A stretch of DNA of 52,995 nucleotides from an uncultured Bacteroidales bacterium (GCA_964386225.1 CAYLTG010000005.1:1512-54506), one strand, 5' to 3'. Positions 1 through 52,995 are shown, counted from the first letter of the stretch. Translations and numbers: made by a program. Notes: generated by a model not told the origin, from the letters alone.

Positions 1-938
1 CGCTCATCGTCGGTGGTCCAGATGTTGTCGGTGTTCTCGATCTCCGTGGGACTCATGGTCGCCGTGGTGCTGCCCCAGTCCCGGACCCAGATGTCAGTGG
101 GGTCGCAATCGTCGAACAGGCGGTAGTGGGTGCCGTCATATTTCTCAGTGGAAATGCCCCGGTTCCCGTTGAAGATGGTGTTCACCGTGGCGGCCTCGCA
201 GGAGGAGGAGAGCGGGAGCTCCAGGATCACCTTGCCGGTATGTGCGTCCACAAAGATGCGGGCATCCTTGTGCAGGGCCCAGATGTCGAACCGGTAGGCG
301 AGTGCAAACCCACCGCCCGGATCCTGCGCGTCCTTCAGGATGACAAGTTCTCCGGCAGGGTAGTAGGTAGCCCCGGGATCACCGGTCCTTTCCTTGATCT
401 CACTTTCCCAGTGATCAATGTCCCAGAGAAAGTCGGAATCACCGAAATGAGCGAGCGCCAGGTCAAGGGCCTCAGATTCGATAAGGGTAGGGGTGGTGTT
501 CACTTCAGGTAACTGGTAGGCCTGGCCCCGGAGGGAGCCTACCATGCCTTCGCGCGACTGCAGGATGTACTCGGCACCTGCGATGGGAATTCCCTTGTAG
601 GATTGGACATACCTGTAATGGACATAGCCCAGGTCGTCCTCCTGGGTCCTTTTAAGCTGGAAATCAACGTCAGCGGTCAGGTTGAAGTGTTGCTTCAGCC
701 AGGGGATGGCCTGTGCGGCCGCGATCTCCTTACCCTGTTGAAGCTTTACGGCTGCAGGGAGTTCACCTGGCTGACCCTGGTGGATGTAACGGGCTCCCTC
801 CAGGATGGCAGCGGCTCTGTCGCCGTGGAGTTCCTGAAGGTGGCGGCCTTGCTGGCCCTGGCTCAGCAAGGGCAATGCCAGGGCGCAAAGCAGGCAGAGG
901 ATGCCGGTCCGGCATCGTGAAAGGTTGGAATTCTTCAT
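1..938 (-). CDS. Thermolysin-like (M4-type) secreted zinc metalloprotease precursor, N-terminal part only (signal peptide, FTP-like and PepSY-like propeptide). It continues past the left edge.
   Basis: Not in the ORF track because there is no stop inside the window. My reverse-complement translation from CAT at 936-938 gives MKNSNLSRCRTGILCLLCALALPLLSQGQQ. It continues with DDLGYVHYRYVQSYKGIPIAGAEYILQ (FTP-propeptide-like) and ALAYRFDIWALHKDARIFVDAHTGKVILE (PepSY-like). The mature domain then begins TVNTIFNGNRGISTEKYDGTHYRLFDD. The frame stays open to base 1. Confidence 0.6.
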   Translation of the reverse strand, partial: MKNSNLSRCRTGILCLLCALALPLLSQGQQGRHLQELHGDRAAAILEGARYIHQGQPGELPAAVKLQQGKEIAAAQAIPWLKQHFNLTADVDFQLKRTQEDDLGYVHYRYVQSYKGIPIAGAEYILQSREGMVGSLRGQAYQLPEVNTTPTLIESEALDLALAHFGDSDFLWDIDHWESEIKERTGDPGATYYPAGELVILKDAQDPGGGFALAYRFDIWALHKDARIFVDAHTGKVILELPLSSSCEAATVNTIFNGNRGISTEKYDGTHYRLFDDCDPTDIWVRDWGSTTATMSPTEIENTDNIWTTDDE

Positions 939-1286
939 GGTGTTGGTGGATTGAGTTTTACAATGAGTGGATTTGTCGGGATGGTATGCTGGGGCGGGGA
1001 CCCTGGAATGAGCAATGGGCTGTGTTGTTCCGGGTGGTTGAATGCCGTCCCGCGAAATGATCTTCCGCCGGTGTAGTATTCCCCGAACATCATGAGCAGT
1101 GCCGAGTGTGGGATCGATTCCCCGCAAATTGCTTTTGCGGAATCCGGGGTTTGATTAATGTTCTAAAATTACTGAAAAAACAGCTGAAAATCAAGTATTT
1201 TGATTATTTTCTTCACCCCGGGTGCCAGGGGGGCTGTTACCTGTGCCGACACAGGTTTAAATGGGATTTTCAGCACACGGGCCCGG

Positions 1287-3629
1287 TTACCTGAGGCCCA
1301 CCGGGGCGGGATATCGATCGACCTGGCCTACCAGTGCATCGTCATAGATCAGTCCTGCCTGGTACATGTACACCTCGGCGAGTTCGGGTTTTGCACCGTC
1401 CCTGGCAGCAATGCTGGCATTGTAATAGGCCCTCCAGTCACGTTCGGACCGGATGAAGGCGACGTTGTATATCTTCAGTTTGTTGCCGGGATCCGTCACC
1501 ATGCTGGCAGCGAACAGCAGCTCTTCGTAGGTCAGTGCGTCGGGTGCGGTGAGCGCACGCTGCACCAGGTCGGCATAGCTGCCTTCGGTGGCCATGGGCA
1601 CCGCCACGGGCTCGGGGAATGACAGGAGCCCGCTGTTTGAGGCTGTCAGGGACGACAGGTGGTCATGGTGGCCATGCCGGGCTGATGATGCAGGCACGGT
1701 GTTCCCGCCTGAATCAGCAGCGGGTGCCACTGCGGGGGTAACTTCCAGTGCTTCGTCCGCGGGCGCCGGCAAGGGCTCCTGGTATGCATACATCACCTGC
1801 TCGACCTGCATTTCCGGGGCCGGCTCCATCCGGAGCTCCAGTTCCTCCTCCGCCCACGGGAATACGTCCATCGAGGCCGCATACCTCACCAGTTGCACGG
1901 GTACGATGGGTTCCTCGTCCCTGCTGATCTCCAGTACTTCCTCCTCAGCGATCCCGCTGAGCGGCATTTGGTAGGCCACGGTCTCCACCTGCCTGGGAAG
2001 GTCGGGCTCCATGCGGACCTCGAGGACCTCGTGATCCTCAAGGATCCCGGCCTGTGCCTGGGCGTAACGGACTGCCTGCACCTGTTTTACAGGATCGGCT
2101 TCGACGGTGATCACGGTTCCCTGGCCAATCCCGGTCTTCATGGCTTTCACAGGCTCCTCGTGCACGGAAGCCACCGTCATTGACGGGTTTGTTATTTTCG
2201 TTTTTTCAATGCCCTGTTTCATCACCGGCTGCGCCTCCTCCTCGTCAAATACCAGTTCCCAGGTCACGTTATAATCGTTTCTTGCAGAAACCTCGCGGTC
2301 TGTCTCAACCTCCTTGCTCCCTGCGGCAACCGCCCGGTCTGAACCGACCTCCCGGCTGCTTGCAGGCATTTCCGCCACCGCAATCTCATCCCTTACCTGC
2401 ACATTCCCACCGCCACTGCTACCGATACTGCCACTGCCACTGCTACCGATACTGCCACTGCTACTGCTACCGCCACCGTCACCGCCATTGCCACCTGCCA
2501 CCAGCCAACTGCCACCCGCCTCCTGCCAACTGCCCCCTGCCACAGCCTCCTGCTCCATCATCCCGTCGTTCAGGGTCACCCTGTAGACGGTGATGTTGTC
2601 CTCCTGGTTCTCCCGGTTCGAGGCGAAGAATGCGCCGCGGCCTGAGATGTCGGGGATGTAGAGGATGTCGTCGAACGGGGAGTTGATGCCGATGCCCATG
2701 TTTTCAGGGGTGCCGAATTCGCCGGCCTGGATATCAAACTCCGACTTGAACACGTCGTAACCGCCCATCGAATTGTGTCCCCTGGAAGAAAAATAGAGGG
2801 TGGTCCCGTCGTCGGTGACGATGGGGTAGTCCTCGTCCATCGGGGTGTTGACCATGTCGGTGAGCCGCTCGGGCCGGCCCCATTCGCCCTTTTTGTTCAG
2901 CGTCACCCTGAAAAGGTCGCGCTGTTGTGCCTTTTCGTCCATATACCCCGAATAATACAGCACACCGCGCGGTTCGGTGACATAGACATAACTGTGGGTG
3001 CCGTTTTTTCGTTCCTGCTCGGTGACGAAATTGTCCGGTTTCTGGATGAGCGAGCCCTCCAGTTCATCGGGGGGATAGGCGCGGTGGAAGTTATCGTTCT
3101 GGAACTCCGCCCGGCTGATGATCTCGTCCAGCTGGTTCCTGTGGAGCAGCTCCAGGCCCCGTTCGCACGACACGATGTAATTCCTGATCTCCTGCGGGTC
3201 GCGGCTGCCTGCCTCCGCCGATTCAAGGCACCGGTGGAAGAACCTCAGGGCGCTGGCAAACTCCAGGTCCTGGTAATAGGCCAGTCCCAGGTAGAACAGC
3301 AGGTCCTTGTCTTCCGGCATCGACCGGTAGGCGATGCTGAGGTACCGGACGGGACGCTCGCTGTCGCTTCGGCTCCCCAGCAGGGAGCAGACACCAAACC
3401 GGTAGTTGTAGTCTGCATCGTCGGGATAGACGCTGACCAGCTGGGCATAGAGCGGAAGGGCTTCCTTCCACTGCCCGGCTTCGAAGAAGGACCCGGCTTC
3501 ATGGATGAGGTCCTGCTCGGTGCGCGTTCCCTGACCGGCTGCTCCGGCGAAAAGGGAGAAGAACAGGATGATGACCGTGATTTGACGTAAGACTCGCGTT
3601 GCCATAACTGAAGGGTTTTGACCGGACAT
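1287..3629 (-). CDS. TPR plus PD40 (TolB-like beta-propeller repeat) protein with Gly/Ser-rich and acidic repeat linker
   Basis: 780-aa ORF with an N-terminal hydrophobic signal (ITVIILFFSLFAGAAGQ). TPR-like helices: EAGQWKEALPLYAQLVSVYPDDADYNYRFG and LLFYLGLAYYQDLEFASALRFF. PD40-type repeats: TTLYFSSRGHNSMGGYDVFKSEF and GAFFASNRENQEDNITVYRV. An alternative start at MATRVL (3605) is possible. Confidence 0.7.
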   Translation of the reverse strand: MSGQNPSVMATRVLRQITVIILFFSLFAGAAGQGTRTEQDLIHEAGSFFEAGQWKEALPLYAQLVSVYPDDADYNYRFGVCSLLGSRSDSERPVRYLSIAYRSMPEDKDLLFYLGLAYYQDLEFASALRFFHRCLESAEAGSRDPQEIRNYIVSCERGLELLHRNQLDEIISRAEFQNDNFHRAYPPDELEGSLIQKPDNFVTEQERKNGTHSYVYVTEPRGVLYYSGYMDEKAQQRDLFRVTLNKKGEWGRPERLTDMVNTPMDEDYPIVTDDGTTLYFSSRGHNSMGGYDVFKSEFDIQAGEFGTPENMGIGINSPFDDILYIPDISGRGAFFASNRENQEDNITVYRVTLNDGMMEQEAVAGGSWQEAGGSWLVAGGNGGDGGGSSSSGSIGSSGSGSIGSSGGGNVQVRDEIAVAEMPASSREVGSDRAVAAGSKEVETDREVSARNDYNVTWELVFDEEEAQPVMKQGIEKTKITNPSMTVASVHEEPVKAMKTGIGQGTVITVEADPVKQVQAVRYAQAQAGILEDHEVLEVRMEPDLPRQVETVAYQMPLSGIAEEEVLEISRDEEPIVPVQLVRYAASMDVFPWAEEELELRMEPAPEMQVEQVMYAYQEPLPAPADEALEVTPAVAPAADSGGNTVPASSARHGHHDHLSSLTASNSGLLSFPEPVAVPMATEGSYADLVQRALTAPDALTYEELLFAASMVTDPGNKLKIYNVAFIRSERDWRAYYNASIAARDGAKPELAEVYMYQAGLIYDDALVGQVDRYPAPVGLR
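2413..2474. repeat. Tandem 24-bp direct repeat inside the TPR/PD40 CDS (ccactgctaccgatactgccactg x2 plus a partial third copy), encoding the GSIGSSGSGSIGSSG tract
   Basis: Read directly from the sequence: units at 2413-2436 and 2437-2460 are identical, followed by ctactgctaccgcc. Confidence 0.85.
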
Positions 3630-3819
3630 GTTCGATTGCTTTTATGATCTGATCGATCGCATTGAAAGTTTATACGTCCATTTCTCCCCCTGGGTTATAA
3701 TTTGGATATATTTTATTTGTTGAACATCAGCTACATAGTTCCAGGTCCGCCCAGGGCCAACCCCTTCGACGCAAGGGTTAATTTGCCTGGTGGCCCTAAT
3801 TTGTGTTAATTTGCAGGTA

Positions 3820-6186
3820 ATGAACAATGAAATGAAAATGAAGCGGATCCCGGTCCGATCGCTGTTTTTGGTAATGGCAGCACTCGCCGTTTTATGGGGA
3901 TCGGCCGCCCGCACCCAGGTGTACGATACCATTTCCAACTGGGAGACCGTCACCCCCGACTGGACCGTTTGGGCCGGGTCGGGTGAGCAGGTAGCCAACC
4001 CCTGGCCGGGGGGGATCAACACCTCCGCCAACTGCATGGAGCTGACCACCAGCAGTGGGGCCTGGGACCTCATGTTCATCGATCTCGACGTCCCGGTGAA
4101 TTTCGAGATGTACCCCAAATACCGCTTCAAGGTCTATGCCCCGCCCTCGGGAGGGCAGGTGGCCCTCAAGTTTGAGAACGAGAACAACACCCAGTGGGAG
4201 GAGATCGTGAAAACGCCCGTGCCCGGTCAATGGGACGACCTGGAGTTCGACTTCAGCGGCCTCGTCGCCGATGAGTTCGTGAGGATGGTCGTCTTCATTG
4301 ATTTCCAGGGCACCACCCCGGGGATCGATTGGTACGTCGACGATGTGATCCGCAGCAACTTCTTCTACGCTGAATTCTCCTCGGCACTGCCCATCGTCAA
4401 GATCAACACGGGCGGCATTCCCATCCCTGACGAGCCGAAGATAACGGCCCAGATGCAGATCATCGACAACGGCCCCGGTAACCTGAATTTTATCGGCGAC
4501 GACCCCAACGGCTACGACGGTTTCATCGGCATCGAGATCCGGGGCAGTTCGTCCCAGATGTTCCCCAAGAAATCCTTCGGCCTGGAGACACGCGATGAAA
4601 CGGGAGAGAACCTCAACGTTTCCCTGCTGGGCATGCCCGAGGAGAACGATTGGATCCTCTACGGGCCTTATTCCGACAAGAGCATGATGCGGAATGCCGT
4701 CGCCTACATCCTGGCCCGGCGGATGGGCGGATATGCCCCCCGGTGTGTCTACTGCGAACTGTTCATCAACAACGGATACCACGGGCTGTATATGCTCATG
4801 GAAAAGATCAAGCGCGACAGGTACCGGGTCGACATCGACCGGCTCGAGCCCGATGAGAACGACGGGCTGCCGCTTACGGGCGGGTATATGATCAGCGTCG
4901 ACAAGACCGACAACGGCTTCCAGTATGGCCCTGACGGCTGGCTCTCCAGCCCGGTGCCTTCCTACCCCAATGCCATGGACATCACGTTCCAGTATGTGTA
5001 TCCCGACGGCGAAGACATCACGTTCCAGCAAAAGGGGTACATCCAGAACTTTATCGCAGAAGTGGAACAGACCCTTGTCGGTTCCGGGTTCGCCCATACC
5101 GAAACCGGTTATCACAAGTACTTTGATGCAAGCTCCTTCGTGGACCACCTGCTCATCCGCGAACTGGCCAAAGAGGTCGATGCATACCGGTACAGCACGT
5201 TCTTTTTCAAGCACAACGACGAGGACGGCGGCAAGTTCCATTCCGGGCCCCCGTGGGATTTCAACCTGGGCTTCGGCAACGTCAACTACTGGGAACCGGG
5301 GGTCAACCCTGCCGGCTGGGTCTACGTCGACGTCACGCCGGTCAACTGGAGCATCATGTACTGGTGGAAACGCCTCATGGAGGACAGCTACTTCCGCAAC
5401 CTGGTGAGGACCCGGTGGACGGGCCTGCGGGCGGGGCCCTTCTCAGATGCCTCCATCCTTGCCCTCACCGACTCCCTGGCTGCGGTCATGGGAGAGGCCC
5501 GCGAACGCAATTTCATGCGCTGGCCGGTCCTGGGCGAATGGGTGTGGCCCAATTATTTCGTAGGGGATACGTGGGAGGAGGAGCGGGACTACCTCGAGGA
5601 TTTCCTGCTCGACCGCACCGCATGGATGGATGAGGCCCTGGCTGGAACACTCCTGGATCCCGGGGCGCTTATCACGGGCGACAAAAGCAGGCTGCACGTG
5701 ACCCTGTCGGACGAATATTTCAACAAAACGGTGCTGGAGAAAGACGCTTTCGGGCTGGTGAACGCACCGCCGGGACTGGCGATCGACACCGTGGTCTATG
5801 TCAAGGCCCACATGGCCACGGCATACCTCTCAGGAGCAGGGGATGAGGACCCGGAAGTGGCGCTGTGGATATCCTCCGGCGTACTGAACGGCTGGCAGGA
5901 CCTAACTAGCAACCCCCTTGTGCTGGATGGCGTGGAAGAGCGGTCAGGAAACGTTCCGGAGGTGAACGTGCGGGTGGCCGATGGTCTCCTGCACCTGCAT
6001 TGTGCCAGGCCGGAACAGCTGCCTCAGGCCGTCAGCATATACGCCGCATCAGGCCGCCTCGCCGGCAGGCACAGCATCGCGCAGGTGCCCGGCAATGCCA
6101 TCCGGCTCAACCTCCCGGCAGGCCTGTATTTGCTGAGGGTGGACCTCCCGGCAGCGCCGGTGATCCGCAAATTCACGTGGTTCTGA
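3820..6186 (+). CDS. CotH family protein (atypical kinase fold) with N-terminal signal peptide and T9SS C-terminal sorting domain
   Basis: CotH-type core: SFGLETRDETGENLNVSLLGMPEENDWILYGPYSDKSMMRNAVAYILARRMG and HGLYMLMEKIKRDRYRVDI. The C-terminus ...AVSIYAASGRLAGRHSIAQVPGNAIRLNLPAGLYLLRVDLPAAPVIRKFTWF has the T9SS type-A pattern. The track ORF starts at a GTG (3790). The first in-frame ATGs are 3820, 3832 and 3838, just before the signal peptide KRIPVRSLFLVMAALAVLWGSAA. Confidence 0.8.
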   Translation: MNNEMKMKRIPVRSLFLVMAALAVLWGSAARTQVYDTISNWETVTPDWTVWAGSGEQVANPWPGGINTSANCMELTTSSGAWDLMFIDLDVPVNFEMYPKYRFKVYAPPSGGQVALKFENENNTQWEEIVKTPVPGQWDDLEFDFSGLVADEFVRMVVFIDFQGTTPGIDWYVDDVIRSNFFYAEFSSALPIVKINTGGIPIPDEPKITAQMQIIDNGPGNLNFIGDDPNGYDGFIGIEIRGSSSQMFPKKSFGLETRDETGENLNVSLLGMPEENDWILYGPYSDKSMMRNAVAYILARRMGGYAPRCVYCELFINNGYHGLYMLMEKIKRDRYRVDIDRLEPDENDGLPLTGGYMISVDKTDNGFQYGPDGWLSSPVPSYPNAMDITFQYVYPDGEDITFQQKGYIQNFIAEVEQTLVGSGFAHTETGYHKYFDASSFVDHLLIRELAKEVDAYRYSTFFFKHNDEDGGKFHSGPPWDFNLGFGNVNYWEPGVNPAGWVYVDVTPVNWSIMYWWKRLMEDSYFRNLVRTRWTGLRAGPFSDASILALTDSLAAVMGEARERNFMRWPVLGEWVWPNYFVGDTWEEERDYLEDFLLDRTAWMDEALAGTLLDPGALITGDKSRLHVTLSDEYFNKTVLEKDAFGLVNAPPGLAIDTVVYVKAHMATAYLSGAGDEDPEVALWISSGVLNGWQDLTSNPLVLDGVEERSGNVPEVNVRVADGLLHLHCARPEQLPQAVSIYAASGRLAGRHSIAQVPGNAIRLNLPAGLYLLRVDLPAAPVIRKFTWF

Positions 6187-6201
6187 TCACCCCTGCACGC
6201 C

Positions 6202-9150
6202 CTACTCCACGACGAACCGGCGGACCTTGCCAAACTTTTCCGAGCCAAGCCGCAGCAGGTAGACGCCGCGCGGCGCATGCGACATGTCCAGGTCAAACCG
6301 GTATTCCCCGTTCACCGGCATCACGCGGTTCCGCAACAGCATTTGTCCTTGCAGGTTGTGCACGGTGATGATGAGGGTCTCCTGCATCCCGCTCAGCATG
6401 CCCACATGGAAATGGTTGCCGCCGGTATTGGCCACCACGAGCTGAAGATCGCCGGTCGACATGGGGCTGATGCCCGTGGCGTCATCGATCTTGGCGGTGT
6501 AATCCTCCGTTTCCCCGAACAGGGTGGCTTCGCAGGGGTCGTCCGGCACAGGCTCGTTATAGTTGGTCTTCACACGCATGAGATGCTCCCCGGCGGGTGC
6601 GCCGGGCGGAATGGTAAGCACCATGGTCTCGGTATAATTGCCGGAAGGTTGGCCGGGGGCGATCTCGTAGTCCGTCACCACGATCTCATCCGGCTCGAAG
6701 ATGAAATTGTCGTTGAGGTCGATCCAGGCCTTCACGTGAACGCTGCCGTATTCGGTGGAGATGGTCAGGTCGTTGAAAGAGCCCGGCTGCAGGGTGGCGG
6801 TATAGTTTGAATAATTGCCGTATCCGTTGGGGTCGCAGCCCGATACATTCTCGATCCCGGCCAGCTCAAGGCTGAATATCCCGACTCCGTAGCTGCAGAT
6901 GAGCTCGGGCTGGCAGAGGGTGTTGGTCACGGTCACCTGGATGGTGTCATTGGAGGTGTCGCCGTCAGCGGGATGGGAGGTGGCGACCACCAGGTCGTGA
7001 TCGGTCACGGCCGAGACGTCGGCGGGCTGTGAAAATGTGAACTCCATGCTCGCCTCGCTGCCGAGCGGTCCCGCGACCTGCTCCACCACCGGGTTGCCGC
7101 CGTCAAGGATGTAGGTGACGTCAAAATCGCTCTGGCTGTTGGCCCCGAAGTTCCTGATCACCACGGTCACCGACTCGGCGGCCGTCAGGTCGGCCCCCGA
7201 TGCCGGGGAAAGGACTTCGGTCACCCCCAGGTCGTCGGGATGGAGGTGGTCGATCCAGGCGGTCACGGTGTCGTTGACATTGTTCTCGTCAGATGCGAGG
7301 CCGGTGCCGGCGGTGACCTCGTAGGTGGCACCCGTCTCCGAGAAGTCGCCGGTCGCACTGAACGTGAACGAGGCGTTCATGGTGGAGGGGATGCTGCCGG
7401 TGAATACTTCCTCGATCATCTCTCCGCCGTTGACCTGGAAGAACACGGGGATGTTGGTCTGGGTGTCGAGGCCGAAATTCCTGATGGTGACGGTGACCTG
7501 TTCGGCACCCGTCAGCAGGCCGCTGACCGGAGCGTCAATGCTGACGATGCCCACGTCGCTTGCCAGGTCGGGAGCCAGTTTGAAGACGCCCACCTGGTTC
7601 TTGCGGGTTCCCCCTGTGAAATACTCGGAGATGGACCAAAAGGTCTTTTCGTCCAGCGGGTCCAGCGTCATCTGGGCATAATCGCCATACCGGAAGGAGG
7701 GGTCCGACATGGTGCCGTCTGCGATGACCTGTTCCTCCACTGTCATCTCCCCCGGCGGGTCGGAAAAGAACCGGCCCGTATACCGGAGCGACGGGTATTG
7801 GGTCTCGCTGACGATGCTGTAGGCCATTGCGATGTTGCCGTCCGCATCCATGGCCATGTGCCCGCAATAGGCGCTGTGACCGTCGGGCTGTACATACGTG
7901 CCTTCCTGGTGTATTTCCCACGGGTCGTTGTCATCGCCCTGGCGCAGCTCGTACCACCGGATGCCGGCATAGTCGCCGCTGCCGTCGAGGTCGACGACGA
8001 AGTTGAAGACCACCGAGTTGTATCCCGGGAAGCGCCGGTACTGCGCCATGTACATGATGGTGGCCTGGAGTGCGTCAAGATCGGGACCGGAGGGTTGCGG
8101 CAGGTTGGAGAAAGAGCCGCCGTCAAAGAGGCCGTCGAACGGGGTGGTGGCGATCTCCTGGGCGTCGGAGATGACGGAGTTGGCAGGGTTGTCCCAGTCC
8201 ACGTCGATGGTCCATATCTTCAGGTGATCGGATGAGACCCCGCTCCACACATCATCCTGCATGTAAATGATGGGGGCGCCGCCGGCGGGCGGCATCTCCT
8301 CTCCGTTCACATTGAACCCCAGCGGGCTGAAGAAACCGCTCGTGGTGATGCCGGGGAGGGGGAAGCCGATCATCAGGGCGTCGGGCTCGCCGGCGAGCAT
8401 CTTGTCACGCTCCAGGGCATAGACCACTTCGCTGGTGCCGGCGGAGGAGGAATTCTTGTTGGAGGTGATGTAATAGCCGTCGGACCAGAGGGAATATTTA
8501 GGATAATCAGGGAAGCTGTTGGTCGGGAAGAAATAGGTGTACCACCCGCTGTTCACAGGGTCCGGGCCCTGGCTCACGGCCACGAGGAACCCGTTGAGAA
8601 ACGTGAACTGGGAGATGATGAAACGGTCGGCCACCTGGTCGTACATCACGATGGGGTCGCCTGCCGTCTCGCCAGGGAAGATGGTCCCCAGGGAGGCCAC
8701 GGGGGTGAGGGGGTTGCCCTCCTTGTCCCAGATCCGGAAGGCCGAGTTCCAGGAATTGACAAAATGGTCCGGCCCCACGGCGCCCGTCGGGTCGGTGGGA
8801 GTGACGTTGGAGCTGGCAGCTTCAAAGGTGAGGATGGGGCCATTGCCCTTGATGCCGGTGGAGGACTTGGTCTGCTTCCACAACGGGTCCGGCCCTTTCG
8901 GCAATCCTTTGCCGGGTACCGCCACGTTGGCGTCACGTCGCTTGGGATTCACCTCCGCGGCGATATCCTGGTGGGACTTGAAGGTGCCGTCGGCGATCTG
9001 CGACGCAATGGAAGGCACGGTGATCATAAATTCTGCCTTCTTGACCAGGCTGGGTTTCATGGACTGCTGCTTCTGCTGGGCCCCGGCCGAAAGCGCGATC
9101 AGCGAAAAGGCCAGGATGACCGGGAACTTAATCGTGTCGATCATTGACAT
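6202..9150 (-). CDS. Large secreted protein: N-terminal propeller-like region, CARDB-like repeats, GEVED domain, T9SS C-terminal sorting domain
   Basis: 982-aa ORF with signal peptide FPVILAFSLIALSAGAQQ. CARDB-like units: VGIVSIDAPVSGLLTGAEQVTVTIRNFGLDTQTNIPVFFQVNGG and LGVTEVLSPASGADLTAAESVTVVIRNFGANSQSDFDVTYILDGG. GEVED signature CEATLFGETEDYTAKI. T9SS tail LIITVHNLQGQMLL...GVYLLRLGSEKFGKVRRFVVE. Confidence 0.7.
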   Translation of the reverse strand: MSMIDTIKFPVILAFSLIALSAGAQQKQQSMKPSLVKKAEFMITVPSIASQIADGTFKSHQDIAAEVNPKRRDANVAVPGKGLPKGPDPLWKQTKSSTGIKGNGPILTFEAASSNVTPTDPTGAVGPDHFVNSWNSAFRIWDKEGNPLTPVASLGTIFPGETAGDPIVMYDQVADRFIISQFTFLNGFLVAVSQGPDPVNSGWYTYFFPTNSFPDYPKYSLWSDGYYITSNKNSSSAGTSEVVYALERDKMLAGEPDALMIGFPLPGITTSGFFSPLGFNVNGEEMPPAGGAPIIYMQDDVWSGVSSDHLKIWTIDVDWDNPANSVISDAQEIATTPFDGLFDGGSFSNLPQPSGPDLDALQATIMYMAQYRRFPGYNSVVFNFVVDLDGSGDYAGIRWYELRQGDDNDPWEIHQEGTYVQPDGHSAYCGHMAMDADGNIAMAYSIVSETQYPSLRYTGRFFSDPPGEMTVEEQVIADGTMSDPSFRYGDYAQMTLDPLDEKTFWSISEYFTGGTRKNQVGVFKLAPDLASDVGIVSIDAPVSGLLTGAEQVTVTIRNFGLDTQTNIPVFFQVNGGEMIEEVFTGSIPSTMNASFTFSATGDFSETGATYEVTAGTGLASDENNVNDTVTAWIDHLHPDDLGVTEVLSPASGADLTAAESVTVVIRNFGANSQSDFDVTYILDGGNPVVEQVAGPLGSEASMEFTFSQPADVSAVTDHDLVVATSHPADGDTSNDTIQVTVTNTLCQPELICSYGVGIFSLELAGIENVSGCDPNGYGNYSNYTATLQPGSFNDLTISTEYGSVHVKAWIDLNDNFIFEPDEIVVTDYEIAPGQPSGNYTETMVLTIPPGAPAGEHLMRVKTNYNEPVPDDPCEATLFGETEDYTAKIDDATGISPMSTGDLQLVVANTGGNHFHVGMLSGMQETLIITVHNLQGQMLLRNRVMPVNGEYRFDLDMSHAPRGVYLLRLGSEKFGKVRRFVVE

Positions 9151-9411
9151 ACCTGTTTGATTTTTATTTGATTGATTACCGATGGAGGAAATTGCGCCAC
9201 GGAGTGATGAACTTATCTTTCATGTCAATAACAATTCAGCATCGACATTGTTGTAATGGATTATTATTTTGATCCCCGGGAATGGCATTGCATGGAGATC
9301 TTCATTGATTATCTGCGCTGCAGGGTGCCGTCGTCCCGAAAGTTGTATTATCTTTACAATGATTCATCCAGCAATCCGTTATTCCATCATCTCAACCAAA
9401 CATCCTGATCT

Positions 9412-10125
9412 ATGAAATCGAACCACCTCATTCCCGCCTCCCTGATCCTGTCGGTCGGGATCCTGCTGGCCGGTTATTTTGTCGGCAACCTGTTCGTGAA
9501 AGCCAAGAAACTGGACCGTTCGGTCACGGTGAAAGGCCTTGCCGAGCGGGAGGTCGTGGCCGACCTGGCCATCTGGCCGCTGAACTTCACCGAAGGGAGC
9601 AACGACCTGGCTGAGATCGAGCGGAACATCAATTCCAAATCCCAGGTGGTGATCCGGTTCCTGAAGGATGCCGGGTTCAGGGAAGAGGAGATCAGCCGAG
9701 GGGTGCCGGCCATCCAGGATGCCTGGGCCAATCCCTATGCTTCCCGCGACCAGTATACGGGCTTCCGGTACGTCGGGAATTACGACATTACGGTCCGCAC
9801 CTCCGACATCCCCATGCTCCATCAGGCCATGGAAGGGATCGCCGGACTCATCGGCCAGGGGATCGTGATCGGGCAGGGCAACTATTGGCAGCAGGTGGAA
9901 TACCTCTACACGGCGCTCAATGACATCAAACCCGCCATGATCGAGGAAGCCACCAAGAACGCCCGGGAAGCGGCTGAGAAATTCGCCGTGGATTCCGATT
10001 CAAAGGTCGGAAAGATAAAGACCGCCAGCCAGGGACTGTTCTCCATCACCAACCGCGACATGAACAGCCCGCACATCAAGACCGTGCGGGTGGTCACCAC
10101 CGTGGAGTTCTACCTGAACGACTGA
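9412..10125 (+). CDS. SIMPL (DUF541) domain protein, membrane-anchored/periplasmic
   Basis: 237 aa. It has an N-terminal TM segment (LIPASLILSVGILLAGYFVGNLF) and the typical SIMPL layout (RSVTVKGLAEREVVADLA ... EEATKNAREAAEKFAVDSDSKVGKIKTASQG). Confidence 0.75.
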   Translation: MKSNHLIPASLILSVGILLAGYFVGNLFVKAKKLDRSVTVKGLAEREVVADLAIWPLNFTEGSNDLAEIERNINSKSQVVIRFLKDAGFREEEISRGVPAIQDAWANPYASRDQYTGFRYVGNYDITVRTSDIPMLHQAMEGIAGLIGQGIVIGQGNYWQQVEYLYTALNDIKPAMIEEATKNAREAAEKFAVDSDSKVGKIKTASQGLFSITNRDMNSPHIKTVRVVTTVEFYLND

Positions 10126-10294
10126 CAGGTATTCAAGGTTCAACGTTGGGTCGCCCACCTCTTCCTTTTTCATTTTTAGTGATTTATTGATCCAATGCTT
10201 TATTGTCTCAAAAAGAACCTGCCTGCAGGAGGTTACAACTTTTTTGCCCCGCAGGCAGGAGAGGTTAATGTGTATGAATGAACACCGGTGTTCT

Positions 10295-10876
10295 CTAATC
10301 CAGCTCCCCTTCAAATGCGGCCAGGTGCTTGACGGACCCTTCCAGGAGGTGTGTGTAGGACTGGATGAGGTCCTTGGCCTGCAATACGTTGTCAATGTAG
10401 AATTGGATGTCTGACAGGTCTTTGGTTTCGATGGCGATCCCGACGAGGATGGCCTCCTGGCGTGATGCCTCACCCTGAAGGATCAGCGCCGTGTAAAGGG
10501 CCTGCAACTCTCCGTTCACAAAGACTCCCGGGCCGTTCCCGGTGATGGGGTTCGTCAGTTCGTACTTGACGAAGAACTTCGACATGGCCGACACATGCTT
10601 GTACTCGCTTGCCGCGATCTTTTCAAGGATCTTGAGCCCATGGACCCCGTAAAGGTAATTGTAAACATCCATGGCCATTTTTTCTTCTTCGACCATGTAC
10701 ATAAGGCTTTCAATTTCCGCGTCGGTCAGGACGATCTGGGTCTTCAATGATGCGTCCTTCGTTCCGTCGTCGGCAGGGTCCATCTCTGGGTCCTTGGTGC
10801 ATCCTGTGCTCATGACCAGAGCGCTCAGCAGGGCAAGGGCCATAAATTTCAATGGGGATAAGGGAAAGGTTCTCAT
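10295..10876 (-). CDS. DUF2202 (ferritin-like) lipoprotein
   Basis: 193 aa. Lipobox-like signal LLSALVMSTGC. DUF2202-type helices: LTDAEIESLMYMVEEEKMAMDVYNYLYGVHGLKILEKIAASEYKHVSAMSKFF and EASRQEAILVGIAIETKDL. Confidence 0.65.
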   Translation of the reverse strand: MRTFPLSPLKFMALALLSALVMSTGCTKDPEMDPADDGTKDASLKTQIVLTDAEIESLMYMVEEEKMAMDVYNYLYGVHGLKILEKIAASEYKHVSAMSKFFVKYELTNPITGNGPGVFVNGELQALYTALILQGEASRQEAILVGIAIETKDLSDIQFYIDNVLQAKDLIQSYTHLLEGSVKHLAAFEGELD

Positions 10877-11055
10877 AGCGTGGATAGTTTATGCACGTCA
10901 GTCGCCCGAAGTGCGGTTTTTAACTTTCTATGGAACAGAAATGGTCCTCCTTTCCCATTCTGTATAATGTTCGTAAAAATACGAAATAAAGATAAGGAAG
11001 TCAAGAGTTCGTTGATTTTTTTTCACCCGGCCCGGGGGTGGCTTTGGAAAGGAAT

Positions 11056-13047
11056 CTAATCTGGCACCTGGGAGGATCGACCGCGGTTGATCAGCCAGAG
11101 GTCGTTCTTGTCCGGATTGCTGCCTTGCAGGTCAAGGTTGGCATCCTGGAGCAAGTATCCCCGTTGCCCGGATGCTGACTGCCAGGCGGCGACGTCGTCG
11201 TCATCGACCTGCCCGTCGGCGTCAAGGTCGCCGGCGATCATTCCCCAACTGTCGGTACCGAGCGCCTTGATGCCGTCCTCACCGCCATGGACCTGGTCGG
11301 GTCCCGCGGTAAGATCAATGCTGAAGGTGCCGCCAGTATTGATCAGGGTGTATGCTGAAATGATGTCGAGGTGGTTGCGGTGCCGGATCACCAGGAACAG
11401 GCCTTTGTCGGGATCCTGGCTGAAGCGCGGCAGTTCGCCGTTCATGTCCAGGATCTGACCGTCGGTCATCAGCAGGCCTGCAAACCGCGCCACCGTCGTG
11501 CTTTCGCCGGCAATTTCCGGGGATGACGCATCCCGCAGTTCAAGGAGCACCCAGTCCTCCATGCCTTCCGGTACGCTGGCAAGGGATTCGGTGCCCGGAT
11601 AGTTCCAGGGAGCCTGGAAGTAGGGCTGCTCCATCGGGATGGTTGGCCCGAGGGCCCCGTTCATGGCGTCACTGGCGAAGGAGCCCTCCAGGAAGATACG
11701 GGCCTCGAGGAGATGATCTCCGGTCGTGAAGCTCCATACCGGACCCTTTACCGGCTCCGAGCCGTCGTCCACCAGGGCATACCATTCGTATTCCGTGTTG
11801 GCGCTGAGGTCGGGCCAGCTCACTGTGGCCGTCTCGCCCGATACAACGCCGGTCACGGTCCCGATCTGCTCGAAGCCGGCTTCAGTCATGTCATAGTCGA
11901 GGGTGAACTGGCTGTCCTCGTCGGTCTCCCATGCATTCAGCCAGGGCGAATAGGTACGCACCTCAATGGTGCTGGTGGCCGGCTTGAACTTCATCAGGCG
12001 CAGCCAGCCGGATCCGCCGGAGAGCCTGCTCTGATAGTCGGAGAGAAGGGAGTGGATGGTGTTTCCCAGGTGTGTGTCTGTGCGGTGCCCCTCTCCGGGC
12101 ACATGGCCGCATAACATCAGGAAGACATTGGCATTGTCCTTGAACTGGTTGTAGATCGCCTGCCCCTGGGTGCCGAAAAATACAATGCCGGTGTATACTC
12201 CGATGATGAAATGGCTCACGATGATGGCCCTGCGATCACTGTATGTCGCCAACAACTGGTCGGCCCAGTCGAGAACATCCTGTCCGGCATCCGGGTCATA
12301 TTCCAGGTGAATGGTGATGAAATCCATGCCGCCGGCGCTGAAAAGCTGATAGTGGTTGTCGTTGTCGTCGCCGAAATGGCCACCGTAATAGTTCCGGCCC
12401 AGAAAACGGGCCTCACCGAAGTATGCGTTGTACATTGCCGTGGTGCCATCTGGATCGCCGAAAGGCGACTGGTCATGGTTGCCCACGGCTATTCCGTATG
12501 GGATCCCGTCGTCAAGCGCGGTGCTGACAGGGTCTTCGATCTTGAGCATGGCCGTATCGGCCGCCTTCCACTCGTCTTCCACGGCATCCCCGTTCTCGAC
12601 GCAGTCACCCAGCTGGCTTACGAAAACAATGTTTTCCGCCAACATGTTGTCCGCGATCCATTGGGTCTGGCTGTAGAAGATGTCCGGGCTGCCGCCGTTC
12701 TTTTGCCCGGTGTAATATTGCGTGTCCGGCAGGCCGACGATGGTGAATTCATCTGCCGGGCCGGGTTTCCTGCGGCCATGGAAGGTCACGGTCAGCGGTT
12801 GCTGGTCCGGATGGGTCACAAGCACGGTCAGGGTCTGGCCGGTGGGTTGCTGGCCCGACTGGTCCTCCGGCGAAACGAGGACGGGAGGGTAAGGCTGTGC
12901 GGACACACGGGACAGGAATGGCGGGCAGGCTGACAATAGCAGCAATGCCAGGATTGATGCCGCCCGGGGAAAATGAATACCGACCATGTGCATGATTTCA
13001 GGTAATAACAAAAAAGCGGCGTGAATTGTTCTTGTCGATCCCCGCAC
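11056..13047 (-). CDS. Secreted calcineurin-like metallophosphoesterase fused to an FN3-like module and a C-terminal dockerin/EF-hand-like Asp-rich repeat
   Basis: Metallophosphoesterase motifs: FTIVGLPDTQYY, SQLGDCVENGD, VGNHDQ, MLCGHVPGEGH. C-terminus: GDLDADGQVDDDDVAAWQ ... DANLDLQGSNPDKNDL. The signal peptide begins at the internal MHMVGIHFPRAASILALLLLSACPP, so 12993 is an alternative start. Confidence 0.7.
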   Translation of the reverse strand: MRGSTRTIHAAFLLLPEIMHMVGIHFPRAASILALLLLSACPPFLSRVSAQPYPPVLVSPEDQSGQQPTGQTLTVLVTHPDQQPLTVTFHGRRKPGPADEFTIVGLPDTQYYTGQKNGGSPDIFYSQTQWIADNMLAENIVFVSQLGDCVENGDAVEDEWKAADTAMLKIEDPVSTALDDGIPYGIAVGNHDQSPFGDPDGTTAMYNAYFGEARFLGRNYYGGHFGDDNDNHYQLFSAGGMDFITIHLEYDPDAGQDVLDWADQLLATYSDRRAIIVSHFIIGVYTGIVFFGTQGQAIYNQFKDNANVFLMLCGHVPGEGHRTDTHLGNTIHSLLSDYQSRLSGGSGWLRLMKFKPATSTIEVRTYSPWLNAWETDEDSQFTLDYDMTEAGFEQIGTVTGVVSGETATVSWPDLSANTEYEWYALVDDGSEPVKGPVWSFTTGDHLLEARIFLEGSFASDAMNGALGPTIPMEQPYFQAPWNYPGTESLASVPEGMEDWVLLELRDASSPEIAGESTTVARFAGLLMTDGQILDMNGELPRFSQDPDKGLFLVIRHRNHLDIISAYTLINTGGTFSIDLTAGPDQVHGGEDGIKALGTDSWGMIAGDLDADGQVDDDDVAAWQSASGQRGYLLQDANLDLQGSNPDKNDLWLINRGRSSQVPD

Positions 13048-13132
13048 CCGCTGGGCCCGGCACCATGGCCGCCGGGTGATCAGGCGCGCCCGGTTGAACC
13101 CGCCTGGTTGCGGCTATGGCCTGATGACCAAT

Positions 13133-13255
13133 CTAAAGTGTGGTCAATATTGCGAAGATCCCGACCAGGAGGACGACGAAAAGGGCGATCTGCCAGTTTT
13201 TGTAGTCCCGCTCCCCAAAGAATAAGCCCGTGAAATAATTCAGAAATGTACGCAT
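13133..13255 (-). CDS. Possible 40-aa single-TM miniprotein (below the ORF-track size cut-off)
   Basis: My translation from CAT at 13253-13255: MRTFLNYFTGLFFGERDYKNWQIALFVVLLVGIFAILTTL, stop at 13133-13135. It has a clean hydrophobic helix, GC3-rich codons and an AT-rich upstream leader. It lies immediately upstream of the phosphoesterase gene on the same strand. No homology evidence. Confidence 0.25.
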   Translation of the reverse strand: MRTFLNYFTGLFFGERDYKNWQIALFVVLLVGIFAILTTL

Positions 13256-13425
13256 GTCTTGTCCTGTTCTTTATTCTTATTTTTTTGAATGTTTGGTCTT
13301 GGGTGTATACGCAGCAGGGGATGTCCATGTTACGGTCGGGATGTGGGTTTTGGAAAGACCGTCCGCGCATCTGACCGGAAATAGCTTGTTGGCAGGGGCA
13401 TGGGCCGGAATATTGAAAAAACACC

Positions 13426-13433
13426 TATTTTTG
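13426..13433 (+). promoter_or_regulatory. Bacteroidota-type -7 box (TATTTTTG = TAnnTTTG) upstream of the porin gene
   Basis: Exact match to the TAnnTTTG consensus, 74 nt upstream of the ATG at 13507, in an AT-rich gap. No good -33 TTTG at the expected spacing. Confidence 0.3.
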
Positions 13434-13506
13434 GGTTAGGAAAAGAATAGTGTGACGGAGGGAGGTTTCATCATGTTCTCCCTCCGGGTTACCCTCAACA
13501 TAAAAA

Positions 13507-14775
13507 ATGATTATGAAATACCGGTTGTCAAAAAGCGGGGCTGGGAACGGGGGGTGTCATTTCTGTTTGCGCCTGCATGCCGGCCTTTGGCTGGTGATGC
13601 TCCTTGTTGCTTTGTCATTGGGGAAACCGGGTGCGGCGCAGCCCGATACCGGACCCATCCAGGAGGAAAAGGAGCTCGCCGGGTATGATACCACGGCCTA
13701 CCACCCGCTGTTCATACAGAGCCGCGACGGCCGGTTCAGGTTCAACCTGGGGATGTATGCGCAGGTCCGGTATAACATGAACTGGAGGGCCGGTCTCCCC
13801 GATAGCGTGCAGGCCTTCACGCGTGGCTACAACCTGGCCCGGACCCGCCTGTTCCTGGAAGGGGACCTCACCGGGAAGTTCTACTACCATTTCCGCATCA
13901 ACGTGAACCCCAGCGGCAATTTCGAGCTGTTCGTCGCCTACCTGCAGTGGAACATCAACAGGAAATGGAACCTGCGGGCGGGCAGGCAGTTCATGGCGCT
14001 GGGACGGGAGGACTGGATGTACCCGCAGGACCTGGCCTCCATGGAGTTCTCCGCCCACGATTTCACCTTCGCCATCTGGTCTTCTTTCGGTGTGCAGGTG
14101 CGGCACGTACCATCGGATAGGCTGCGTTTCTGGCTCTCGGCCGGCAACGGAGCCTACGGCGGCCGGAGGGCCTTCCCGGCGCCAAAAGATTCGGACGTGC
14201 TATTCACCGGACGCCTGGAATGGAATGTGCTCGGCACCAGCTGGGGCCTGTGGGACGATATGCTCGGCCGGCCGGGCAGGGATTTCGGGATCCTCTTTGG
14301 ACTGGGCGCCGGCCAGCTGTTCCGCAGTGATGAAGAGGCCCTTGTGACCGATCCACAGGATGCCAGCCAGATAAACCTCGACTTCAGCATGTCCGGGAAT
14401 GGGTACCACCTTTTTGCCCATGGCACGATGACAAACCTGAACTACAGGGAGGATGTGAGCGACGATTACAGCAATTTCGGGTTTTATGCCACATTCGGGT
14501 ACTGGATCACCGAACACCTGTTCCCCTATCTCCGGTATGACATGGTTTCCCCCGGAAACCAGCCAGGTGAGCAGGAAACTTATTCTTCCCCGGGGATCGG
14601 ACTGAGCTATTACCCGTTCACCTGGACCAACCGCATGAAGTTTTCGGTCGAGTACAACCACCTCGCCGCCACGATCAATAATACGATCGTGCAGCCCGAC
14701 GGCCAGCTGGGCCTGATCGAAAGCAGCTACGGCAGCCAGCAGCACCTTCGGTTTCAGCTTCAATTCGGGTTTTAA
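13507..14775 (+). CDS. Outer-membrane porin (phosphate-selective porin O/P-like beta-barrel)
   Basis: 422 aa with a signal peptide (LWLVMLLVALSLGKPGAAQ). Porin_O_P-like segment: LARTRLFLEGDLTGKFYYHFRINVNPSGNFELFVAYLQWNINRKWNLRAGRQFMALGRED. Alternating beta-strand pattern. Terminal aromatic residue in LRFQLQFGF. Confidence 0.6.
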   Translation: MIMKYRLSKSGAGNGGCHFCLRLHAGLWLVMLLVALSLGKPGAAQPDTGPIQEEKELAGYDTTAYHPLFIQSRDGRFRFNLGMYAQVRYNMNWRAGLPDSVQAFTRGYNLARTRLFLEGDLTGKFYYHFRINVNPSGNFELFVAYLQWNINRKWNLRAGRQFMALGREDWMYPQDLASMEFSAHDFTFAIWSSFGVQVRHVPSDRLRFWLSAGNGAYGGRRAFPAPKDSDVLFTGRLEWNVLGTSWGLWDDMLGRPGRDFGILFGLGAGQLFRSDEEALVTDPQDASQINLDFSMSGNGYHLFAHGTMTNLNYREDVSDDYSNFGFYATFGYWITEHLFPYLRYDMVSPGNQPGEQETYSSPGIGLSYYPFTWTNRMKFSVEYNHLAATINNTIVQPDGQLGLIESSYGSQQHLRFQLQFGF

Positions 14776-15018
14776 GGGCCATGCATCCTCATTGGAAGAA
14801 AACAACCATTCTCAATTTCAGCCCTGTGCATTGGTTCATTCCGCCGGCACCTGGTTTCAAAGGTTATGCGGGTGACATGCCGGCTTTCATGCGGATCCAT
14901 GCCGCCGGTGGTCATTCGCTGATCATGCCCCGGAGATCTGGTTGCAATATTCTGGGAATCAGCACCTCCTTGATCGTGCCTCCATTTTGAATAATGTTGA
15001 ACTAAATAATATAACAGT

Positions 15019-16083
15019 ATGAAAAAGAACAGATCCTCATTGACGGGAAAATTTCTTGTCATCGCGTTCATGTCGACCCTTGCCGCCCCGCAACTTGCCG
15101 GGCAGGTGGAGCCCGGTCCCGTCGCCCCCGCCTACGCACGGGTTCAGAATGTCATGGAGGAGGCCTACGAACAGTTCCTGGGCGATGACTCGGGGGCCCC
15201 TGCCGATTATATCCCCGAACTGGCGCGGGTGGAGCCTGACCTCTTCGGCATTTCGATCGTGACGGTGGACGGGCGGCTTTTCCATGTGGGGAATACCGAT
15301 CACATGTTTTCCATTCAGTCCATTTCCAAGGTATTTACCCTGGCCATGGTCATGGAGGAGCTGGGGGAACAGGCTATCCTCGACAAACTGGGAGCTGAAC
15401 CTACGGGCATGCCTTTCAATTCGGTCCTCGCCATCGAATTCCAGAAGTCAAAGGTCGGGAATCCCCTGGTGAATGCCGGCGCGATGGCCACCACCAGCCT
15501 GCTGGCCGGTGAAACGCAACAGGAGAAATGGCTGAGGATCCTCAAGTTCTACAGCGACTGTGCGGGAACGGCACTCTCCATCATGCAGGATGTCTATGAA
15601 TCCGAGGCTGCCACCAACGACCGGAACCAGGCCATCGCCCGCCTGCTGGCGGCCTATGGCAGGATGTACAACGACCCCGCAGAGGCCGTTGACCTGTATA
15701 CGATGCAATGTTCGGTGGGGATCGATTGCGACGACCTGGCCGCCATGGGTGCCACCCTGGCGGCGGGCGGGGTGAACCCCTACACAGGCAAGCATGTGTT
15801 CTCCAACGAGCATGTGCCGCAGCTTCTGTCGGTGATGCTCTCCTGCGGCATGTACGACTATTCGGGGACCTGGTCCTTCAAGACCGGCCTCCCCGCCAAG
15901 AGCGGCGTTGGTGGCGGCATCGTGGCGGTGGTCCCCGGGAAAGGGGCCATCGCGGCCTTCTCTCCGCGCCTCGATGAAGCGGGCAACAGCATCCGGGCAC
16001 AGAAGGCCATCGCCTATATTTCGGAACAGCTCGACATCAATATTTTCGCCCCGGAATCGGTGGGTGTGGAAGTGGAGGATTGA
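15019..16083 (+). CDS. glsA: Glutaminase A with an N-terminal signal-peptide-like extension
   Basis: Classic GlsA motifs: DYIPELARVEPDLFGISIVTVDGRLFHVGN, FSIQSISKVFTLAMVMEE, GNPLVNAGAMATTSL, GLPAKSGVGGGIVAVVPGKGAIAAFSPRLDEAGNS. N-terminus: MKKNRSSLTGKFLVIAFMSTLAAPQLAGQ. Confidence 0.9.
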   Translation: MKKNRSSLTGKFLVIAFMSTLAAPQLAGQVEPGPVAPAYARVQNVMEEAYEQFLGDDSGAPADYIPELARVEPDLFGISIVTVDGRLFHVGNTDHMFSIQSISKVFTLAMVMEELGEQAILDKLGAEPTGMPFNSVLAIEFQKSKVGNPLVNAGAMATTSLLAGETQQEKWLRILKFYSDCAGTALSIMQDVYESEAATNDRNQAIARLLAAYGRMYNDPAEAVDLYTMQCSVGIDCDDLAAMGATLAAGGVNPYTGKHVFSNEHVPQLLSVMLSCGMYDYSGTWSFKTGLPAKSGVGGGIVAVVPGKGAIAAFSPRLDEAGNSIRAQKAIAYISEQLDINIFAPESVGVEVED

Positions 16084-16086
16084 TGG

Positions 16087-16128
16087 GTGAAGATTGAAGA
16101 TTGAAGAGTGAAGAGTGAAGAGTGAACG
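16087..16128. repeat. Six tandem heptamers (G/T)TGAAGA immediately after the glsA stop codon
   Basis: Read directly: gtgaaga ttgaaga ttgaaga gtgaaga gtgaaga gtgaacg. A T9 run follows at 16145-16153. Confidence 0.85.
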
Positions 16129-16326
16129 GTCGGGGAATCCACTATTTTTTTTTCTGGCGGAATTCTACCATGCTTTTTGGCGGGCATGGTCGTAATTTTA
16201 TTTCATGAAATTCAGGATGGATAACCGGAAGGATCCTGAGCATGAACCAAAGGACCAATACAAGAGCATCAACAACCAGAGACCAGAACCCCAAAGCCAG
16301 AACCCAAAAACCAAAAACCAAAAACC

Positions 16327-16425
16327 ATGAAAGCCACCATCAGAACCCTGGAAATGATCATGTTCTTCTCGGCGCCGGCCATGATCCTGGCCATCGCGGC
16401 ATTCACGATCATCCGCATGCTGTAG
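16327..16425 (+). CDS. Possible 32-aa hydrophobic miniprotein preceded by a CA-rich (CCAAAAA)n leader
   Basis: My translation: MKATIRTLEMIMFFSAPAMILAIAAFTIIRML, stop at 16423-16425. The ATG is directly preceded by cccaaaaaccaaaaaccaaaaacc. No homology evidence. Confidence 0.2.
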   Translation: MKATIRTLEMIMFFSAPAMILAIAAFTIIRML

Positions 16426-16468
16426 GGAGAACGGAACGAACTTCAGGAATGTGCTGGTCCGGTAGGAA

Positions 16469-18865
16469 TTACCGGATCAGCATCACTTTTTGCACCTGTG
16501 TCGTATGGCCCGCCTTGATCCTCAGATAATACATGCCGCTGCGCAGCCCTGACCCGTCAAGGATCACCTGGTGCGTGCCGCCCGGGTAGGGGGTGGGCGG
16601 CAACTCGAGCACTTTCTTCCCGTCTGTATTGAATGCCGTCAGGGAAACGGCCGACGGTATGAGGAGGCTGAACTGCAGGGTGGTGTGGCCTCTGAACGGA
16701 TTGGGTGAGATTCCCAGGATCGCCGCATCGGGAGGCTCTGGCCTGCCTGTTCCCATGGGGCCCGCCAGGGGCGACTCATAAGCCCCCAGGTCGGGACGGG
16801 AACCGGCCGGGTCGGGACGCGGGTGCCCCTCCTGGTCAAAGGAGTGGGAGCGGACCCACATGCCGTCGATCCAGGCCGAATCGGCGCCCCTGCCCAGGCA
16901 GTGGCTGTAGTCGCTCAGGTGAAAGTCGCCGGCCAGGCTGTCCAGGAATTTCGGATCAGCCGCTAAATTGGAGGTGTCCCAGTGAATGACCGAAACAGTC
17001 GTATCCAGAAGTATGACCGAATCCTGACCGTCCTGGACATCGCAATTGAAAACGTAGACGTGGCAGGGAGTCGTATCGGTGATGGAATTCAGAATGACCT
17101 GGTTGGGACTGTTATTCCAGAGGATGCTGTTGAACAGGACCGATTTGCTGCCCCGGCGCAGGGATATGGCACCTCCAAGCTGGCTGGTATTGGCGGTGAA
17201 GGTGCAGTGGATGAATTGAAAGGCGGAGCCATTGACCACGCCGATCGCAGCCGCAGTTCCTGTGCCTGCATCGTTATAGGCAAAAAGGGTGTTTGTTGCC
17301 CGGCCCGATATGCCACCTGCAATTGACAGGGCCCCGTAGATTGTTTCCGAACTGTTGCCCAGGAAAAGGGAATTGGCGATGCGGACATCGGTGACATTGC
17401 CGTTGACCTGCACCGCTCCGACCCGCTCCGCGTGGTTGCTTGTAAAGGTGCAATGGTCCAGGTTGACGGTGGTAAGGGGTGTGCCGGAATTGAATTGCTG
17501 CATGTGCACGGCGCCAAACCTGTATCCGGCAGAATTGTTTGAGAACATTGTGCCATTGAGCGTGAACTCGTACGGACCGGAATATTCATTCGTGTCGACC
17601 AGGAATTCAATGGCCCCTGCTTCATGGTAAGCCTGGTTGTCGGAGAACAGGACCTGGTCAGTGGTCAGGGTGGTGCACCAGTAGCGCAAAGCTCCTCCCG
17701 TATGGGCGGTGTTCCCGCTGAAATTTGACGATTCGATGGCCGCCGTGCTGAAATCCGAATAGATGGCACCTCCCAGGAAAGCTTTGTTGAGCGAAAAGTC
17801 ACAGTTCTTGATCCGGGTCTGGCAGTGCCAGTTGTGCAGGCCGCCGCTGATGCTTGCCGAGCTGTCGTTATAGAAAGTGGAATTCTGGATGAGCAGGTCG
17901 CAGAAGTCGGCTGCCACCCCGCCGCCGATGTTGAGGGCCATGTTGTTGTTGAAGCTGCACTGGTCAATGGTCACGGGTGACCCAAAGAGGCCGAGCCCGC
18001 CTCCCCACTCGGCGGTGTTCCCGTCGAAGATCACATTGGCGAAGCTTGCAGTATCGGCATTCCACATCATGAGGCCTCCTCCATGGCTGCTGGCAGTATT
18101 CTGCAGGAACGTGTCACCGTTGAGCGAAAGGTGAAAAGGCCCCCCGAAATTGATGGCCCCGCCGTGCTCTGCGGTGTTGTATGTGAAGGTGTTCCCTGCG
18201 AAAACCGGCTCGGATTCATGCACCTGGATGGCCCCGCCGTCGCGGGCCTTGTTGTGCATGAAGGTGCTGCTTTTGATGGATATGCCGGACCATGCCAGGT
18301 GGATGGCGCCTCCGGCAGGTGCCTCGTCATAGGATCCTCCCGCGCTGTTGAAGCGAAAAAGGCAGTGGGATATGCTGATCTTGCCAAAATTGACGGCGCA
18401 GATGGCGCCCCCGGCATTCAGGGACCACGCGTCGCCCACGGCCTTGCCATATTCCAGCGTGCAGTGGCTCAGGCGGGAGGTGTCGTTGGTGAGGGGCGTG
18501 TTGTCGAACCGGATGCCGTACCAGCCCCCGTCTGTGCTTGCCGGGTCGTGGAATCCGGTGGTGTCGTGGATGGTGAAGAGTATGGTGTCGGCGCTGCTGC
18601 CTTCCGCCAGCAACCGGCCTTGCACGAAGAGTGAGAAATGCCCCTGGAACTCGACGGTCACACCGGGGTCGATGGCGAGGGTGGCACCATCCGGAACGGT
18701 GATGTTGTCCTGAACCAGGTAGGGCGACCCGTCATGCGCCCAGAGGCCGCTGACGTCGCCGCCGGTTATGATCGTCTGGGCCGGGAGTAGCAGTGGCAGG
18801 TGCAATAGCAGCAGCAGTGGGAGCAGACTGCCGGCTGCCCGGGGGGTAGGGGTGGTTGTGTTCAT
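16469..18865 (-). CDS. Right-handed parallel beta-helix repeat protein (choice-of-anchor-Q-like module) with T9SS C-terminal sorting domain
   Basis: 798 aa with signal peptide LLPLLLLLHLPLLLPAQ. It contains many GGAI/GGAL-containing beta-helix rungs (NSAGGSYDEAPAGGAIHL, ARDGGAIQV, AEHGGAINF, SSHGGGLMM, AEWGGGLGL). Also DPKFLDSLAGDFHLSDYSHCLGRGAD. T9SS tail ISPNPFRGHTTLQFSL...GMYYLRIKAGHTTQVQKVMLIR. Confidence 0.75.
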   Translation of the reverse strand: MNTTTPTPRAAGSLLPLLLLLHLPLLLPAQTIITGGDVSGLWAHDGSPYLVQDNITVPDGATLAIDPGVTVEFQGHFSLFVQGRLLAEGSSADTILFTIHDTTGFHDPASTDGGWYGIRFDNTPLTNDTSRLSHCTLEYGKAVGDAWSLNAGGAICAVNFGKISISHCLFRFNSAGGSYDEAPAGGAIHLAWSGISIKSSTFMHNKARDGGAIQVHESEPVFAGNTFTYNTAEHGGAINFGGPFHLSLNGDTFLQNTASSHGGGLMMWNADTASFANVIFDGNTAEWGGGLGLFGSPVTIDQCSFNNNMALNIGGGVAADFCDLLIQNSTFYNDSSASISGGLHNWHCQTRIKNCDFSLNKAFLGGAIYSDFSTAAIESSNFSGNTAHTGGALRYWCTTLTTDQVLFSDNQAYHEAGAIEFLVDTNEYSGPYEFTLNGTMFSNNSAGYRFGAVHMQQFNSGTPLTTVNLDHCTFTSNHAERVGAVQVNGNVTDVRIANSLFLGNSSETIYGALSIAGGISGRATNTLFAYNDAGTGTAAAIGVVNGSAFQFIHCTFTANTSQLGGAISLRRGSKSVLFNSILWNNSPNQVILNSITDTTPCHVYVFNCDVQDGQDSVILLDTTVSVIHWDTSNLAADPKFLDSLAGDFHLSDYSHCLGRGADSAWIDGMWVRSHSFDQEGHPRPDPAGSRPDLGAYESPLAGPMGTGRPEPPDAAILGISPNPFRGHTTLQFSLLIPSAVSLTAFNTDGKKVLELPPTPYPGGTHQVILDGSGLRSGMYYLRIKAGHTTQVQKVMLIR

Positions 18866-18971
18866 GGCAACCTTGGGTTTTGAGCCGGCGACCCTAATTA
18901 TAGTGCGGGGGTAACCGGTGTTAATTCACCCCTAAATTTAAGGAAAAGAATCAAAGAAGTCAACCCCCCTG

Positions 18972-21900
18972 TCAGTCGACCTTGATATAGGGTGTCCTGG
19001 CACTGTTAAGTTGATCGTTGAAAGCACTGATCTCTTTTTTGACGATCCCCCATCGATCCAGCCAGGCTTCGATCTCCGCTTCGAATCCCTCCTTCACCAT
19101 GACCATCTGCTCCGTCGGACGGTTGAAGCCCAGGTCGGCCAGGCTGCCCACATGCCCATATTTGTTATTGAGGCGGATGGGGAAGTTGAGCGGGTCCTGC
19201 GGGCTTTTGCTCTTCGTCTGGTAGAGGGCCTCCTCGATCGTGGTGCCCCGGCGGGTCAGGGTGTCGACCTGCGCCAGGAGAAGGGAGTCGGAGACCAGTT
19301 CCTTCAATGCGCCGAGCTTCTTCCGTACCTCCCGGATCTCCCGGATGGTGTTGTTTATCCTGTCCATGTTGTCGCGGATGTCGGCCAGGAAGTCATGCTG
19401 GGCCTGCAGGTCATCGATGCTTGCCGATACCCTCGGGTCCATCATCACCTCGAGCGGCACGGTCACCGTGTCCGGGCCGGCGATCAGCTGGGCCCGGTAG
19501 GTGCCCGGCACCACCCGGGGGCCGGATTGGAAGGCCCACCACAGGATCATCCCCTCCACGGGTTCGATGCCCGCGGTGCGCAGGTCCCAGATGAACCGGC
19601 CGGCCCCTTTTTCAGGGACCCATTTGTATGCTTCCCGCGCTGCGCGGCTGGAATAGCATGCCAGCACCTGTCCGTCCCGGTCCAGGAAACGCATGCGGTA
19701 TTCCATATTGGCAGTGTCGACCTCCTTGAGGTAGTAGTTGAGGATGGCCCCGTCGGGGTGGTTCTCCCCCTTCGTCTTCGATTTGCCGCCATAGCCTGCC
19801 GTCATCAACAGGGCGGGCTTGGGCCGGAAGAGGTGTGTCTCCTCTGACCAGCCGAAATCCAGCTCATACAGGGGGCTGATGTCGTCGATGATCCAGATGC
19901 TGCGGCCCTGGGTGCCTGCGATCAGGTGGCGGTCTTTTACCCGGAGGTCCGTGATGGGCACCAGCGGCAGGTTGTTCTGGAAGGGCTGCCAGCGCTTGCC
20001 ATTGTTGAACGATACATACAAGCCGTATTCGGTGCCAGCGAACAGCAGCCCTTCCCGGTTGGGGTCGGCGCGCACCACCCGTGTGAAATGGAGGCGGTCG
20101 ATGCCGTCGTCAATGCGGCTCCATGAACTGCCGTAATCGCTGGTGTGGTAGAGGTATGGAGTATTGTCGCCCCATTTGTACCGGGTGGCAGCCAGGTAGC
20201 AGCCGCCGGGGTGGAAGGGATCGGTTTCCATGCTGTTGATCTGCGTGAATTCGGGCAGGCCGGCAGGGGTGACATCGGTCCACGTGTCGCCGCCGTCGCG
20301 CGTGACATGGACCAGCCCGTCGTCGCTGCCGGTCCAGATGACACCCTGGTCATGCACCGACGGCACGGCCGCGAAGATGGTGCAGTAATACTCCACCGCG
20401 GTGTTGTCCTTGGTGATGGGACCTCCCGAGGGACCCTGCTTGGTGGTGTCGTCGGTCGTAAGGTCGGGGCTGATGGTCTCCCAGCTCCGCCCCTGGTCCC
20501 GGCTCACATGCACATGGTTGCTGAAGGCATAGAGCTCGGAAGGGTCGTGTGGCGAGATGAACATGGGGTAGTTCCACTGGAAACGGTATTTCATATCCTC
20601 CACGCCATGGCCCAGCGGGTTGTCGGGCCAAACATGGGTGGCCTGCATCTCGCTGGTGCGGTGGTCGTACCGCATCATGAACCCGCCGTATTCGCCGCCA
20701 TAGACCACTTCGTTGTTGGCCTCGATGGCATGGTGGCCGGCTTCGCCGCCGGCCGTCCGCTCCCAGTCGCCTTCTTCGATGAAGGCGCCGTCGGACCGGT
20801 GCAGGATGCGGATGGAGCTGTTGTCCTGTTGGGCGCCGTAAATGCGGAACGGGAAGTGGTCGTCGGTGGTGATCCGGTAGAACTGTGCCGTCGGCTGGTT
20901 GTAGTAGGTGGTCCAGTTCTCGCCGCCGTCAAAGCTCACCTGGGCTCCGCCGTCGTCGGCGATGATCATCCGCAGCGGGTCCTCGGGGGCGATCCAGAGA
21001 TCGTGGTGGTCGCCATGCGGCGCATAGTGCCGCGAAAAGGTCTTGCCGCCGTCTTTGCTCACATGGTAAAGGACGTTCATGACGTACATCCGCTCGGCGT
21101 CGGCCGGGTCGGCATAGATGCGCGAGTAATACCAGGCCCGCTGGCGGATGTTGCGTTCGTTGTTGACCAGCATCCAGCTCCGGCCCCCGTTGTCGGAGCG
21201 GTAGAGTCCTCCGTCGGGCTCGTTCTCCACGATGGCCCACACGCGCTCCGGGTTCGCCGGGCTGACGGTGATCCCGATGATGCCCAGGAGTCCCCTCGGG
21301 AATCCCGGGTTCTTCGACAGCTCGGTCCACGTGTTCCCCTCGTCGGTGCTCTTCCAGAGCTTCGATCCCTCGCCGCCGCTGCTGAAGGAGTAGGGGGTGC
21401 GCCGGAAGGTCCAGGTGGAGGCATAGAGGATGCGGGGATTCGACGGATCGAGGATGAGGTCGATGGCGCCGCTGCCGGCGTCCGCGTAAAGGACCTTGCT
21501 CCAGCTCTGGCCGCCGTCGGTGGTCTTGTAAACGCCCCTGAACTCGGAGTCCTTGAACAGGTCGCCCATGGCAGCCACATACACGATGTCGGGATCGCCG
21601 GGATGGATCCTGATCCTGCTGATGTGCCGTGTCTCCTTAAGTCCGGCGTGAGCCCAGGTCTTGCCGGCATCCTCCGACTTCCACATGCCGAACCCCGAGG
21701 AGACGTTGCCGCGGACGGTCTCTTCGCCCTCGCCCGCATAGATCACATTGTTGTCGGAGGTGCTGACGGCCATCGCACCGATGGAGCCTCCGAAAAAGCC
21801 GTCGGAAATGTTCTCCCAGCTGTTGCCCGCATCCGTGGTGCGCCACACACCGCCGCCCGTGGCCCCGAAGTAGTACAGGTTGGGTTTGCCGGGTACGCCG

Positions 21901-22067
21901 GTGACGGCGGCCGACCGGCCCCCGCGGAAGGGCCCGATGTTGCGCCAGGTCATGGATTTCAGGTAGTCGGCCGCGATGGTGTCGGCGGCCGGGTGCTTCT
22001 TCTGTCCGGAAACGGGCCCGGGGGCCAGCATCATAAGGGCAAAACCAAGGGCGAAAAGTTTCTTCAT
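18972..22067 (-). CDS. Sortilin/VPS10-like BNR (Asp-box) double beta-propeller protein, secreted
   Basis: Repeated Asp-box motifs: RTTDAGNSWENI, KSEDAGKTWAH, KTTDGGQSWSKV, KSTDEGNTWTEL, RSDNGGRSWM, VSKDGGKTFS, VSRDQGRSWETI, VTRDGGDTWTDV, HTSDYGSSWSRI. I chose the start at MKKLFALGFALMMLAPGPVSGQ (CAT 22065-22067). The track's longer 22283 start would overlap the TonB receptor gene and carries no signal peptide. Confidence 0.8.
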   Translation of the reverse strand: MKKLFALGFALMMLAPGPVSGQKKHPAADTIAADYLKSMTWRNIGPFRGGRSAAVTGVPGKPNLYYFGATGGGVWRTTDAGNSWENISDGFFGGSIGAMAVSTSDNNVIYAGEGEETVRGNVSSGFGMWKSEDAGKTWAHAGLKETRHISRIRIHPGDPDIVYVAAMGDLFKDSEFRGVYKTTDGGQSWSKVLYADAGSGAIDLILDPSNPRILYASTWTFRRTPYSFSSGGEGSKLWKSTDEGNTWTELSKNPGFPRGLLGIIGITVSPANPERVWAIVENEPDGGLYRSDNGGRSWMLVNNERNIRQRAWYYSRIYADPADAERMYVMNVLYHVSKDGGKTFSRHYAPHGDHHDLWIAPEDPLRMIIADDGGAQVSFDGGENWTTYYNQPTAQFYRITTDDHFPFRIYGAQQDNSSIRILHRSDGAFIEEGDWERTAGGEAGHHAIEANNEVVYGGEYGGFMMRYDHRTSEMQATHVWPDNPLGHGVEDMKYRFQWNYPMFISPHDPSELYAFSNHVHVSRDQGRSWETISPDLTTDDTTKQGPSGGPITKDNTAVEYYCTIFAAVPSVHDQGVIWTGSDDGLVHVTRDGGDTWTDVTPAGLPEFTQINSMETDPFHPGGCYLAATRYKWGDNTPYLYHTSDYGSSWSRIDDGIDRLHFTRVVRADPNREGLLFAGTEYGLYVSFNNGKRWQPFQNNLPLVPITDLRVKDRHLIAGTQGRSIWIIDDISPLYELDFGWSEETHLFRPKPALLMTAGYGGKSKTKGENHPDGAILNYYLKEVDTANMEYRMRFLDRDGQVLACYSSRAAREAYKWVPEKGAGRFIWDLRTAGIEPVEGMILWWAFQSGPRVVPGTYRAQLIAGPDTVTVPLEVMMDPRVSASIDDLQAQHDFLADIRDNMDRINNTIREIREVRKKLGALKELVSDSLLLAQVDTLTRRGTTIEEALYQTKSKSPQDPLNFPIRLNNKYGHVGSLADLGFNRPTEQMVMVKEGFEAEIEAWLDRWGIVKKEISAFNDQLNSARTPYIKVD

Positions 22068-22135
22068 GATCGGTCGTCTTTGTTTTTGTGGACCAGGGGG
22101 CCCGGTCGGAGGTTCATGGTGTTTGATTTGCCGTG

Positions 22136-22143
22136 CAAAAATA
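22136..22143 (-). promoter_or_regulatory. -7 box (plus strand CAAAAATA = TATTTTTG on the minus strand) upstream of the BNR gene
   Basis: Exact TAnnTTTG match 69 nt upstream of the ATG at 22067. It supports the shorter start. Confidence 0.3.
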
Positions 22144-22230
22144 CAACAATCTGTCGAACGGACGGATCTATGTAGAACCGTTTTAAATAGATGATGTGTT
22201 CCGGAGACCGGGCAAAGCCGGGGATTTACC

Positions 22231-24495
22231 TCAAAACGTGACCTGTAACTGCAGGGTGATGTTCCGGGGCGGCTGGATGTCACCCGGCCTGCCCATGTAT
22301 TCCCTGTTCAGGATATTCCTGGCCACCAGCGACAGCCGGGCAGCTTCCATCACCTGGTAGGCAACCCGGAGGTCCAGGACCGCATCGCCCCGGTCGTGCT
22401 CCAGGCGGTAATCTTTTAGCCCCGGGAAGATCTCGACCCCCAGGATCCGCTCCTCGAAGGCGGCATCGATCCGTTCCATGAAACTGTTGTAGGTCAGGGT
22501 GACGCCGGCGGAGAACCGGCCGGGGTTGATCTCCACGTCGCCCTTCACCGAGTGGCGGTAGCGGTATTTCAGGATATCGTTCTCAAGGGTGTCGGCCGAA
22601 AGGTCGACGGGGTTCATCCAGGTATAGCCGGCAAAGAAGATGACGGGCACGCGGCCCGCTTTTCCGGCCCCCGAGAAGCTGATATCGAAGCCGTTGATGC
22701 GGGCCTCTCCCACGTTCAGGGATTTGAAGCCGAGGTTGTCGATGGTGGGCACCTGCGTGCTGTCATCGAGCCATACGCCGAAAGTGAATTCGATCATCTC
22801 GCGGTATTCGGTCCAGAAAGCGGCCACATCGACGAGCCCTTTCCAGGAGCCAAGCTCGAAGCCCTGCCTGGCACCCGCCTCGGCACTCCAGCCGGTCTCG
22901 GGCTGCAGGACCGGGTTGGGGAATACGTTCAGGCTCCCCACGGTGGTGGCGGTGTATTTCTCGGCAATGGACGGAAAACGGTAGCCCTGCCCGAAGGAGG
23001 CCCGCAGGAAGGTGGACCTGCTCGCCTTGTAGTTCATTCCCACCCTGACCACCGGGCTGCTCTCCCGGTCGGTGTCGTCGAGGGTGTAGCGTTCCCAGCG
23101 CAGCCCGGCGGAGGCCGACAGCCGGCGCGAGAACCTGTAATCAAGCTGGGTAAAGATGGCCACATTGGAGTTGTAATGGTCCCCGTAGAGGTTGGCGTCG
23201 GTCACACCATACATGCCCATCAGCCCTGCGGTCAGGTCCAGCTTCTCGCGGATCTGCCGGTAGAACTGGTATTCGCCATAATACATGTCGGACCCGTTGT
23301 CCTTCTCCGGATCCTCGGCGAAACGGTTGGATACCCTGTAGAACCGGGTCCGCAGGTTGTGGCGGTTGCCATGGCCGTCGAAGAAGCTGGCCCACGGGTC
23401 GGCATGGAAGCGGAAGCCACGCGTTGGGGTGATGGCGCCGGGGTTCTGCAGGAACGCGCCGGAATCGGCATCCTGCCAGATGAGGAAATCGGAGCTGTTC
23501 TGCCACTGGATGTTGCTGTTGAGCCCGTAGGTGAGCCCATGCACGCCCCCGGGCCGGTGACGGAACTTGATGTTGGCCCTGATCCGTTCTTCGTAGTTCT
23601 CTTCGCGGTACCCTTCGTCCTTGTACACATTGGCCCCGGCCACAACGTCGAACTCGCCAAGCCGGTGGGCCGTGGAGAAGCTTCCCCCGGTGAAGTAGGG
23701 GGGGCGGTCCCACCACCATGACATCTCATCCCGCCCGGGTCTGGAATAGAGTCCGCCGAAAAGGGTGATCCTGGTTTCGGGCTCCTCGCCGGGCCAGGCG
23801 GTAAGGATGTTGATGACCCCGTTCAGGGCCGAAGATCCGTATAACGAAGAGGACGCGCCTTTCAGGACCTCCACCCGGTCGATGTTTTCCACGGGCAGGA
23901 AATTCCATTTCACCTCGTTGACGTCGGCCGTGAGCATGGGCATGTCGTCGACCATCAACTGCACGCGGCTGCCCGCACCGTAGCTGTAGCCGCTGCCGCC
24001 GCGGATGCTGGCCTGTCCGTCGAGGATGTCGATCCCGGGCATCTTCTGGATGGCAGTCTCCAGGTTGACGGTGTTGGTGTTCTCGATGAAGCCCGCCCGG
24101 AGGATCTCCATGGAGACAGTGACGTCAGAGAGGTCCTGACGGTATTTGCCGGCGGTGATCACCGCAGTGCCCAGCTCGAATTGCCTTATGCTTAAACCCA
24201 CATCCAGAACGAGCGTGTCGCCGGCGGTCAACTCCACCCGGCGTAACTCTTCCCTGAAACCGATGTACCGGAAGCTCAGGGAGTGCGCCCCGGCAGGAAG
24301 CCGCAGCGCATAGCGCCCGTCGGTGTCGGTGGAAACGACGACAAGGCTGTCGGCCACCACATTGACCCCGACAAGGGGTTCATTACTGACTGCATCGGTC
24401 ACCAGGCCGGTCACGGCGGACTCCTGGCACAGAGCCCCCGAACCCCACATGAACAGGATGGCCAGCAAGGACAGATGCCCGGTGAACGATCTCAT
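22231..24495 (-). CDS. TonB-dependent receptor with N-terminal carboxypeptidase-regulatory-like domain
   Basis: VTGLVTDAVSNEPLVGVNVVADSLVVVSTDTDGRYALRLPAGAHSLSFRYIGF (CarboxypepD_reg). Plug region: IQKMPGIDILDGQASIRGGSGYSYGAGSRVQLMVDDMPM ... ENIDRVEVLKGASSSLYGSSALNGVINILT. Long beta-barrel ending ITLQLQVTF. Confidence 0.85.
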   Translation of the reverse strand: MRSFTGHLSLLAILFMWGSGALCQESAVTGLVTDAVSNEPLVGVNVVADSLVVVSTDTDGRYALRLPAGAHSLSFRYIGFREELRRVELTAGDTLVLDVGLSIRQFELGTAVITAGKYRQDLSDVTVSMEILRAGFIENTNTVNLETAIQKMPGIDILDGQASIRGGSGYSYGAGSRVQLMVDDMPMLTADVNEVKWNFLPVENIDRVEVLKGASSSLYGSSALNGVINILTAWPGEEPETRITLFGGLYSRPGRDEMSWWWDRPPYFTGGSFSTAHRLGEFDVVAGANVYKDEGYREENYEERIRANIKFRHRPGGVHGLTYGLNSNIQWQNSSDFLIWQDADSGAFLQNPGAITPTRGFRFHADPWASFFDGHGNRHNLRTRFYRVSNRFAEDPEKDNGSDMYYGEYQFYRQIREKLDLTAGLMGMYGVTDANLYGDHYNSNVAIFTQLDYRFSRRLSASAGLRWERYTLDDTDRESSPVVRVGMNYKASRSTFLRASFGQGYRFPSIAEKYTATTVGSLNVFPNPVLQPETGWSAEAGARQGFELGSWKGLVDVAAFWTEYREMIEFTFGVWLDDSTQVPTIDNLGFKSLNVGEARINGFDISFSGAGKAGRVPVIFFAGYTWMNPVDLSADTLENDILKYRYRHSVKGDVEINPGRFSAGVTLTYNSFMERIDAAFEERILGVEIFPGLKDYRLEHDRGDAVLDLRVAYQVMEAARLSLVARNILNREYMGRPGDIQPPRNITLQLQVTF

Positions 24496-24531
24496 GGTAT
24501 AATTAAACGGAGAAGATTGATTGCAATTTAC

Positions 24532-25305
24532 TTAGTTTGAGCGTACGATCCTTTGGGTGTAGGCCCCGGCGCTGTTGCGCAACTTCAACAGGTACACACC
24601 GGGATGCAGGTCGGCGCCCGGCAGGCTGAAGGTTTCGTCCTCCCTGGTGATGAGTATTCTGGTGCTTCGTATAAGCTGGCCCGTCAGGGTGTAAAGCTCC
24701 AGGAATGCCTCGCCACGCTCAGCTTTCTGGATCTGTATGTCGATCGCTTCGCTGAAGGGGTTCGGGAAACAGGTGAATCCGGGTGCATGGGTGAACCGCC
24801 GGTCTCCGATGCCATTGGGATCTGTGACGTTGATCACCAGGGAGGTGGAATCGGCTACGGTGGCCACGTAGATGGGGGGTGAGCCAAAGATCCCGGGCAG
24901 ATAGACATCCACTACGATCTTAAGCGGAAATTCCCCTTTTTGGGTTGGGGTACCTTCAAGAAGCACGCAATAATAGGTGCCCACATTGAATACACTGTCC
25001 TGGGCATTGGATACCCACGTGATCCCCGGAGGCATGTTGTCGATGCTTTTCAGGGTGATATGATGAAGCTCGAAGACAATGCCGGCTGAGCTGTCAAGAA
25101 CATATTCGGGAGGGGCGATAATGGTGAACTCCTGGCTGTAGAGCTCGTTCAGTAGGGCATTGGGCAGGGTTTCAGGACAGATCTGGCCGTTGTTCTCCGG
25201 GTCGGGGCAGGTGGTCTCATCACCCGGGGTGCACTGGGCGGAAAGTGTCACCGGGAAGGCCAGCAGAAAAATGGCGAGGGCAGCGTGCGTCAGTATCCTT
25301 TTCAT
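24532..25305 (-). CDS. Small secreted protein with T9SS C-terminal sorting domain, 36 nt upstream of the TonB receptor gene
   Basis: The start is taken at MKRILTHAALAIFLLAFPVTLSAQ (CAT 25303-25305). T9SS tail: CFPNPFSEAIDIQIQKAERGEAFLELYTLTGQLI...GVYLLKLRNSAGAYTQRIVRSN. The N-terminal ~170 aa is Ig-like but unassigned. Confidence 0.65.
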   Translation of the reverse strand: MKRILTHAALAIFLLAFPVTLSAQCTPGDETTCPDPENNGQICPETLPNALLNELYSQEFTIIAPPEYVLDSSAGIVFELHHITLKSIDNMPPGITWVSNAQDSVFNVGTYYCVLLEGTPTQKGEFPLKIVVDVYLPGIFGSPPIYVATVADSTSLVINVTDPNGIGDRRFTHAPGFTCFPNPFSEAIDIQIQKAERGEAFLELYTLTGQLIRSTRILITREDETFSLPGADLHPGVYLLKLRNSAGAYTQRIVRSN

Positions 25306-25320
25306 AAGAGCAGTTTTGAC

Positions 25321-25328
25321 CAAAGATA
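25321..25328 (-). promoter_or_regulatory. -7 box (plus strand CAAAGATA = TATCTTTG on the minus strand) for the T9SS-protein/TonB-receptor pair
   Basis: Exact TAnnTTTG match, but only 16 nt from the ATG at 25305. That would imply a very short leader. Confidence 0.2.
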
Positions 25329-25486
25329 CAATTTTATCCGGGCGCCTGTGAAGATGCCCCCGAAAATGTGGGTATGGCAGGCCCCGCATGGCGTCCGGGG
25401 TGCCGATGGGAAGTCCCGGCGGACGGTTTGCAACCCGGAGGGCATTTTTTGTTGGACGGACAGCTTCATGTATGACGATATTTAAA

Positions 25487-25494
25487 TATATTTG
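25487..25494 (+). promoter_or_regulatory. -7 box (TATATTTG) upstream of the first beta-propeller gene of the cluster
   Basis: Exact TAnnTTTG match 60 nt upstream of the ATG at 25554, in an AT-rich stretch. The nearest TTTG (25448-25451) is too far away for a canonical -33 element. Confidence 0.35.
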
Positions 25495-25553
25495 TCTGGC
25501 TTTCTTATGTAAGTAATTTGATTGTTTTGTCAGAAATCCTATAATCTATCCAT

Positions 25554-26765
25554 ATGAAGAATCTATTATCTGTATCCTTACTGATCCTCTTAATGAGTGT
25601 TTCAATGGCCCAGCAGCATGTGCAGTGGCGGGGCGAGCACCGCGATGGCATTTATCCCGGCGAAGGCCTTCTTGAGTCATGGCCCGAAGGGGGGCCCGAA
25701 CTGGTGTGGTACTACGAGGGCATCGGCGATGGCCATTCCTCCGCGACAGTGACCGAAGATGCCATTTATACATCGGGTATGCTCGACGGCATGGGCCATG
25801 TGTTTGCATTCGACCATAAAGGGAGCCTCCTGTGGAAAACGGCATACGGGAAAGAATGGGACGAGAGCTGGAACGGGGTCAGGACAACCCCCATGCTCTA
25901 CGATGGCAAGCTGTTCATCATGAGTTCCTTCGGAAGGCTGGTGCGGCTGGATGCCTCCAACGGCTCCACCGACTGGACCATCGACCTGCACGAGCGCTAT
26001 GACGGTCGCAATATCAAGTGGGGGGTCACCGAGAACCTGTTGCTGGAGGATGGAAAGCTTTTCGTCACGCTGGGCGGGGAACAGAACAATGTGATCGCCC
26101 TGGACCCGGATACGGGCGAAATGATATGGAGCTGTCCCGGGAATGGGGAGATCAGTGCCTACCATTCGCCGGCCGTGTTTGATCACGGCGGAAGGGCCAT
26201 CCTGGTCACCCAGACCCAGAACTCCATCCTGGGGATCGATGCCGCGACAGGCGGGTTGCTATGGTCGTTCGAACACATCAACCAGTGGTCGGTGCAGCCA
26301 AATACCGCCCTCTATCGCGATGGGCTGGTCTACGTGGTCAGCGGTTACGGGAAAGGCGGCGTGCAGCTCAGGCTGTCGGCCGACGGATCCTCCATCACCG
26401 AGGTGTGGCGCGACGAGAACATCGACAACCAGATGGGCGGTGTGGTCCTTCTCGGGGACCGGCTCTATGGTTCAGGCCAGAAGAACAAGAAGCTCTTCTG
26501 TCTCGACTGGAATACGGGCGAGGTATTGTACAGCACCTCCGACGTACAGCGGTCCACCACCATCGCTGCCGGCGGCCTTCTATACTGTTACGACGACCGG
26601 GGGACGGTCGCCCTGGTGAAGCCCGGGGATGGTTCCTTCGAGGTGGTCGGCTCCTTCGAGGTGACCCGGGGTGAGAACCAGCACTGGGCCCACCTGGTGA
26701 TCCACGATGCGCGGCTCTATGTCAGGCATGGCAACGCACTGATGGTCTACGACATCGGGAAATAG
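25554..26765 (+). CDS. Exported PQQ-like/BamB-type beta-propeller repeat protein, paralog 1
   Basis: 403 aa with signal peptide LLSVSLLILLMSVSMAQQ. Family N-terminal motif: QWRGEHRDGIYPGEGLLESWPEGGPELVWYY. Repeated blade pattern (AIYTSGMLDGMGHVFAFDHKGSLLWK, GKLFIMSSFGRLVRLDASNGSTDWT, ...ARLYVRHGNALMVYDI). Confidence 0.8.
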   Translation: MKNLLSVSLLILLMSVSMAQQHVQWRGEHRDGIYPGEGLLESWPEGGPELVWYYEGIGDGHSSATVTEDAIYTSGMLDGMGHVFAFDHKGSLLWKTAYGKEWDESWNGVRTTPMLYDGKLFIMSSFGRLVRLDASNGSTDWTIDLHERYDGRNIKWGVTENLLLEDGKLFVTLGGEQNNVIALDPDTGEMIWSCPGNGEISAYHSPAVFDHGGRAILVTQTQNSILGIDAATGGLLWSFEHINQWSVQPNTALYRDGLVYVVSGYGKGGVQLRLSADGSSITEVWRDENIDNQMGGVVLLGDRLYGSGQKNKKLFCLDWNTGEVLYSTSDVQRSTTIAAGGLLYCYDDRGTVALVKPGDGSFEVVGSFEVTRGENQHWAHLVIHDARLYVRHGNALMVYDIGK

Positions 26766-26784
26766 TGGCCGCAGCTGCGGCCAC
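26765..26784. other. Perfect 20-bp GC-rich palindrome (GTGGCCGCAGCTGCGGCCAC) overlapping the stop codon of paralog 1
   Basis: Read directly; the sequence is exactly self-complementary. No U-run follows, so it is not a canonical intrinsic terminator. An AT-rich stretch with a near -7 box (catatttg) follows before paralog 2. Confidence 0.8.
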
Positions 26785-26872
26785 GGCCCGCGGCGGACCT
26801 GTCGTTGCCATAATATATATTGATTCTTATCGAATTTAGGATCATATTTGCCACAGGTAAATAAATCAAGCT

Positions 26873-28126
26873 ATGAGATATTCCATTCTTGCAATTCTGT
26901 TCCTGCTTGCCTCCCACCTGCTGACAGCACAAGTGGTCAGCGAATGGCGCGGCCATGGCAGGACCGGTGTATATGCTGATGAAACGGGCCTGCTGACCTC
27001 CTGGCCGGAGGGCGGGCCTGAGCTGCTGTGGGTGGCGGAGGGCCTCCCCAACGGGTACTCCTCGGTGGCCGTGGCGCACAACACGGTTTTTTTCACCGGT
27101 CTCGTCGATGAGATGGATGCGCTGGTCGCTGTCGGGATGGGCGGGGCCCTCAAATGGATGACACCCTACGGCAGGGCCTGGGATGACTCCTATAACCCCA
27201 GCCGGTGCACCCCCACGATTGATGGCGACAGGGCTTACGTCTCCAGCGGCCTCGGAGATGTCGCATGCATCAATGCCCACTCGGGAGAGCTGATCTGGTC
27301 CGTGAAGGCGAGCGAGGAATATGAAGGGACATTCGGGAAATGGGGAGTGGCGGAATCGCTCCTGGTCCTGGACGACCGGGTGTTCTTTACCCCGGGCGGC
27401 AGCAAGACCACCATGATCGCCATGGACAAGTTGACCGGGGAAGTGCTCTGGGAATCGGTGAGCCTTGACGACAAGCCCTCCTATACGTCGCCGCTCCTGG
27501 TCCACTGGGCCGATACGGTCACCGTCGTCAATGTCACCGAGAACTACGTCCTCGGCGCCGACCCGATGACAGGGGTGATCCGGTGGACCTTTGATTTCGG
27601 CCAGTTTGCCGGAGGCGAATGGAAGTCAAACAACCAGACCAACACGCCCCTGTTCCGCGACGGCAGGATGTACGTCACAAGTGGCTACGACCACCGGGGC
27701 GTGCAGATAGAGATCTCGCCCAGGAACGACGATGCCTGGTTCGTATGGGTCGACTCCACCCTGGATGTCCATATCGGGGGGGTGGTCAGGATCGGGGAAT
27801 ATATCTACGGTGCATCCTGGAAAGGGAACCGCGACGGCAATTGGGTATGCCTCGACTGGTCCACCGGAAAGGTGATGTACGATCACCACTGGGAGAACAA
27901 AGGTTCCATCATCAGTGCCGACGGCATGCTCTATTGCTATGAGGAGAAAAACGGCAATATGGCACTGGTCAGGCCCACGCCCGATGGCTTTGAGATGGTC
28001 AGCTCGTTCGAGGTCGTTCACGGCAAAGGACCCCACTGGTCGCACCCTGTGATCCGCGACGGCGTCCTCTATGTCCGGCATGGGGAAGCCTTGATGGCCT
28101 ATTCGGTGAAAGCCACTACTGAATAA
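26873..28126 (+). CDS. Exported PQQ-like/BamB-type beta-propeller repeat protein, paralog 2
   Basis: 417 aa with signal ILAILFLLASHLLTAQ. EWRGHGRTGVYADETGLLTSWPEGGPELLWVA. Collinear with paralog 1 down to the C-terminal HWSHPVIRDGVLYVRHGEALMAYSV. Confidence 0.8.
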   Translation: MRYSILAILFLLASHLLTAQVVSEWRGHGRTGVYADETGLLTSWPEGGPELLWVAEGLPNGYSSVAVAHNTVFFTGLVDEMDALVAVGMGGALKWMTPYGRAWDDSYNPSRCTPTIDGDRAYVSSGLGDVACINAHSGELIWSVKASEEYEGTFGKWGVAESLLVLDDRVFFTPGGSKTTMIAMDKLTGEVLWESVSLDDKPSYTSPLLVHWADTVTVVNVTENYVLGADPMTGVIRWTFDFGQFAGGEWKSNNQTNTPLFRDGRMYVTSGYDHRGVQIEISPRNDDAWFVWVDSTLDVHIGGVVRIGEYIYGASWKGNRDGNWVCLDWSTGKVMYDHHWENKGSIISADGMLYCYEEKNGNMALVRPTPDGFEMVSSFEVVHGKGPHWSHPVIRDGVLYVRHGEALMAYSVKATTE

Positions 28127-28136
28127 TCAATTCCAT

Positions 28137-29375
28137 ATGATCACGATGAAAAAACTGCCGGCCCTGTTTGCAATGATCCTGTTCCTTTCCTGCTCGGAGA
28201 GGGTGCCGGAGATCAGCCAGTGGCGGGGCCCCGAAAGAACTGGTTTCTATCCCGACACCGGCCTGCTGGACCGGTGGCCCGAGAATGGCCCCGATCTTAT
28301 TTGGACCTTCGAAGGGCTCGGAAAAGGATATACCGCGGTGGCGGTGACCGCTGACAGGATCTATACCAGCGGGACCTTCGACAGCACCAGCTACCTGTTC
28401 GCACTGGACCATGACGGCCGGCTGGTCTGGAAAAAGCCATATGGCACGGCCTGGATGACCAACTTCCCGGGGGCACGGTCCACGCCGGTCATCTTCGACG
28501 GGCTCGGGTACCTCCTCAGCGGGAGGGGCCTGCTGGTCTGCTTTGACGCGGATGACGGCGAGTTCGTATGGACGAAGGACATCTTCAGGGAATTCGGCGC
28601 CAGGGAAGTGAAGTTCGGGCTCACAGAGAACCTGCTCGTGGATGGCCAAAAACTGTACTGCACCCCGGGTGGGGTCAGGCATAATGTGGTGGCCCTCGAC
28701 CGCCTTACGGGCGAACTGGTCTGGTCCAGCAAGGGCAACATGGAAGTGAGTGCCTACTGCTCCCCTCAGATCATCGACATTTACGGGAAGCGGACCCTGG
28801 TCACCATGTCCGCGCTCTCCATCATCGCCCTCGACCCCGACGACGGCGCCCTGCTGTGGAGCCACGAGATGAACTATCCGCATGGCATCCACGGTAACAT
28901 GCCCATCTATCACGACGGGTATGTCTTCGCCATGAATGGATGGGGTTACGGAAGCGTGATGATGAAAGTGAAAGAGGACGGAACCGGGGTGGAGGAGGTA
29001 TGGCGAAGCCACCTGTTCGACCTGGAGCACGGCGACGCCCTCAAGATAGGGGATAACCTCTACGGGACGGATTATACCTCGCGCCATTTTTCCTGTGTCG
29101 ACTGGTTTACCGGTGAGGTGAAAGATTCCCTGAACAGGTTTGCCCCGGGGACCGTGATATCGGCCGACGGCATGATCTACTGTTATTCCTACCTGGGCGA
29201 CGTGGCCCTGATCAAGCCGAAGCAGGATGGTTTTGAGGTGGTCAGCACCTTCGACCTCCCGGGCCTCAAAAGGGACCATATCGCACACCCCGTGATCCAT
29301 GACCGCCGGCTGTACGTCAGGTACGACAGTACACTGCGGGTTTACGATATCGCCGACAGATCGGTGCTGGAATGA
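28137..29375 (+). CDS. PQQ-like/BamB-type beta-propeller repeat protein, paralog 3 (lipobox-like signal)
   Basis: 412 aa. N-terminus MKKLPALFAMILFLSCSE. QWRGPERTGFYPDTGLLDRWPENGPDLIWTF. C-terminal HIAHPVIHDRRLYVRYDSTLRVYDI. Only 10 nt after paralog 2. Confidence 0.8.
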   Translation: MITMKKLPALFAMILFLSCSERVPEISQWRGPERTGFYPDTGLLDRWPENGPDLIWTFEGLGKGYTAVAVTADRIYTSGTFDSTSYLFALDHDGRLVWKKPYGTAWMTNFPGARSTPVIFDGLGYLLSGRGLLVCFDADDGEFVWTKDIFREFGAREVKFGLTENLLVDGQKLYCTPGGVRHNVVALDRLTGELVWSSKGNMEVSAYCSPQIIDIYGKRTLVTMSALSIIALDPDDGALLWSHEMNYPHGIHGNMPIYHDGYVFAMNGWGYGSVMMKVKEDGTGVEEVWRSHLFDLEHGDALKIGDNLYGTDYTSRHFSCVDWFTGEVKDSLNRFAPGTVISADGMIYCYSYLGDVALIKPKQDGFEVVSTFDLPGLKRDHIAHPVIHDRRLYVRYDSTLRVYDIADRSVLE

Positions 29376-29429
29376 TGCCACCCTGGCTATGGGCGGCGAA
29401 TCCCTTAAAATGAAACTTGAACCTGGCAA

Positions 29430-30836
29430 TTGAAACAACTCGAGAAATACGGTCCCATTTTCCTGGTCCTGTTCGCGGCCATGGCATTCATTTACTGGCA
29501 GGTGCATGACCCTGTGAAAGGGCTTACCATGAGCGTCCCGGGAATGGATAACCGTCCTCCGCGCGACTCGGCAGCCCTTGAGAACGTTGCTATCGGTGAG
29601 AAATTCACCTTCTATGGCGAAGCCGGTGAGACCGGCCCCGGAGGCCAATGGCTGCAGTTCCGGGGGGAGGACAGCGACAATGTCGATGATTCGGGAGTGC
29701 CGCTCATCAGCAGTTGGGAGGCTGCCGAACCCAGGGTGCTCTGGGAGGTGGAACTGGGGGAAGGGCATGCCGCGCCGGTGATCGCCGACGGCAGGGTGTA
29801 TATCCTCGACTACCACGAGATCAAAAAAGCGGACGCACTCCGCTGTTTCTCCCTGGAGACAGGGGAGGAGCTCTGGCGTAGGTGGTACAATGTGCACATC
29901 AAGAGAAACCATGGCATTTCCCGTACCGTGCCGGCCATCAGCGGCGATTTTGTGGTCACCTTAGGCCCGATGGGGCATGTGATGTGCGTCGACCGCTTCA
30001 CTGGCGACCTGGTCTGGACCATGGACCTCGTAAAGAAATACGGCGGCGAGATCCCCTTCTGGTACACGGGCCAATGCCCCCTCATCCGAAACGGTATCGT
30101 CGTCCTGGCACCAGGAGGAGAGGCATTGCTGGTAGGGGTGGAGTGCGCCACCGGCCAGGTGGTGTGGGAGACACCCAACCCGGAGGGCTGGAAAATGTCC
30201 CATTCCTCCGTGATGCCCATGGAATACCGGGGCGTTGCCATGTTTGTGTATGCGGCCATCGGGGGGATCTGCGGTGTGAGGGCAGATGGTCCCGGGGCAG
30301 GGGACGTAGTGTGGAAGTCCAATGTCTTTGCCCCCGCGGTGGTGGCCCCCTCGCCGGTGATCCTCGACGAGGGGAAGGTGTTCATAACAGCAGGGTATGG
30401 GGCAGGATCCATATTGGTGCAACTGACACCCGAAGGCGATGGGTTCGGGGTGGAAGTGCTGCAGCACTACAAGCCGAAGGACGGAATCGCCTCTGAACAG
30501 CAGACCCCCATCCACATGAACGGCTACCTCTATGCCATCCTCCCCAAGGATGCCGGCGCGATGAGGAACCAGTTCGTCTGCTCCTCCGTGGACGACTGCC
30601 AGACATTCATATGGACAAGCGGGAAAACGGAACGTTTCGGTCTTGGTCCTTACCTGTTCGCCGACGGGAAGTTCTTCATCCTGAACGATGATGGAACCCT
30701 CTTCATTGCCAGGGCCGGGGCCGGAGGATTTGAATTGCTCGACAAGCGACAGATCATCCAGGGGCAGGATGCATGGGGCCCCCTGGCCCTCGCCGACGGG
30801 TTGCTGCTGTTGCGGGACTCGAAAAAAATGGTATGA
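29430..30836 (+). CDS. Membrane-anchored PQQ-like beta-propeller repeat protein, paralog 4
   Basis: 468 aa. The TTG start is per the ORF track, and an internal ATG alternative exists. One N-terminal TM segment (GPIFLVLFAAMAFIYW). WLQFRGEDSDNV...ISSWEAAEPRVLWEVELGEGHAAPVIADGRVYILDY. C-terminal AWGPLALADGLLLLRDSKKMV. Confidence 0.7.
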   Translation: MKQLEKYGPIFLVLFAAMAFIYWQVHDPVKGLTMSVPGMDNRPPRDSAALENVAIGEKFTFYGEAGETGPGGQWLQFRGEDSDNVDDSGVPLISSWEAAEPRVLWEVELGEGHAAPVIADGRVYILDYHEIKKADALRCFSLETGEELWRRWYNVHIKRNHGISRTVPAISGDFVVTLGPMGHVMCVDRFTGDLVWTMDLVKKYGGEIPFWYTGQCPLIRNGIVVLAPGGEALLVGVECATGQVVWETPNPEGWKMSHSSVMPMEYRGVAMFVYAAIGGICGVRADGPGAGDVVWKSNVFAPAVVAPSPVILDEGKVFITAGYGAGSILVQLTPEGDGFGVEVLQHYKPKDGIASEQQTPIHMNGYLYAILPKDAGAMRNQFVCSSVDDCQTFIWTSGKTERFGLGPYLFADGKFFILNDDGTLFIARAGAGGFELLDKRQIIQGQDAWGPLALADGLLLLRDSKKMV

Positions 30837-30931
30837 ATGGATATGAGATTAAAAAATTTAATTTAAATAAGTCAACATATATTATTTAAGGTACTACTTT
30901 AATATTACCGGAAGACAATCCTATACGATCC

Positions 30932-31906
30932 ATGAAACAAAAACTGATCATCACACTCGCGATCCTGCTCATCATCCTGGCCGGATTTTTCATGGTCAGG
31001 GATTTCTTCTTCCCGCCCGAAAAAGACATGGGCAATCCATATGAATATGACCTGAGCGACTTCCGGGAGGTGGAGGAGGACCTTTTCTGCTACCGGGAGG
31101 CTGGCCGGGTAGATGTGGATGGCCTGGGCGCGAAAGGCATCGCGGTGGATGACAAGGACCGGCTTTATGTGGCGGGCAATGGAAAGGTGATGATATGCGA
31201 CAGGCAGGGGGAGACGGTCCAGCAATTTGACTTCGCGGGAGTTGCGAACTGCATTGCGGTGGGCGGTCAGGGCGAGATCTACCTGGGGGTGAATGATCAC
31301 GTCGAGGTTTTTGATTTCTCCGGCAACCTGCTGGCCTCCTGGCCCGTCCCCGGGGAAAGGACCCTGATCACAAGCATCGCAGTGGCCGATACGTTGGTAT
31401 ATGTGGCCGATGCCGGCAACAAGTTCGTGCTGCAATACGGCCCGGGGGGTGAGCTGCTGCGCGACATTGGAAAGCGGGACAGGGCCGCAGGCGAGCTGGG
31501 GTTCATCATCCCGAGCCCTTATTTCGACCTCCTCATCGGAAGGGAAGGAGAGCTGTGGGTGGTGAACCCGGGACTGCATGCACTGCAGTCATATAACGCG
31601 CGCGGCGAGGCGGTCTCCTCCTGGAAGAGGACCTCCATGCAACTGGACGGATTCAGCGGCTGCTGCAATCCGTCCCATATCGCCATGCTGGCCAACGGAT
31701 CCTTTGTCACCAGCGAGAAGGGGATCGAACGGGTGAAGGTCCACCTGCCTTCGGGCGATTTCAGTTGCGTGGTGGCCGGACCGGAACAATTCGAAACGGG
31801 TACGGTCGGGCTCGACCTCGCCGTCGATTCGGAGGACCGGATCTACGTGCTGGATCCGAGGAAAGGGGAGATAAGGTCATTTGATCCGCTTGAAATGAAT
31901 GAGTAA
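30932..31906 (+). CDS. Membrane-anchored NHL-repeat six-bladed beta-propeller protein
   Basis: 324 aa with TM anchor LIITLAILLIILAGFFMV. NHL-like blades: GIAVDDKDRLYVAGNGKVMICDRQGE, IAVGGQGEIYLGVNDHVEVFDFSGN, IAVADTLVYVADAGNKFVLQYGPGGE, DLLIGREGELWVVNPGLHALQSYNARGE, LAVDSEDRIYVLDPRKGEIRSFD. Contains a vicinal Cys pair in GFSGCCNPSH. Confidence 0.75.
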   Translation: MKQKLIITLAILLIILAGFFMVRDFFFPPEKDMGNPYEYDLSDFREVEEDLFCYREAGRVDVDGLGAKGIAVDDKDRLYVAGNGKVMICDRQGETVQQFDFAGVANCIAVGGQGEIYLGVNDHVEVFDFSGNLLASWPVPGERTLITSIAVADTLVYVADAGNKFVLQYGPGGELLRDIGKRDRAAGELGFIIPSPYFDLLIGREGELWVVNPGLHALQSYNARGEAVSSWKRTSMQLDGFSGCCNPSHIAMLANGSFVTSEKGIERVKVHLPSGDFSCVVAGPEQFETGTVGLDLAVDSEDRIYVLDPRKGEIRSFDPLEMNE

Positions 31907-31916
31907 TTGAAAGACT

Positions 31917-32132
31917 ATGAACGACCGAAGAGCATTTATCAAGAAGGTGGGCCGCGGGGCGGTGGCCCTCGGCCTGGCCGGTATCAGCGGCTACCTTCTT
32001 TTGCGGGAGAGCAGCGGCGAGGATTGTTCCTTTGATCTCGCATGCGGCGGCTGCCGGAAGAACGCCAGCTGCACCCATCCGCAGGCGAAGGATTTCAGGA
32101 GTTCGGGATCGGAACGCGAAACAAACAGGTGA
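31917..32132 (+). CDS. Tat-signal miniprotein (71 aa) with a CX5CX2CX5C cluster
   Basis: MNDRRAFIKKVGRGAVALGLAGISGYLLL contains a twin-arginine motif (RRxFIK) followed by an h-region. It is followed by CSFDLACGGCRKNASC. It starts 10 nt after the NHL gene, and its TGA is 2 nt before the next ATG. Confidence 0.5.
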   Translation: MNDRRAFIKKVGRGAVALGLAGISGYLLLRESSGEDCSFDLACGGCRKNASCTHPQAKDFRSSGSERETNR

Positions 32133-32134
32133 CC

Positions 32135-32716
32135 ATGGCAAAAAATAACGACCAACGGAAGATCGACAGACGGCGCTTCATCAACGATGGGTTCCGGTAT
32201 GCCCTTGCACTTGGGGTAGGCGGGTTGGGCGCCACGCTGGCGGCTAGGTCGCCGGGTGACGAACTGGTCTGGCAGCTGGACCCGGCCAAATGCGTCCAGT
32301 GCGGCAGGTGTGCCACGCACTGCGTGCTCACCCCCTCAGCCGTGAAATGCATGCACGTCTATGACATGTGCGGCTATTGCGACCTGTGCAGCGGCTATTT
32401 CAAGGTCAACACCAAGGACCTGAATACCGGAGCCGAGAATCAGCTCTGTCCCACAAGTGCCATCGAGCGAAGGTTCATCGAAGAGCCGTATTTTGAATAC
32501 CACATCAACGAGGACCTGTGCTTCGGCTGCGGGAAATGTGTCGAAGGGTGCGGTGCCTTCGGCAACGGATCGCTGCAACTGCAGGTGAACCACGACCTCT
32601 GCGTCAATTGCAACGAATGTTCCATCGCCCGCGATTGCCCGGCCGATGCCTACAGCCGGATCCCGGCGTCGAAGGCATACCAGTTCAAGGGGTTTAACAA
32701 GGAAGAACTTCTGTAG
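32135..32716 (+). CDS. Tat-exported poly-[4Fe-4S] ferredoxin (NapG/NosG-like)
   Basis: The start is taken at MAKNNDQRKIDRRRFINDGFRYALALGVGGLGATLAA (Tat motif). Cys motifs: CVQCGRCATHC, CGYCDLC...CP, CFGCGKCVEGC, CVNCNECSIARDCP. The track's 32042 start would overlap the upstream miniprotein gene. Confidence 0.75.
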   Translation: MAKNNDQRKIDRRRFINDGFRYALALGVGGLGATLAARSPGDELVWQLDPAKCVQCGRCATHCVLTPSAVKCMHVYDMCGYCDLCSGYFKVNTKDLNTGAENQLCPTSAIERRFIEEPYFEYHINEDLCFGCGKCVEGCGAFGNGSLQLQVNHDLCVNCNECSIARDCPADAYSRIPASKAYQFKGFNKEELL

Positions 32717-32719
32717 CGC

Positions 32720-34075
32720 ATGGGACAAAAACTGAAATATGGCCTCCTGCTCCTCACCCTGATGCTGATCACACTGGCGGGGCCTGCACAGCAGCGATTC
32801 CCCAAGCCGGAGTTCGAGTCGGGGCACGTCCAGCCGCCCACCCTTACCCCTGAGCCCCGGGCAGGCTGGCTGGAGATGTTGGATGTGGCCGTCCTGATCG
32901 CTGCCCTGTCGCTCATCACCTGGCTCATCATCAAGAAAAGGTCCCGCAAGGGTGTGTTCTGGGTGTCGATATTCTCCCTCGTCTATTTTGGCTTTTACCG
33001 CGAAGGGTGTGTCTGTTCCGTCGGTGCCATTCAGAATATCACGCTCGGGCTCTTTCACCCCGGGTACCAGGTCCCCTACACGGTGATCGCTTTTTTTGCC
33101 ATCCCCCTCATTTATACCCTCTTCTATGGGCGGACCTTTTGTGCCGGGGTATGCCCCCTCGGGGCCCTTCAGGACCTTTTCGTGATCAAGCCATACAGCC
33201 TCAGGTCATGGGTCAATGCCCTCCTGGGGATGTTCCCCTACATCTACCTCGGACTGGCGGTCCTGTATGCCGCCACGGCCACGGATTTCATCATCTGCAG
33301 GTACGATCCTTTCGTGGGGATATTCCGCTTCAATGCCACATTCTTCATGTTCGCCCTGGGCGGACTGTTGCTCCTGACCAGCATCTTCATCGCCCGGCCC
33401 TATTGCCGGTTCTTCTGTCCCTACGGGGTGCTGTTGAACCTGTTCAGCCGGCTTTCGGCCCGGCACATGACCATTACCCCCACCGAGTGCATCCAGTGCC
33501 GGCTTTGCGAGAATTCGTGCCCCTTCGATGCCATCGAGAAACCGTCCTCTGTCCGGGTGGTCGACCACAAGAGAATGGCCGTCAGGCGGCTCATGGTCCT
33601 GAGCTTCATCATACCCCTGTTGATGCTGGCCGGGGGCTGGGCCGGCTCCCGCTACCATGAGGGACTGGCCAGTGTCAACCCCAAGGTGCGGCTGGCCGCC
33701 CATCTGCTCGAAGGGGAGGAGGGCCAGCCCCTGGAAGTGCAGGAGGACATCACCGCTTTCAGGTCGTCGGGAACGCCGGCGGCGGAGCTCTATGCCGAGG
33801 CGGCCTCCATCGTCCGGGATTTTTATGCCGGCGGTTGGATACTTGGTGCTTTCATCGGGTTGGTATTCGGCCTCACCCTCGCCGGCCTGACACGTTTCCG
33901 CAGGCAAACAGATTATGTGCCCGACAAGGGGGCTTGCCTGAGCTGTGCCCGCTGCATGGACTATTGCCCGGTAAGGGCCGGGAAAGAGGATGAGTTCAGG
34001 GAGTGGGCGGTGCCGGGCAGGATGGGTGGCCCTGATCAACTGGAAAGCCACGGAAAGGACAATTTGATAACTTAA
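32720..34075 (+). CDS. Polytopic membrane Fe-S protein (NapH/NosH/MauN-like, CxxCP motifs plus ferredoxin-type clusters)
   Basis: 451 aa with multiple TM helices. NapH-type motifs: GRTFCAGVCPLGALQD and RPYCRFFCPYGVLLNL. 4Fe-4S motif CIQCRLCENSCPFDAIE. Two more TM helices are followed by a second motif, CLSCARCMDYCPV. Starts 3 nt after the ferredoxin gene. Confidence 0.75.
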   Translation: MGQKLKYGLLLLTLMLITLAGPAQQRFPKPEFESGHVQPPTLTPEPRAGWLEMLDVAVLIAALSLITWLIIKKRSRKGVFWVSIFSLVYFGFYREGCVCSVGAIQNITLGLFHPGYQVPYTVIAFFAIPLIYTLFYGRTFCAGVCPLGALQDLFVIKPYSLRSWVNALLGMFPYIYLGLAVLYAATATDFIICRYDPFVGIFRFNATFFMFALGGLLLLTSIFIARPYCRFFCPYGVLLNLFSRLSARHMTITPTECIQCRLCENSCPFDAIEKPSSVRVVDHKRMAVRRLMVLSFIIPLLMLAGGWAGSRYHEGLASVNPKVRLAAHLLEGEEGQPLEVQEDITAFRSSGTPAAELYAEAASIVRDFYAGGWILGAFIGLVFGLTLAGLTRFRRQTDYVPDKGACLSCARCMDYCPVRAGKEDEFREWAVPGRMGGPDQLESHGKDNLIT

Positions 34076-34093
34076 CTCCGGATTGAACTGTAA

Positions 34094-35956
34094 ATGGACG
34101 GAACGATAAACGAAATCAGGAAAACAGAGCGTCTATGGCAGCGCATCGCCCTCATTGCCGGGTCGTTTGCGGTGATATTGTGCGTCATGATCATCGTGAA
34201 CTACTTTCAGATCAACCGCGATGACCCTGTCAGCACCAAGGTGATGGACCAACTGGTGGAGCGCCTGCAACAGAACCCCGGCGACGAGGCGCTCCGGGAG
34301 CAGGTGCGGGCCCTCGACCTGGTGGCACGGAAGGCCTACTTCACCAACCAGTGGCAGATCCGGACGGGAGGGTACCTTCTCCTGATCAGCATCGCTGTCA
34401 TCATCATCGCCATGCAGGTCATGATGTCCAACAGGAAGAAGGAGCCGCTCCTTTCGGAGCAGGCTGACGAGGATTTCCTCCTTCGCCAGCAGAAGGCCCG
34501 CCGGTGGATATCGGCGGGAGGCGTTGCCGTCGTGGTTGCCTCCCTGGTACTTGCCTTCCTGTCGCACCAGGACCTCCGGGAAAAATTTCATGCCGCAGCG
34601 GAACCGCCCCCGGAGGAGGCAGTGATCCCCGGAGCCGGTAACATGGAAGAGGCAGCCGACGTCGTATCGGACGAGGAGACCGTGCAGGCAGCAGACCCGG
34701 CGATCGACAGCACGGTTGTGCAAACGGTCGTCGAAGAGGAGGTCCCTCCCGCGGTTGAAGCGGAAGGGCCTGCAGCGGTGCAAGTGAAGGATGAGCCCGC
34801 ACCCAGTCGGTCAACGGCCGTATTCGCCAACTTCCGCGGTCCGGGCGGGAACGGCATCTGCCCGCAAAAGAATATACCCGTGGAGTGGGACGGGGAAACG
34901 GGAAAGAACATCCGGTGGAAAACGGCCATACCGCTGACTGGCTTCAACTCGCCCATCATCTGGGGCGACCGTCTATTCCTCACCGGGGCGAAGGACAACC
35001 GGCGAGAGGTTTACGGGATCGACCGCCATACGGGGGAGATCCTCTGGACAACGCCGGTGACAGACGTGCCGGGATCCCCGGCCAAGCCGCCCGAAGTGGC
35101 CAACTACACAGGTCACGCAGCCCCGACCATGGCGACGGACGGCAAGCTCGTGTTCGCCATCTTCGCCAATGGCGACATGGCCGCACTCGACATGGACGGA
35201 AAGAAGGTCTGGTCAAAGAACCTCGGGGTCCCGGTGAACCACTACGGCTATTCCTCCTCGCTGATCACACACGGCGACAAGGTCATCGTCCAGTACGACC
35301 AGAAGAACCTGGCCAGGGTCATCGCACTTTTCGCGGCGACAGGGGAGGAGGCCTGGTCGGTGAAACGGGATGTGAAGATATCCTGGGCCTCGCCGGTGAT
35401 CGTCAATACGGGTAACAGGATGGAACTGCTCACCGTGGCGGATCCCCTCATCATCTCCTACAACCCGGATACGGGGGAGGAATGGTGGCGCATCCGGGGT
35501 GTCATCGGGGAGGTGGGCCCCTCGGCGGCCTATGCCGACGGCATCGTCTTCGCGGTGAACGACTATTCCAGGCTGGTGGCCGTGCGGGCGGGTGATACGC
35601 CTGAAGTGGTATGGGAGGACGAGGAATACCTCTCCGACATCCCGAGCCCCGTAGCCGGCGAAGGCCTGCTTTTCGTGGCCACAAGCTACGGCATGTACGC
35701 ATGCTATGATGCGCTCACCGGTGAGAAATACTGGGAGCAGGAGGCGGAAAGCTCCATATACGCCTCCCCTGTGATTGCGGAAGGGAAGGTCTATATGACC
35801 GACAAGGAGGGGATTACCCAGATATTCGAGGTGGCCCGGGAGTTTGTTTCAATCGGGACCCCCGCCCTGGGAGAGAAGGTGGTTTGTACGCCTGCCTTCG
35901 CGGATGGTACGATATACATACGGGGATATGATCACGTATATTGCATTGGAGAATAG
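34094..35956 (+). CDS. Multi-TM-anchored PQQ-like beta-propeller repeat protein, paralog 5
   Basis: 620 aa with three N-terminal hydrophobic helices (IALIAGSFAVILCVMIIVNYF, GGYLLLISIAVIIIAMQVMM, ISAGGVAVVVASLVLAFL) and an acidic/Pro-rich linker. Then NFRGPGGNGICPQKNIPVEWDGETGKNIRWKT and propeller blades, ending TPAFADGTIYIRGYDHVYCIG. Confidence 0.75.
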   Translation: MDGTINEIRKTERLWQRIALIAGSFAVILCVMIIVNYFQINRDDPVSTKVMDQLVERLQQNPGDEALREQVRALDLVARKAYFTNQWQIRTGGYLLLISIAVIIIAMQVMMSNRKKEPLLSEQADEDFLLRQQKARRWISAGGVAVVVASLVLAFLSHQDLREKFHAAAEPPPEEAVIPGAGNMEEAADVVSDEETVQAADPAIDSTVVQTVVEEEVPPAVEAEGPAAVQVKDEPAPSRSTAVFANFRGPGGNGICPQKNIPVEWDGETGKNIRWKTAIPLTGFNSPIIWGDRLFLTGAKDNRREVYGIDRHTGEILWTTPVTDVPGSPAKPPEVANYTGHAAPTMATDGKLVFAIFANGDMAALDMDGKKVWSKNLGVPVNHYGYSSSLITHGDKVIVQYDQKNLARVIALFAATGEEAWSVKRDVKISWASPVIVNTGNRMELLTVADPLIISYNPDTGEEWWRIRGVIGEVGPSAAYADGIVFAVNDYSRLVAVRAGDTPEVVWEDEEYLSDIPSPVAGEGLLFVATSYGMYACYDALTGEKYWEQEAESSIYASPVIAEGKVYMTDKEGITQIFEVAREFVSIGTPALGEKVVCTPAFADGTIYIRGYDHVYCIGE

Positions 35957-36000
35957 ACCATGACTAGAGAAAACGACAGCACCATAAGTCAAGACCCTGA

Positions 36001-38346
36001 ATGAACCCGGAAATCATTGAAATAGTAGACCGTCTGATCGAACAGAAGGGTGGCCGGCCCGGCGATGTGATCCCGCTCCTGCAGGGCATTCAGAATGCCT
36101 TCAACTACCTGCCTGAGGAGGCCCTCCTGCGTGTATGCGAAACTACGGAGATCACCCCCGCCCAGGTCTACGGCATTTCCACCTTTTACACCCAGTTCCG
36201 TCACCGCCCGGTGGGGCAGCACCTCATCAAAGTGTGCGTGGGTACGGCCTGCCACGTGAAAGGTGCCATGCAGGTGCTGGATGCCTTCCGCCGGGAACTC
36301 GGCCTCCGGGAAGGGGAGGACACCGACGAAGCGGGGCTTTTCACCGTTGACAAGGTGGCCTGCCTGGGGTGCTGCACCATTGCCCCTGTGGTCCAGATCG
36401 ACGAGGTGACCTACGGTCATGTGACCCCCGGGAAGGTGCCGGAGGTGATCAGCGACTTCCTCCATGAAGGAAGGTCGAAAGGGGCCATACGCCGCGAAAA
36501 GGGTGAAGGCGATCAGGAGAGCCAGGGCGAGATCCGCATCGGGTTGGGGTCGTGCTGCATCGCCAGTGGCAGCGAAGATGTCAAACGGGAGCTGGAGGAG
36601 ATCCTCGACAGGCAACACATCCATGTGCACGTCAAGCAGGTGGGATGTGTCGGGATCTGCAACCAGGTGCCACTGATGGAGATCCACAAGCCGGGCGAAA
36701 CGCCCTCATTCTATACCAGGATAAAGCCGGAGCAGGTGAAGGGGATCATCACCTCTCATTTCAAATCGGCCGGTGCCTTCGACAGGCTGAGGAACAGGGT
36801 CTATGATCTCTTCGAGCAGATCGTCGTGGGCGACGCCGTCACCGGGCTCGAACGTTATCCCGCAGACCAGCGCGATACCCCTGTGGCCGAGTTCCTGGAG
36901 GAGCAGGTCAACATCGCCACCGAATACAGGGGCGAGATAAAACCCTCCGACCTGGAGGAATACAAAAAACTCGGTGGTTTCGAGGCCCTCAGGTCGGCAC
37001 TGGGCCTGGAGCCCGAGGCCGTGGTGGACATCCTGAAGGAATCGGGGCTCCGCGGCCGCGGTGGGGCAGGTTTCCCCACGGGCGTGAAATGGGAGCTTGT
37101 CCATAAGGCCGTGGCCGAGAGGAAATATGTGATCTGCAATGGCGATGAAGGCGATCCCGGTGCGTTCATGGACCGCATGCTGCTCGAATCCTACCCCTTC
37201 CGGATCATCGAGGGGGTCACCATCGCCGGGTATGCCGTCGGCGCCGCCGAAGGCATCTTCTACATCCGGGCCGAATACCCACTGGCCGTGAAAAGGATCC
37301 GTGAGGCCATCGAGATAATGGAACAGCAGCACATGCTGGGCAAGAACATCCTCAACAGCGGCTTCGACTTCACCGTGCGGATCTTCGAAGGGGCCGGGGC
37401 GTTCGTGTGCGGGGAGGAAACGGCCCTCATCGCCTCCATCGAGGGGAAGCGCGGCATGCCCAAGGTACGGCCGCCCTACCCGGCGGAGAAAGGGTTGTGG
37501 GAATACCCCACGCTCATCAACAATACCGAGACGTTTTCGCTCGTCACCTGGATACTCCGGAACGGTGCCGCTGCATTCAACACGATCGGATCGGCCGACA
37601 GCAAGGGGACCAAAGTGTTCGCCCTGGCGGGAAAGATAAACCGGGGCGGGCTCATCGAGGTGCCCATGGGCATGTCCATCCGGTCCATCGTGGAGAAGAT
37701 CGGCGGCGGGGTGCAACAGGGCAGGAAATTCAAGGCCGTCCAGATCGGGGGGCCTTCAGGGGGGTGCATCCCGGCCTCCATGGCCGATATCCCCATCGAC
37801 TTCGAGTCCCTCAGGGACGCCGGGGCCATGATGGGCTCGGGCGGGCTCATCGTCCTGGATGATACGGATTGCATGGTCGACATCGCCCGGTACTTTCTCT
37901 CGTTCACTCAGGACCAGTCCTGCGGCAAATGCACGTTCTGCCGCGTGGGCACCCGCAAGATGCTGGAGATCCTGGATGGCATCACCTCCGGAAAGGGCAC
38001 GAAAGCCGACCTGGACGCACTCGACCGGCTGGCACGCTGGACGGCCAGGGGCAGCCTTTGCGGGCTCGGGAAAACGGCTCCTAACCCGGTACTGTCGACA
38101 CTGGAACACTTCCGCGACGAATACGAGGCCCACATTGAAGGACGGTGCCCCACGGGGAAATGCAAGGACCTGGTGACCTACACCATCCTCGACACCTGCA
38201 ACGGCTGCACCAAATGCGCCCAGCGGTGCCCAGCCGATGCCATTGCCATGCGACCTTATGAAGTGCATGTGATAGATACGGACAAGTGCATCAAATGCGA
38301 TATATGCAGGCAGGTGTGCCCTGTGGATGCGGTAACGACGATATGA
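36001..38346 (+). CDS. NuoE-HndB-NuoF fusion: NAD(P)H-binding FMN/Fe-S flavoprotein with C-terminal 2x[4Fe-4S] ferredoxin domain (HydB/HndC-like)
   Basis: NuoE-type 2Fe-2S: KVCVGTACHVKG...ACLGCCTIAP. Second thioredoxin-like module: IRIGLGSCCIASGSEDV...VGCVGICNQVP. NuoF motifs: GLRGRGGAGFPTGVKWE, ICNGDEGDPGAFMDR, FVCGEETALIASIEGKRGMPKVRPPYPA, QSCGKCTFCRVGT. C-terminal CNGCTKCAQRCPADAI and CIKCDICRQVCPVDAV. Confidence 0.85.
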   Translation: MNPEIIEIVDRLIEQKGGRPGDVIPLLQGIQNAFNYLPEEALLRVCETTEITPAQVYGISTFYTQFRHRPVGQHLIKVCVGTACHVKGAMQVLDAFRRELGLREGEDTDEAGLFTVDKVACLGCCTIAPVVQIDEVTYGHVTPGKVPEVISDFLHEGRSKGAIRREKGEGDQESQGEIRIGLGSCCIASGSEDVKRELEEILDRQHIHVHVKQVGCVGICNQVPLMEIHKPGETPSFYTRIKPEQVKGIITSHFKSAGAFDRLRNRVYDLFEQIVVGDAVTGLERYPADQRDTPVAEFLEEQVNIATEYRGEIKPSDLEEYKKLGGFEALRSALGLEPEAVVDILKESGLRGRGGAGFPTGVKWELVHKAVAERKYVICNGDEGDPGAFMDRMLLESYPFRIIEGVTIAGYAVGAAEGIFYIRAEYPLAVKRIREAIEIMEQQHMLGKNILNSGFDFTVRIFEGAGAFVCGEETALIASIEGKRGMPKVRPPYPAEKGLWEYPTLINNTETFSLVTWILRNGAAAFNTIGSADSKGTKVFALAGKINRGGLIEVPMGMSIRSIVEKIGGGVQQGRKFKAVQIGGPSGGCIPASMADIPIDFESLRDAGAMMGSGGLIVLDDTDCMVDIARYFLSFTQDQSCGKCTFCRVGTRKMLEILDGITSGKGTKADLDALDRLARWTARGSLCGLGKTAPNPVLSTLEHFRDEYEAHIEGRCPTGKCKDLVTYTILDTCNGCTKCAQRCPADAIAMRPYEVHVIDTDKCIKCDICRQVCPVDAVTTI

Positions 38347-38347
38347 T

Positions 38348-39919
38348 ATGATCACGCTGAAGATCGACGACAGGACGGTAAAGGTGCCGGAAAACACGAC
38401 GGTGATGCAGGCCGCGGCCCTGGCCGGCATCGACATCCCCTCCATGTGCTTCATGGAAGGCTATGGAAACCATCCATCCTGCATGGTGTGCCTTGTGAAG
38501 GACAGGTTCAGCGGACGCCTCTTCGCCTCCTGCGCCATGCCCGTGGCAGAGGGGATGGACCTGGTGGCCGGCGACGAGGAGGTCAGGGAGGCCAGGAAAG
38601 AGGCGCTGGAGCTCCTCCTCAGCGACCATGTAGGCGATTGCGAAGCGCCGTGCCGGAATGGATGCCCGGCATTTATGGACATCCCACGCATGAACCGTCT
38701 GATCGTGGAAGGACGGTTCCGGGAGGCCCTTGTCAATGTGAAACAGGAGATCGCCCTCCCCCTGATCCTCGGCTATGTGTGCGAGGCACCCTGCGAGAAG
38801 GTGTGCCGCCGGGAACCCATCGACGGGGCTGTCGCCATATGCCAGCTGAAGCGGTTCGTGGCAGCGGAAGACCTCGGCGGCGACCATCGGTGGTTCCCCG
38901 GGAAAAAAGAAATGAACGGAAAGCAGGTGACCATCGTAGGGGCAGGCCCCGCCGGGCTGGCCGCCGCATTCTACCTCACCTGGCAGGGCTGCAGGTGCAC
39001 CGTCATCGACAGGAACAGCCGCCCGGGCGGTTCCCTGCTCCGCCTCGATGAAACGGTCCTGCCGGAGGAAGCCCTCTCCCGGGAAGTGAAATACCTGGTC
39101 GACTACGGGGTGGAGTTCATCCTGGACCAGGAAGTCGACAGGGAGTACCTCGAAAGAACTGTATTGCCGTCAGCCGATGCCGTCATCTTCACCACCGGCG
39201 CCCAGGGTCCCCACAGGACCGGCAAGCTGGGCGTGCTGTTCGACAGCCGGGGCATCCTGGTCGACAAGGATACCGGGGCCTGCGACAGACCGGGGTTCTT
39301 TGCCGCCGGAAGTGCGGTGAGGAGGCAGCACATGGCCATCCGCACGGTGGCCCAGGGAAAGGCGGTGGCGCTGTCGGTGCTGGATCATCTTCTTGGAAAG
39401 GAGCACAGGCCCTTTCACAAGATGTTCAACTCGCGCTTCGGGAAACTCCATCCGGAAGAACAAGACGAATATCTGAAGGAGGCGTCCCGGGCCGGGAGGA
39501 CGACACCCCGGAACGGGAACCTGGAAGGATTTGATGAAGATGAGGCCCGGGCGGAGGCGGCCCGGTGCATGCATTGCGATTGCCGCAAGCCCTCCACCTG
39601 CAAACTGCGCCTCTTGTCAGAAGAGTATGGCGCCGACAGGAAAAAATACCTGGCGGGCGAAAGAAAGCAGGTCAGTAAACAATTTACGCACAAAAGCATT
39701 GTATATGAAAGGGAGAAATGTATCAAGTGCGGCCTGTGCGTGGAGATAGCCGCAGGGGAAAAGGAACTGACGGGCCTCACCTTCATCGGGCGCGGCTTCG
39801 ACGTGAGGGTGGGGATCCCCTTTACGCGCGAACTGGATCAGGCGCTGGCACGCACTGCACTGAAATGCGCGGAGGCATGCCCCACCGCCGCAATATCGGT
39901 AAAGCATGACAAGAATTGA
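38348..39919 (+). CDS. 2Fe-2S ferredoxin / GltD-like (glutamate synthase small-subunit-type) FAD-NAD(P)H oxidoreductase with extra C-terminal Cys-cluster domain
   Basis: N-terminal NuoG-like 2Fe-2S segment: ITLKIDDRTVKVPENTTVMQAAALAGIDIPSMCF...HPSCMVCLV. GltD-like segment: HVGDCEAPCRNGCPAFMDIPRMNRLIVEGRFREAL...LGYVCEAPCEKVCRR. Dinucleotide fold VTIVGAGPAGLAAAFYL. C-terminal CMHCDCRKPSTCKL and CIKCGLCVEI. The ATG is 1 nt after the NuoEF stop. Confidence 0.75.
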   Translation: MITLKIDDRTVKVPENTTVMQAAALAGIDIPSMCFMEGYGNHPSCMVCLVKDRFSGRLFASCAMPVAEGMDLVAGDEEVREARKEALELLLSDHVGDCEAPCRNGCPAFMDIPRMNRLIVEGRFREALVNVKQEIALPLILGYVCEAPCEKVCRREPIDGAVAICQLKRFVAAEDLGGDHRWFPGKKEMNGKQVTIVGAGPAGLAAAFYLTWQGCRCTVIDRNSRPGGSLLRLDETVLPEEALSREVKYLVDYGVEFILDQEVDREYLERTVLPSADAVIFTTGAQGPHRTGKLGVLFDSRGILVDKDTGACDRPGFFAAGSAVRRQHMAIRTVAQGKAVALSVLDHLLGKEHRPFHKMFNSRFGKLHPEEQDEYLKEASRAGRTTPRNGNLEGFDEDEARAEAARCMHCDCRKPSTCKLRLLSEEYGADRKKYLAGERKQVSKQFTHKSIVYEREKCIKCGLCVEIAAGEKELTGLTFIGRGFDVRVGIPFTRELDQALARTALKCAEACPTAAISVKHDKN

Positions 39920-41036
39920 CATACATATCCGGTTTCTGGCCCTCGTCCTGCTGGTGTCCGCAGGATGCCGGGGAGGGATGGCACAGACCGGGACCAGCTG
40001 GCCCTCTTTCAGGGGGAACCCGGCACTTGACGGGGTGGCCCCCGTAAGCCTGCCCGGGGAATGGAAATTGCTTTGGTCTTTCAAAACGGAAGATGCGGTC
40101 AGGTCGTCTCCGGTAATACATGACGGGATGGTCTACTGCGGTTCGGACGATGGGCATGTTTACGGCATCACCGCGGCCGGAGCGATGAAATGGAAATTCA
40201 ATGCCGGGACGTCCGTGGAAGCGCCGCCCCTCTACCTCGACGGAAGGGTTTACGTGGGTTCGCTCGAAGGGGTGCTCTACGCGCTGGATGCCTACACCGG
40301 ATTGCAGGTATGGGAATACCATACCGATGGTCAGGTGTCCGGCTCCTCCGGGTGGGTGACGGCAGCGGATGGGAAAACGAAATTCATCATCACCGGCAGC
40401 TATGACTTCTTCCTGCATGCCGTGGATGCGGCCACAGGCGCGCCGGCGTGGAAATATGAAGCCGATAACTACATCAACGGCGCCCCGGCCACCGATGGCA
40501 GGGTGGCCGTTTTCGGGGGATGCGACGGGTTCCTCCACAAGGTGGCGGTGACCACGGGCAAGGCCGAGGACAAGATCGACATTGGCACCTACATTGCCGC
40601 CTCCGCAGCCATCGACGGGCAGAAAGCCTATTTTGGCAATTACGACGGGGTGTTCTTTTGTGCCGACCTGTCAGCGAAGAAGGTGCTCTGGCAGAAAGAG
40701 GGCCTCGGCGAGATCATCAGTTCGCCGGCCGTGAGCGGGGACCGCGTGGTGATCGGGACCAGGGACCGGAACGTCTATTGCTTCAGCGCCTCCAGCGGGG
40801 AGGAGCTTTGGAAATTCACGACCCTCGGCAAAGTGGAGGCCTCCCCGGTGATCGCCGGGGATGTGGTGGTGGTCCCCTCGGGAGATGGCAGGATATACAT
40901 GCTTGGCCTGCAGGACGGGGAAAAGCGCTGGTCGTACGATGTGGGTAGTGCCGTTTACAGCTCGCCGGCCGTGGTGAAGGACCTGATCGTCGTCGGTGCA
41001 CAGGATGGCCGCATCTATGGCTTCGGGCCACGATGA
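39906..41036 (+). CDS. PQQ-like/BamB-type beta-propeller repeat protein, paralog 6 (lipobox-like signal)
   Basis: 376 aa. N-terminus FLALVLLVSAGCRGG. WPSFRGNPALDGVAPVSLPGEWKLLWSF. Regular blades: SSPVIHDGMVYCGSDDGHVYGI, APPLYLDGRVYVGSLEGVLYALDAYTG, SSPAVSGDRVVIGTRDRNVYCF, SSPAVVKDLIVVGAQDGRIYGF. The ATG overlaps the end of the GltD-like gene by 14 nt. Confidence 0.8.
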   Translation: MTRIDIHIRFLALVLLVSAGCRGGMAQTGTSWPSFRGNPALDGVAPVSLPGEWKLLWSFKTEDAVRSSPVIHDGMVYCGSDDGHVYGITAAGAMKWKFNAGTSVEAPPLYLDGRVYVGSLEGVLYALDAYTGLQVWEYHTDGQVSGSSGWVTAADGKTKFIITGSYDFFLHAVDAATGAPAWKYEADNYINGAPATDGRVAVFGGCDGFLHKVAVTTGKAEDKIDIGTYIAASAAIDGQKAYFGNYDGVFFCADLSAKKVLWQKEGLGEIISSPAVSGDRVVIGTRDRNVYCFSASSGEELWKFTTLGKVEASPVIAGDVVVVPSGDGRIYMLGLQDGEKRWSYDVGSAVYSSPAVVKDLIVVGAQDGRIYGFGPR

Positions 41037-41064
41037 TCCTAAACAAGAGGAAAAGAAACAGACC

Positions 41065-42351
41065 ATGAAGATCATAAACATAGTACCCGGGTTTGGCGGT
41101 ACCTTCTATTGCGGGAACTGCCTCCGCGACAGCGGGCTGATGAGGGCCCTGAAACAGACGGGACATGAGGCCCATACCTTGCCTATTTACCTTCCGCTCT
41201 TTGCAAACAATAACCAGGATGGTGATTCTGATATCCCTGTATTTTACGGTGCTGTAAATATCTATCTAAAGCAAAACTTTAAGTTATTCCGCCATATCCC
41301 CGGATGGCTGCACAGGCTGCTCGATTCCAGCCCGGTATTGCGTTATGCGGCCAGGAAAGCCGGATCCACCCGTGCCCATGGACTGGAGGAAATGACGATC
41401 TCGATGCTGAAGGGCCATGAAGGCTATCAGCAGGAGGAACTGGACCAGCTTGTCAGCTTCCTCAGGGACCATGAGAAGCCGGACGTGGTGCACCTTAGCA
41501 ACGCACTGCTGCTGGGGCTCGCTAACCGGATCCGGACCGAGGTGGGTGCCCATGTGGTGTGCTCCCTGCAGGACGAGGATGTGTGGGTCGACGCCATGGC
41601 CCCTGAATACCAGCAAAAGGTGTGGCGGATGATGAGCGAGAAGGGAAAGGATGTGTCTGCGTTCGTGGCCGTGAGCGATTATTTCGCCTCCCTGATGCAC
41701 GAGAAGATGGACATCCCCCGGGAGAAGATGCATGTGATCCACATCGGCATAGATGCACAGAAATACAAGGTGGAGGAGCCGGCACTCGACAACCCCGTGA
41801 TCGGCTATCTGTCGCGTACCAACGAGGAGAACGGTTTCGGCCTCCTCGTGGATGCCTTCATCCTCCTGAAGGAAAGCCCGGCCGGCAAGAATGCCAGGCT
41901 CAGGGTGACCGGAGGGAAGACAAGCGATGACAACAAGTTCATCAGGCAGCAGGTCAGGAAGCTCAAAAAGAAAGGGTTTCATCATGATGTGGAGATCAGC
42001 GATGATTTCACGGACATTGTCGGGACCGGCTTTTTCAGGGGGTTGACCCTGCTGTCCGTGCCCGTGCTCAATGGTGAGGCCTTTGGCATGTACCAGCTTG
42101 AGTCGCTGGCCTCGGGCATCCCGATCGTTCAGCCTGCCCTCGGGGCTTTTCCCGAGATCGCCAGGGTCACCGGCGGGGGTGTCGTCTACCACCCCAACAG
42201 CCCTGAACAATTGGCGGAAAAATGGGCCGGGCTGCTGGATGAACCCGGGAAGATCCTGGAGATGAGCAGGTCGGGCAGGAAAATGGTGGAGGAGAAGTTC
42301 AGCATCACGGAACTTACCAACAAAATGATCGACCTTTACAAGGCATTGTGA
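41065..42351 (+). CDS. Glycosyltransferase family 4 (GT-B, group 1)
   Basis: The start is taken at MKIINIVPGFGGTFYCGNCLRD. GT4 C-terminal signature: GLTLLSVPVLNGEAFGMYQLESLASGIPIVQPALGAFPEI. The track's 40996 start overlaps the previous gene in another frame. Confidence 0.75.
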   Translation: MKIINIVPGFGGTFYCGNCLRDSGLMRALKQTGHEAHTLPIYLPLFANNNQDGDSDIPVFYGAVNIYLKQNFKLFRHIPGWLHRLLDSSPVLRYAARKAGSTRAHGLEEMTISMLKGHEGYQQEELDQLVSFLRDHEKPDVVHLSNALLLGLANRIRTEVGAHVVCSLQDEDVWVDAMAPEYQQKVWRMMSEKGKDVSAFVAVSDYFASLMHEKMDIPREKMHVIHIGIDAQKYKVEEPALDNPVIGYLSRTNEENGFGLLVDAFILLKESPAGKNARLRVTGGKTSDDNKFIRQQVRKLKKKGFHHDVEISDDFTDIVGTGFFRGLTLLSVPVLNGEAFGMYQLESLASGIPIVQPALGAFPEIARVTGGGVVYHPNSPEQLAEKWAGLLDEPGKILEMSRSGRKMVEEKFSITELTNKMIDLYKAL

Positions 42352-42402
42352 TAACCTCTGCATCGGGTGGAATGCCCCCAGGTCGTATAAAACGGGATTG
42401 CG

Positions 42403-43104
42403 ATGAGAATTCAACTGGAACACGTCAGCAAGCATTTCGAATTGCCGGAGGGCGGCGGAAGGCGCAACGTACTGAAGGATATCTCCCTCACCCTGCGGCC
42501 CGGTGACTCTGTCTCCGTGGTCGGCCCTTCGGGTTCTGGGAAAAGCACGCTGCTCAATATGATCGGCGGGCTCGACAGGCCCTCCGGGGGAACGGTCCTG
42601 TTCAACGACCAGGACCTTTGGAAGCTCCCCGACCGGGAACTGGCAGCGTTCAGGAACAGGCACATGGGGTTTGTATTTCAACTCCACTACCTGCTGCCCC
42701 AGTTGACCCTGCTCGAGAATGTCCTGGTCCCGTTGATCCCGCAAGGGGACAAGGGCAGCATGCGGAAAGGCAGGGACAGGGCCATGGCCCTTCTCGAGCA
42801 GGTGGGCCTTCATGAAAGGGTCCATCAGCGCCCCGGGCAGCTTTCCGTCGGGGAGTGCCAGCGTGCCGCCGTGGTCAGGGCCCTGGTCAATGAACCGGAA
42901 TTCATCCTGGCCGACGAGCCCACCGGGTCGCTCGACCAGGAAAATGCCGACAGCCTCGGCGACCTGCTGTCCGGCCTGGGCCGGGAAGGACAGGTAGCGG
43001 TGGTGGTCGTGACCCATGCCATGGACCTGGCAAAGAAAATGAGGACGATGATCAGGATCGAGGACGGGCACCTCACGGGCACAACCTCGAACAAATCAGA
43101 ATAA
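42403..43104 (+). CDS. ABC transporter ATP-binding protein (LolD/MacB/FtsE family)
   Basis: Walker A GPSGSGKSTLLNMIGGLDRPSGG, Q-loop FVFQLHYLLPQLT, signature LSVGECQRAAVVRAL, Walker B ILADEPTGSLD. Confidence 0.9.
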   Translation: MRIQLEHVSKHFELPEGGGRRNVLKDISLTLRPGDSVSVVGPSGSGKSTLLNMIGGLDRPSGGTVLFNDQDLWKLPDRELAAFRNRHMGFVFQLHYLLPQLTLLENVLVPLIPQGDKGSMRKGRDRAMALLEQVGLHERVHQRPGQLSVGECQRAAVVRALVNEPEFILADEPTGSLDQENADSLGDLLSGLGREGQVAVVVVTHAMDLAKKMRTMIRIEDGHLTGTTSNKSE

Positions 43105-43109
43105 GTGTC

Positions 43110-46100
43110 ATGAACGTCATCCGATATATCCTCCGGAGCCTCTGGTTTTACAGGAAGCAGCACCTGGCATTGTTCGCCGGCACCCTGATCAGCACCGCCG
43201 TGCTCACCGGGGCGCTCATCGTGGGCGATTCGGTGCGCTACAGCCTGAAGCACCTGGTGGATGTCAGGCTGGGAAGCACCCGCCATGCATTGCAGGCTGG
43301 CGACCGCTTTGTGAGGACGGAACTGGCCGCCGACCTGGCCAGGGAGGCGGGGACTGAGGTGATCGCCGTCAATATCCTGAAGGGTGTCGGCGTCAACCCC
43401 GATGCGGAGCTCCAGGCCAATAAACTGCAGGTGGTGGGTATAGGAGGCGATTTTGCAGGGTTCATGGGAGTAGACATCCCGGCCTTGGCGCCGGAAGAGG
43501 TGCTGGTGAGCGGCAACCTGGCCGGGCGGCTGCAATTGTCCGCGGGAAGCACCCTGATCCTGCGCGTGGAGGATGTGGACGTCATCCCGCTGAATGCGCC
43601 CTTCGCCCGGGAAGCGAAGCCCTCCGTCGGGCTCCGCCTGACGGTGAAGGATGTCCTGGACGACGGCAGAATGGGCCGGTTCGGGCTAAGGAACAACCAG
43701 GTGGCGCCCTACAATGTGTTCCTCGACAGGGATTACCTCGCCGGGGCGCTCCAGATCGAAGGGAAGGCCAACGTCCTTCTGGCTGCCGGTGATGCCGGCC
43801 CCGAAGCATCCCTGGCATTGAACGAAGCCCTTGGGGTGTCATGGAAGCCCGCCGACATGAACATCATGATCAAGAACCTGCCGGGTAGAGGTAAGGTCGA
43901 GGTGACGTCGGAGCGCATCTTCATCGATGACCCGGTTGCCCATATCCTGCAGCAGGCCGCACCGGAACCGGAAAAGATACTCACCTACCTGGTGAACGCC
44001 ATCGATCATGACGGGGCCAGCACCCCCTATTCGTTTGTTTCGGCGGCGACAACGCCCTACATGGAAGATGGCCTGCCCGAAAATTCGATCCTCATCAATG
44101 ACTGGCTGGCCGCCGACCAGGGTGTTGCCGCGGGCGATACCCTCCGATTGGACTATTTTGTGGTCGGCCCCCTGAGGAAACTGGTCGAGAAGAGCCATTC
44201 CTTCGAGGTGAGGTCTGTCATCGGAACGGGAACGGCTCCCGTAGATAGCACATTGATGCCCCCGTATCCGGGGCTGTCGGAGGCCGGGAACTGCAGGGAC
44301 TGGGATACGGGCATTCCCATCGACCTGAAGAAGATCCGCGACAAGGATGAGTTTTACTGGGATGATTACAAGGGGACGCCCAAGGCCGTGATCTCCCTGG
44401 AAGCAGGAAGGAGCTTGTGGGCCAACGAGTTCGGTTCATATACGGCGTTTCGCTTCGAAGCCGCGCAAATTACAGGCGCCGAACTCGGTAATTTGCTGGT
44501 GAAGGCCCTGAACCCCGAAGACCTGGGCCTGGTCTTTACCCCTGTGTACACACAAGGCCTGGGAGCGGCTGAGAATTCGGTCGATTTTGGGGAACTGTTC
44601 CTGAGCCTGAGCTTTTTTGTGATCGCCGCCGGCGTCCTTCTGACCGTCCTTCTTTTCAGCCTCCAGGCACAATACCGGATGCCGGAGTCGGGCCTCTTGT
44701 CGGCCATCGGCTTCAGCAGGGGGAGGATCATCCTCTCCCGGCTTTACGAGGCGGCCCTTGTTGCACTGCTGGGAGGTGCCGCCGGGGCCGTTGCCGGAAT
44801 AGGATACAACAAGGCGGTCATGCTGGGATTAAATACGGTTTGGGGAGATGCTGTCAATTCGGATGTACTATATATTCAGGTAAATATAAGCACTATTTTA
44901 ACCGGAGGTTTAAGTGGGTTCCTCCTCTCGGTCGCGGCAGTTTTCCTGGTGACCAGGGCCCGTCTCCGGCAACCGCTCAATGGTCTCCTGCGGAATGTCA
45001 GTACCTGGTCAGGACGCGCGCGCAGGAGCCGGACAAGGTTCCCTTCCATCGCTGCCATCGCCGGCTTCGGGGGTGCGCTTCTGCTGCTCAGCTATTCCGT
45101 ATGGAGCGGCATCGACCGTAGCGCCTCCCTGTTCCTTTCGGCCGGAGGGTTGTTCATCGTTGGGGCTCTGGCCCTGATGCACCTGCTTCTGGTGCGATTG
45201 TCAACTGCCTCCCGCTCCGGCCGGCCCGGCATCCTGGCGCTGGCGTTGCGCAACGCGGCGCGGGGGCGGGGCAGGAGCGTGACCACCATCGCCCTCCTCT
45301 CGCTGGGCGTATTCACCATCATCATTACCGGGGCGAACAGGAAGACCTTTTACGGTGCCGACCTCGACAAAGGATCCGGCACCGGTGGGTTCAGTTTCTG
45401 GGTGGAGACCACCATGCCCCTCCACGAGGACCTTTCGGTTGCCGGGGCGATGACGGACTATGGCCTGGATGAACAGGAATTGGCCGGCACGTCGATCTAC
45501 CAGGTGATGACGCTGGAGGGTGACGATGCCAGTTGCCTGAACCTGAACCAGGTGGAGAAGCCCAGGATACTGGGGGTCGACGTGGATGCATTCACGGCGA
45601 GGAACGCCTTTTCGTTCGCGGGAATTCTCAAGGGTGTGGACCCTGGAGATCCCTGGACAGAGCTCAGGAAGACCTATGACGTGGGGGTGATCCCGGCCTT
45701 CGCGGATCAGACCGTGATCACGTGGAGCCTCAAGAAAAAGATCGGAGATACCCTCAGGTACCTCAACGAGGAGGGGGACCTCCTGAAACTGGTCCTGGCT
45801 GCAGGCCTCGATAATTCAATCTTCCAGGGCAATATCCTCATCGGGAGGGAGCATTTTGCCAAGAACTTTCCCTCTGCGGGAGGCGCCTCGGTGATGCTGC
45901 TGGATGTGCCGCCCGGGCGAATGGAAGCCGTCTCCGGCGAACTGGAAAGGGGGCTCAATGACTATGGCATCGAGCTCACCAGCACGTCCCGTCGCCTGGC
46001 CCGGTTCAATGCGGTGCAGAATACCTACCTGGCCGTATTCATGGTGCTCGGGGGCCTGGGTGTCATCATCGGTACCATCGGGCTCGGGATCGTCATTGCC

Positions 46101-46403
46101 CGCAACCTCCTGGAGCGGAAAGAGGAACTGGCACTGCTGGCAGCCGTCGGCTTCTCCAGGAAGCACCTTGGCAGGCTTGTGATGGCCGAGAACCTGCTCC
46201 TGCTCGCCACCGGCCTCGTGGTAGGGATCCTGGCTGCCTTCATCGGGATTCTTCCCTCGCTTTTGTCCCCGGCTTTCGCCTTGCAGGGCAGCTTTGTGAT
46301 CTGGCTTGTGGTCGGGGTTCTCCTCAGCGGGCTCGTCTGGGTATGGCTGCCGGTCAGGAGCATGCTTGGCCGGCCCCTCGCCATGTCCCTGAGAAATGAA
46401 TAG
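43110..46403 (+). CDS. Large FtsX-family ABC permease with two FtsX modules and large extracytoplasmic domains
   Basis: 1097 aa. N-terminal TM (HLALFAGTLISTAVLTGALIV). First TM bundle around FLSLSFFVIAAGVLLTVLLF...IGFSRGRIILSRLYEAALVALLGG. Second bundle around YLAVFMVLGGLGVIIGTIGLGIVIARNLLERKEELALLAAVGFSRKHLGRLVMAENLLLL. Starts 5 nt after the ATPase gene. Confidence 0.8.
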   Translation: MNVIRYILRSLWFYRKQHLALFAGTLISTAVLTGALIVGDSVRYSLKHLVDVRLGSTRHALQAGDRFVRTELAADLAREAGTEVIAVNILKGVGVNPDAELQANKLQVVGIGGDFAGFMGVDIPALAPEEVLVSGNLAGRLQLSAGSTLILRVEDVDVIPLNAPFAREAKPSVGLRLTVKDVLDDGRMGRFGLRNNQVAPYNVFLDRDYLAGALQIEGKANVLLAAGDAGPEASLALNEALGVSWKPADMNIMIKNLPGRGKVEVTSERIFIDDPVAHILQQAAPEPEKILTYLVNAIDHDGASTPYSFVSAATTPYMEDGLPENSILINDWLAADQGVAAGDTLRLDYFVVGPLRKLVEKSHSFEVRSVIGTGTAPVDSTLMPPYPGLSEAGNCRDWDTGIPIDLKKIRDKDEFYWDDYKGTPKAVISLEAGRSLWANEFGSYTAFRFEAAQITGAELGNLLVKALNPEDLGLVFTPVYTQGLGAAENSVDFGELFLSLSFFVIAAGVLLTVLLFSLQAQYRMPESGLLSAIGFSRGRIILSRLYEAALVALLGGAAGAVAGIGYNKAVMLGLNTVWGDAVNSDVLYIQVNISTILTGGLSGFLLSVAAVFLVTRARLRQPLNGLLRNVSTWSGRARRSRTRFPSIAAIAGFGGALLLLSYSVWSGIDRSASLFLSAGGLFIVGALALMHLLLVRLSTASRSGRPGILALALRNAARGRGRSVTTIALLSLGVFTIIITGANRKTFYGADLDKGSGTGGFSFWVETTMPLHEDLSVAGAMTDYGLDEQELAGTSIYQVMTLEGDDASCLNLNQVEKPRILGVDVDAFTARNAFSFAGILKGVDPGDPWTELRKTYDVGVIPAFADQTVITWSLKKKIGDTLRYLNEEGDLLKLVLAAGLDNSIFQGNILIGREHFAKNFPSAGGASVMLLDVPPGRMEAVSGELERGLNDYGIELTSTSRRLARFNAVQNTYLAVFMVLGGLGVIIGTIGLGIVIARNLLERKEELALLAAVGFSRKHLGRLVMAENLLLLATGLVVGILAAFIGILPSLLSPAFALQGSFVIWLVVGVLLSGLVWVWLPVRSMLGRPLAMSLRNE

Positions 46404-46554
46404 CGACGCCCGGGACTCGGCCATTTTCTCAGGCAGGGAATGCAACCGGCAGCGGTTCATGGTGGCAATCCGTTCAGCCCTCTTTAGTTTGCCGGAGAGG
46501 AGTGGCTCAAGTTGCAGTTTTTGCAAAACAGCTTTTCAAACCCCAAAATACAAT

Positions 46555-46586
46555 TTTGACTTGTCCTCGCTACATCCGTATTTTTG
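46555..46586 (+). promoter_or_regulatory. Bacteroidota-type promoter: -33 TTTG (46555-46558), 20-nt spacer, -7 TATTTTTG (46579-46586)
   Basis: Both elements are read directly, with canonical spacing. It lies 59 nt upstream of the ATG at 46645. A short hairpin (cccggtcctgaaccggg) lies in the leader. Confidence 0.5.
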
Positions 46587-46644
46587 GTGTAGAATTTCGA
46601 CCCTTGAACAGGCCCGGTCCTGAACCGGGGGAAATACGCAAGCC

Positions 46645-48606
46645 ATGAACTCAAACACGTCATTCACCGAAGGTCCCTCCCCGCAGCATGTTCCCGCCGG
46701 GCCCCGCACCCTGCCTCACTTGTTCGTGACAAGCGTGGCGCGGTTTGCTGAAAATCCCTTGTTCTGGGAAAAGACCGGTGCCGAATACACCCCGACCAGC
46801 TACCGGGAAATGAAAACCCTTGTGGACCACTTTGCCGGAGGGCTGCTTGGCCTTGGCATCGCCAGGGGCGACCGGGTCGCGCTGCTGTCCCAGGCCCGCC
46901 GCGACTGGGTGGTCTCCGAACTGGGTGTCCTTTTCGCCGGTGCGATCAGTGTGCCGCTCTCGGTGAAGCTGGAAAGCAGCGAACTGATATTCAGGCTTCA
47001 GCACAGCGGTGCACGGGTGCTTGTCACCTCCTCCAACCAGTATCCGAAGGTCCGGGGCCATCTGCAGGATATCCCGGAACTGGAATACGTGATCCTGATG
47101 GATCCGTTGGATGATTCGTCAGGTGGAGAACTGCTCATGGAGCACCTGATGGATGACGGCCGGCAGTACATTGAGAAGAACAGGGCCTCCTTCGATCACC
47201 GGATGGGGCAGGTCGGGGAGGACGACTGCGCCCTGATCTCCTACACATCGGGGACCACCGCCGACCCCAAGGGGATCATGCTGTCGCACAAGAACCTTGT
47301 GGCCAATACGGAACAGGCCCTGCAGCTCTTTTCGGTGACCGAGGATTTCAGGATCTTATTGATCCTCCCCCTTGACCACTCCTTCGCCCATACGACCGGA
47401 ATGTATGTCTTTATCGCATCGGGGGCCAGCCTGGCGTCGGTACAGCTGGGTCGCACGCCGGCAGCCAGCCTGAAGAATGTCTTCACCAATATCCGCGAGA
47501 TCAGGCCGGACGCCTTGCTTTCCGTGCCCACGGTGGCCAGGAACCTGAGGAAGAACATCGAGAATGGGGTGCGCAAAAAAGGGAAGTTCACCTGGAGGTT
47601 GTTCCAGCTGGGCCGCAGGGCGGCATACAAATACAATGGCCTGGGCGTAGACCGCGGCCGGGGTTGGCGCATGCTCCTCTGGCCCCTCTGCTGGGCGGTG
47701 GACAGGCTTGTGTTCAAGGCCATCCGTCAGAATTTCGGCGGCAGGCTGAAATATTTCGTCGGCGGGGGCGCGTTGCTGGACCTGGAGCTGCAAAAGTTCT
47801 TTTATGCCATCGGTATGCCCATGTACCAGGGATACGGGCTTTCGGAAGCTTCCCCGGTCATCTCCTCCAATACCGTCGAGGATCATAAGCTGGGGACCTC
47901 GGGCAGGCTGGTGCCTGACCTGGACCTGCGGATCTGCGATGAGGGCGGCAACCCGCTGCCGGCCGGGGCAAAAGGAGAGATCGTCGTGAGTGGCGACAAC
48001 GTGATGATGGGCTACTACCGCAATGAAGAGGCCACGCGCGATACCTTGCGGGATGGTTGGCTTTATACAGGAGATATGGGGTTCCTCGACGAGGAGGGGT
48101 TCCTGCACGTCCTGGGCCGGTTCAAAAGCCTGCTCATCGGGGACGATGGCGAGAAATACAGCCCGGAGGGGATCGAGGAATGCATCGAGGAGAACTCCCG
48201 CTATATCCAGCAGATCATGATCCACAACAACCAGCGGCCCTACACCACGGCCTTGATCTTTCCGGATGTCCAGAACCTGATCCTCGACCTGGAACGGCAC
48301 CATCCCGGCCTCCGGGGCCCCGATGCCGCCCGGCAGGGGCTGCGGATGATCGCGGAGGAGCTGGATACCTTCAGGAACGGAAGGGAAGCATGCGCGTTCC
48401 CCCAACGGTGGCTCCCGGCCTCCTTTGCCATCCTGGAGGAGGGGTTTACCGAGCAGAACCATTTCCTGAACAGCACCATGAAGATGGTGCGGGGCAGGAT
48501 CACGGACCACTACCATGACCGGATCGAATACATGTACCAGGCCGCGGGAAAGGATATCGGAAACGCGGAGAACGTCAATGCGCTGAGCTTCCTTCTGGAA
48601 GGGTGA
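46645..48606 (+). CDS. Long-chain acyl-CoA synthetase (AMP-forming, ACSL/FadD-like)
   Basis: AMP-binding motifs: LISYTSGTTADPKGIMLSHKNL, YQGYGLSEASPVIS, GEIVVSGDNVMMGYY, GWLYTGDMGFLDEEGFLHVLGRFKSLLI...GEKYSPEGIE. Confidence 0.85.
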   Translation: MNSNTSFTEGPSPQHVPAGPRTLPHLFVTSVARFAENPLFWEKTGAEYTPTSYREMKTLVDHFAGGLLGLGIARGDRVALLSQARRDWVVSELGVLFAGAISVPLSVKLESSELIFRLQHSGARVLVTSSNQYPKVRGHLQDIPELEYVILMDPLDDSSGGELLMEHLMDDGRQYIEKNRASFDHRMGQVGEDDCALISYTSGTTADPKGIMLSHKNLVANTEQALQLFSVTEDFRILLILPLDHSFAHTTGMYVFIASGASLASVQLGRTPAASLKNVFTNIREIRPDALLSVPTVARNLRKNIENGVRKKGKFTWRLFQLGRRAAYKYNGLGVDRGRGWRMLLWPLCWAVDRLVFKAIRQNFGGRLKYFVGGGALLDLELQKFFYAIGMPMYQGYGLSEASPVISSNTVEDHKLGTSGRLVPDLDLRICDEGGNPLPAGAKGEIVVSGDNVMMGYYRNEEATRDTLRDGWLYTGDMGFLDEEGFLHVLGRFKSLLIGDDGEKYSPEGIEECIEENSRYIQQIMIHNNQRPYTTALIFPDVQNLILDLERHHPGLRGPDAARQGLRMIAEELDTFRNGREACAFPQRWLPASFAILEEGFTEQNHFLNSTMKMVRGRITDHYHDRIEYMYQAAGKDIGNAENVNALSFLLEG

Positions 48607-48663
48607 CAGGCGGGCCTGGCACAGGGCCACACGCACCTGGTTGATCGTCAGGTTTTTTCCGCA

Positions 48664-50067
48664 TCAGAAAGAACTGGATCCGTCCCAGCAATGGGTGCAG
48701 AGTTTTTCCTTCGGGAGGCCGATGGCCTCCACCAGGTCGTCAAGCCGCTGGTATCGCAGGGTGGTGACCCCCAGCTTCTCCCTGATCCGCTCGACCATGG
48801 CATGGCATTTAGGGGAGTCCGGGTCGGCATATTCATCCAGGTATCTGTCCTCTTCGCCTTCCAGTTCCTTGATCGCCTTTCTTCCTGCCAGGTCGAGGGT
48901 CGACCGGGAGTTGGAGAAGTTCAGGAATTCACAGGGGAAGATGAGGGTGGGGCAGGCGGGACGGATATGCACTTCCCTTGCGCCACACGCGTTGAGCACT
49001 TGCACGTTGTCAAGCAATTGCGTGCCCCTGACAATGGAGTCGTCGCAGAGGGCGATGCGCTGGTTGTCGATAAGCGACCGGTTGGGGATCAGTTTCATTT
49101 TCGCGACCAGGTTCCGCATCTCCTGGTTCTGCGGCATGAAGCTGCGCGGCCAGGTGGGCGTGTATTTCACATAGGCCCGCTTGTAGGGTACTTTCTTCTC
49201 GTAGGCATATCCGACGGCGTGGGCGATCCCCGAGTCGGGGACCCCCGATACGAAATCGACCTCGGAGGAATCCCTTCGGGCAATGGCAGCGCCGCACCGG
49301 TAACGGCATTCCTCCACGTTGATGTCCTCGTAGTAGGAGCTGGGGTATCCGTAGTACACCCACAGGAAAGAACACACCTGCATCTTGTCGTACGGGGCCT
49401 TGCAGCGCTCCACCCCCTCCGCGGTGATCTTCAGGATCTCCCCCGGCCCGATGTAGGATTCCACCTCGAACCCCAGGTTCGGAAAAGAGGTGGTCTCCGA
49501 ACTGACCGCATAGGAATCCTGCTTTTTGCCAAGGATCAGCGGGGTCCTTCCCCATTTGTCGCGGGCGGCATACAATCCCTCGCGGGTGAGCAGGAGCATG
49601 GAGCAGGAGCCCCGGACCTTGTCGTACACGTTCTCGATCCCTTTTGCAAAGGACTCCTCCTCGTTGATGAGCATGGCCACCAGTTCCGAGATGTTGGTGC
49701 CGCCGGTGCTGACCTCCGAGAAATGCCGGCCCTGGGAAAGGGCGCGCTGGGTCAGCGCTTCCAGGTTGGTGATCCGGGCCACCGTCACGATGCTGAAAGT
49801 GCCCAGGTGTGAATTGATGATGATCGGCTGCGAATCTGTGTCGCTGATCACTCCGATGCCGCTGTTGCCCTTGAACCTGGGAAGTTCAGACTCGAATTTG
49901 GTCCGGAAATAGGAGCTTTCGATGTTGTGGATGGACCTGTAGAAGCCGCCGGGGCCATGCACGGCCATGCCCCCGCGCTTGGTGCCCAGGTGGGAGTTGT
50001 AATCGGTCCCGTAATACAGGTCGTTGACACAATCGTGTTTTGAGATAGTTCCAAAGATACCGCCCAT
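48664..50067 (-). CDS. PurF-like amidophosphoribosyltransferase paralog with intact PRTase motif but no N-terminal Cys nucleophile
   Basis: 467 aa. It starts MGGIFG, where canonical PurF has MCG. The Ntn-fold core is recognisable (GSCSMLLLTREGLYAARDKWGRTPLILGKK...YAVSSETTSFPNLG...IGPGEILKIT). PRPP loop RIALCDDSIVRGTQL. C-terminal Cys pairs ACPTLIFPCEFLNFS and CTHCWDG. Confidence 0.75.
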   Translation of the reverse strand: MGGIFGTISKHDCVNDLYYGTDYNSHLGTKRGGMAVHGPGGFYRSIHNIESSYFRTKFESELPRFKGNSGIGVISDTDSQPIIINSHLGTFSIVTVARITNLEALTQRALSQGRHFSEVSTGGTNISELVAMLINEEESFAKGIENVYDKVRGSCSMLLLTREGLYAARDKWGRTPLILGKKQDSYAVSSETTSFPNLGFEVESYIGPGEILKITAEGVERCKAPYDKMQVCSFLWVYYGYPSSYYEDINVEECRYRCGAAIARRDSSEVDFVSGVPDSGIAHAVGYAYEKKVPYKRAYVKYTPTWPRSFMPQNQEMRNLVAKMKLIPNRSLIDNQRIALCDDSIVRGTQLLDNVQVLNACGAREVHIRPACPTLIFPCEFLNFSNSRSTLDLAGRKAIKELEGEEDRYLDEYADPDSPKCHAMVERIREKLGVTTLRYQRLDDLVEAIGLPKEKLCTHCWDGSSSF

Positions 50068-50077
50068 TTTCGAAGAA

Positions 50078-50700
50078 TTAAAGGAGGCCAGGCGACCCCG
50101 AAATATGATGAAATAAAACTAAGACATTTCGCATGGCCTCATTATGAATGTTGATAAGTTGATGCGCTTTGTTGAAAGAGTAGTTCTGCCCGGCCTGGCC
50201 ATTTCCTTTGGGGGCCGGCCAGGTTTCCACATCGCGGGTGTTGTAGAAATGGACCACCTCCTTCAGCGACCTGAAGACCCCATTGCGCATACAGGCCTTG
50301 GTGAACCCCTTGCCGGGGCGTTGGCCGACATTGCGGAGGGTAGGGCCTTGTGTTTGCCCCCGGTTATCGGCTACTTTCGGTTCATCATACCCTGTCGATC
50401 GCAGGAATCCGCCCAGACCGGGATCGGTACCGCAAAGCCGACCGAAGGGGCATGGCAGCCGGCATACGACATGGTTTGGGACCGGCGATCTTTTCGAAGA
50501 AGATGGACTTGCCGGGTGCCTCCAAGGGGGTGGGTTCCTGCGATTCCGCCTCCGGGGACAGGAACAGGGGCATTGTGGCGGGGAGGGAAGTGAATGTCCT
50601 CCATGTTGTGGTTGATTGATAATGATGACTGAATAGTCCGAGCCCATTCAAAGTAAGAAATCGTTTACGGGATGTCAAGGGATCAGACAAACGGAGAGTT
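50078..50700 (-). pseudogene. Frame-broken relic of a di-haem cytochrome c peroxidase/MauG-family C-terminal haem domain
   Basis: The pieces sit in three different minus-strand frames. GKSIFFEK is in frame 50385-50780. SYAGCHAPSVGF, a haem CxxCH site with Tyr in place of the first Cys, is in frame 50371-50604. GTDPGLGGF...GPTLRNVGQ...MRNGVFRSLKEVVHFYNTRD is in frame 50078-50647. No single frame spans them. Confidence 0.45.
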
Positions 50701-50735
50701 GGTTGATGCAGGATTGGAATTCTTGGGGATGGGTT

Positions 50736-50772
50736 AAAAAAAAAGGATGCCGGGGATGGCATCCTTTTTTTT
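50736..50772. terminator. Bidirectional intrinsic terminator (A9 - GGATGCC - loop - GGCATCC - T8)
   Basis: Read directly: aaaaaaaaa ggatgcc ggggat ggcatcc tttttttt. It lies 15 nt downstream of the stop codon (50787-50789) of the minus-strand lipoprotein gene. Confidence 0.8.
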
Positions 50773-50786
50773 AATGGCATCGATGA

Positions 50787-51920
50787 TTATTCGTCGAAAT
50801 CACCGCAGGCCACAGAGTGAGCTATGATCCACAGGTTCTCTATGTCGGTCTTGTCCAGGTCGATCTCGATCTCATACTTCACATAGTCGTCATTCAGTAC
50901 CGTTGCATTGCCGTCCTTATAAGGGTACTGACCGGGTGCAACGGTAAGCTTGCCGTTCTTCATCATGGGCACGGTGGCAGAGGCTCCGTTCGGATAATAA
51001 TCACCGAAGTACAGGTGGGTCTCATCGAAAGTGAACCCTTCGAATGCATTGTACTCAACGGTCAGCACCGCTCCATCCCAGGAGATGTCGAGGGTTCCAA
51101 CCTGCGTGCCTTTTGACAGGTCGCACTGGCCGGCGGCACCCCAGATCTCGAACTCGTAAGGTCCTTCGGTCAGGTCCACATTGTTGCTCCAGCCCCAGCG
51201 GTTGAAATTGTCCTTGGGATTGCCGGTCGGGTTGAGCTGGCCCGTCGTTTTGCTGAGTGTGAGGAAGCAGTAGGTGGTGGCATCCCCGTCGGGATTGTAG
51301 GCGAACGCCGTCTCACAGGTGGGTTCATCGCAATCCTGCATGCAGTACTCGGCATAATATCCCCAGTTCTTGGTGTTGCCGATGGCATAGAGGAACGTGC
51401 CGTCGGGCAGTTTGGTCTGTACAACCACCTGGAAGCATTGCAGGTCCCCGACATTGGTCATGTATTCGAATGATGTCACGGGGTCCAGGTATTTATCAAA
51501 GGCAAGCCAATCAGTCGCTTGTAAAGTCAGCAGATAATGGGCTTCGAAGTTGGATGGGGTGCCATCCTTTATGATATTGGGGTTGTCTGAAAACAGGCCC
51601 ACCCAATACCTTGATTCGACAAAGGAATACCCTTCATTCGCTGTGACATTGATCTTGAGGTTGCCGTTGGCGTCATTGCCCACTTTCACGATGCCTGCAT
51701 CGCTGATGACGGCCGATGGCGGCTGAGCCCAGGGCGCACCTATCGCGAATTGGAAAGTGACGGGCTCTCCACAATATGCAAAGTTTTCGTTATTCTTGAA
51801 ATCTCCGTTCTCCGCCAAAGACCCTGGCCCAGGTTCGGAAACATCTGTTTTCTGGCACCCGGCAAAAACCAAAGGAATAGCCAATGCCAGTACAATTGCA
51901 ATTTTAAGTGCGTTTTTCAT
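50787..51920 (-). CDS. Lipoprotein of unknown function (Cys-rich, beta-rich)
   Basis: 377 aa. Lipobox IVLALAIPLVFAGCQK. Conserved-looking segment CETAFAYNPDGDATTYCFLTL...NFNRWGWSNNV. No family assigned. Confidence 0.6.
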   Translation of the reverse strand: MKNALKIAIVLALAIPLVFAGCQKTDVSEPGPGSLAENGDFKNNENFAYCGEPVTFQFAIGAPWAQPPSAVISDAGIVKVGNDANGNLKINVTANEGYSFVESRYWVGLFSDNPNIIKDGTPSNFEAHYLLTLQATDWLAFDKYLDPVTSFEYMTNVGDLQCFQVVVQTKLPDGTFLYAIGNTKNWGYYAEYCMQDCDEPTCETAFAYNPDGDATTYCFLTLSKTTGQLNPTGNPKDNFNRWGWSNNVDLTEGPYEFEIWGAAGQCDLSKGTQVGTLDISWDGAVLTVEYNAFEGFTFDETHLYFGDYYPNGASATVPMMKNGKLTVAPGQYPYKDGNATVLNDDYVKYEIEIDLDKTDIENLWIIAHSVACGDFDE

Positions 51921-51965
51921 AATGGTAGTTTTAGAAGTTCTAATTCAATTTTAGTTTCGGATTTT

Positions 51966-51973
51966 CAAAGATA
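51966..51973 (-). promoter_or_regulatory. -7 box (plus strand CAAAGATA = TATCTTTG on the minus strand) upstream of the lipoprotein gene
   Basis: Exact TAnnTTTG match 46 nt upstream of the ATG at 51920, in an AT-rich gap. Confidence 0.35.
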
Positions 51974-52296
51974 ATAATTATTTGCCATGGGTCAAGTTTT
52001 GTGCCTGGATTAATTATTAACCATGAACTATCAAGGCACTCCCTGCCGCAAAAATCATGCTTGGAATTATTCTAAATTAACCTGTTAACAATGAGGCTTG
52101 TAATACTTCTGGTTTTTATTGTTTTGTCTCAAATTGGCATCATGTTCCCAAAACTGGAAATTGTCTCTGATTAAAAAACTAATTCAAGGAAACGGCCTGA
52201 TTGCAGATAGGTTCCTGCGTTTGGGGGATCGGTGTTTTCTAAGCCGTCATAAATCAGGTTTCATGCGGTCGGCTCCGCCGGATAGAAGGAATTCGT

Positions 52297-52829
52297 CTAT
52301 TTGAGGTCGATGGTCTTGCCCGGCCTCAGCGTGAGGGAACAGACGTGCGCGATCGCTTTCACCACCCGGAAAGCATCCGCCAGCGATTCATCACAGATGA
52401 GGAGGGTAATCCCGGTACCTGCATCCCAGTTTAAATATTCAATCCCGGTGAGCTTGCGGACGGCATGTTCAAGGCCTCTTTTCCTCAAATAGCAGTTTCC
52501 TGATGCCGGGAAATGGATTTCGATGGAGCTCTCCAGCCCTTGGAACAGTTTGCTGAGGATGAATGTCGAGAGGATCTTTCCAGGCAGCCACTCATCATAG
52601 CATTCGTTTCTTGAAGGGTTATCTGCCAGAAATAATTGAACGAGCAGACTGCGGTGCATTCAAGGGATAGCAAGATAGCGGAATTATCGGGATGTATGTC
52701 CGAAATAATCCGGAATATGCCGTTGGGGCATGTGTACGAAGATTGCAGTGTGTGGATCACGCTTTCCTCCGACACGCTCGTGAATTCAGCAAGGCCTTGT
52801 TTTGACACCCGGATGGAGCCCCCATTCAT
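52297..52829 (-). pseudogene. Hypothetical gene apparently broken by a frameshift near 52660 (two overlapping minus-strand ORFs, 52485-52829 and 52297-52659)
   Basis: The upstream frame reads protein-like up to ...GIFRIISDIHPDNSAILLSLE and then turns into Ser/Cys-rich junk. The second frame starts right after a TGA (TGA ATG CAC) and reads protein-like to the stop: LPGKILSTFILSKLFQGLESSIEIHF...GITLLICDESLADAFRVVKAIAHV. The upstream frame is also open all the way to the right edge. No family recognised. Confidence 0.3.
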
Positions 52830-52995
52830 GGTGATTTTACCCCTGAGTCTGATCGGTCCGTCTGCGATCTGGGAAGTCCTGATACAGGATTCAATCTTTT
52901 GGTCCCCGGTCCTTCCCTTTGCGCTTTTCCTTTTCCTGGTGTTTTTCCTCCTTCTTCTCCTCCCGTGCCTCCTGCCGCTCCTCCTTCTTGTTCTT

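Follow-up and report, generated by a model that had tools for sequence, protein, structure and literature searches.

A conserved Bacteroidales gene cluster of beta-propeller and iron–sulfur proteins that may form an envelope-spanning electron-transfer system

Introduction

Why are genes for exported beta-propellers interleaved with genes for membrane-bound and cytoplasmic electron-transfer proteins where no terminal enzyme can be recognised? The question is raised by a locus in a 52,995-nt stretch of DNA from an uncultured Bacteroidales bacterium (GCA_964386225.1 CAYLTG010000005.1:1512-54506; hereafter the window, with positions counted from its first letter). The first-pass annotation read positions 25554–41036 as an operon-like cluster of thirteen genes encoding an undescribed trans-membrane redox module, fed by NAD(P)H or ferredoxin through NuoEF/GltD-like and NapGH-like proteins. 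Our analysis supports the reading as such a module on the grounds of conservation and natural gene fusions, with electron flow remaining an inference, and revises the gene count, the extent of the unit, and the identity of its electron-transfer proteins. A literature search found no paper describing this cluster.

Results

The ORF list and translations placed 12 consecutive + strand genes in 25554–41036, the supposed thirteenth being the next gene (41065), which begins after a gap of 28 nt from the end of the P6 gene. Recomputation reproduced the co-directional run and every gap length (107, 10, 54, 95, 10, 2, 3, 18, 44, 1, and −14 nt) exactly, the gaps of the window being short or overlapping. 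The unit does not end at 41036, as had been proposed, but runs on through genes for a GT4 glycosyltransferase, a LolD/MacB-like ABC ATPase, and a duplicated FtsX permease to 46403, so that the whole unit (25554–46403) comprises 15 genes. The 107-nt gap after P1 holds a palindrome, the 95-nt gap before NHL is AT-rich, and a scan of the intergenic gaps of the cluster found no terminator-like sites. TAnnTTTG is the consensus of Bacteroidetes sigma-AB promoters, and a pattern match to it was located in the 164-nt intergenic region ahead of the unit, where promoter activity is only predicted. This site and the propeller genes are:

25487..25494, + strand: candidate Bacteroidetes-type −7 promoter box TATATTTG, fitting TAnnTTTG, about 60 nt upstream of P1
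25554..26765, + strand: P1, Sec-exported PQQ_2-type beta-propeller, 403 aa (PQQ_2 1e-24; Sec signal peptide)
26873..28126, + strand: P2, Sec-exported PQQ_2-type propeller, 417 aa, paralog of P1 and P3 (Pfam; Sec signal peptide)
28137..29375, + strand: P3, lipoprotein PQQ_2-type propeller, 412 aa (Pfam; lipobox LFLSC)
29430..30836, + strand: P4, TM-anchored 8-bladed propeller, 468 aa, TTG start (Pfam PQQ_2, AF2, homologs; one N-terminal TM helix)
30932..31906, + strand: NHL, TM-anchored 6-bladed NHL propeller, 324 aa (Pfam NHL; TM anchor)
34094..35956, + strand: P5 (P5tm), propeller behind three TM helices, 620 aa (PQQ_2 7e-30)
39906..41036, + strand: P6, lipoprotein propeller, 376 aa (Beta-prop_ACSF4 1e-68, PQQ_2 3e-40; lipobox VSAGC)

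HMM searches bore out the families proposed from sequence inspection, with matches to PQQ_2, NHL, Fer4, Complex1_51K, and Pyr_redox_2. Six cluster proteins matched PQQ_2 in Pfam (E 1e-18 to 3e-40), and their export features, read from the sequences and a hydropathy scan, were those described earlier, namely two Sec signal peptides, two lipoboxes, and two TM anchors (P4 and P5). P1 shares 40–44% identity with P2 and P3; a gene of this type was found in 60 of 66 loci, with a locus-dependent copy number of 0 to 4. P4 was kept in 65 of 71 Bacteroidales genome loci, and its homologs (473–479 aa) aligned at a query coverage of 100%. Its AF2 model (pLDDT 86) matched BamB and tetrathionate hydrolase about equally in a fold search, while the top PDB match of its profile was tetrathionate hydrolase (1.5e-5). 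Across 111 P4 sequences, polar residues are conserved before strand A of several blades (KRxHGxSRTxP, QCP, MxHxS), and their location at the pocket-facing strand A entry suggests ligand binding or catalysis. The P5 gene was found in 74 of 74 loci, always after the NapH-like gene, and P6, the first 14 nt of whose gene are shared with the end of the BfuA-like gene, was kept in 56 of 60. The TM-anchored NHL propeller was likewise recovered (31 bits against the Pfam NHL cutoff of 20; 6-bladed NHL fold in the AF2 model, pLDDT 89); it is kept in 66 of 72 Bacteroidales genome loci and contains a vicinal cysteine pair, C244-C245 (GFxGCCNP), that does not vary among 124 sequences taken from the two groups of loci described below. 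Fold searches with the propellers yielded nothing beyond generic folds of BamB, tetrathionate hydrolase, and TRIM-NHL, and no cofactor or catalytic site was identified in any of them. Orthology to BamB, which the first-pass annotation had named as an outcome that would refute its reading, was ruled out (28–150 bits against the NCBIfam cutoff of 285), with P6 the most BamB-like (149.5 bits against the BamB equivalog). The reported lack of a terminal enzyme also held within the cluster, where no canonical reductase was recognised, none of the 15 proteins contains a CxxCH haem motif, and Pfam and NCBIfam revealed no molybdopterin or copper family.

Between the propeller genes lie those for two exported iron–sulfur proteins and an integral membrane protein:

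31917..32132, + strand: mini, Tat-signal miniprotein, 71 aa (twin-arginine DRRAFIK; Cys4)
32135..32716, + strand: TatFd, Tat-signal polyferredoxin, 193 aa (Pfam Fer4 families; twin-arginine DRRRFIN)
32720..34075, + strand: NapH-like integral membrane Fe-S protein, 451 aa (Fer4_5 with CX3CP, and Fer4)

The twin-arginine and cysteine motifs of both Tat proteins were confirmed. In mini, the pattern C37-x5-C43-x2-C46-x5-C52 is invariant, and an ORF with RR and Cys4 precedes TatFd in 55 of the 74 loci from genomes and in 40 of the 66 from metagenomes. TatFd itself (75 of 76 loci) has 16 conserved cysteines and four [4Fe-4S]-type motifs, and no close relative of it was found in the PDB. The NapH-like protein has a signal peptide and, by hydropathy, about 7 TM helices. 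The positive-inside rule and the fusions described below suggest a topology in which two CX3CP and two CxxCxxCxxxCP motifs face the cytoplasm and the conserved GCxC (C96, C98) and ICRYDPF (C193) face the periplasm; C96, C98, and C193 are invariant in the NapH-like subfamily. The designation NapGH-like survives at the superfamily level only: the membrane protein scored 45.9 bits against TIGR02163 (cutoff 213) and shares 24% identity with E. coli NapH, and, judged from sequence, the "NapH" and "NapG" of the cluster are only distant relatives of those families.

The cytoplasmic proteins are encoded by two adjacent genes:

36001..38346, + strand: BfuC-BfuB fusion, 781 aa (Pfam 2Fe-2S_thioredx, Complex1_51K, NADH_4Fe-4S, Fer4)
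38348..39919, + strand: BfuA-like protein, 523 aa (Pfam Fer2_4, Fer4_20, Pyr_redox_2)

The NuoEF and GltD-like domains assigned to this pair are present, but the generic identity gave way to a more specific one, as by sequence the pair is a Bfu-family (HydABC/NfnABC-type) core with a BfuA of the Nfn/Stn type (family definition in PMC9304861). The fusion protein combines a NuoE-like [2Fe-2S] domain, the BfuB N-terminal [2Fe-2S] domain, an FMN/NADH site, a [4Fe-4S] site, and a C-terminal 2x[4Fe-4S] ferredoxin-type domain; its residues 177–778 align to residues 2–581 of NfnB (9bov_B, E 1e-205) over the full BfuB length with the Cys motifs in register. The BfuA-like protein contains a [2Fe-2S] domain, a GltD-type 2x[4Fe-4S] domain, NuoG-type Cys motifs, and only the FAD-type half of the Rossmann region. 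It matches NfnA/StnC, aligning to NfnA (9bov_A) only at 4–288 and 450–671, and thus lacks residues 289–449, the NADP(H) subdomain, as well as the FDH-like domain; its Pyr_redox_2 match covers only profile positions 140–287 of 291, and the FAD-binding 'GD' motif is not conserved. Since the NADP(H) subdomain is missing, NADPH is unlikely as donor or acceptor, which narrows the NAD(P)H or ferredoxin entry first proposed, and the absence of both domains implies that the protein needs an external partner. BfuCB was found in 67 of 68 loci and BfuA in 60 of 63.

The genes that extend the unit beyond P6 are:

41065..42351, + strand: GT4 glycosyltransferase, 428 aa, a frequent, optional member (Pfam)
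42403..43104, + strand: ABC ATPase of LolD/MacB/FtsE type, 233 aa (NCBIfam LolD, 237 bits against a cutoff of 308)
43110..46403, + strand: duplicated FtsX-type permease, 1097 aa (Pfam FtsX x2)

The GT4 gene occurs in many loci of both groups and is missing from those of Labilibaculum, Marinifilum, and Ancylomarina. In both gene orders, the ABC ATPase gene accompanies the cluster and has the permease gene beside it; hydropathy predicts two large periplasmic domains in the permease, which also matches the ADOP-type duplicated permease weakly.

The neighbourhood survey found the gene order kept in relatives, being colinear in 71 of 80 related Bacteroidales genome loci, a recurrent arrangement far beyond chance. 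Metagenome contigs of 35–74% GC carry the same gene content in another order (P6-GT-ABC-FtsX-P4-NHL-mini-TatFd-NapH-P5-BfuCB-BfuA-P). A Planctomycetota-labelled record ties part of this permuted-order group to a second phylum; the cluster is conserved in at least two phyla and not confined to Bacteroidota. In some genomes unrelated genes are inserted inside the cluster. The Bfu genes are missing from four related loci (L106–L108, L111) and the P1–P4/NHL block does not adjoin the core in five or six Bacteroidales loci, so the modules are separable.

Natural fusions join the modules. TatFd is fused to a NapH-like protein in P0412, L062, L095, and P0426, the last including mini as well, and some 25 protein clusters with lengths near 1000 aa (among them P0249, P0296, and P0304, with one cluster labelled Planctomycetota) fuse NapH to the P5 propeller. 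A NapH-NuoE fusion, followed by NuoF- and GltD-like genes, was found in a Phycisphaerae MAG; there the GltD-like partner is full-length and no propellers were seen within about 14 kb, and NapH-Bfu can therefore exist without a periplasmic end. A single topology suits all these fusions, with TatFd and mini outside, NapH N-out/C-in, NuoE inside, and the P5 propeller outside.

Discussion

What sequence analysis and comparative genomics show directly is which families the proteins belong to, what topology signals they carry, that the gene set is conserved, and that domains of its members are fused, and on this basis we consider it reasonably probable that the 15 genes at 25554–46403 encode one envelope-spanning electron-transfer system. 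In this proposal, the cytoplasmic Bfu core (BfuC-BfuB plus BfuA) would take electrons from NADH and reduced ferredoxin, the BfuA-like subunit, without its NADP(H) subdomain, offering no recognisable substrate site of its own. The Bfu Fe-S chain would pass them to the cytoplasmic [4Fe-4S]/CX3CP face of the NapH-superfamily protein, and from there they would reach the periplasmic side, across the membrane or via the quinone pool, where the NapH-like Cys triad, the Tat-exported Cys4 mini, and the Tat-exported four-cluster ferredoxin would receive them. To our knowledge, a transmembrane electron transfer route has not been established for any NapH-family protein. The electrons would end at a membrane-anchored propeller assembly (NapH-bound P5, plus P4, NHL, the P1–3 type, and lipoprotein P6), at which an extracytoplasmic acceptor would be reduced. 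The direction of flow and complex formation by the unfused proteins are inferred without expression or biochemical data, as is the role of the MacB/Lol-like ABC-FtsX pair, which, alone or together with GT4, may assemble, load, or position the propellers.

If correct, the system would give fermentative anaerobes an electron sink and an apparently undescribed route for electrons out of the cytoplasm, the final reaction of which is not identified. Our preferred guess, held with low confidence, is an acceptor of the S-S or metal type, on account of the invariant vicinal Cys pair of NHL, the NapH CxC motif, and the faint resemblance of P4 to tetrathionate hydrolase. Labilibaculum strains reduce Fe(III) while fermenting, by genes that are unknown (PMC5760507), and Labilibaculum genomes carry the cluster (L007, L010), which is circumstantial support only.

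Other readings share much of this evidence. It is possible, though unlikely, that the NapH-like protein is mainly quinone-reactive, so that Bfu-NapH would be a membrane-bound NADH/ferredoxin:menaquinone oxidoreductase linked to the propellers via the quinone pool only, with the periplasmic Fe-S proteins and propellers drawing from quinol as is thought for NapGH and NosGH. NapH is named a quinol dehydrogenase subunit (NCBIfam NF007013), quinones are among the predicted Bfu third substrates, and both the NapH-NuoE-NuoF-GltD module without nearby propellers and the clusters without Bfu genes would fit; the protein is, however, distant from NapH, with additional conserved cysteines on the periplasmic side and an additional TM hairpin, no quinone site is recognisable in it, and the Bfu genes of most loci are flanked on both sides by a propeller gene, with an overlap on one side, which argues for a single assembly. 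We regard as improbable the same complex run in reverse, in which propellers would oxidise a low-potential periplasmic donor and TatFd and NapH would feed a Bfu core that bifurcates onto NAD+ and ferredoxin. In its favour, Bfu enzymes can run in either direction, and for many of them the third substrate serves as the donor (PMC9304861). P4 also resembles quinoprotein dehydrogenases weakly in sequence (sorbose dehydrogenase 2e-7, ethanol dehydrogenase 3e-4), against which stand the 20–74 bits obtained with NCBIfam PQQ dehydrogenase models (cutoffs at least 480) and the absence from the cluster of a hydrogenase, formate dehydrogenase, CO dehydrogenase, or other low-potential catalytic site. PQQ-type chemistry is, moreover, far too positive for a donor at about −400 mV. 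Such a donor, near −400 mV, is what bifurcation onto NAD+ and ferredoxin needs (PMC9304861).

The BamB-like score of P6, the similarity of the ABC ATPase to LolD, MacB, and FtsE, the two lipoprotein propellers, and the conserved NHL CC pair and NapH CxC could instead point to a BamB/Lol/MacB-like machine for envelope biogenesis or export, built of propellers, GT4, and ABC-FtsX, for which the Fe-S chain would supply maintenance reductant, for example to Cys pairs. We give this little credence: a confurcating Bfu core with a four-cluster Tat ferredoxin and a Tat Fe-S miniprotein would be a heavy investment for that purpose, all propellers fall far under the BamB cutoffs, and the conserved polar residues of P4 suggest ligand binding or catalysis. 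A reading of the cluster as no single system, only a set of adjoining independent operons (for a cytoplasmic Nfn-like enzyme, a NapGH-like pair, the propeller paralogs, and an ABC exporter), is already disfavoured and barely credible. Although the palindromic and AT-rich gaps could hold internal promoters, modules are separable in a few genomes, and unrelated genes interrupt some loci, the gene content is kept over large sequence divergence despite permuted order, domain fusions of four kinds link the modules, the BfuA-like protein has no substrate domain of its own, and the BfuA and P6 genes overlap.

Among known systems, a chain that only maintained an envelope machine would have its counterparts in NosR, which supports NosZ, or in reductant export of the DsbD type, and not in respiration or an electron sink. 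The membrane protein of the cluster differs from E. coli NapH, which is without the periplasmic C96, C98, and C193, in having these conserved cysteines and an extra TM hairpin.

Gene layout of the cluster

The cluster opens with 12 consecutive plus-strand genes at 25554-41036, as counted from the ORF list and its translations; the thirteen given in the first-pass annotation were a miscount, while its intergenic gaps (107, 10, 54, 95, 10, 2, 3, 18, 44, 1, and -14 nt, with 28 nt to the next gene) were identical on recomputation. These genes encode six exported PQQ_2-type propellers (P1-P6), a TM-anchored NHL propeller (NHL), a 71-aa Tat-signal Cys4 miniprotein (mini), a Tat-signal polyferredoxin (TatFd), a 451-aa membrane Fe-S protein (NapH-like), a 781-aa BfuC-BfuB fusion (BfuCB), and a 523-aa protein with GltD-type clusters (BfuA). 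Three additional co-directional genes follow after 41036, at gaps of 28, 51, and 5 nt. No terminator-like site was found in the intergenic gaps of this 15-gene run, and a 241-nt gap lies 3' of its last gene, which encodes the permease.

Features flanking and completing the cluster
16469-18865, minus strand, T9SS cargo protein (Por_Secre_tail), upstream neighbor
18972-22283, minus strand, sortilin/BNR protein of 1103 aa, upstream neighbor
22231-24495, minus strand, SusC-like TonB-dependent receptor, upstream neighbor
24532-25389, minus strand, T9SS cargo protein (Por_Secre_tail), the second of two, upstream neighbor
25487-25494, upstream of P1, Bacteroidetes-type -7 box TATATTTG, candidate only
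41065-42351, plus strand, GT4 glycosyltransferase, co-directional with the cluster
42403-43104, plus strand, ABC ATPase, co-directional with the cluster
43110-46403, plus strand, FtsX-type permease of 1097 aa, co-directional with the cluster
46645-48606, plus strand, acyl-CoA ligase-like gene, downstream and outside the conserved unit
48664-50067, minus strand, amidophosphoribosyltransferase-like gene, downstream and outside the conserved unit

Pfam and NCBIfam searches confirmed the earlier family assignments at family level, and the export features were found as previously described, with two Sec signal peptides, two lipoboxes, and TM anchors on P4 and P5; NHL is also TM-anchored, and the anchor of P5 consists of three helices. 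The reported lack of a heme, molybdopterin, or copper subunit likewise held, as the 15 proteins contain 0 CxxCH motifs and no molybdopterin or copper family was matched. Heme-based electron transfer was ruled out by the lack of any CxxCH motif. The ABC ATPase is nearest to LolD (237 bits vs a cutoff of 308), and the permease contains a pair of FtsX domains plus two extended stretches without TM helices, a resemblance to Type VII (MacB/LolCDE/FtsEX-like) ABC systems that does not place the pair in a defined subfamily. The amidophosphoribosyltransferase-like protein falls under the PurF equivalog cutoff (203 vs 350 bits).

Sigma-70 promoter scanning is uninformative for Bacteroidota. Directly after the P1 stop codon, a perfect GC-rich palindrome without a T-run (GGCCGCAGCTGCGGCC, 26766-26785) opens the 107-nt P1-P2 gap; attenuation or a hairpin that affects mRNA stability are conceivable roles. 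Between P4 and NHL, the 95-nt gap is highly AT-rich, leaving room for an internal promoter. Rfam and tRNA scans of the window found no RNA element. Long antisense ORFs of about 600-680 aa lie opposite clear genes (28116-29912, minus strand; 41284-43071, minus strand; 20145-22175, plus strand; and others), as is usual for DNA of roughly 59% GC, and bear no sign of being genes.

Conservation of the cluster in Bacteroidales

A scan with the NapH-like protein, restricted to one genome per species, identified 339 relatives, and the best 80 of the 339 loci were analyzed. These belong to Labilibaculum, Marinifilum, Ancylomarina, Prolixibacteraceae, Lentimicrobiaceae, Gaoshiqia, Sunxiuqinia, Tangfeifania, Mangrovibacterium, and many MAGs. 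The first-pass annotation had suggested a survey of gene neighborhoods in Bacteroidota and other FCB genomes; here, a tblastn map revealed the order P1-P2-(P3)-P4-NHL-mini-TatFd-NapH-P5-BfuCB-BfuA-P6-(GT)-ABC-FtsX in 71 of the 80 best loci. For the presence of individual genes, only loci with enough flank served as the denominator.

Presence of individual genes in the related loci
TatFd, 75 of 76 loci
P5, 74 of 74 loci
BfuCB, 67 of 68 loci
BfuA, 60 of 63 loci
P6, 56 of 60 loci
P4, 65 of 71 loci
NHL, 66 of 72 loci

Since the upstream genes of the window have no counterpart in any of the 80 Bacteroidales loci, the cluster begins at P1. These minus-strand neighbors (16469-25389) are consistent with a Bacteroidota origin; as members of the system, the T9SS cargo, TonB-dependent receptor, and BNR/sortilin genes were rejected, with homologs in 0 related loci. 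Five or six Bacteroidales loci open at mini, with housekeeping genes upstream, and the P1-P4/NHL block is therefore a separable module. Loci L002, L021, L022, L024, and L052 begin in this manner; their upstream genes are unrelated (examined in L022 and L024), and the P1-P4/NHL block is elsewhere or absent, so that the system consists of two modules. In loci without the P1-P4/NHL block or without the Bfu genes, the search for an alternative terminal enzyme found only housekeeping and polysaccharide-degradation genes.

Unrelated inserts between cluster genes were observed in several loci (L070, 15442-19166; L002, 15615-17289; L068/L080, about 15400-16700; L066/L073; L063, 7814-9132; L003; L055; and L015). 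They include a large AAA-ATPase-like ORF, a MutS-like ORF, and a GDSL-type hydrolase-like ORF, among others; in L063, NHL and mini are separated by a radical-SAM-like ORF. Inserted genes were rejected as hidden subunits, being unrelated as judged by eye from their translations, without a family-library scan.

A further observation concerns the motif TATTTAGA[ACT]C, of which 25 plus-strand copies occur in 1.46 Mb of related loci, every one upstream of the first propeller gene. It sits 86-136 nt upstream of that gene, often within a partial palindrome (ATTTAGAACCTTATTAAAT), and is absent from the window. The motif, found in L007, L008, L010, L011, L013, L016, L018, L025, L031, L033, L034, L039-L041, L065-L069, L072, L073, and L077-L080, is probably a regulator site.

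Rearranged and fused forms of the cluster

Among 50%-identity representatives, 398 NapH-like clusters were retrieved at E < 1e-30. Of the best 150, some ten have lengths near 1000 aa, and inspection of their sequences revealed NapH-like::P5 fusions; one fusion protein of this kind carries a Planctomycetota label. A metagenome scan seeded with these fusions yielded 80 loci of 35-74% GC, many of which display the permuted order P6-GT-ABC-FtsX-P4-NHL-(mini)-TatFd-NapH-P5-BfuCB-BfuA-P(1-3 type). Survival of the gene content through rearrangement strongly supports a single functional unit made up of the 12-15 genes, and the ABC-FtsX pair is part of this unit because it is kept with the cluster under rearrangement.

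Gene fusions connect the same components. Protein cluster P0426, from a Bacteroidetes MAG and sharing a contig with locus L062, is a mini::TatFd::NapH fusion that begins with the Tat signal and Cys4 motif of mini, while P0412 is a TatFd::NapH fusion. About 25 protein clusters possess both Fer4_5 and PQQ_2 and represent NapH::P5 fusions. Lastly, P0439, from a Phycisphaerae MAG, is a NapH-like::NuoE fusion whose NuoE part is 48% identical to the NuoE domain of the window, with NuoF-like and GltD-like genes directly after it. The four fusion kinds agree with a single topology, in which TatFd and mini lie outside, NuoE lies inside, and P5 has its N-terminus inside and its propeller outside; they also agree in placing the N-terminus of NapH outside and its C-terminus, with the Fe-S motifs, inside.

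Several loci depart from the common content. In the Phycisphaerae MAG GCA_028706835.1 (L162, 2625-8176), three genes encode NapH-like::NuoE, NuoF-like, and full-length GltD-like proteins, the last with a complete Pyr_redox_2, and no propellers were found in the roughly 14 kb seen around them; this module may by itself constitute a Nfn-type Bfu enzyme anchored in the membrane. In L106, L107, L108, and L111 (40-44% GC), the Bfu genes are absent and P5 is followed directly by P6-GT-ABC-FtsX, with an additional PQQ_2 gene on the opposite strand after FtsX in L107 and L108. The permuted cluster of L125 ends in an 823-aa ORF (19491-21962) that contains two PQQ_2 stretches and seems to be a tandem double propeller.

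The cytoplasmic Bfu core

Residues 177-778 of BfuCB align to residues 2-581 of NfnB in the Caldicellulosiruptor NfnABC structure (9bov_B, E 1e-205), covering the N-terminal [2Fe-2S] motif and both C-terminal CxxCxxCxxxCP [4Fe-4S] motifs, with the clusters themselves predicted from motifs only. These N-terminal [2Fe-2S] and C-terminal [4Fe-4S] features (clusters B2-B5) set bifurcating BfuB apart from ordinary NuoF (PMC9304861). Residues 10-152, fused to BfuB, constitute a NuoE/BfuC domain of the thioredoxin-fold [2Fe-2S] type (PF01257, 1.5e-51), and further Pfam matches were obtained to PF01512 (5e-45), PF10589 (9e-32), and PF14697/PF00037, along with a weak SLBB match (22.4 bits vs 27). At the motif level, BfuCB thus meets the criteria of the Bfu family, namely the 51K FMN/NADH domain, the SLBB domain (weakly matched), the NuoF [4Fe-4S] region, the C-terminal 2x[4Fe-4S], and the NuoE-like BfuC. 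The protein had been called a NuoE-NuoF fusion, which is correct for its NuoE and NuoF-type domains; it is not a plain NuoEF, as the whole BfuB length aligns with NfnB.

BfuA matches the NfnA/StnC subunits (9bov_A, 8oh5_C, and 9n5u_A) only at their residues 4-288 and 450-671. In these alignments, it retains the [2Fe-2S] and GltD-type clusters, the FAD-type Rossmann half, and the NuoG-type Cys motifs, and lacks both the NADP(H)-binding subdomain (NfnA 289-449 is without a counterpart) and the entire C-terminal FDH-like domain. Consistent with its earlier description as GltD-like, the GltD-type clusters and the FAD half are present, but the missing NADP(H) subdomain means that it is not a full GltD; Pyr_redox_2 is matched only at profile positions 140-287 of 291, and the FAD "GD" motif varies across 62 orthologs. 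Owing to this truncation, BfuA has no recognizable third-substrate site, and it looks like a connector. The absence of the NADP(H) subdomain also ruled out a Nfn/Stn transhydrogenase. As far as sequence can tell, the cytoplasmic pair falls within the Bfu family without being a Nfn/Stn enzyme, and its bifurcation or confurcation activity is inferred.

The membrane and exported Fe-S proteins

The NapH-like protein is polytopic, with about seven TM helices, and its N-terminal signal peptide precedes a conserved RFPxPEF segment. Its CX3CP motifs (CAGVCP and CRFFCP) and ferredoxin-type motifs (CIQCRLCENSCP and CLSCARCMDYCP) are all conserved, and hydropathy places a TM hairpin between its two CxxCxxCxxxCP motifs. 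Two predicted periplasmic loops contain invariant cysteines (GC96xC98 and IC193RYDPF), none of which is found in E. coli NapH, to which the protein is 24% identical over 150 residues spanning the two CX3CP motifs. Against the NapH/MauN models it reached 45.9 bits vs 213.05 (TIGR02163) and 43.1 vs 234 (NF007013), and on these comparisons it is a predicted member of the NapH/NosR/MauN superfamily in the broad sense only.

TatFd displays 16 conserved cysteines in four cluster motifs and has no close solved relative, while mini possesses an invariant C-x5-C-x2-C-x5-C, often followed in relatives by an LPxA-like sequence. As anticipated by their annotation as Tat-signal proteins, a twin-arginine motif followed by a hydrophobic stretch is present in both (mini, DRRAFIKKVGRGAVALGLAG; TatFd, DRRRFINDGFRYALALGVGG), and its RR is invariant in orthologs, from which export is inferred. 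The pair formed by TatFd and the NapH-like protein had been termed NapGH-like. This description fits a Tat polyferredoxin next to a CX3CP membrane protein, but not the true NapGH family (45.9 vs 213 bits). Canonical NapGH was ruled out by this score, by the additional features, and by the absence of NapAB; no NapAB, MADH, or NosZ-type partner (molybdopterin, copper, or heme protein) was found in the cluster or its relatives.

The propeller proteins

P1-P3 are mutually 35-44% identical, and P4, P5, and P6 are 21-30% identical to them. On the BamB equivalog (TIGR03300/NF008351), P1, P4, P5, and P6 reached 68.6, 28.1, 65.3, and 149.5 bits, respectively, vs a cutoff of 285.2, and the scores for PQQ-dependent dehydrogenases were 19.6-73.9 bits vs 480 and 20-33 vs 833 (TIGR03075/TIGR03074). 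These curated cutoffs ruled out both a true BamB and a true quinoprotein dehydrogenase. The former identity had been named in advance as one that would refute the redox reading, an outcome that did not materialize, as all six propellers fall far short of the BamB cutoff (28-150 bits vs 285).

The AF2 model of P4 (pLDDT 86) is eight-bladed, and its fold matches in the PDB are BamB and tetrathionate hydrolase alike (TM about 0.55-0.60, 15-17% identity). With the P4 family profile, tetrathionate hydrolase was the best PDB match (1.5e-5), followed by quinoprotein ethanol dehydrogenase (3e-4), with BamB short of 1e-3. Among 111 P4 sequences, the conserved residues immediately precede strand A in successive blades (KRxH161GxSRTxP, QC216P, MxH258xS, QxTP, and WxP); that they line a central pocket is inferred from this position alone, without a check on coordinates. 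The NHL protein (31 bits vs the Pfam cutoff of 20, PF01436) was modeled as six-bladed (AF2, pLDDT 89), with the NHL domains of Thin, TRIM2, and PknD as best folds (TM 0.68-0.81). Its invariant motifs over 124 sequences are GFxGC244C245NP, ADAG, PSxxFD, and TxEKG, and the vicinal cysteine pair points to a redox-active disulfide or a soft-metal/sulfur-binding site, an inference from general chemistry. The AF2 folds of P4 and NHL are confident, but searching the PDB with them yielded generic propellers only, with no functional hint. P1-P6 and NHL belong to PQQ_2 and NHL at the fold and family level only.

Proposed electron flow and alternative explanations

What was observed directly comprises the set of parts, their sequence signals, their conservation, and their fusions, and our confidence in the cluster architecture described here is high. 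In the proposed mechanism, the Bfu core would oxidize NADH and reduced ferredoxin, and the truncated BfuA would hand the electrons to the cytoplasmic face of the NapH-like protein. From there, they would gain the periplasmic side via the NapH-like protein itself or via quinone, and pass through the clusters of mini and TatFd to the propeller assembly, where an external acceptor would be reduced. The ABC-FtsX pair, with or without GT4, may aid in building or positioning the propellers.

The first-pass annotation had interpreted the cluster as an undescribed trans-membrane redox module from NAD(P)H or ferredoxin to the propellers, and this interpretation is supported, with corrections. Mere adjacency of independent genes is contradicted by the permuted-order conservation and the fusions, which join the modules. 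Outward electron flow, in which we have moderate confidence, is favored because the chain consists entirely of low-potential Fe-S and flavin centers and because nothing present could oxidize a donor near -400 mV; reverse electron flow through the complex would be thermodynamically awkward, and a low-potential catalytic site is absent. For a single step, a quinone-mediated link between the Bfu-NapH part and the periplasmic part remains a real alternative to direct transfer, and the separable-module cases support it. It also cannot be excluded that the cluster is mainly an envelope-biogenesis machine that merely uses reductant.

Regarding the acceptor of the proposed outward flow, our confidence in any identity is low. 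Labilibaculum offers a circumstantial lead: L. filiforme and L. manganireducens, both of which carry the cluster (L007 and L010), reduce Fe(III) while fermenting glucose, with the responsible genes unidentified (PMC5760507). The full chain, from a confurcating Bfu core through the NapH-type protein and the mini/polyferredoxin pair to a propeller site acting on an S-S, polysulfide, or metal substrate, would represent an unrecognized class of cytochrome-free extracytoplasmic terminal reductase, a possibility that we consider unlikely as it stands, albeit not negligible. Under such a scheme, the NapH-type protein would bear redox centers on both membrane faces, the central pocket of P4 and the vicinal cysteines of NHL would be the candidate catalytic sites, reduction of the S-S, polysulfide, or metal compound would take place at the cell envelope, and the MacB-like ABC machine would assemble the site.

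Significance

If the cluster does encode a terminal reductase, it would provide fermentative Bacteroidota and Planctomycetota with a dedicated electron sink and could account for 'fermentative' Fe(III), Mn(IV), or sulfur reduction. Among sediment Bacteroidales the cluster is common, with more than 590 metagenome stretches in addition to the 339 relatives and 398 protein clusters given above, and it also occurs outside the phylum; as an electron sink, it would bear on carbon turnover and on unexplained 'fermentative' metal and sulfur reduction in anoxic sediments. So far, bifurcating enzymes of the Bfu type have been known in soluble form or predicted on Mbh- or Nuo-type membrane arms, and a Bfu core wired to NapH-type and exported Fe-S proteins would be a new route by which anaerobes connect their NADH and ferredoxin pools to extracytoplasmic chemistry.

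How NapH/NosR-type proteins work, and what purpose they serve, have long been open questions. The NapH-like subfamily is favorable for structural work owing to its conserved cysteines on both membrane faces (by predicted topology) and its fusions to cytoplasmic and periplasmic partners. The findings also point to an annotation gap: database names for the cluster proteins are generic ("PQQ-binding-like beta-propeller repeat protein", "BamB family", "4Fe-4S binding protein", or "hypothetical"), and thousands of proteins labeled 'BamB' or 'PQQ-binding-like' fall in the proposed redox system and not in outer-membrane protein assembly.

Comparison with known systems

No description of this combination of components was found in the full-text literature, with most subscription journals outside the coverage. 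Among cofactor-free PQQ_2-type proteins, P4 shares the eight-bladed propeller with tetrathionate hydrolase (PDB 6l8a and 7cqy) and BamB, but displays motifs of its own (KRxHGxSRTxP, QCP, and MxHxS) and has no known activity. NHL-repeat proteins are encoded in extracellular electron transfer clusters, as in UetH/UetI of Ca. Tenderia and Gmet_0556 (bioRxiv 10.1101/2022.05.06.490989). Likewise, the NHL propeller here is encoded in a proposed extracytoplasmic electron-transfer cluster; however, those clusters are based on multiheme cytochromes, whereas the 15 proteins here contain 0 CxxCH motifs and an invariant GCCNP marks their NHL member.

The membrane and periplasmic Fe-S part resembles NapGH, NosGH, NosR, and MauMN in combining a Tat-exported four-cluster ferredoxin with a membrane protein whose two CX3CP and two ferredoxin-type motifs lie on the predicted cytoplasmic side. 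It differs in the signal peptide, the periplasmic RFPxPEF, the GCxC and ICRYDPF cysteines, and the TM hairpin of the NapH-like protein, as well as in the lack of NapAB, NosZ, or methylamine dehydrogenase, with the Bfu core as the proposed partner that replaces or supplements quinol. This part is inferred to work in a NapGH/NosGH-like manner, yet it lies outside those families. In clade II N2O reducers, the nos clusters encode the NosZ propeller together with NosGH, the NosDFY ABC system, and the lipoprotein NosL. By analogy, the likeness in overall logic consists of a periplasmic propeller, a NapGH-type electron module, an ABC system, and a lipoprotein. In contrast to these clusters, the present one lacks a CuA/CuZ signature, a cupredoxin domain, and the NosD, NosL, and NosY families; its ABC permease appears to be of the FtsX/MacB type, and its PQQ_2 and NHL propellers are Sec-exported, TM-anchored, or lipidated.

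The cytoplasmic core shares with NfnABC/StnABC (PDB 9bov, 9n5u, and 8oh5; PMC9304861, PMC11829005, and PMC7483475) the full BfuB length, the Cys motifs, and the NuoE-like domain, and BfuA shares with NfnA/StnC the [2Fe-2S], the GltD-type clusters, the FAD-type half-domain, and the NuoG-type clusters. Unlike these enzymes, BfuC and BfuB are fused, BfuA is without the NADP(H) subdomain and the FDH-like domain, the Bfu genes of the window lie among genes for membrane and exported proteins, and a relative carries a NapH-like::NuoE fusion. Membrane-bound Bfu types predicted to date are Mbh- and Nuo-linked, and none is NapH-linked. The overall kind of system, trans-membrane electron delivery by Fe-S modules, is a known one, here with Bfu input, and the chance is substantial that the chemistry at the terminal propellers is of a new kind.
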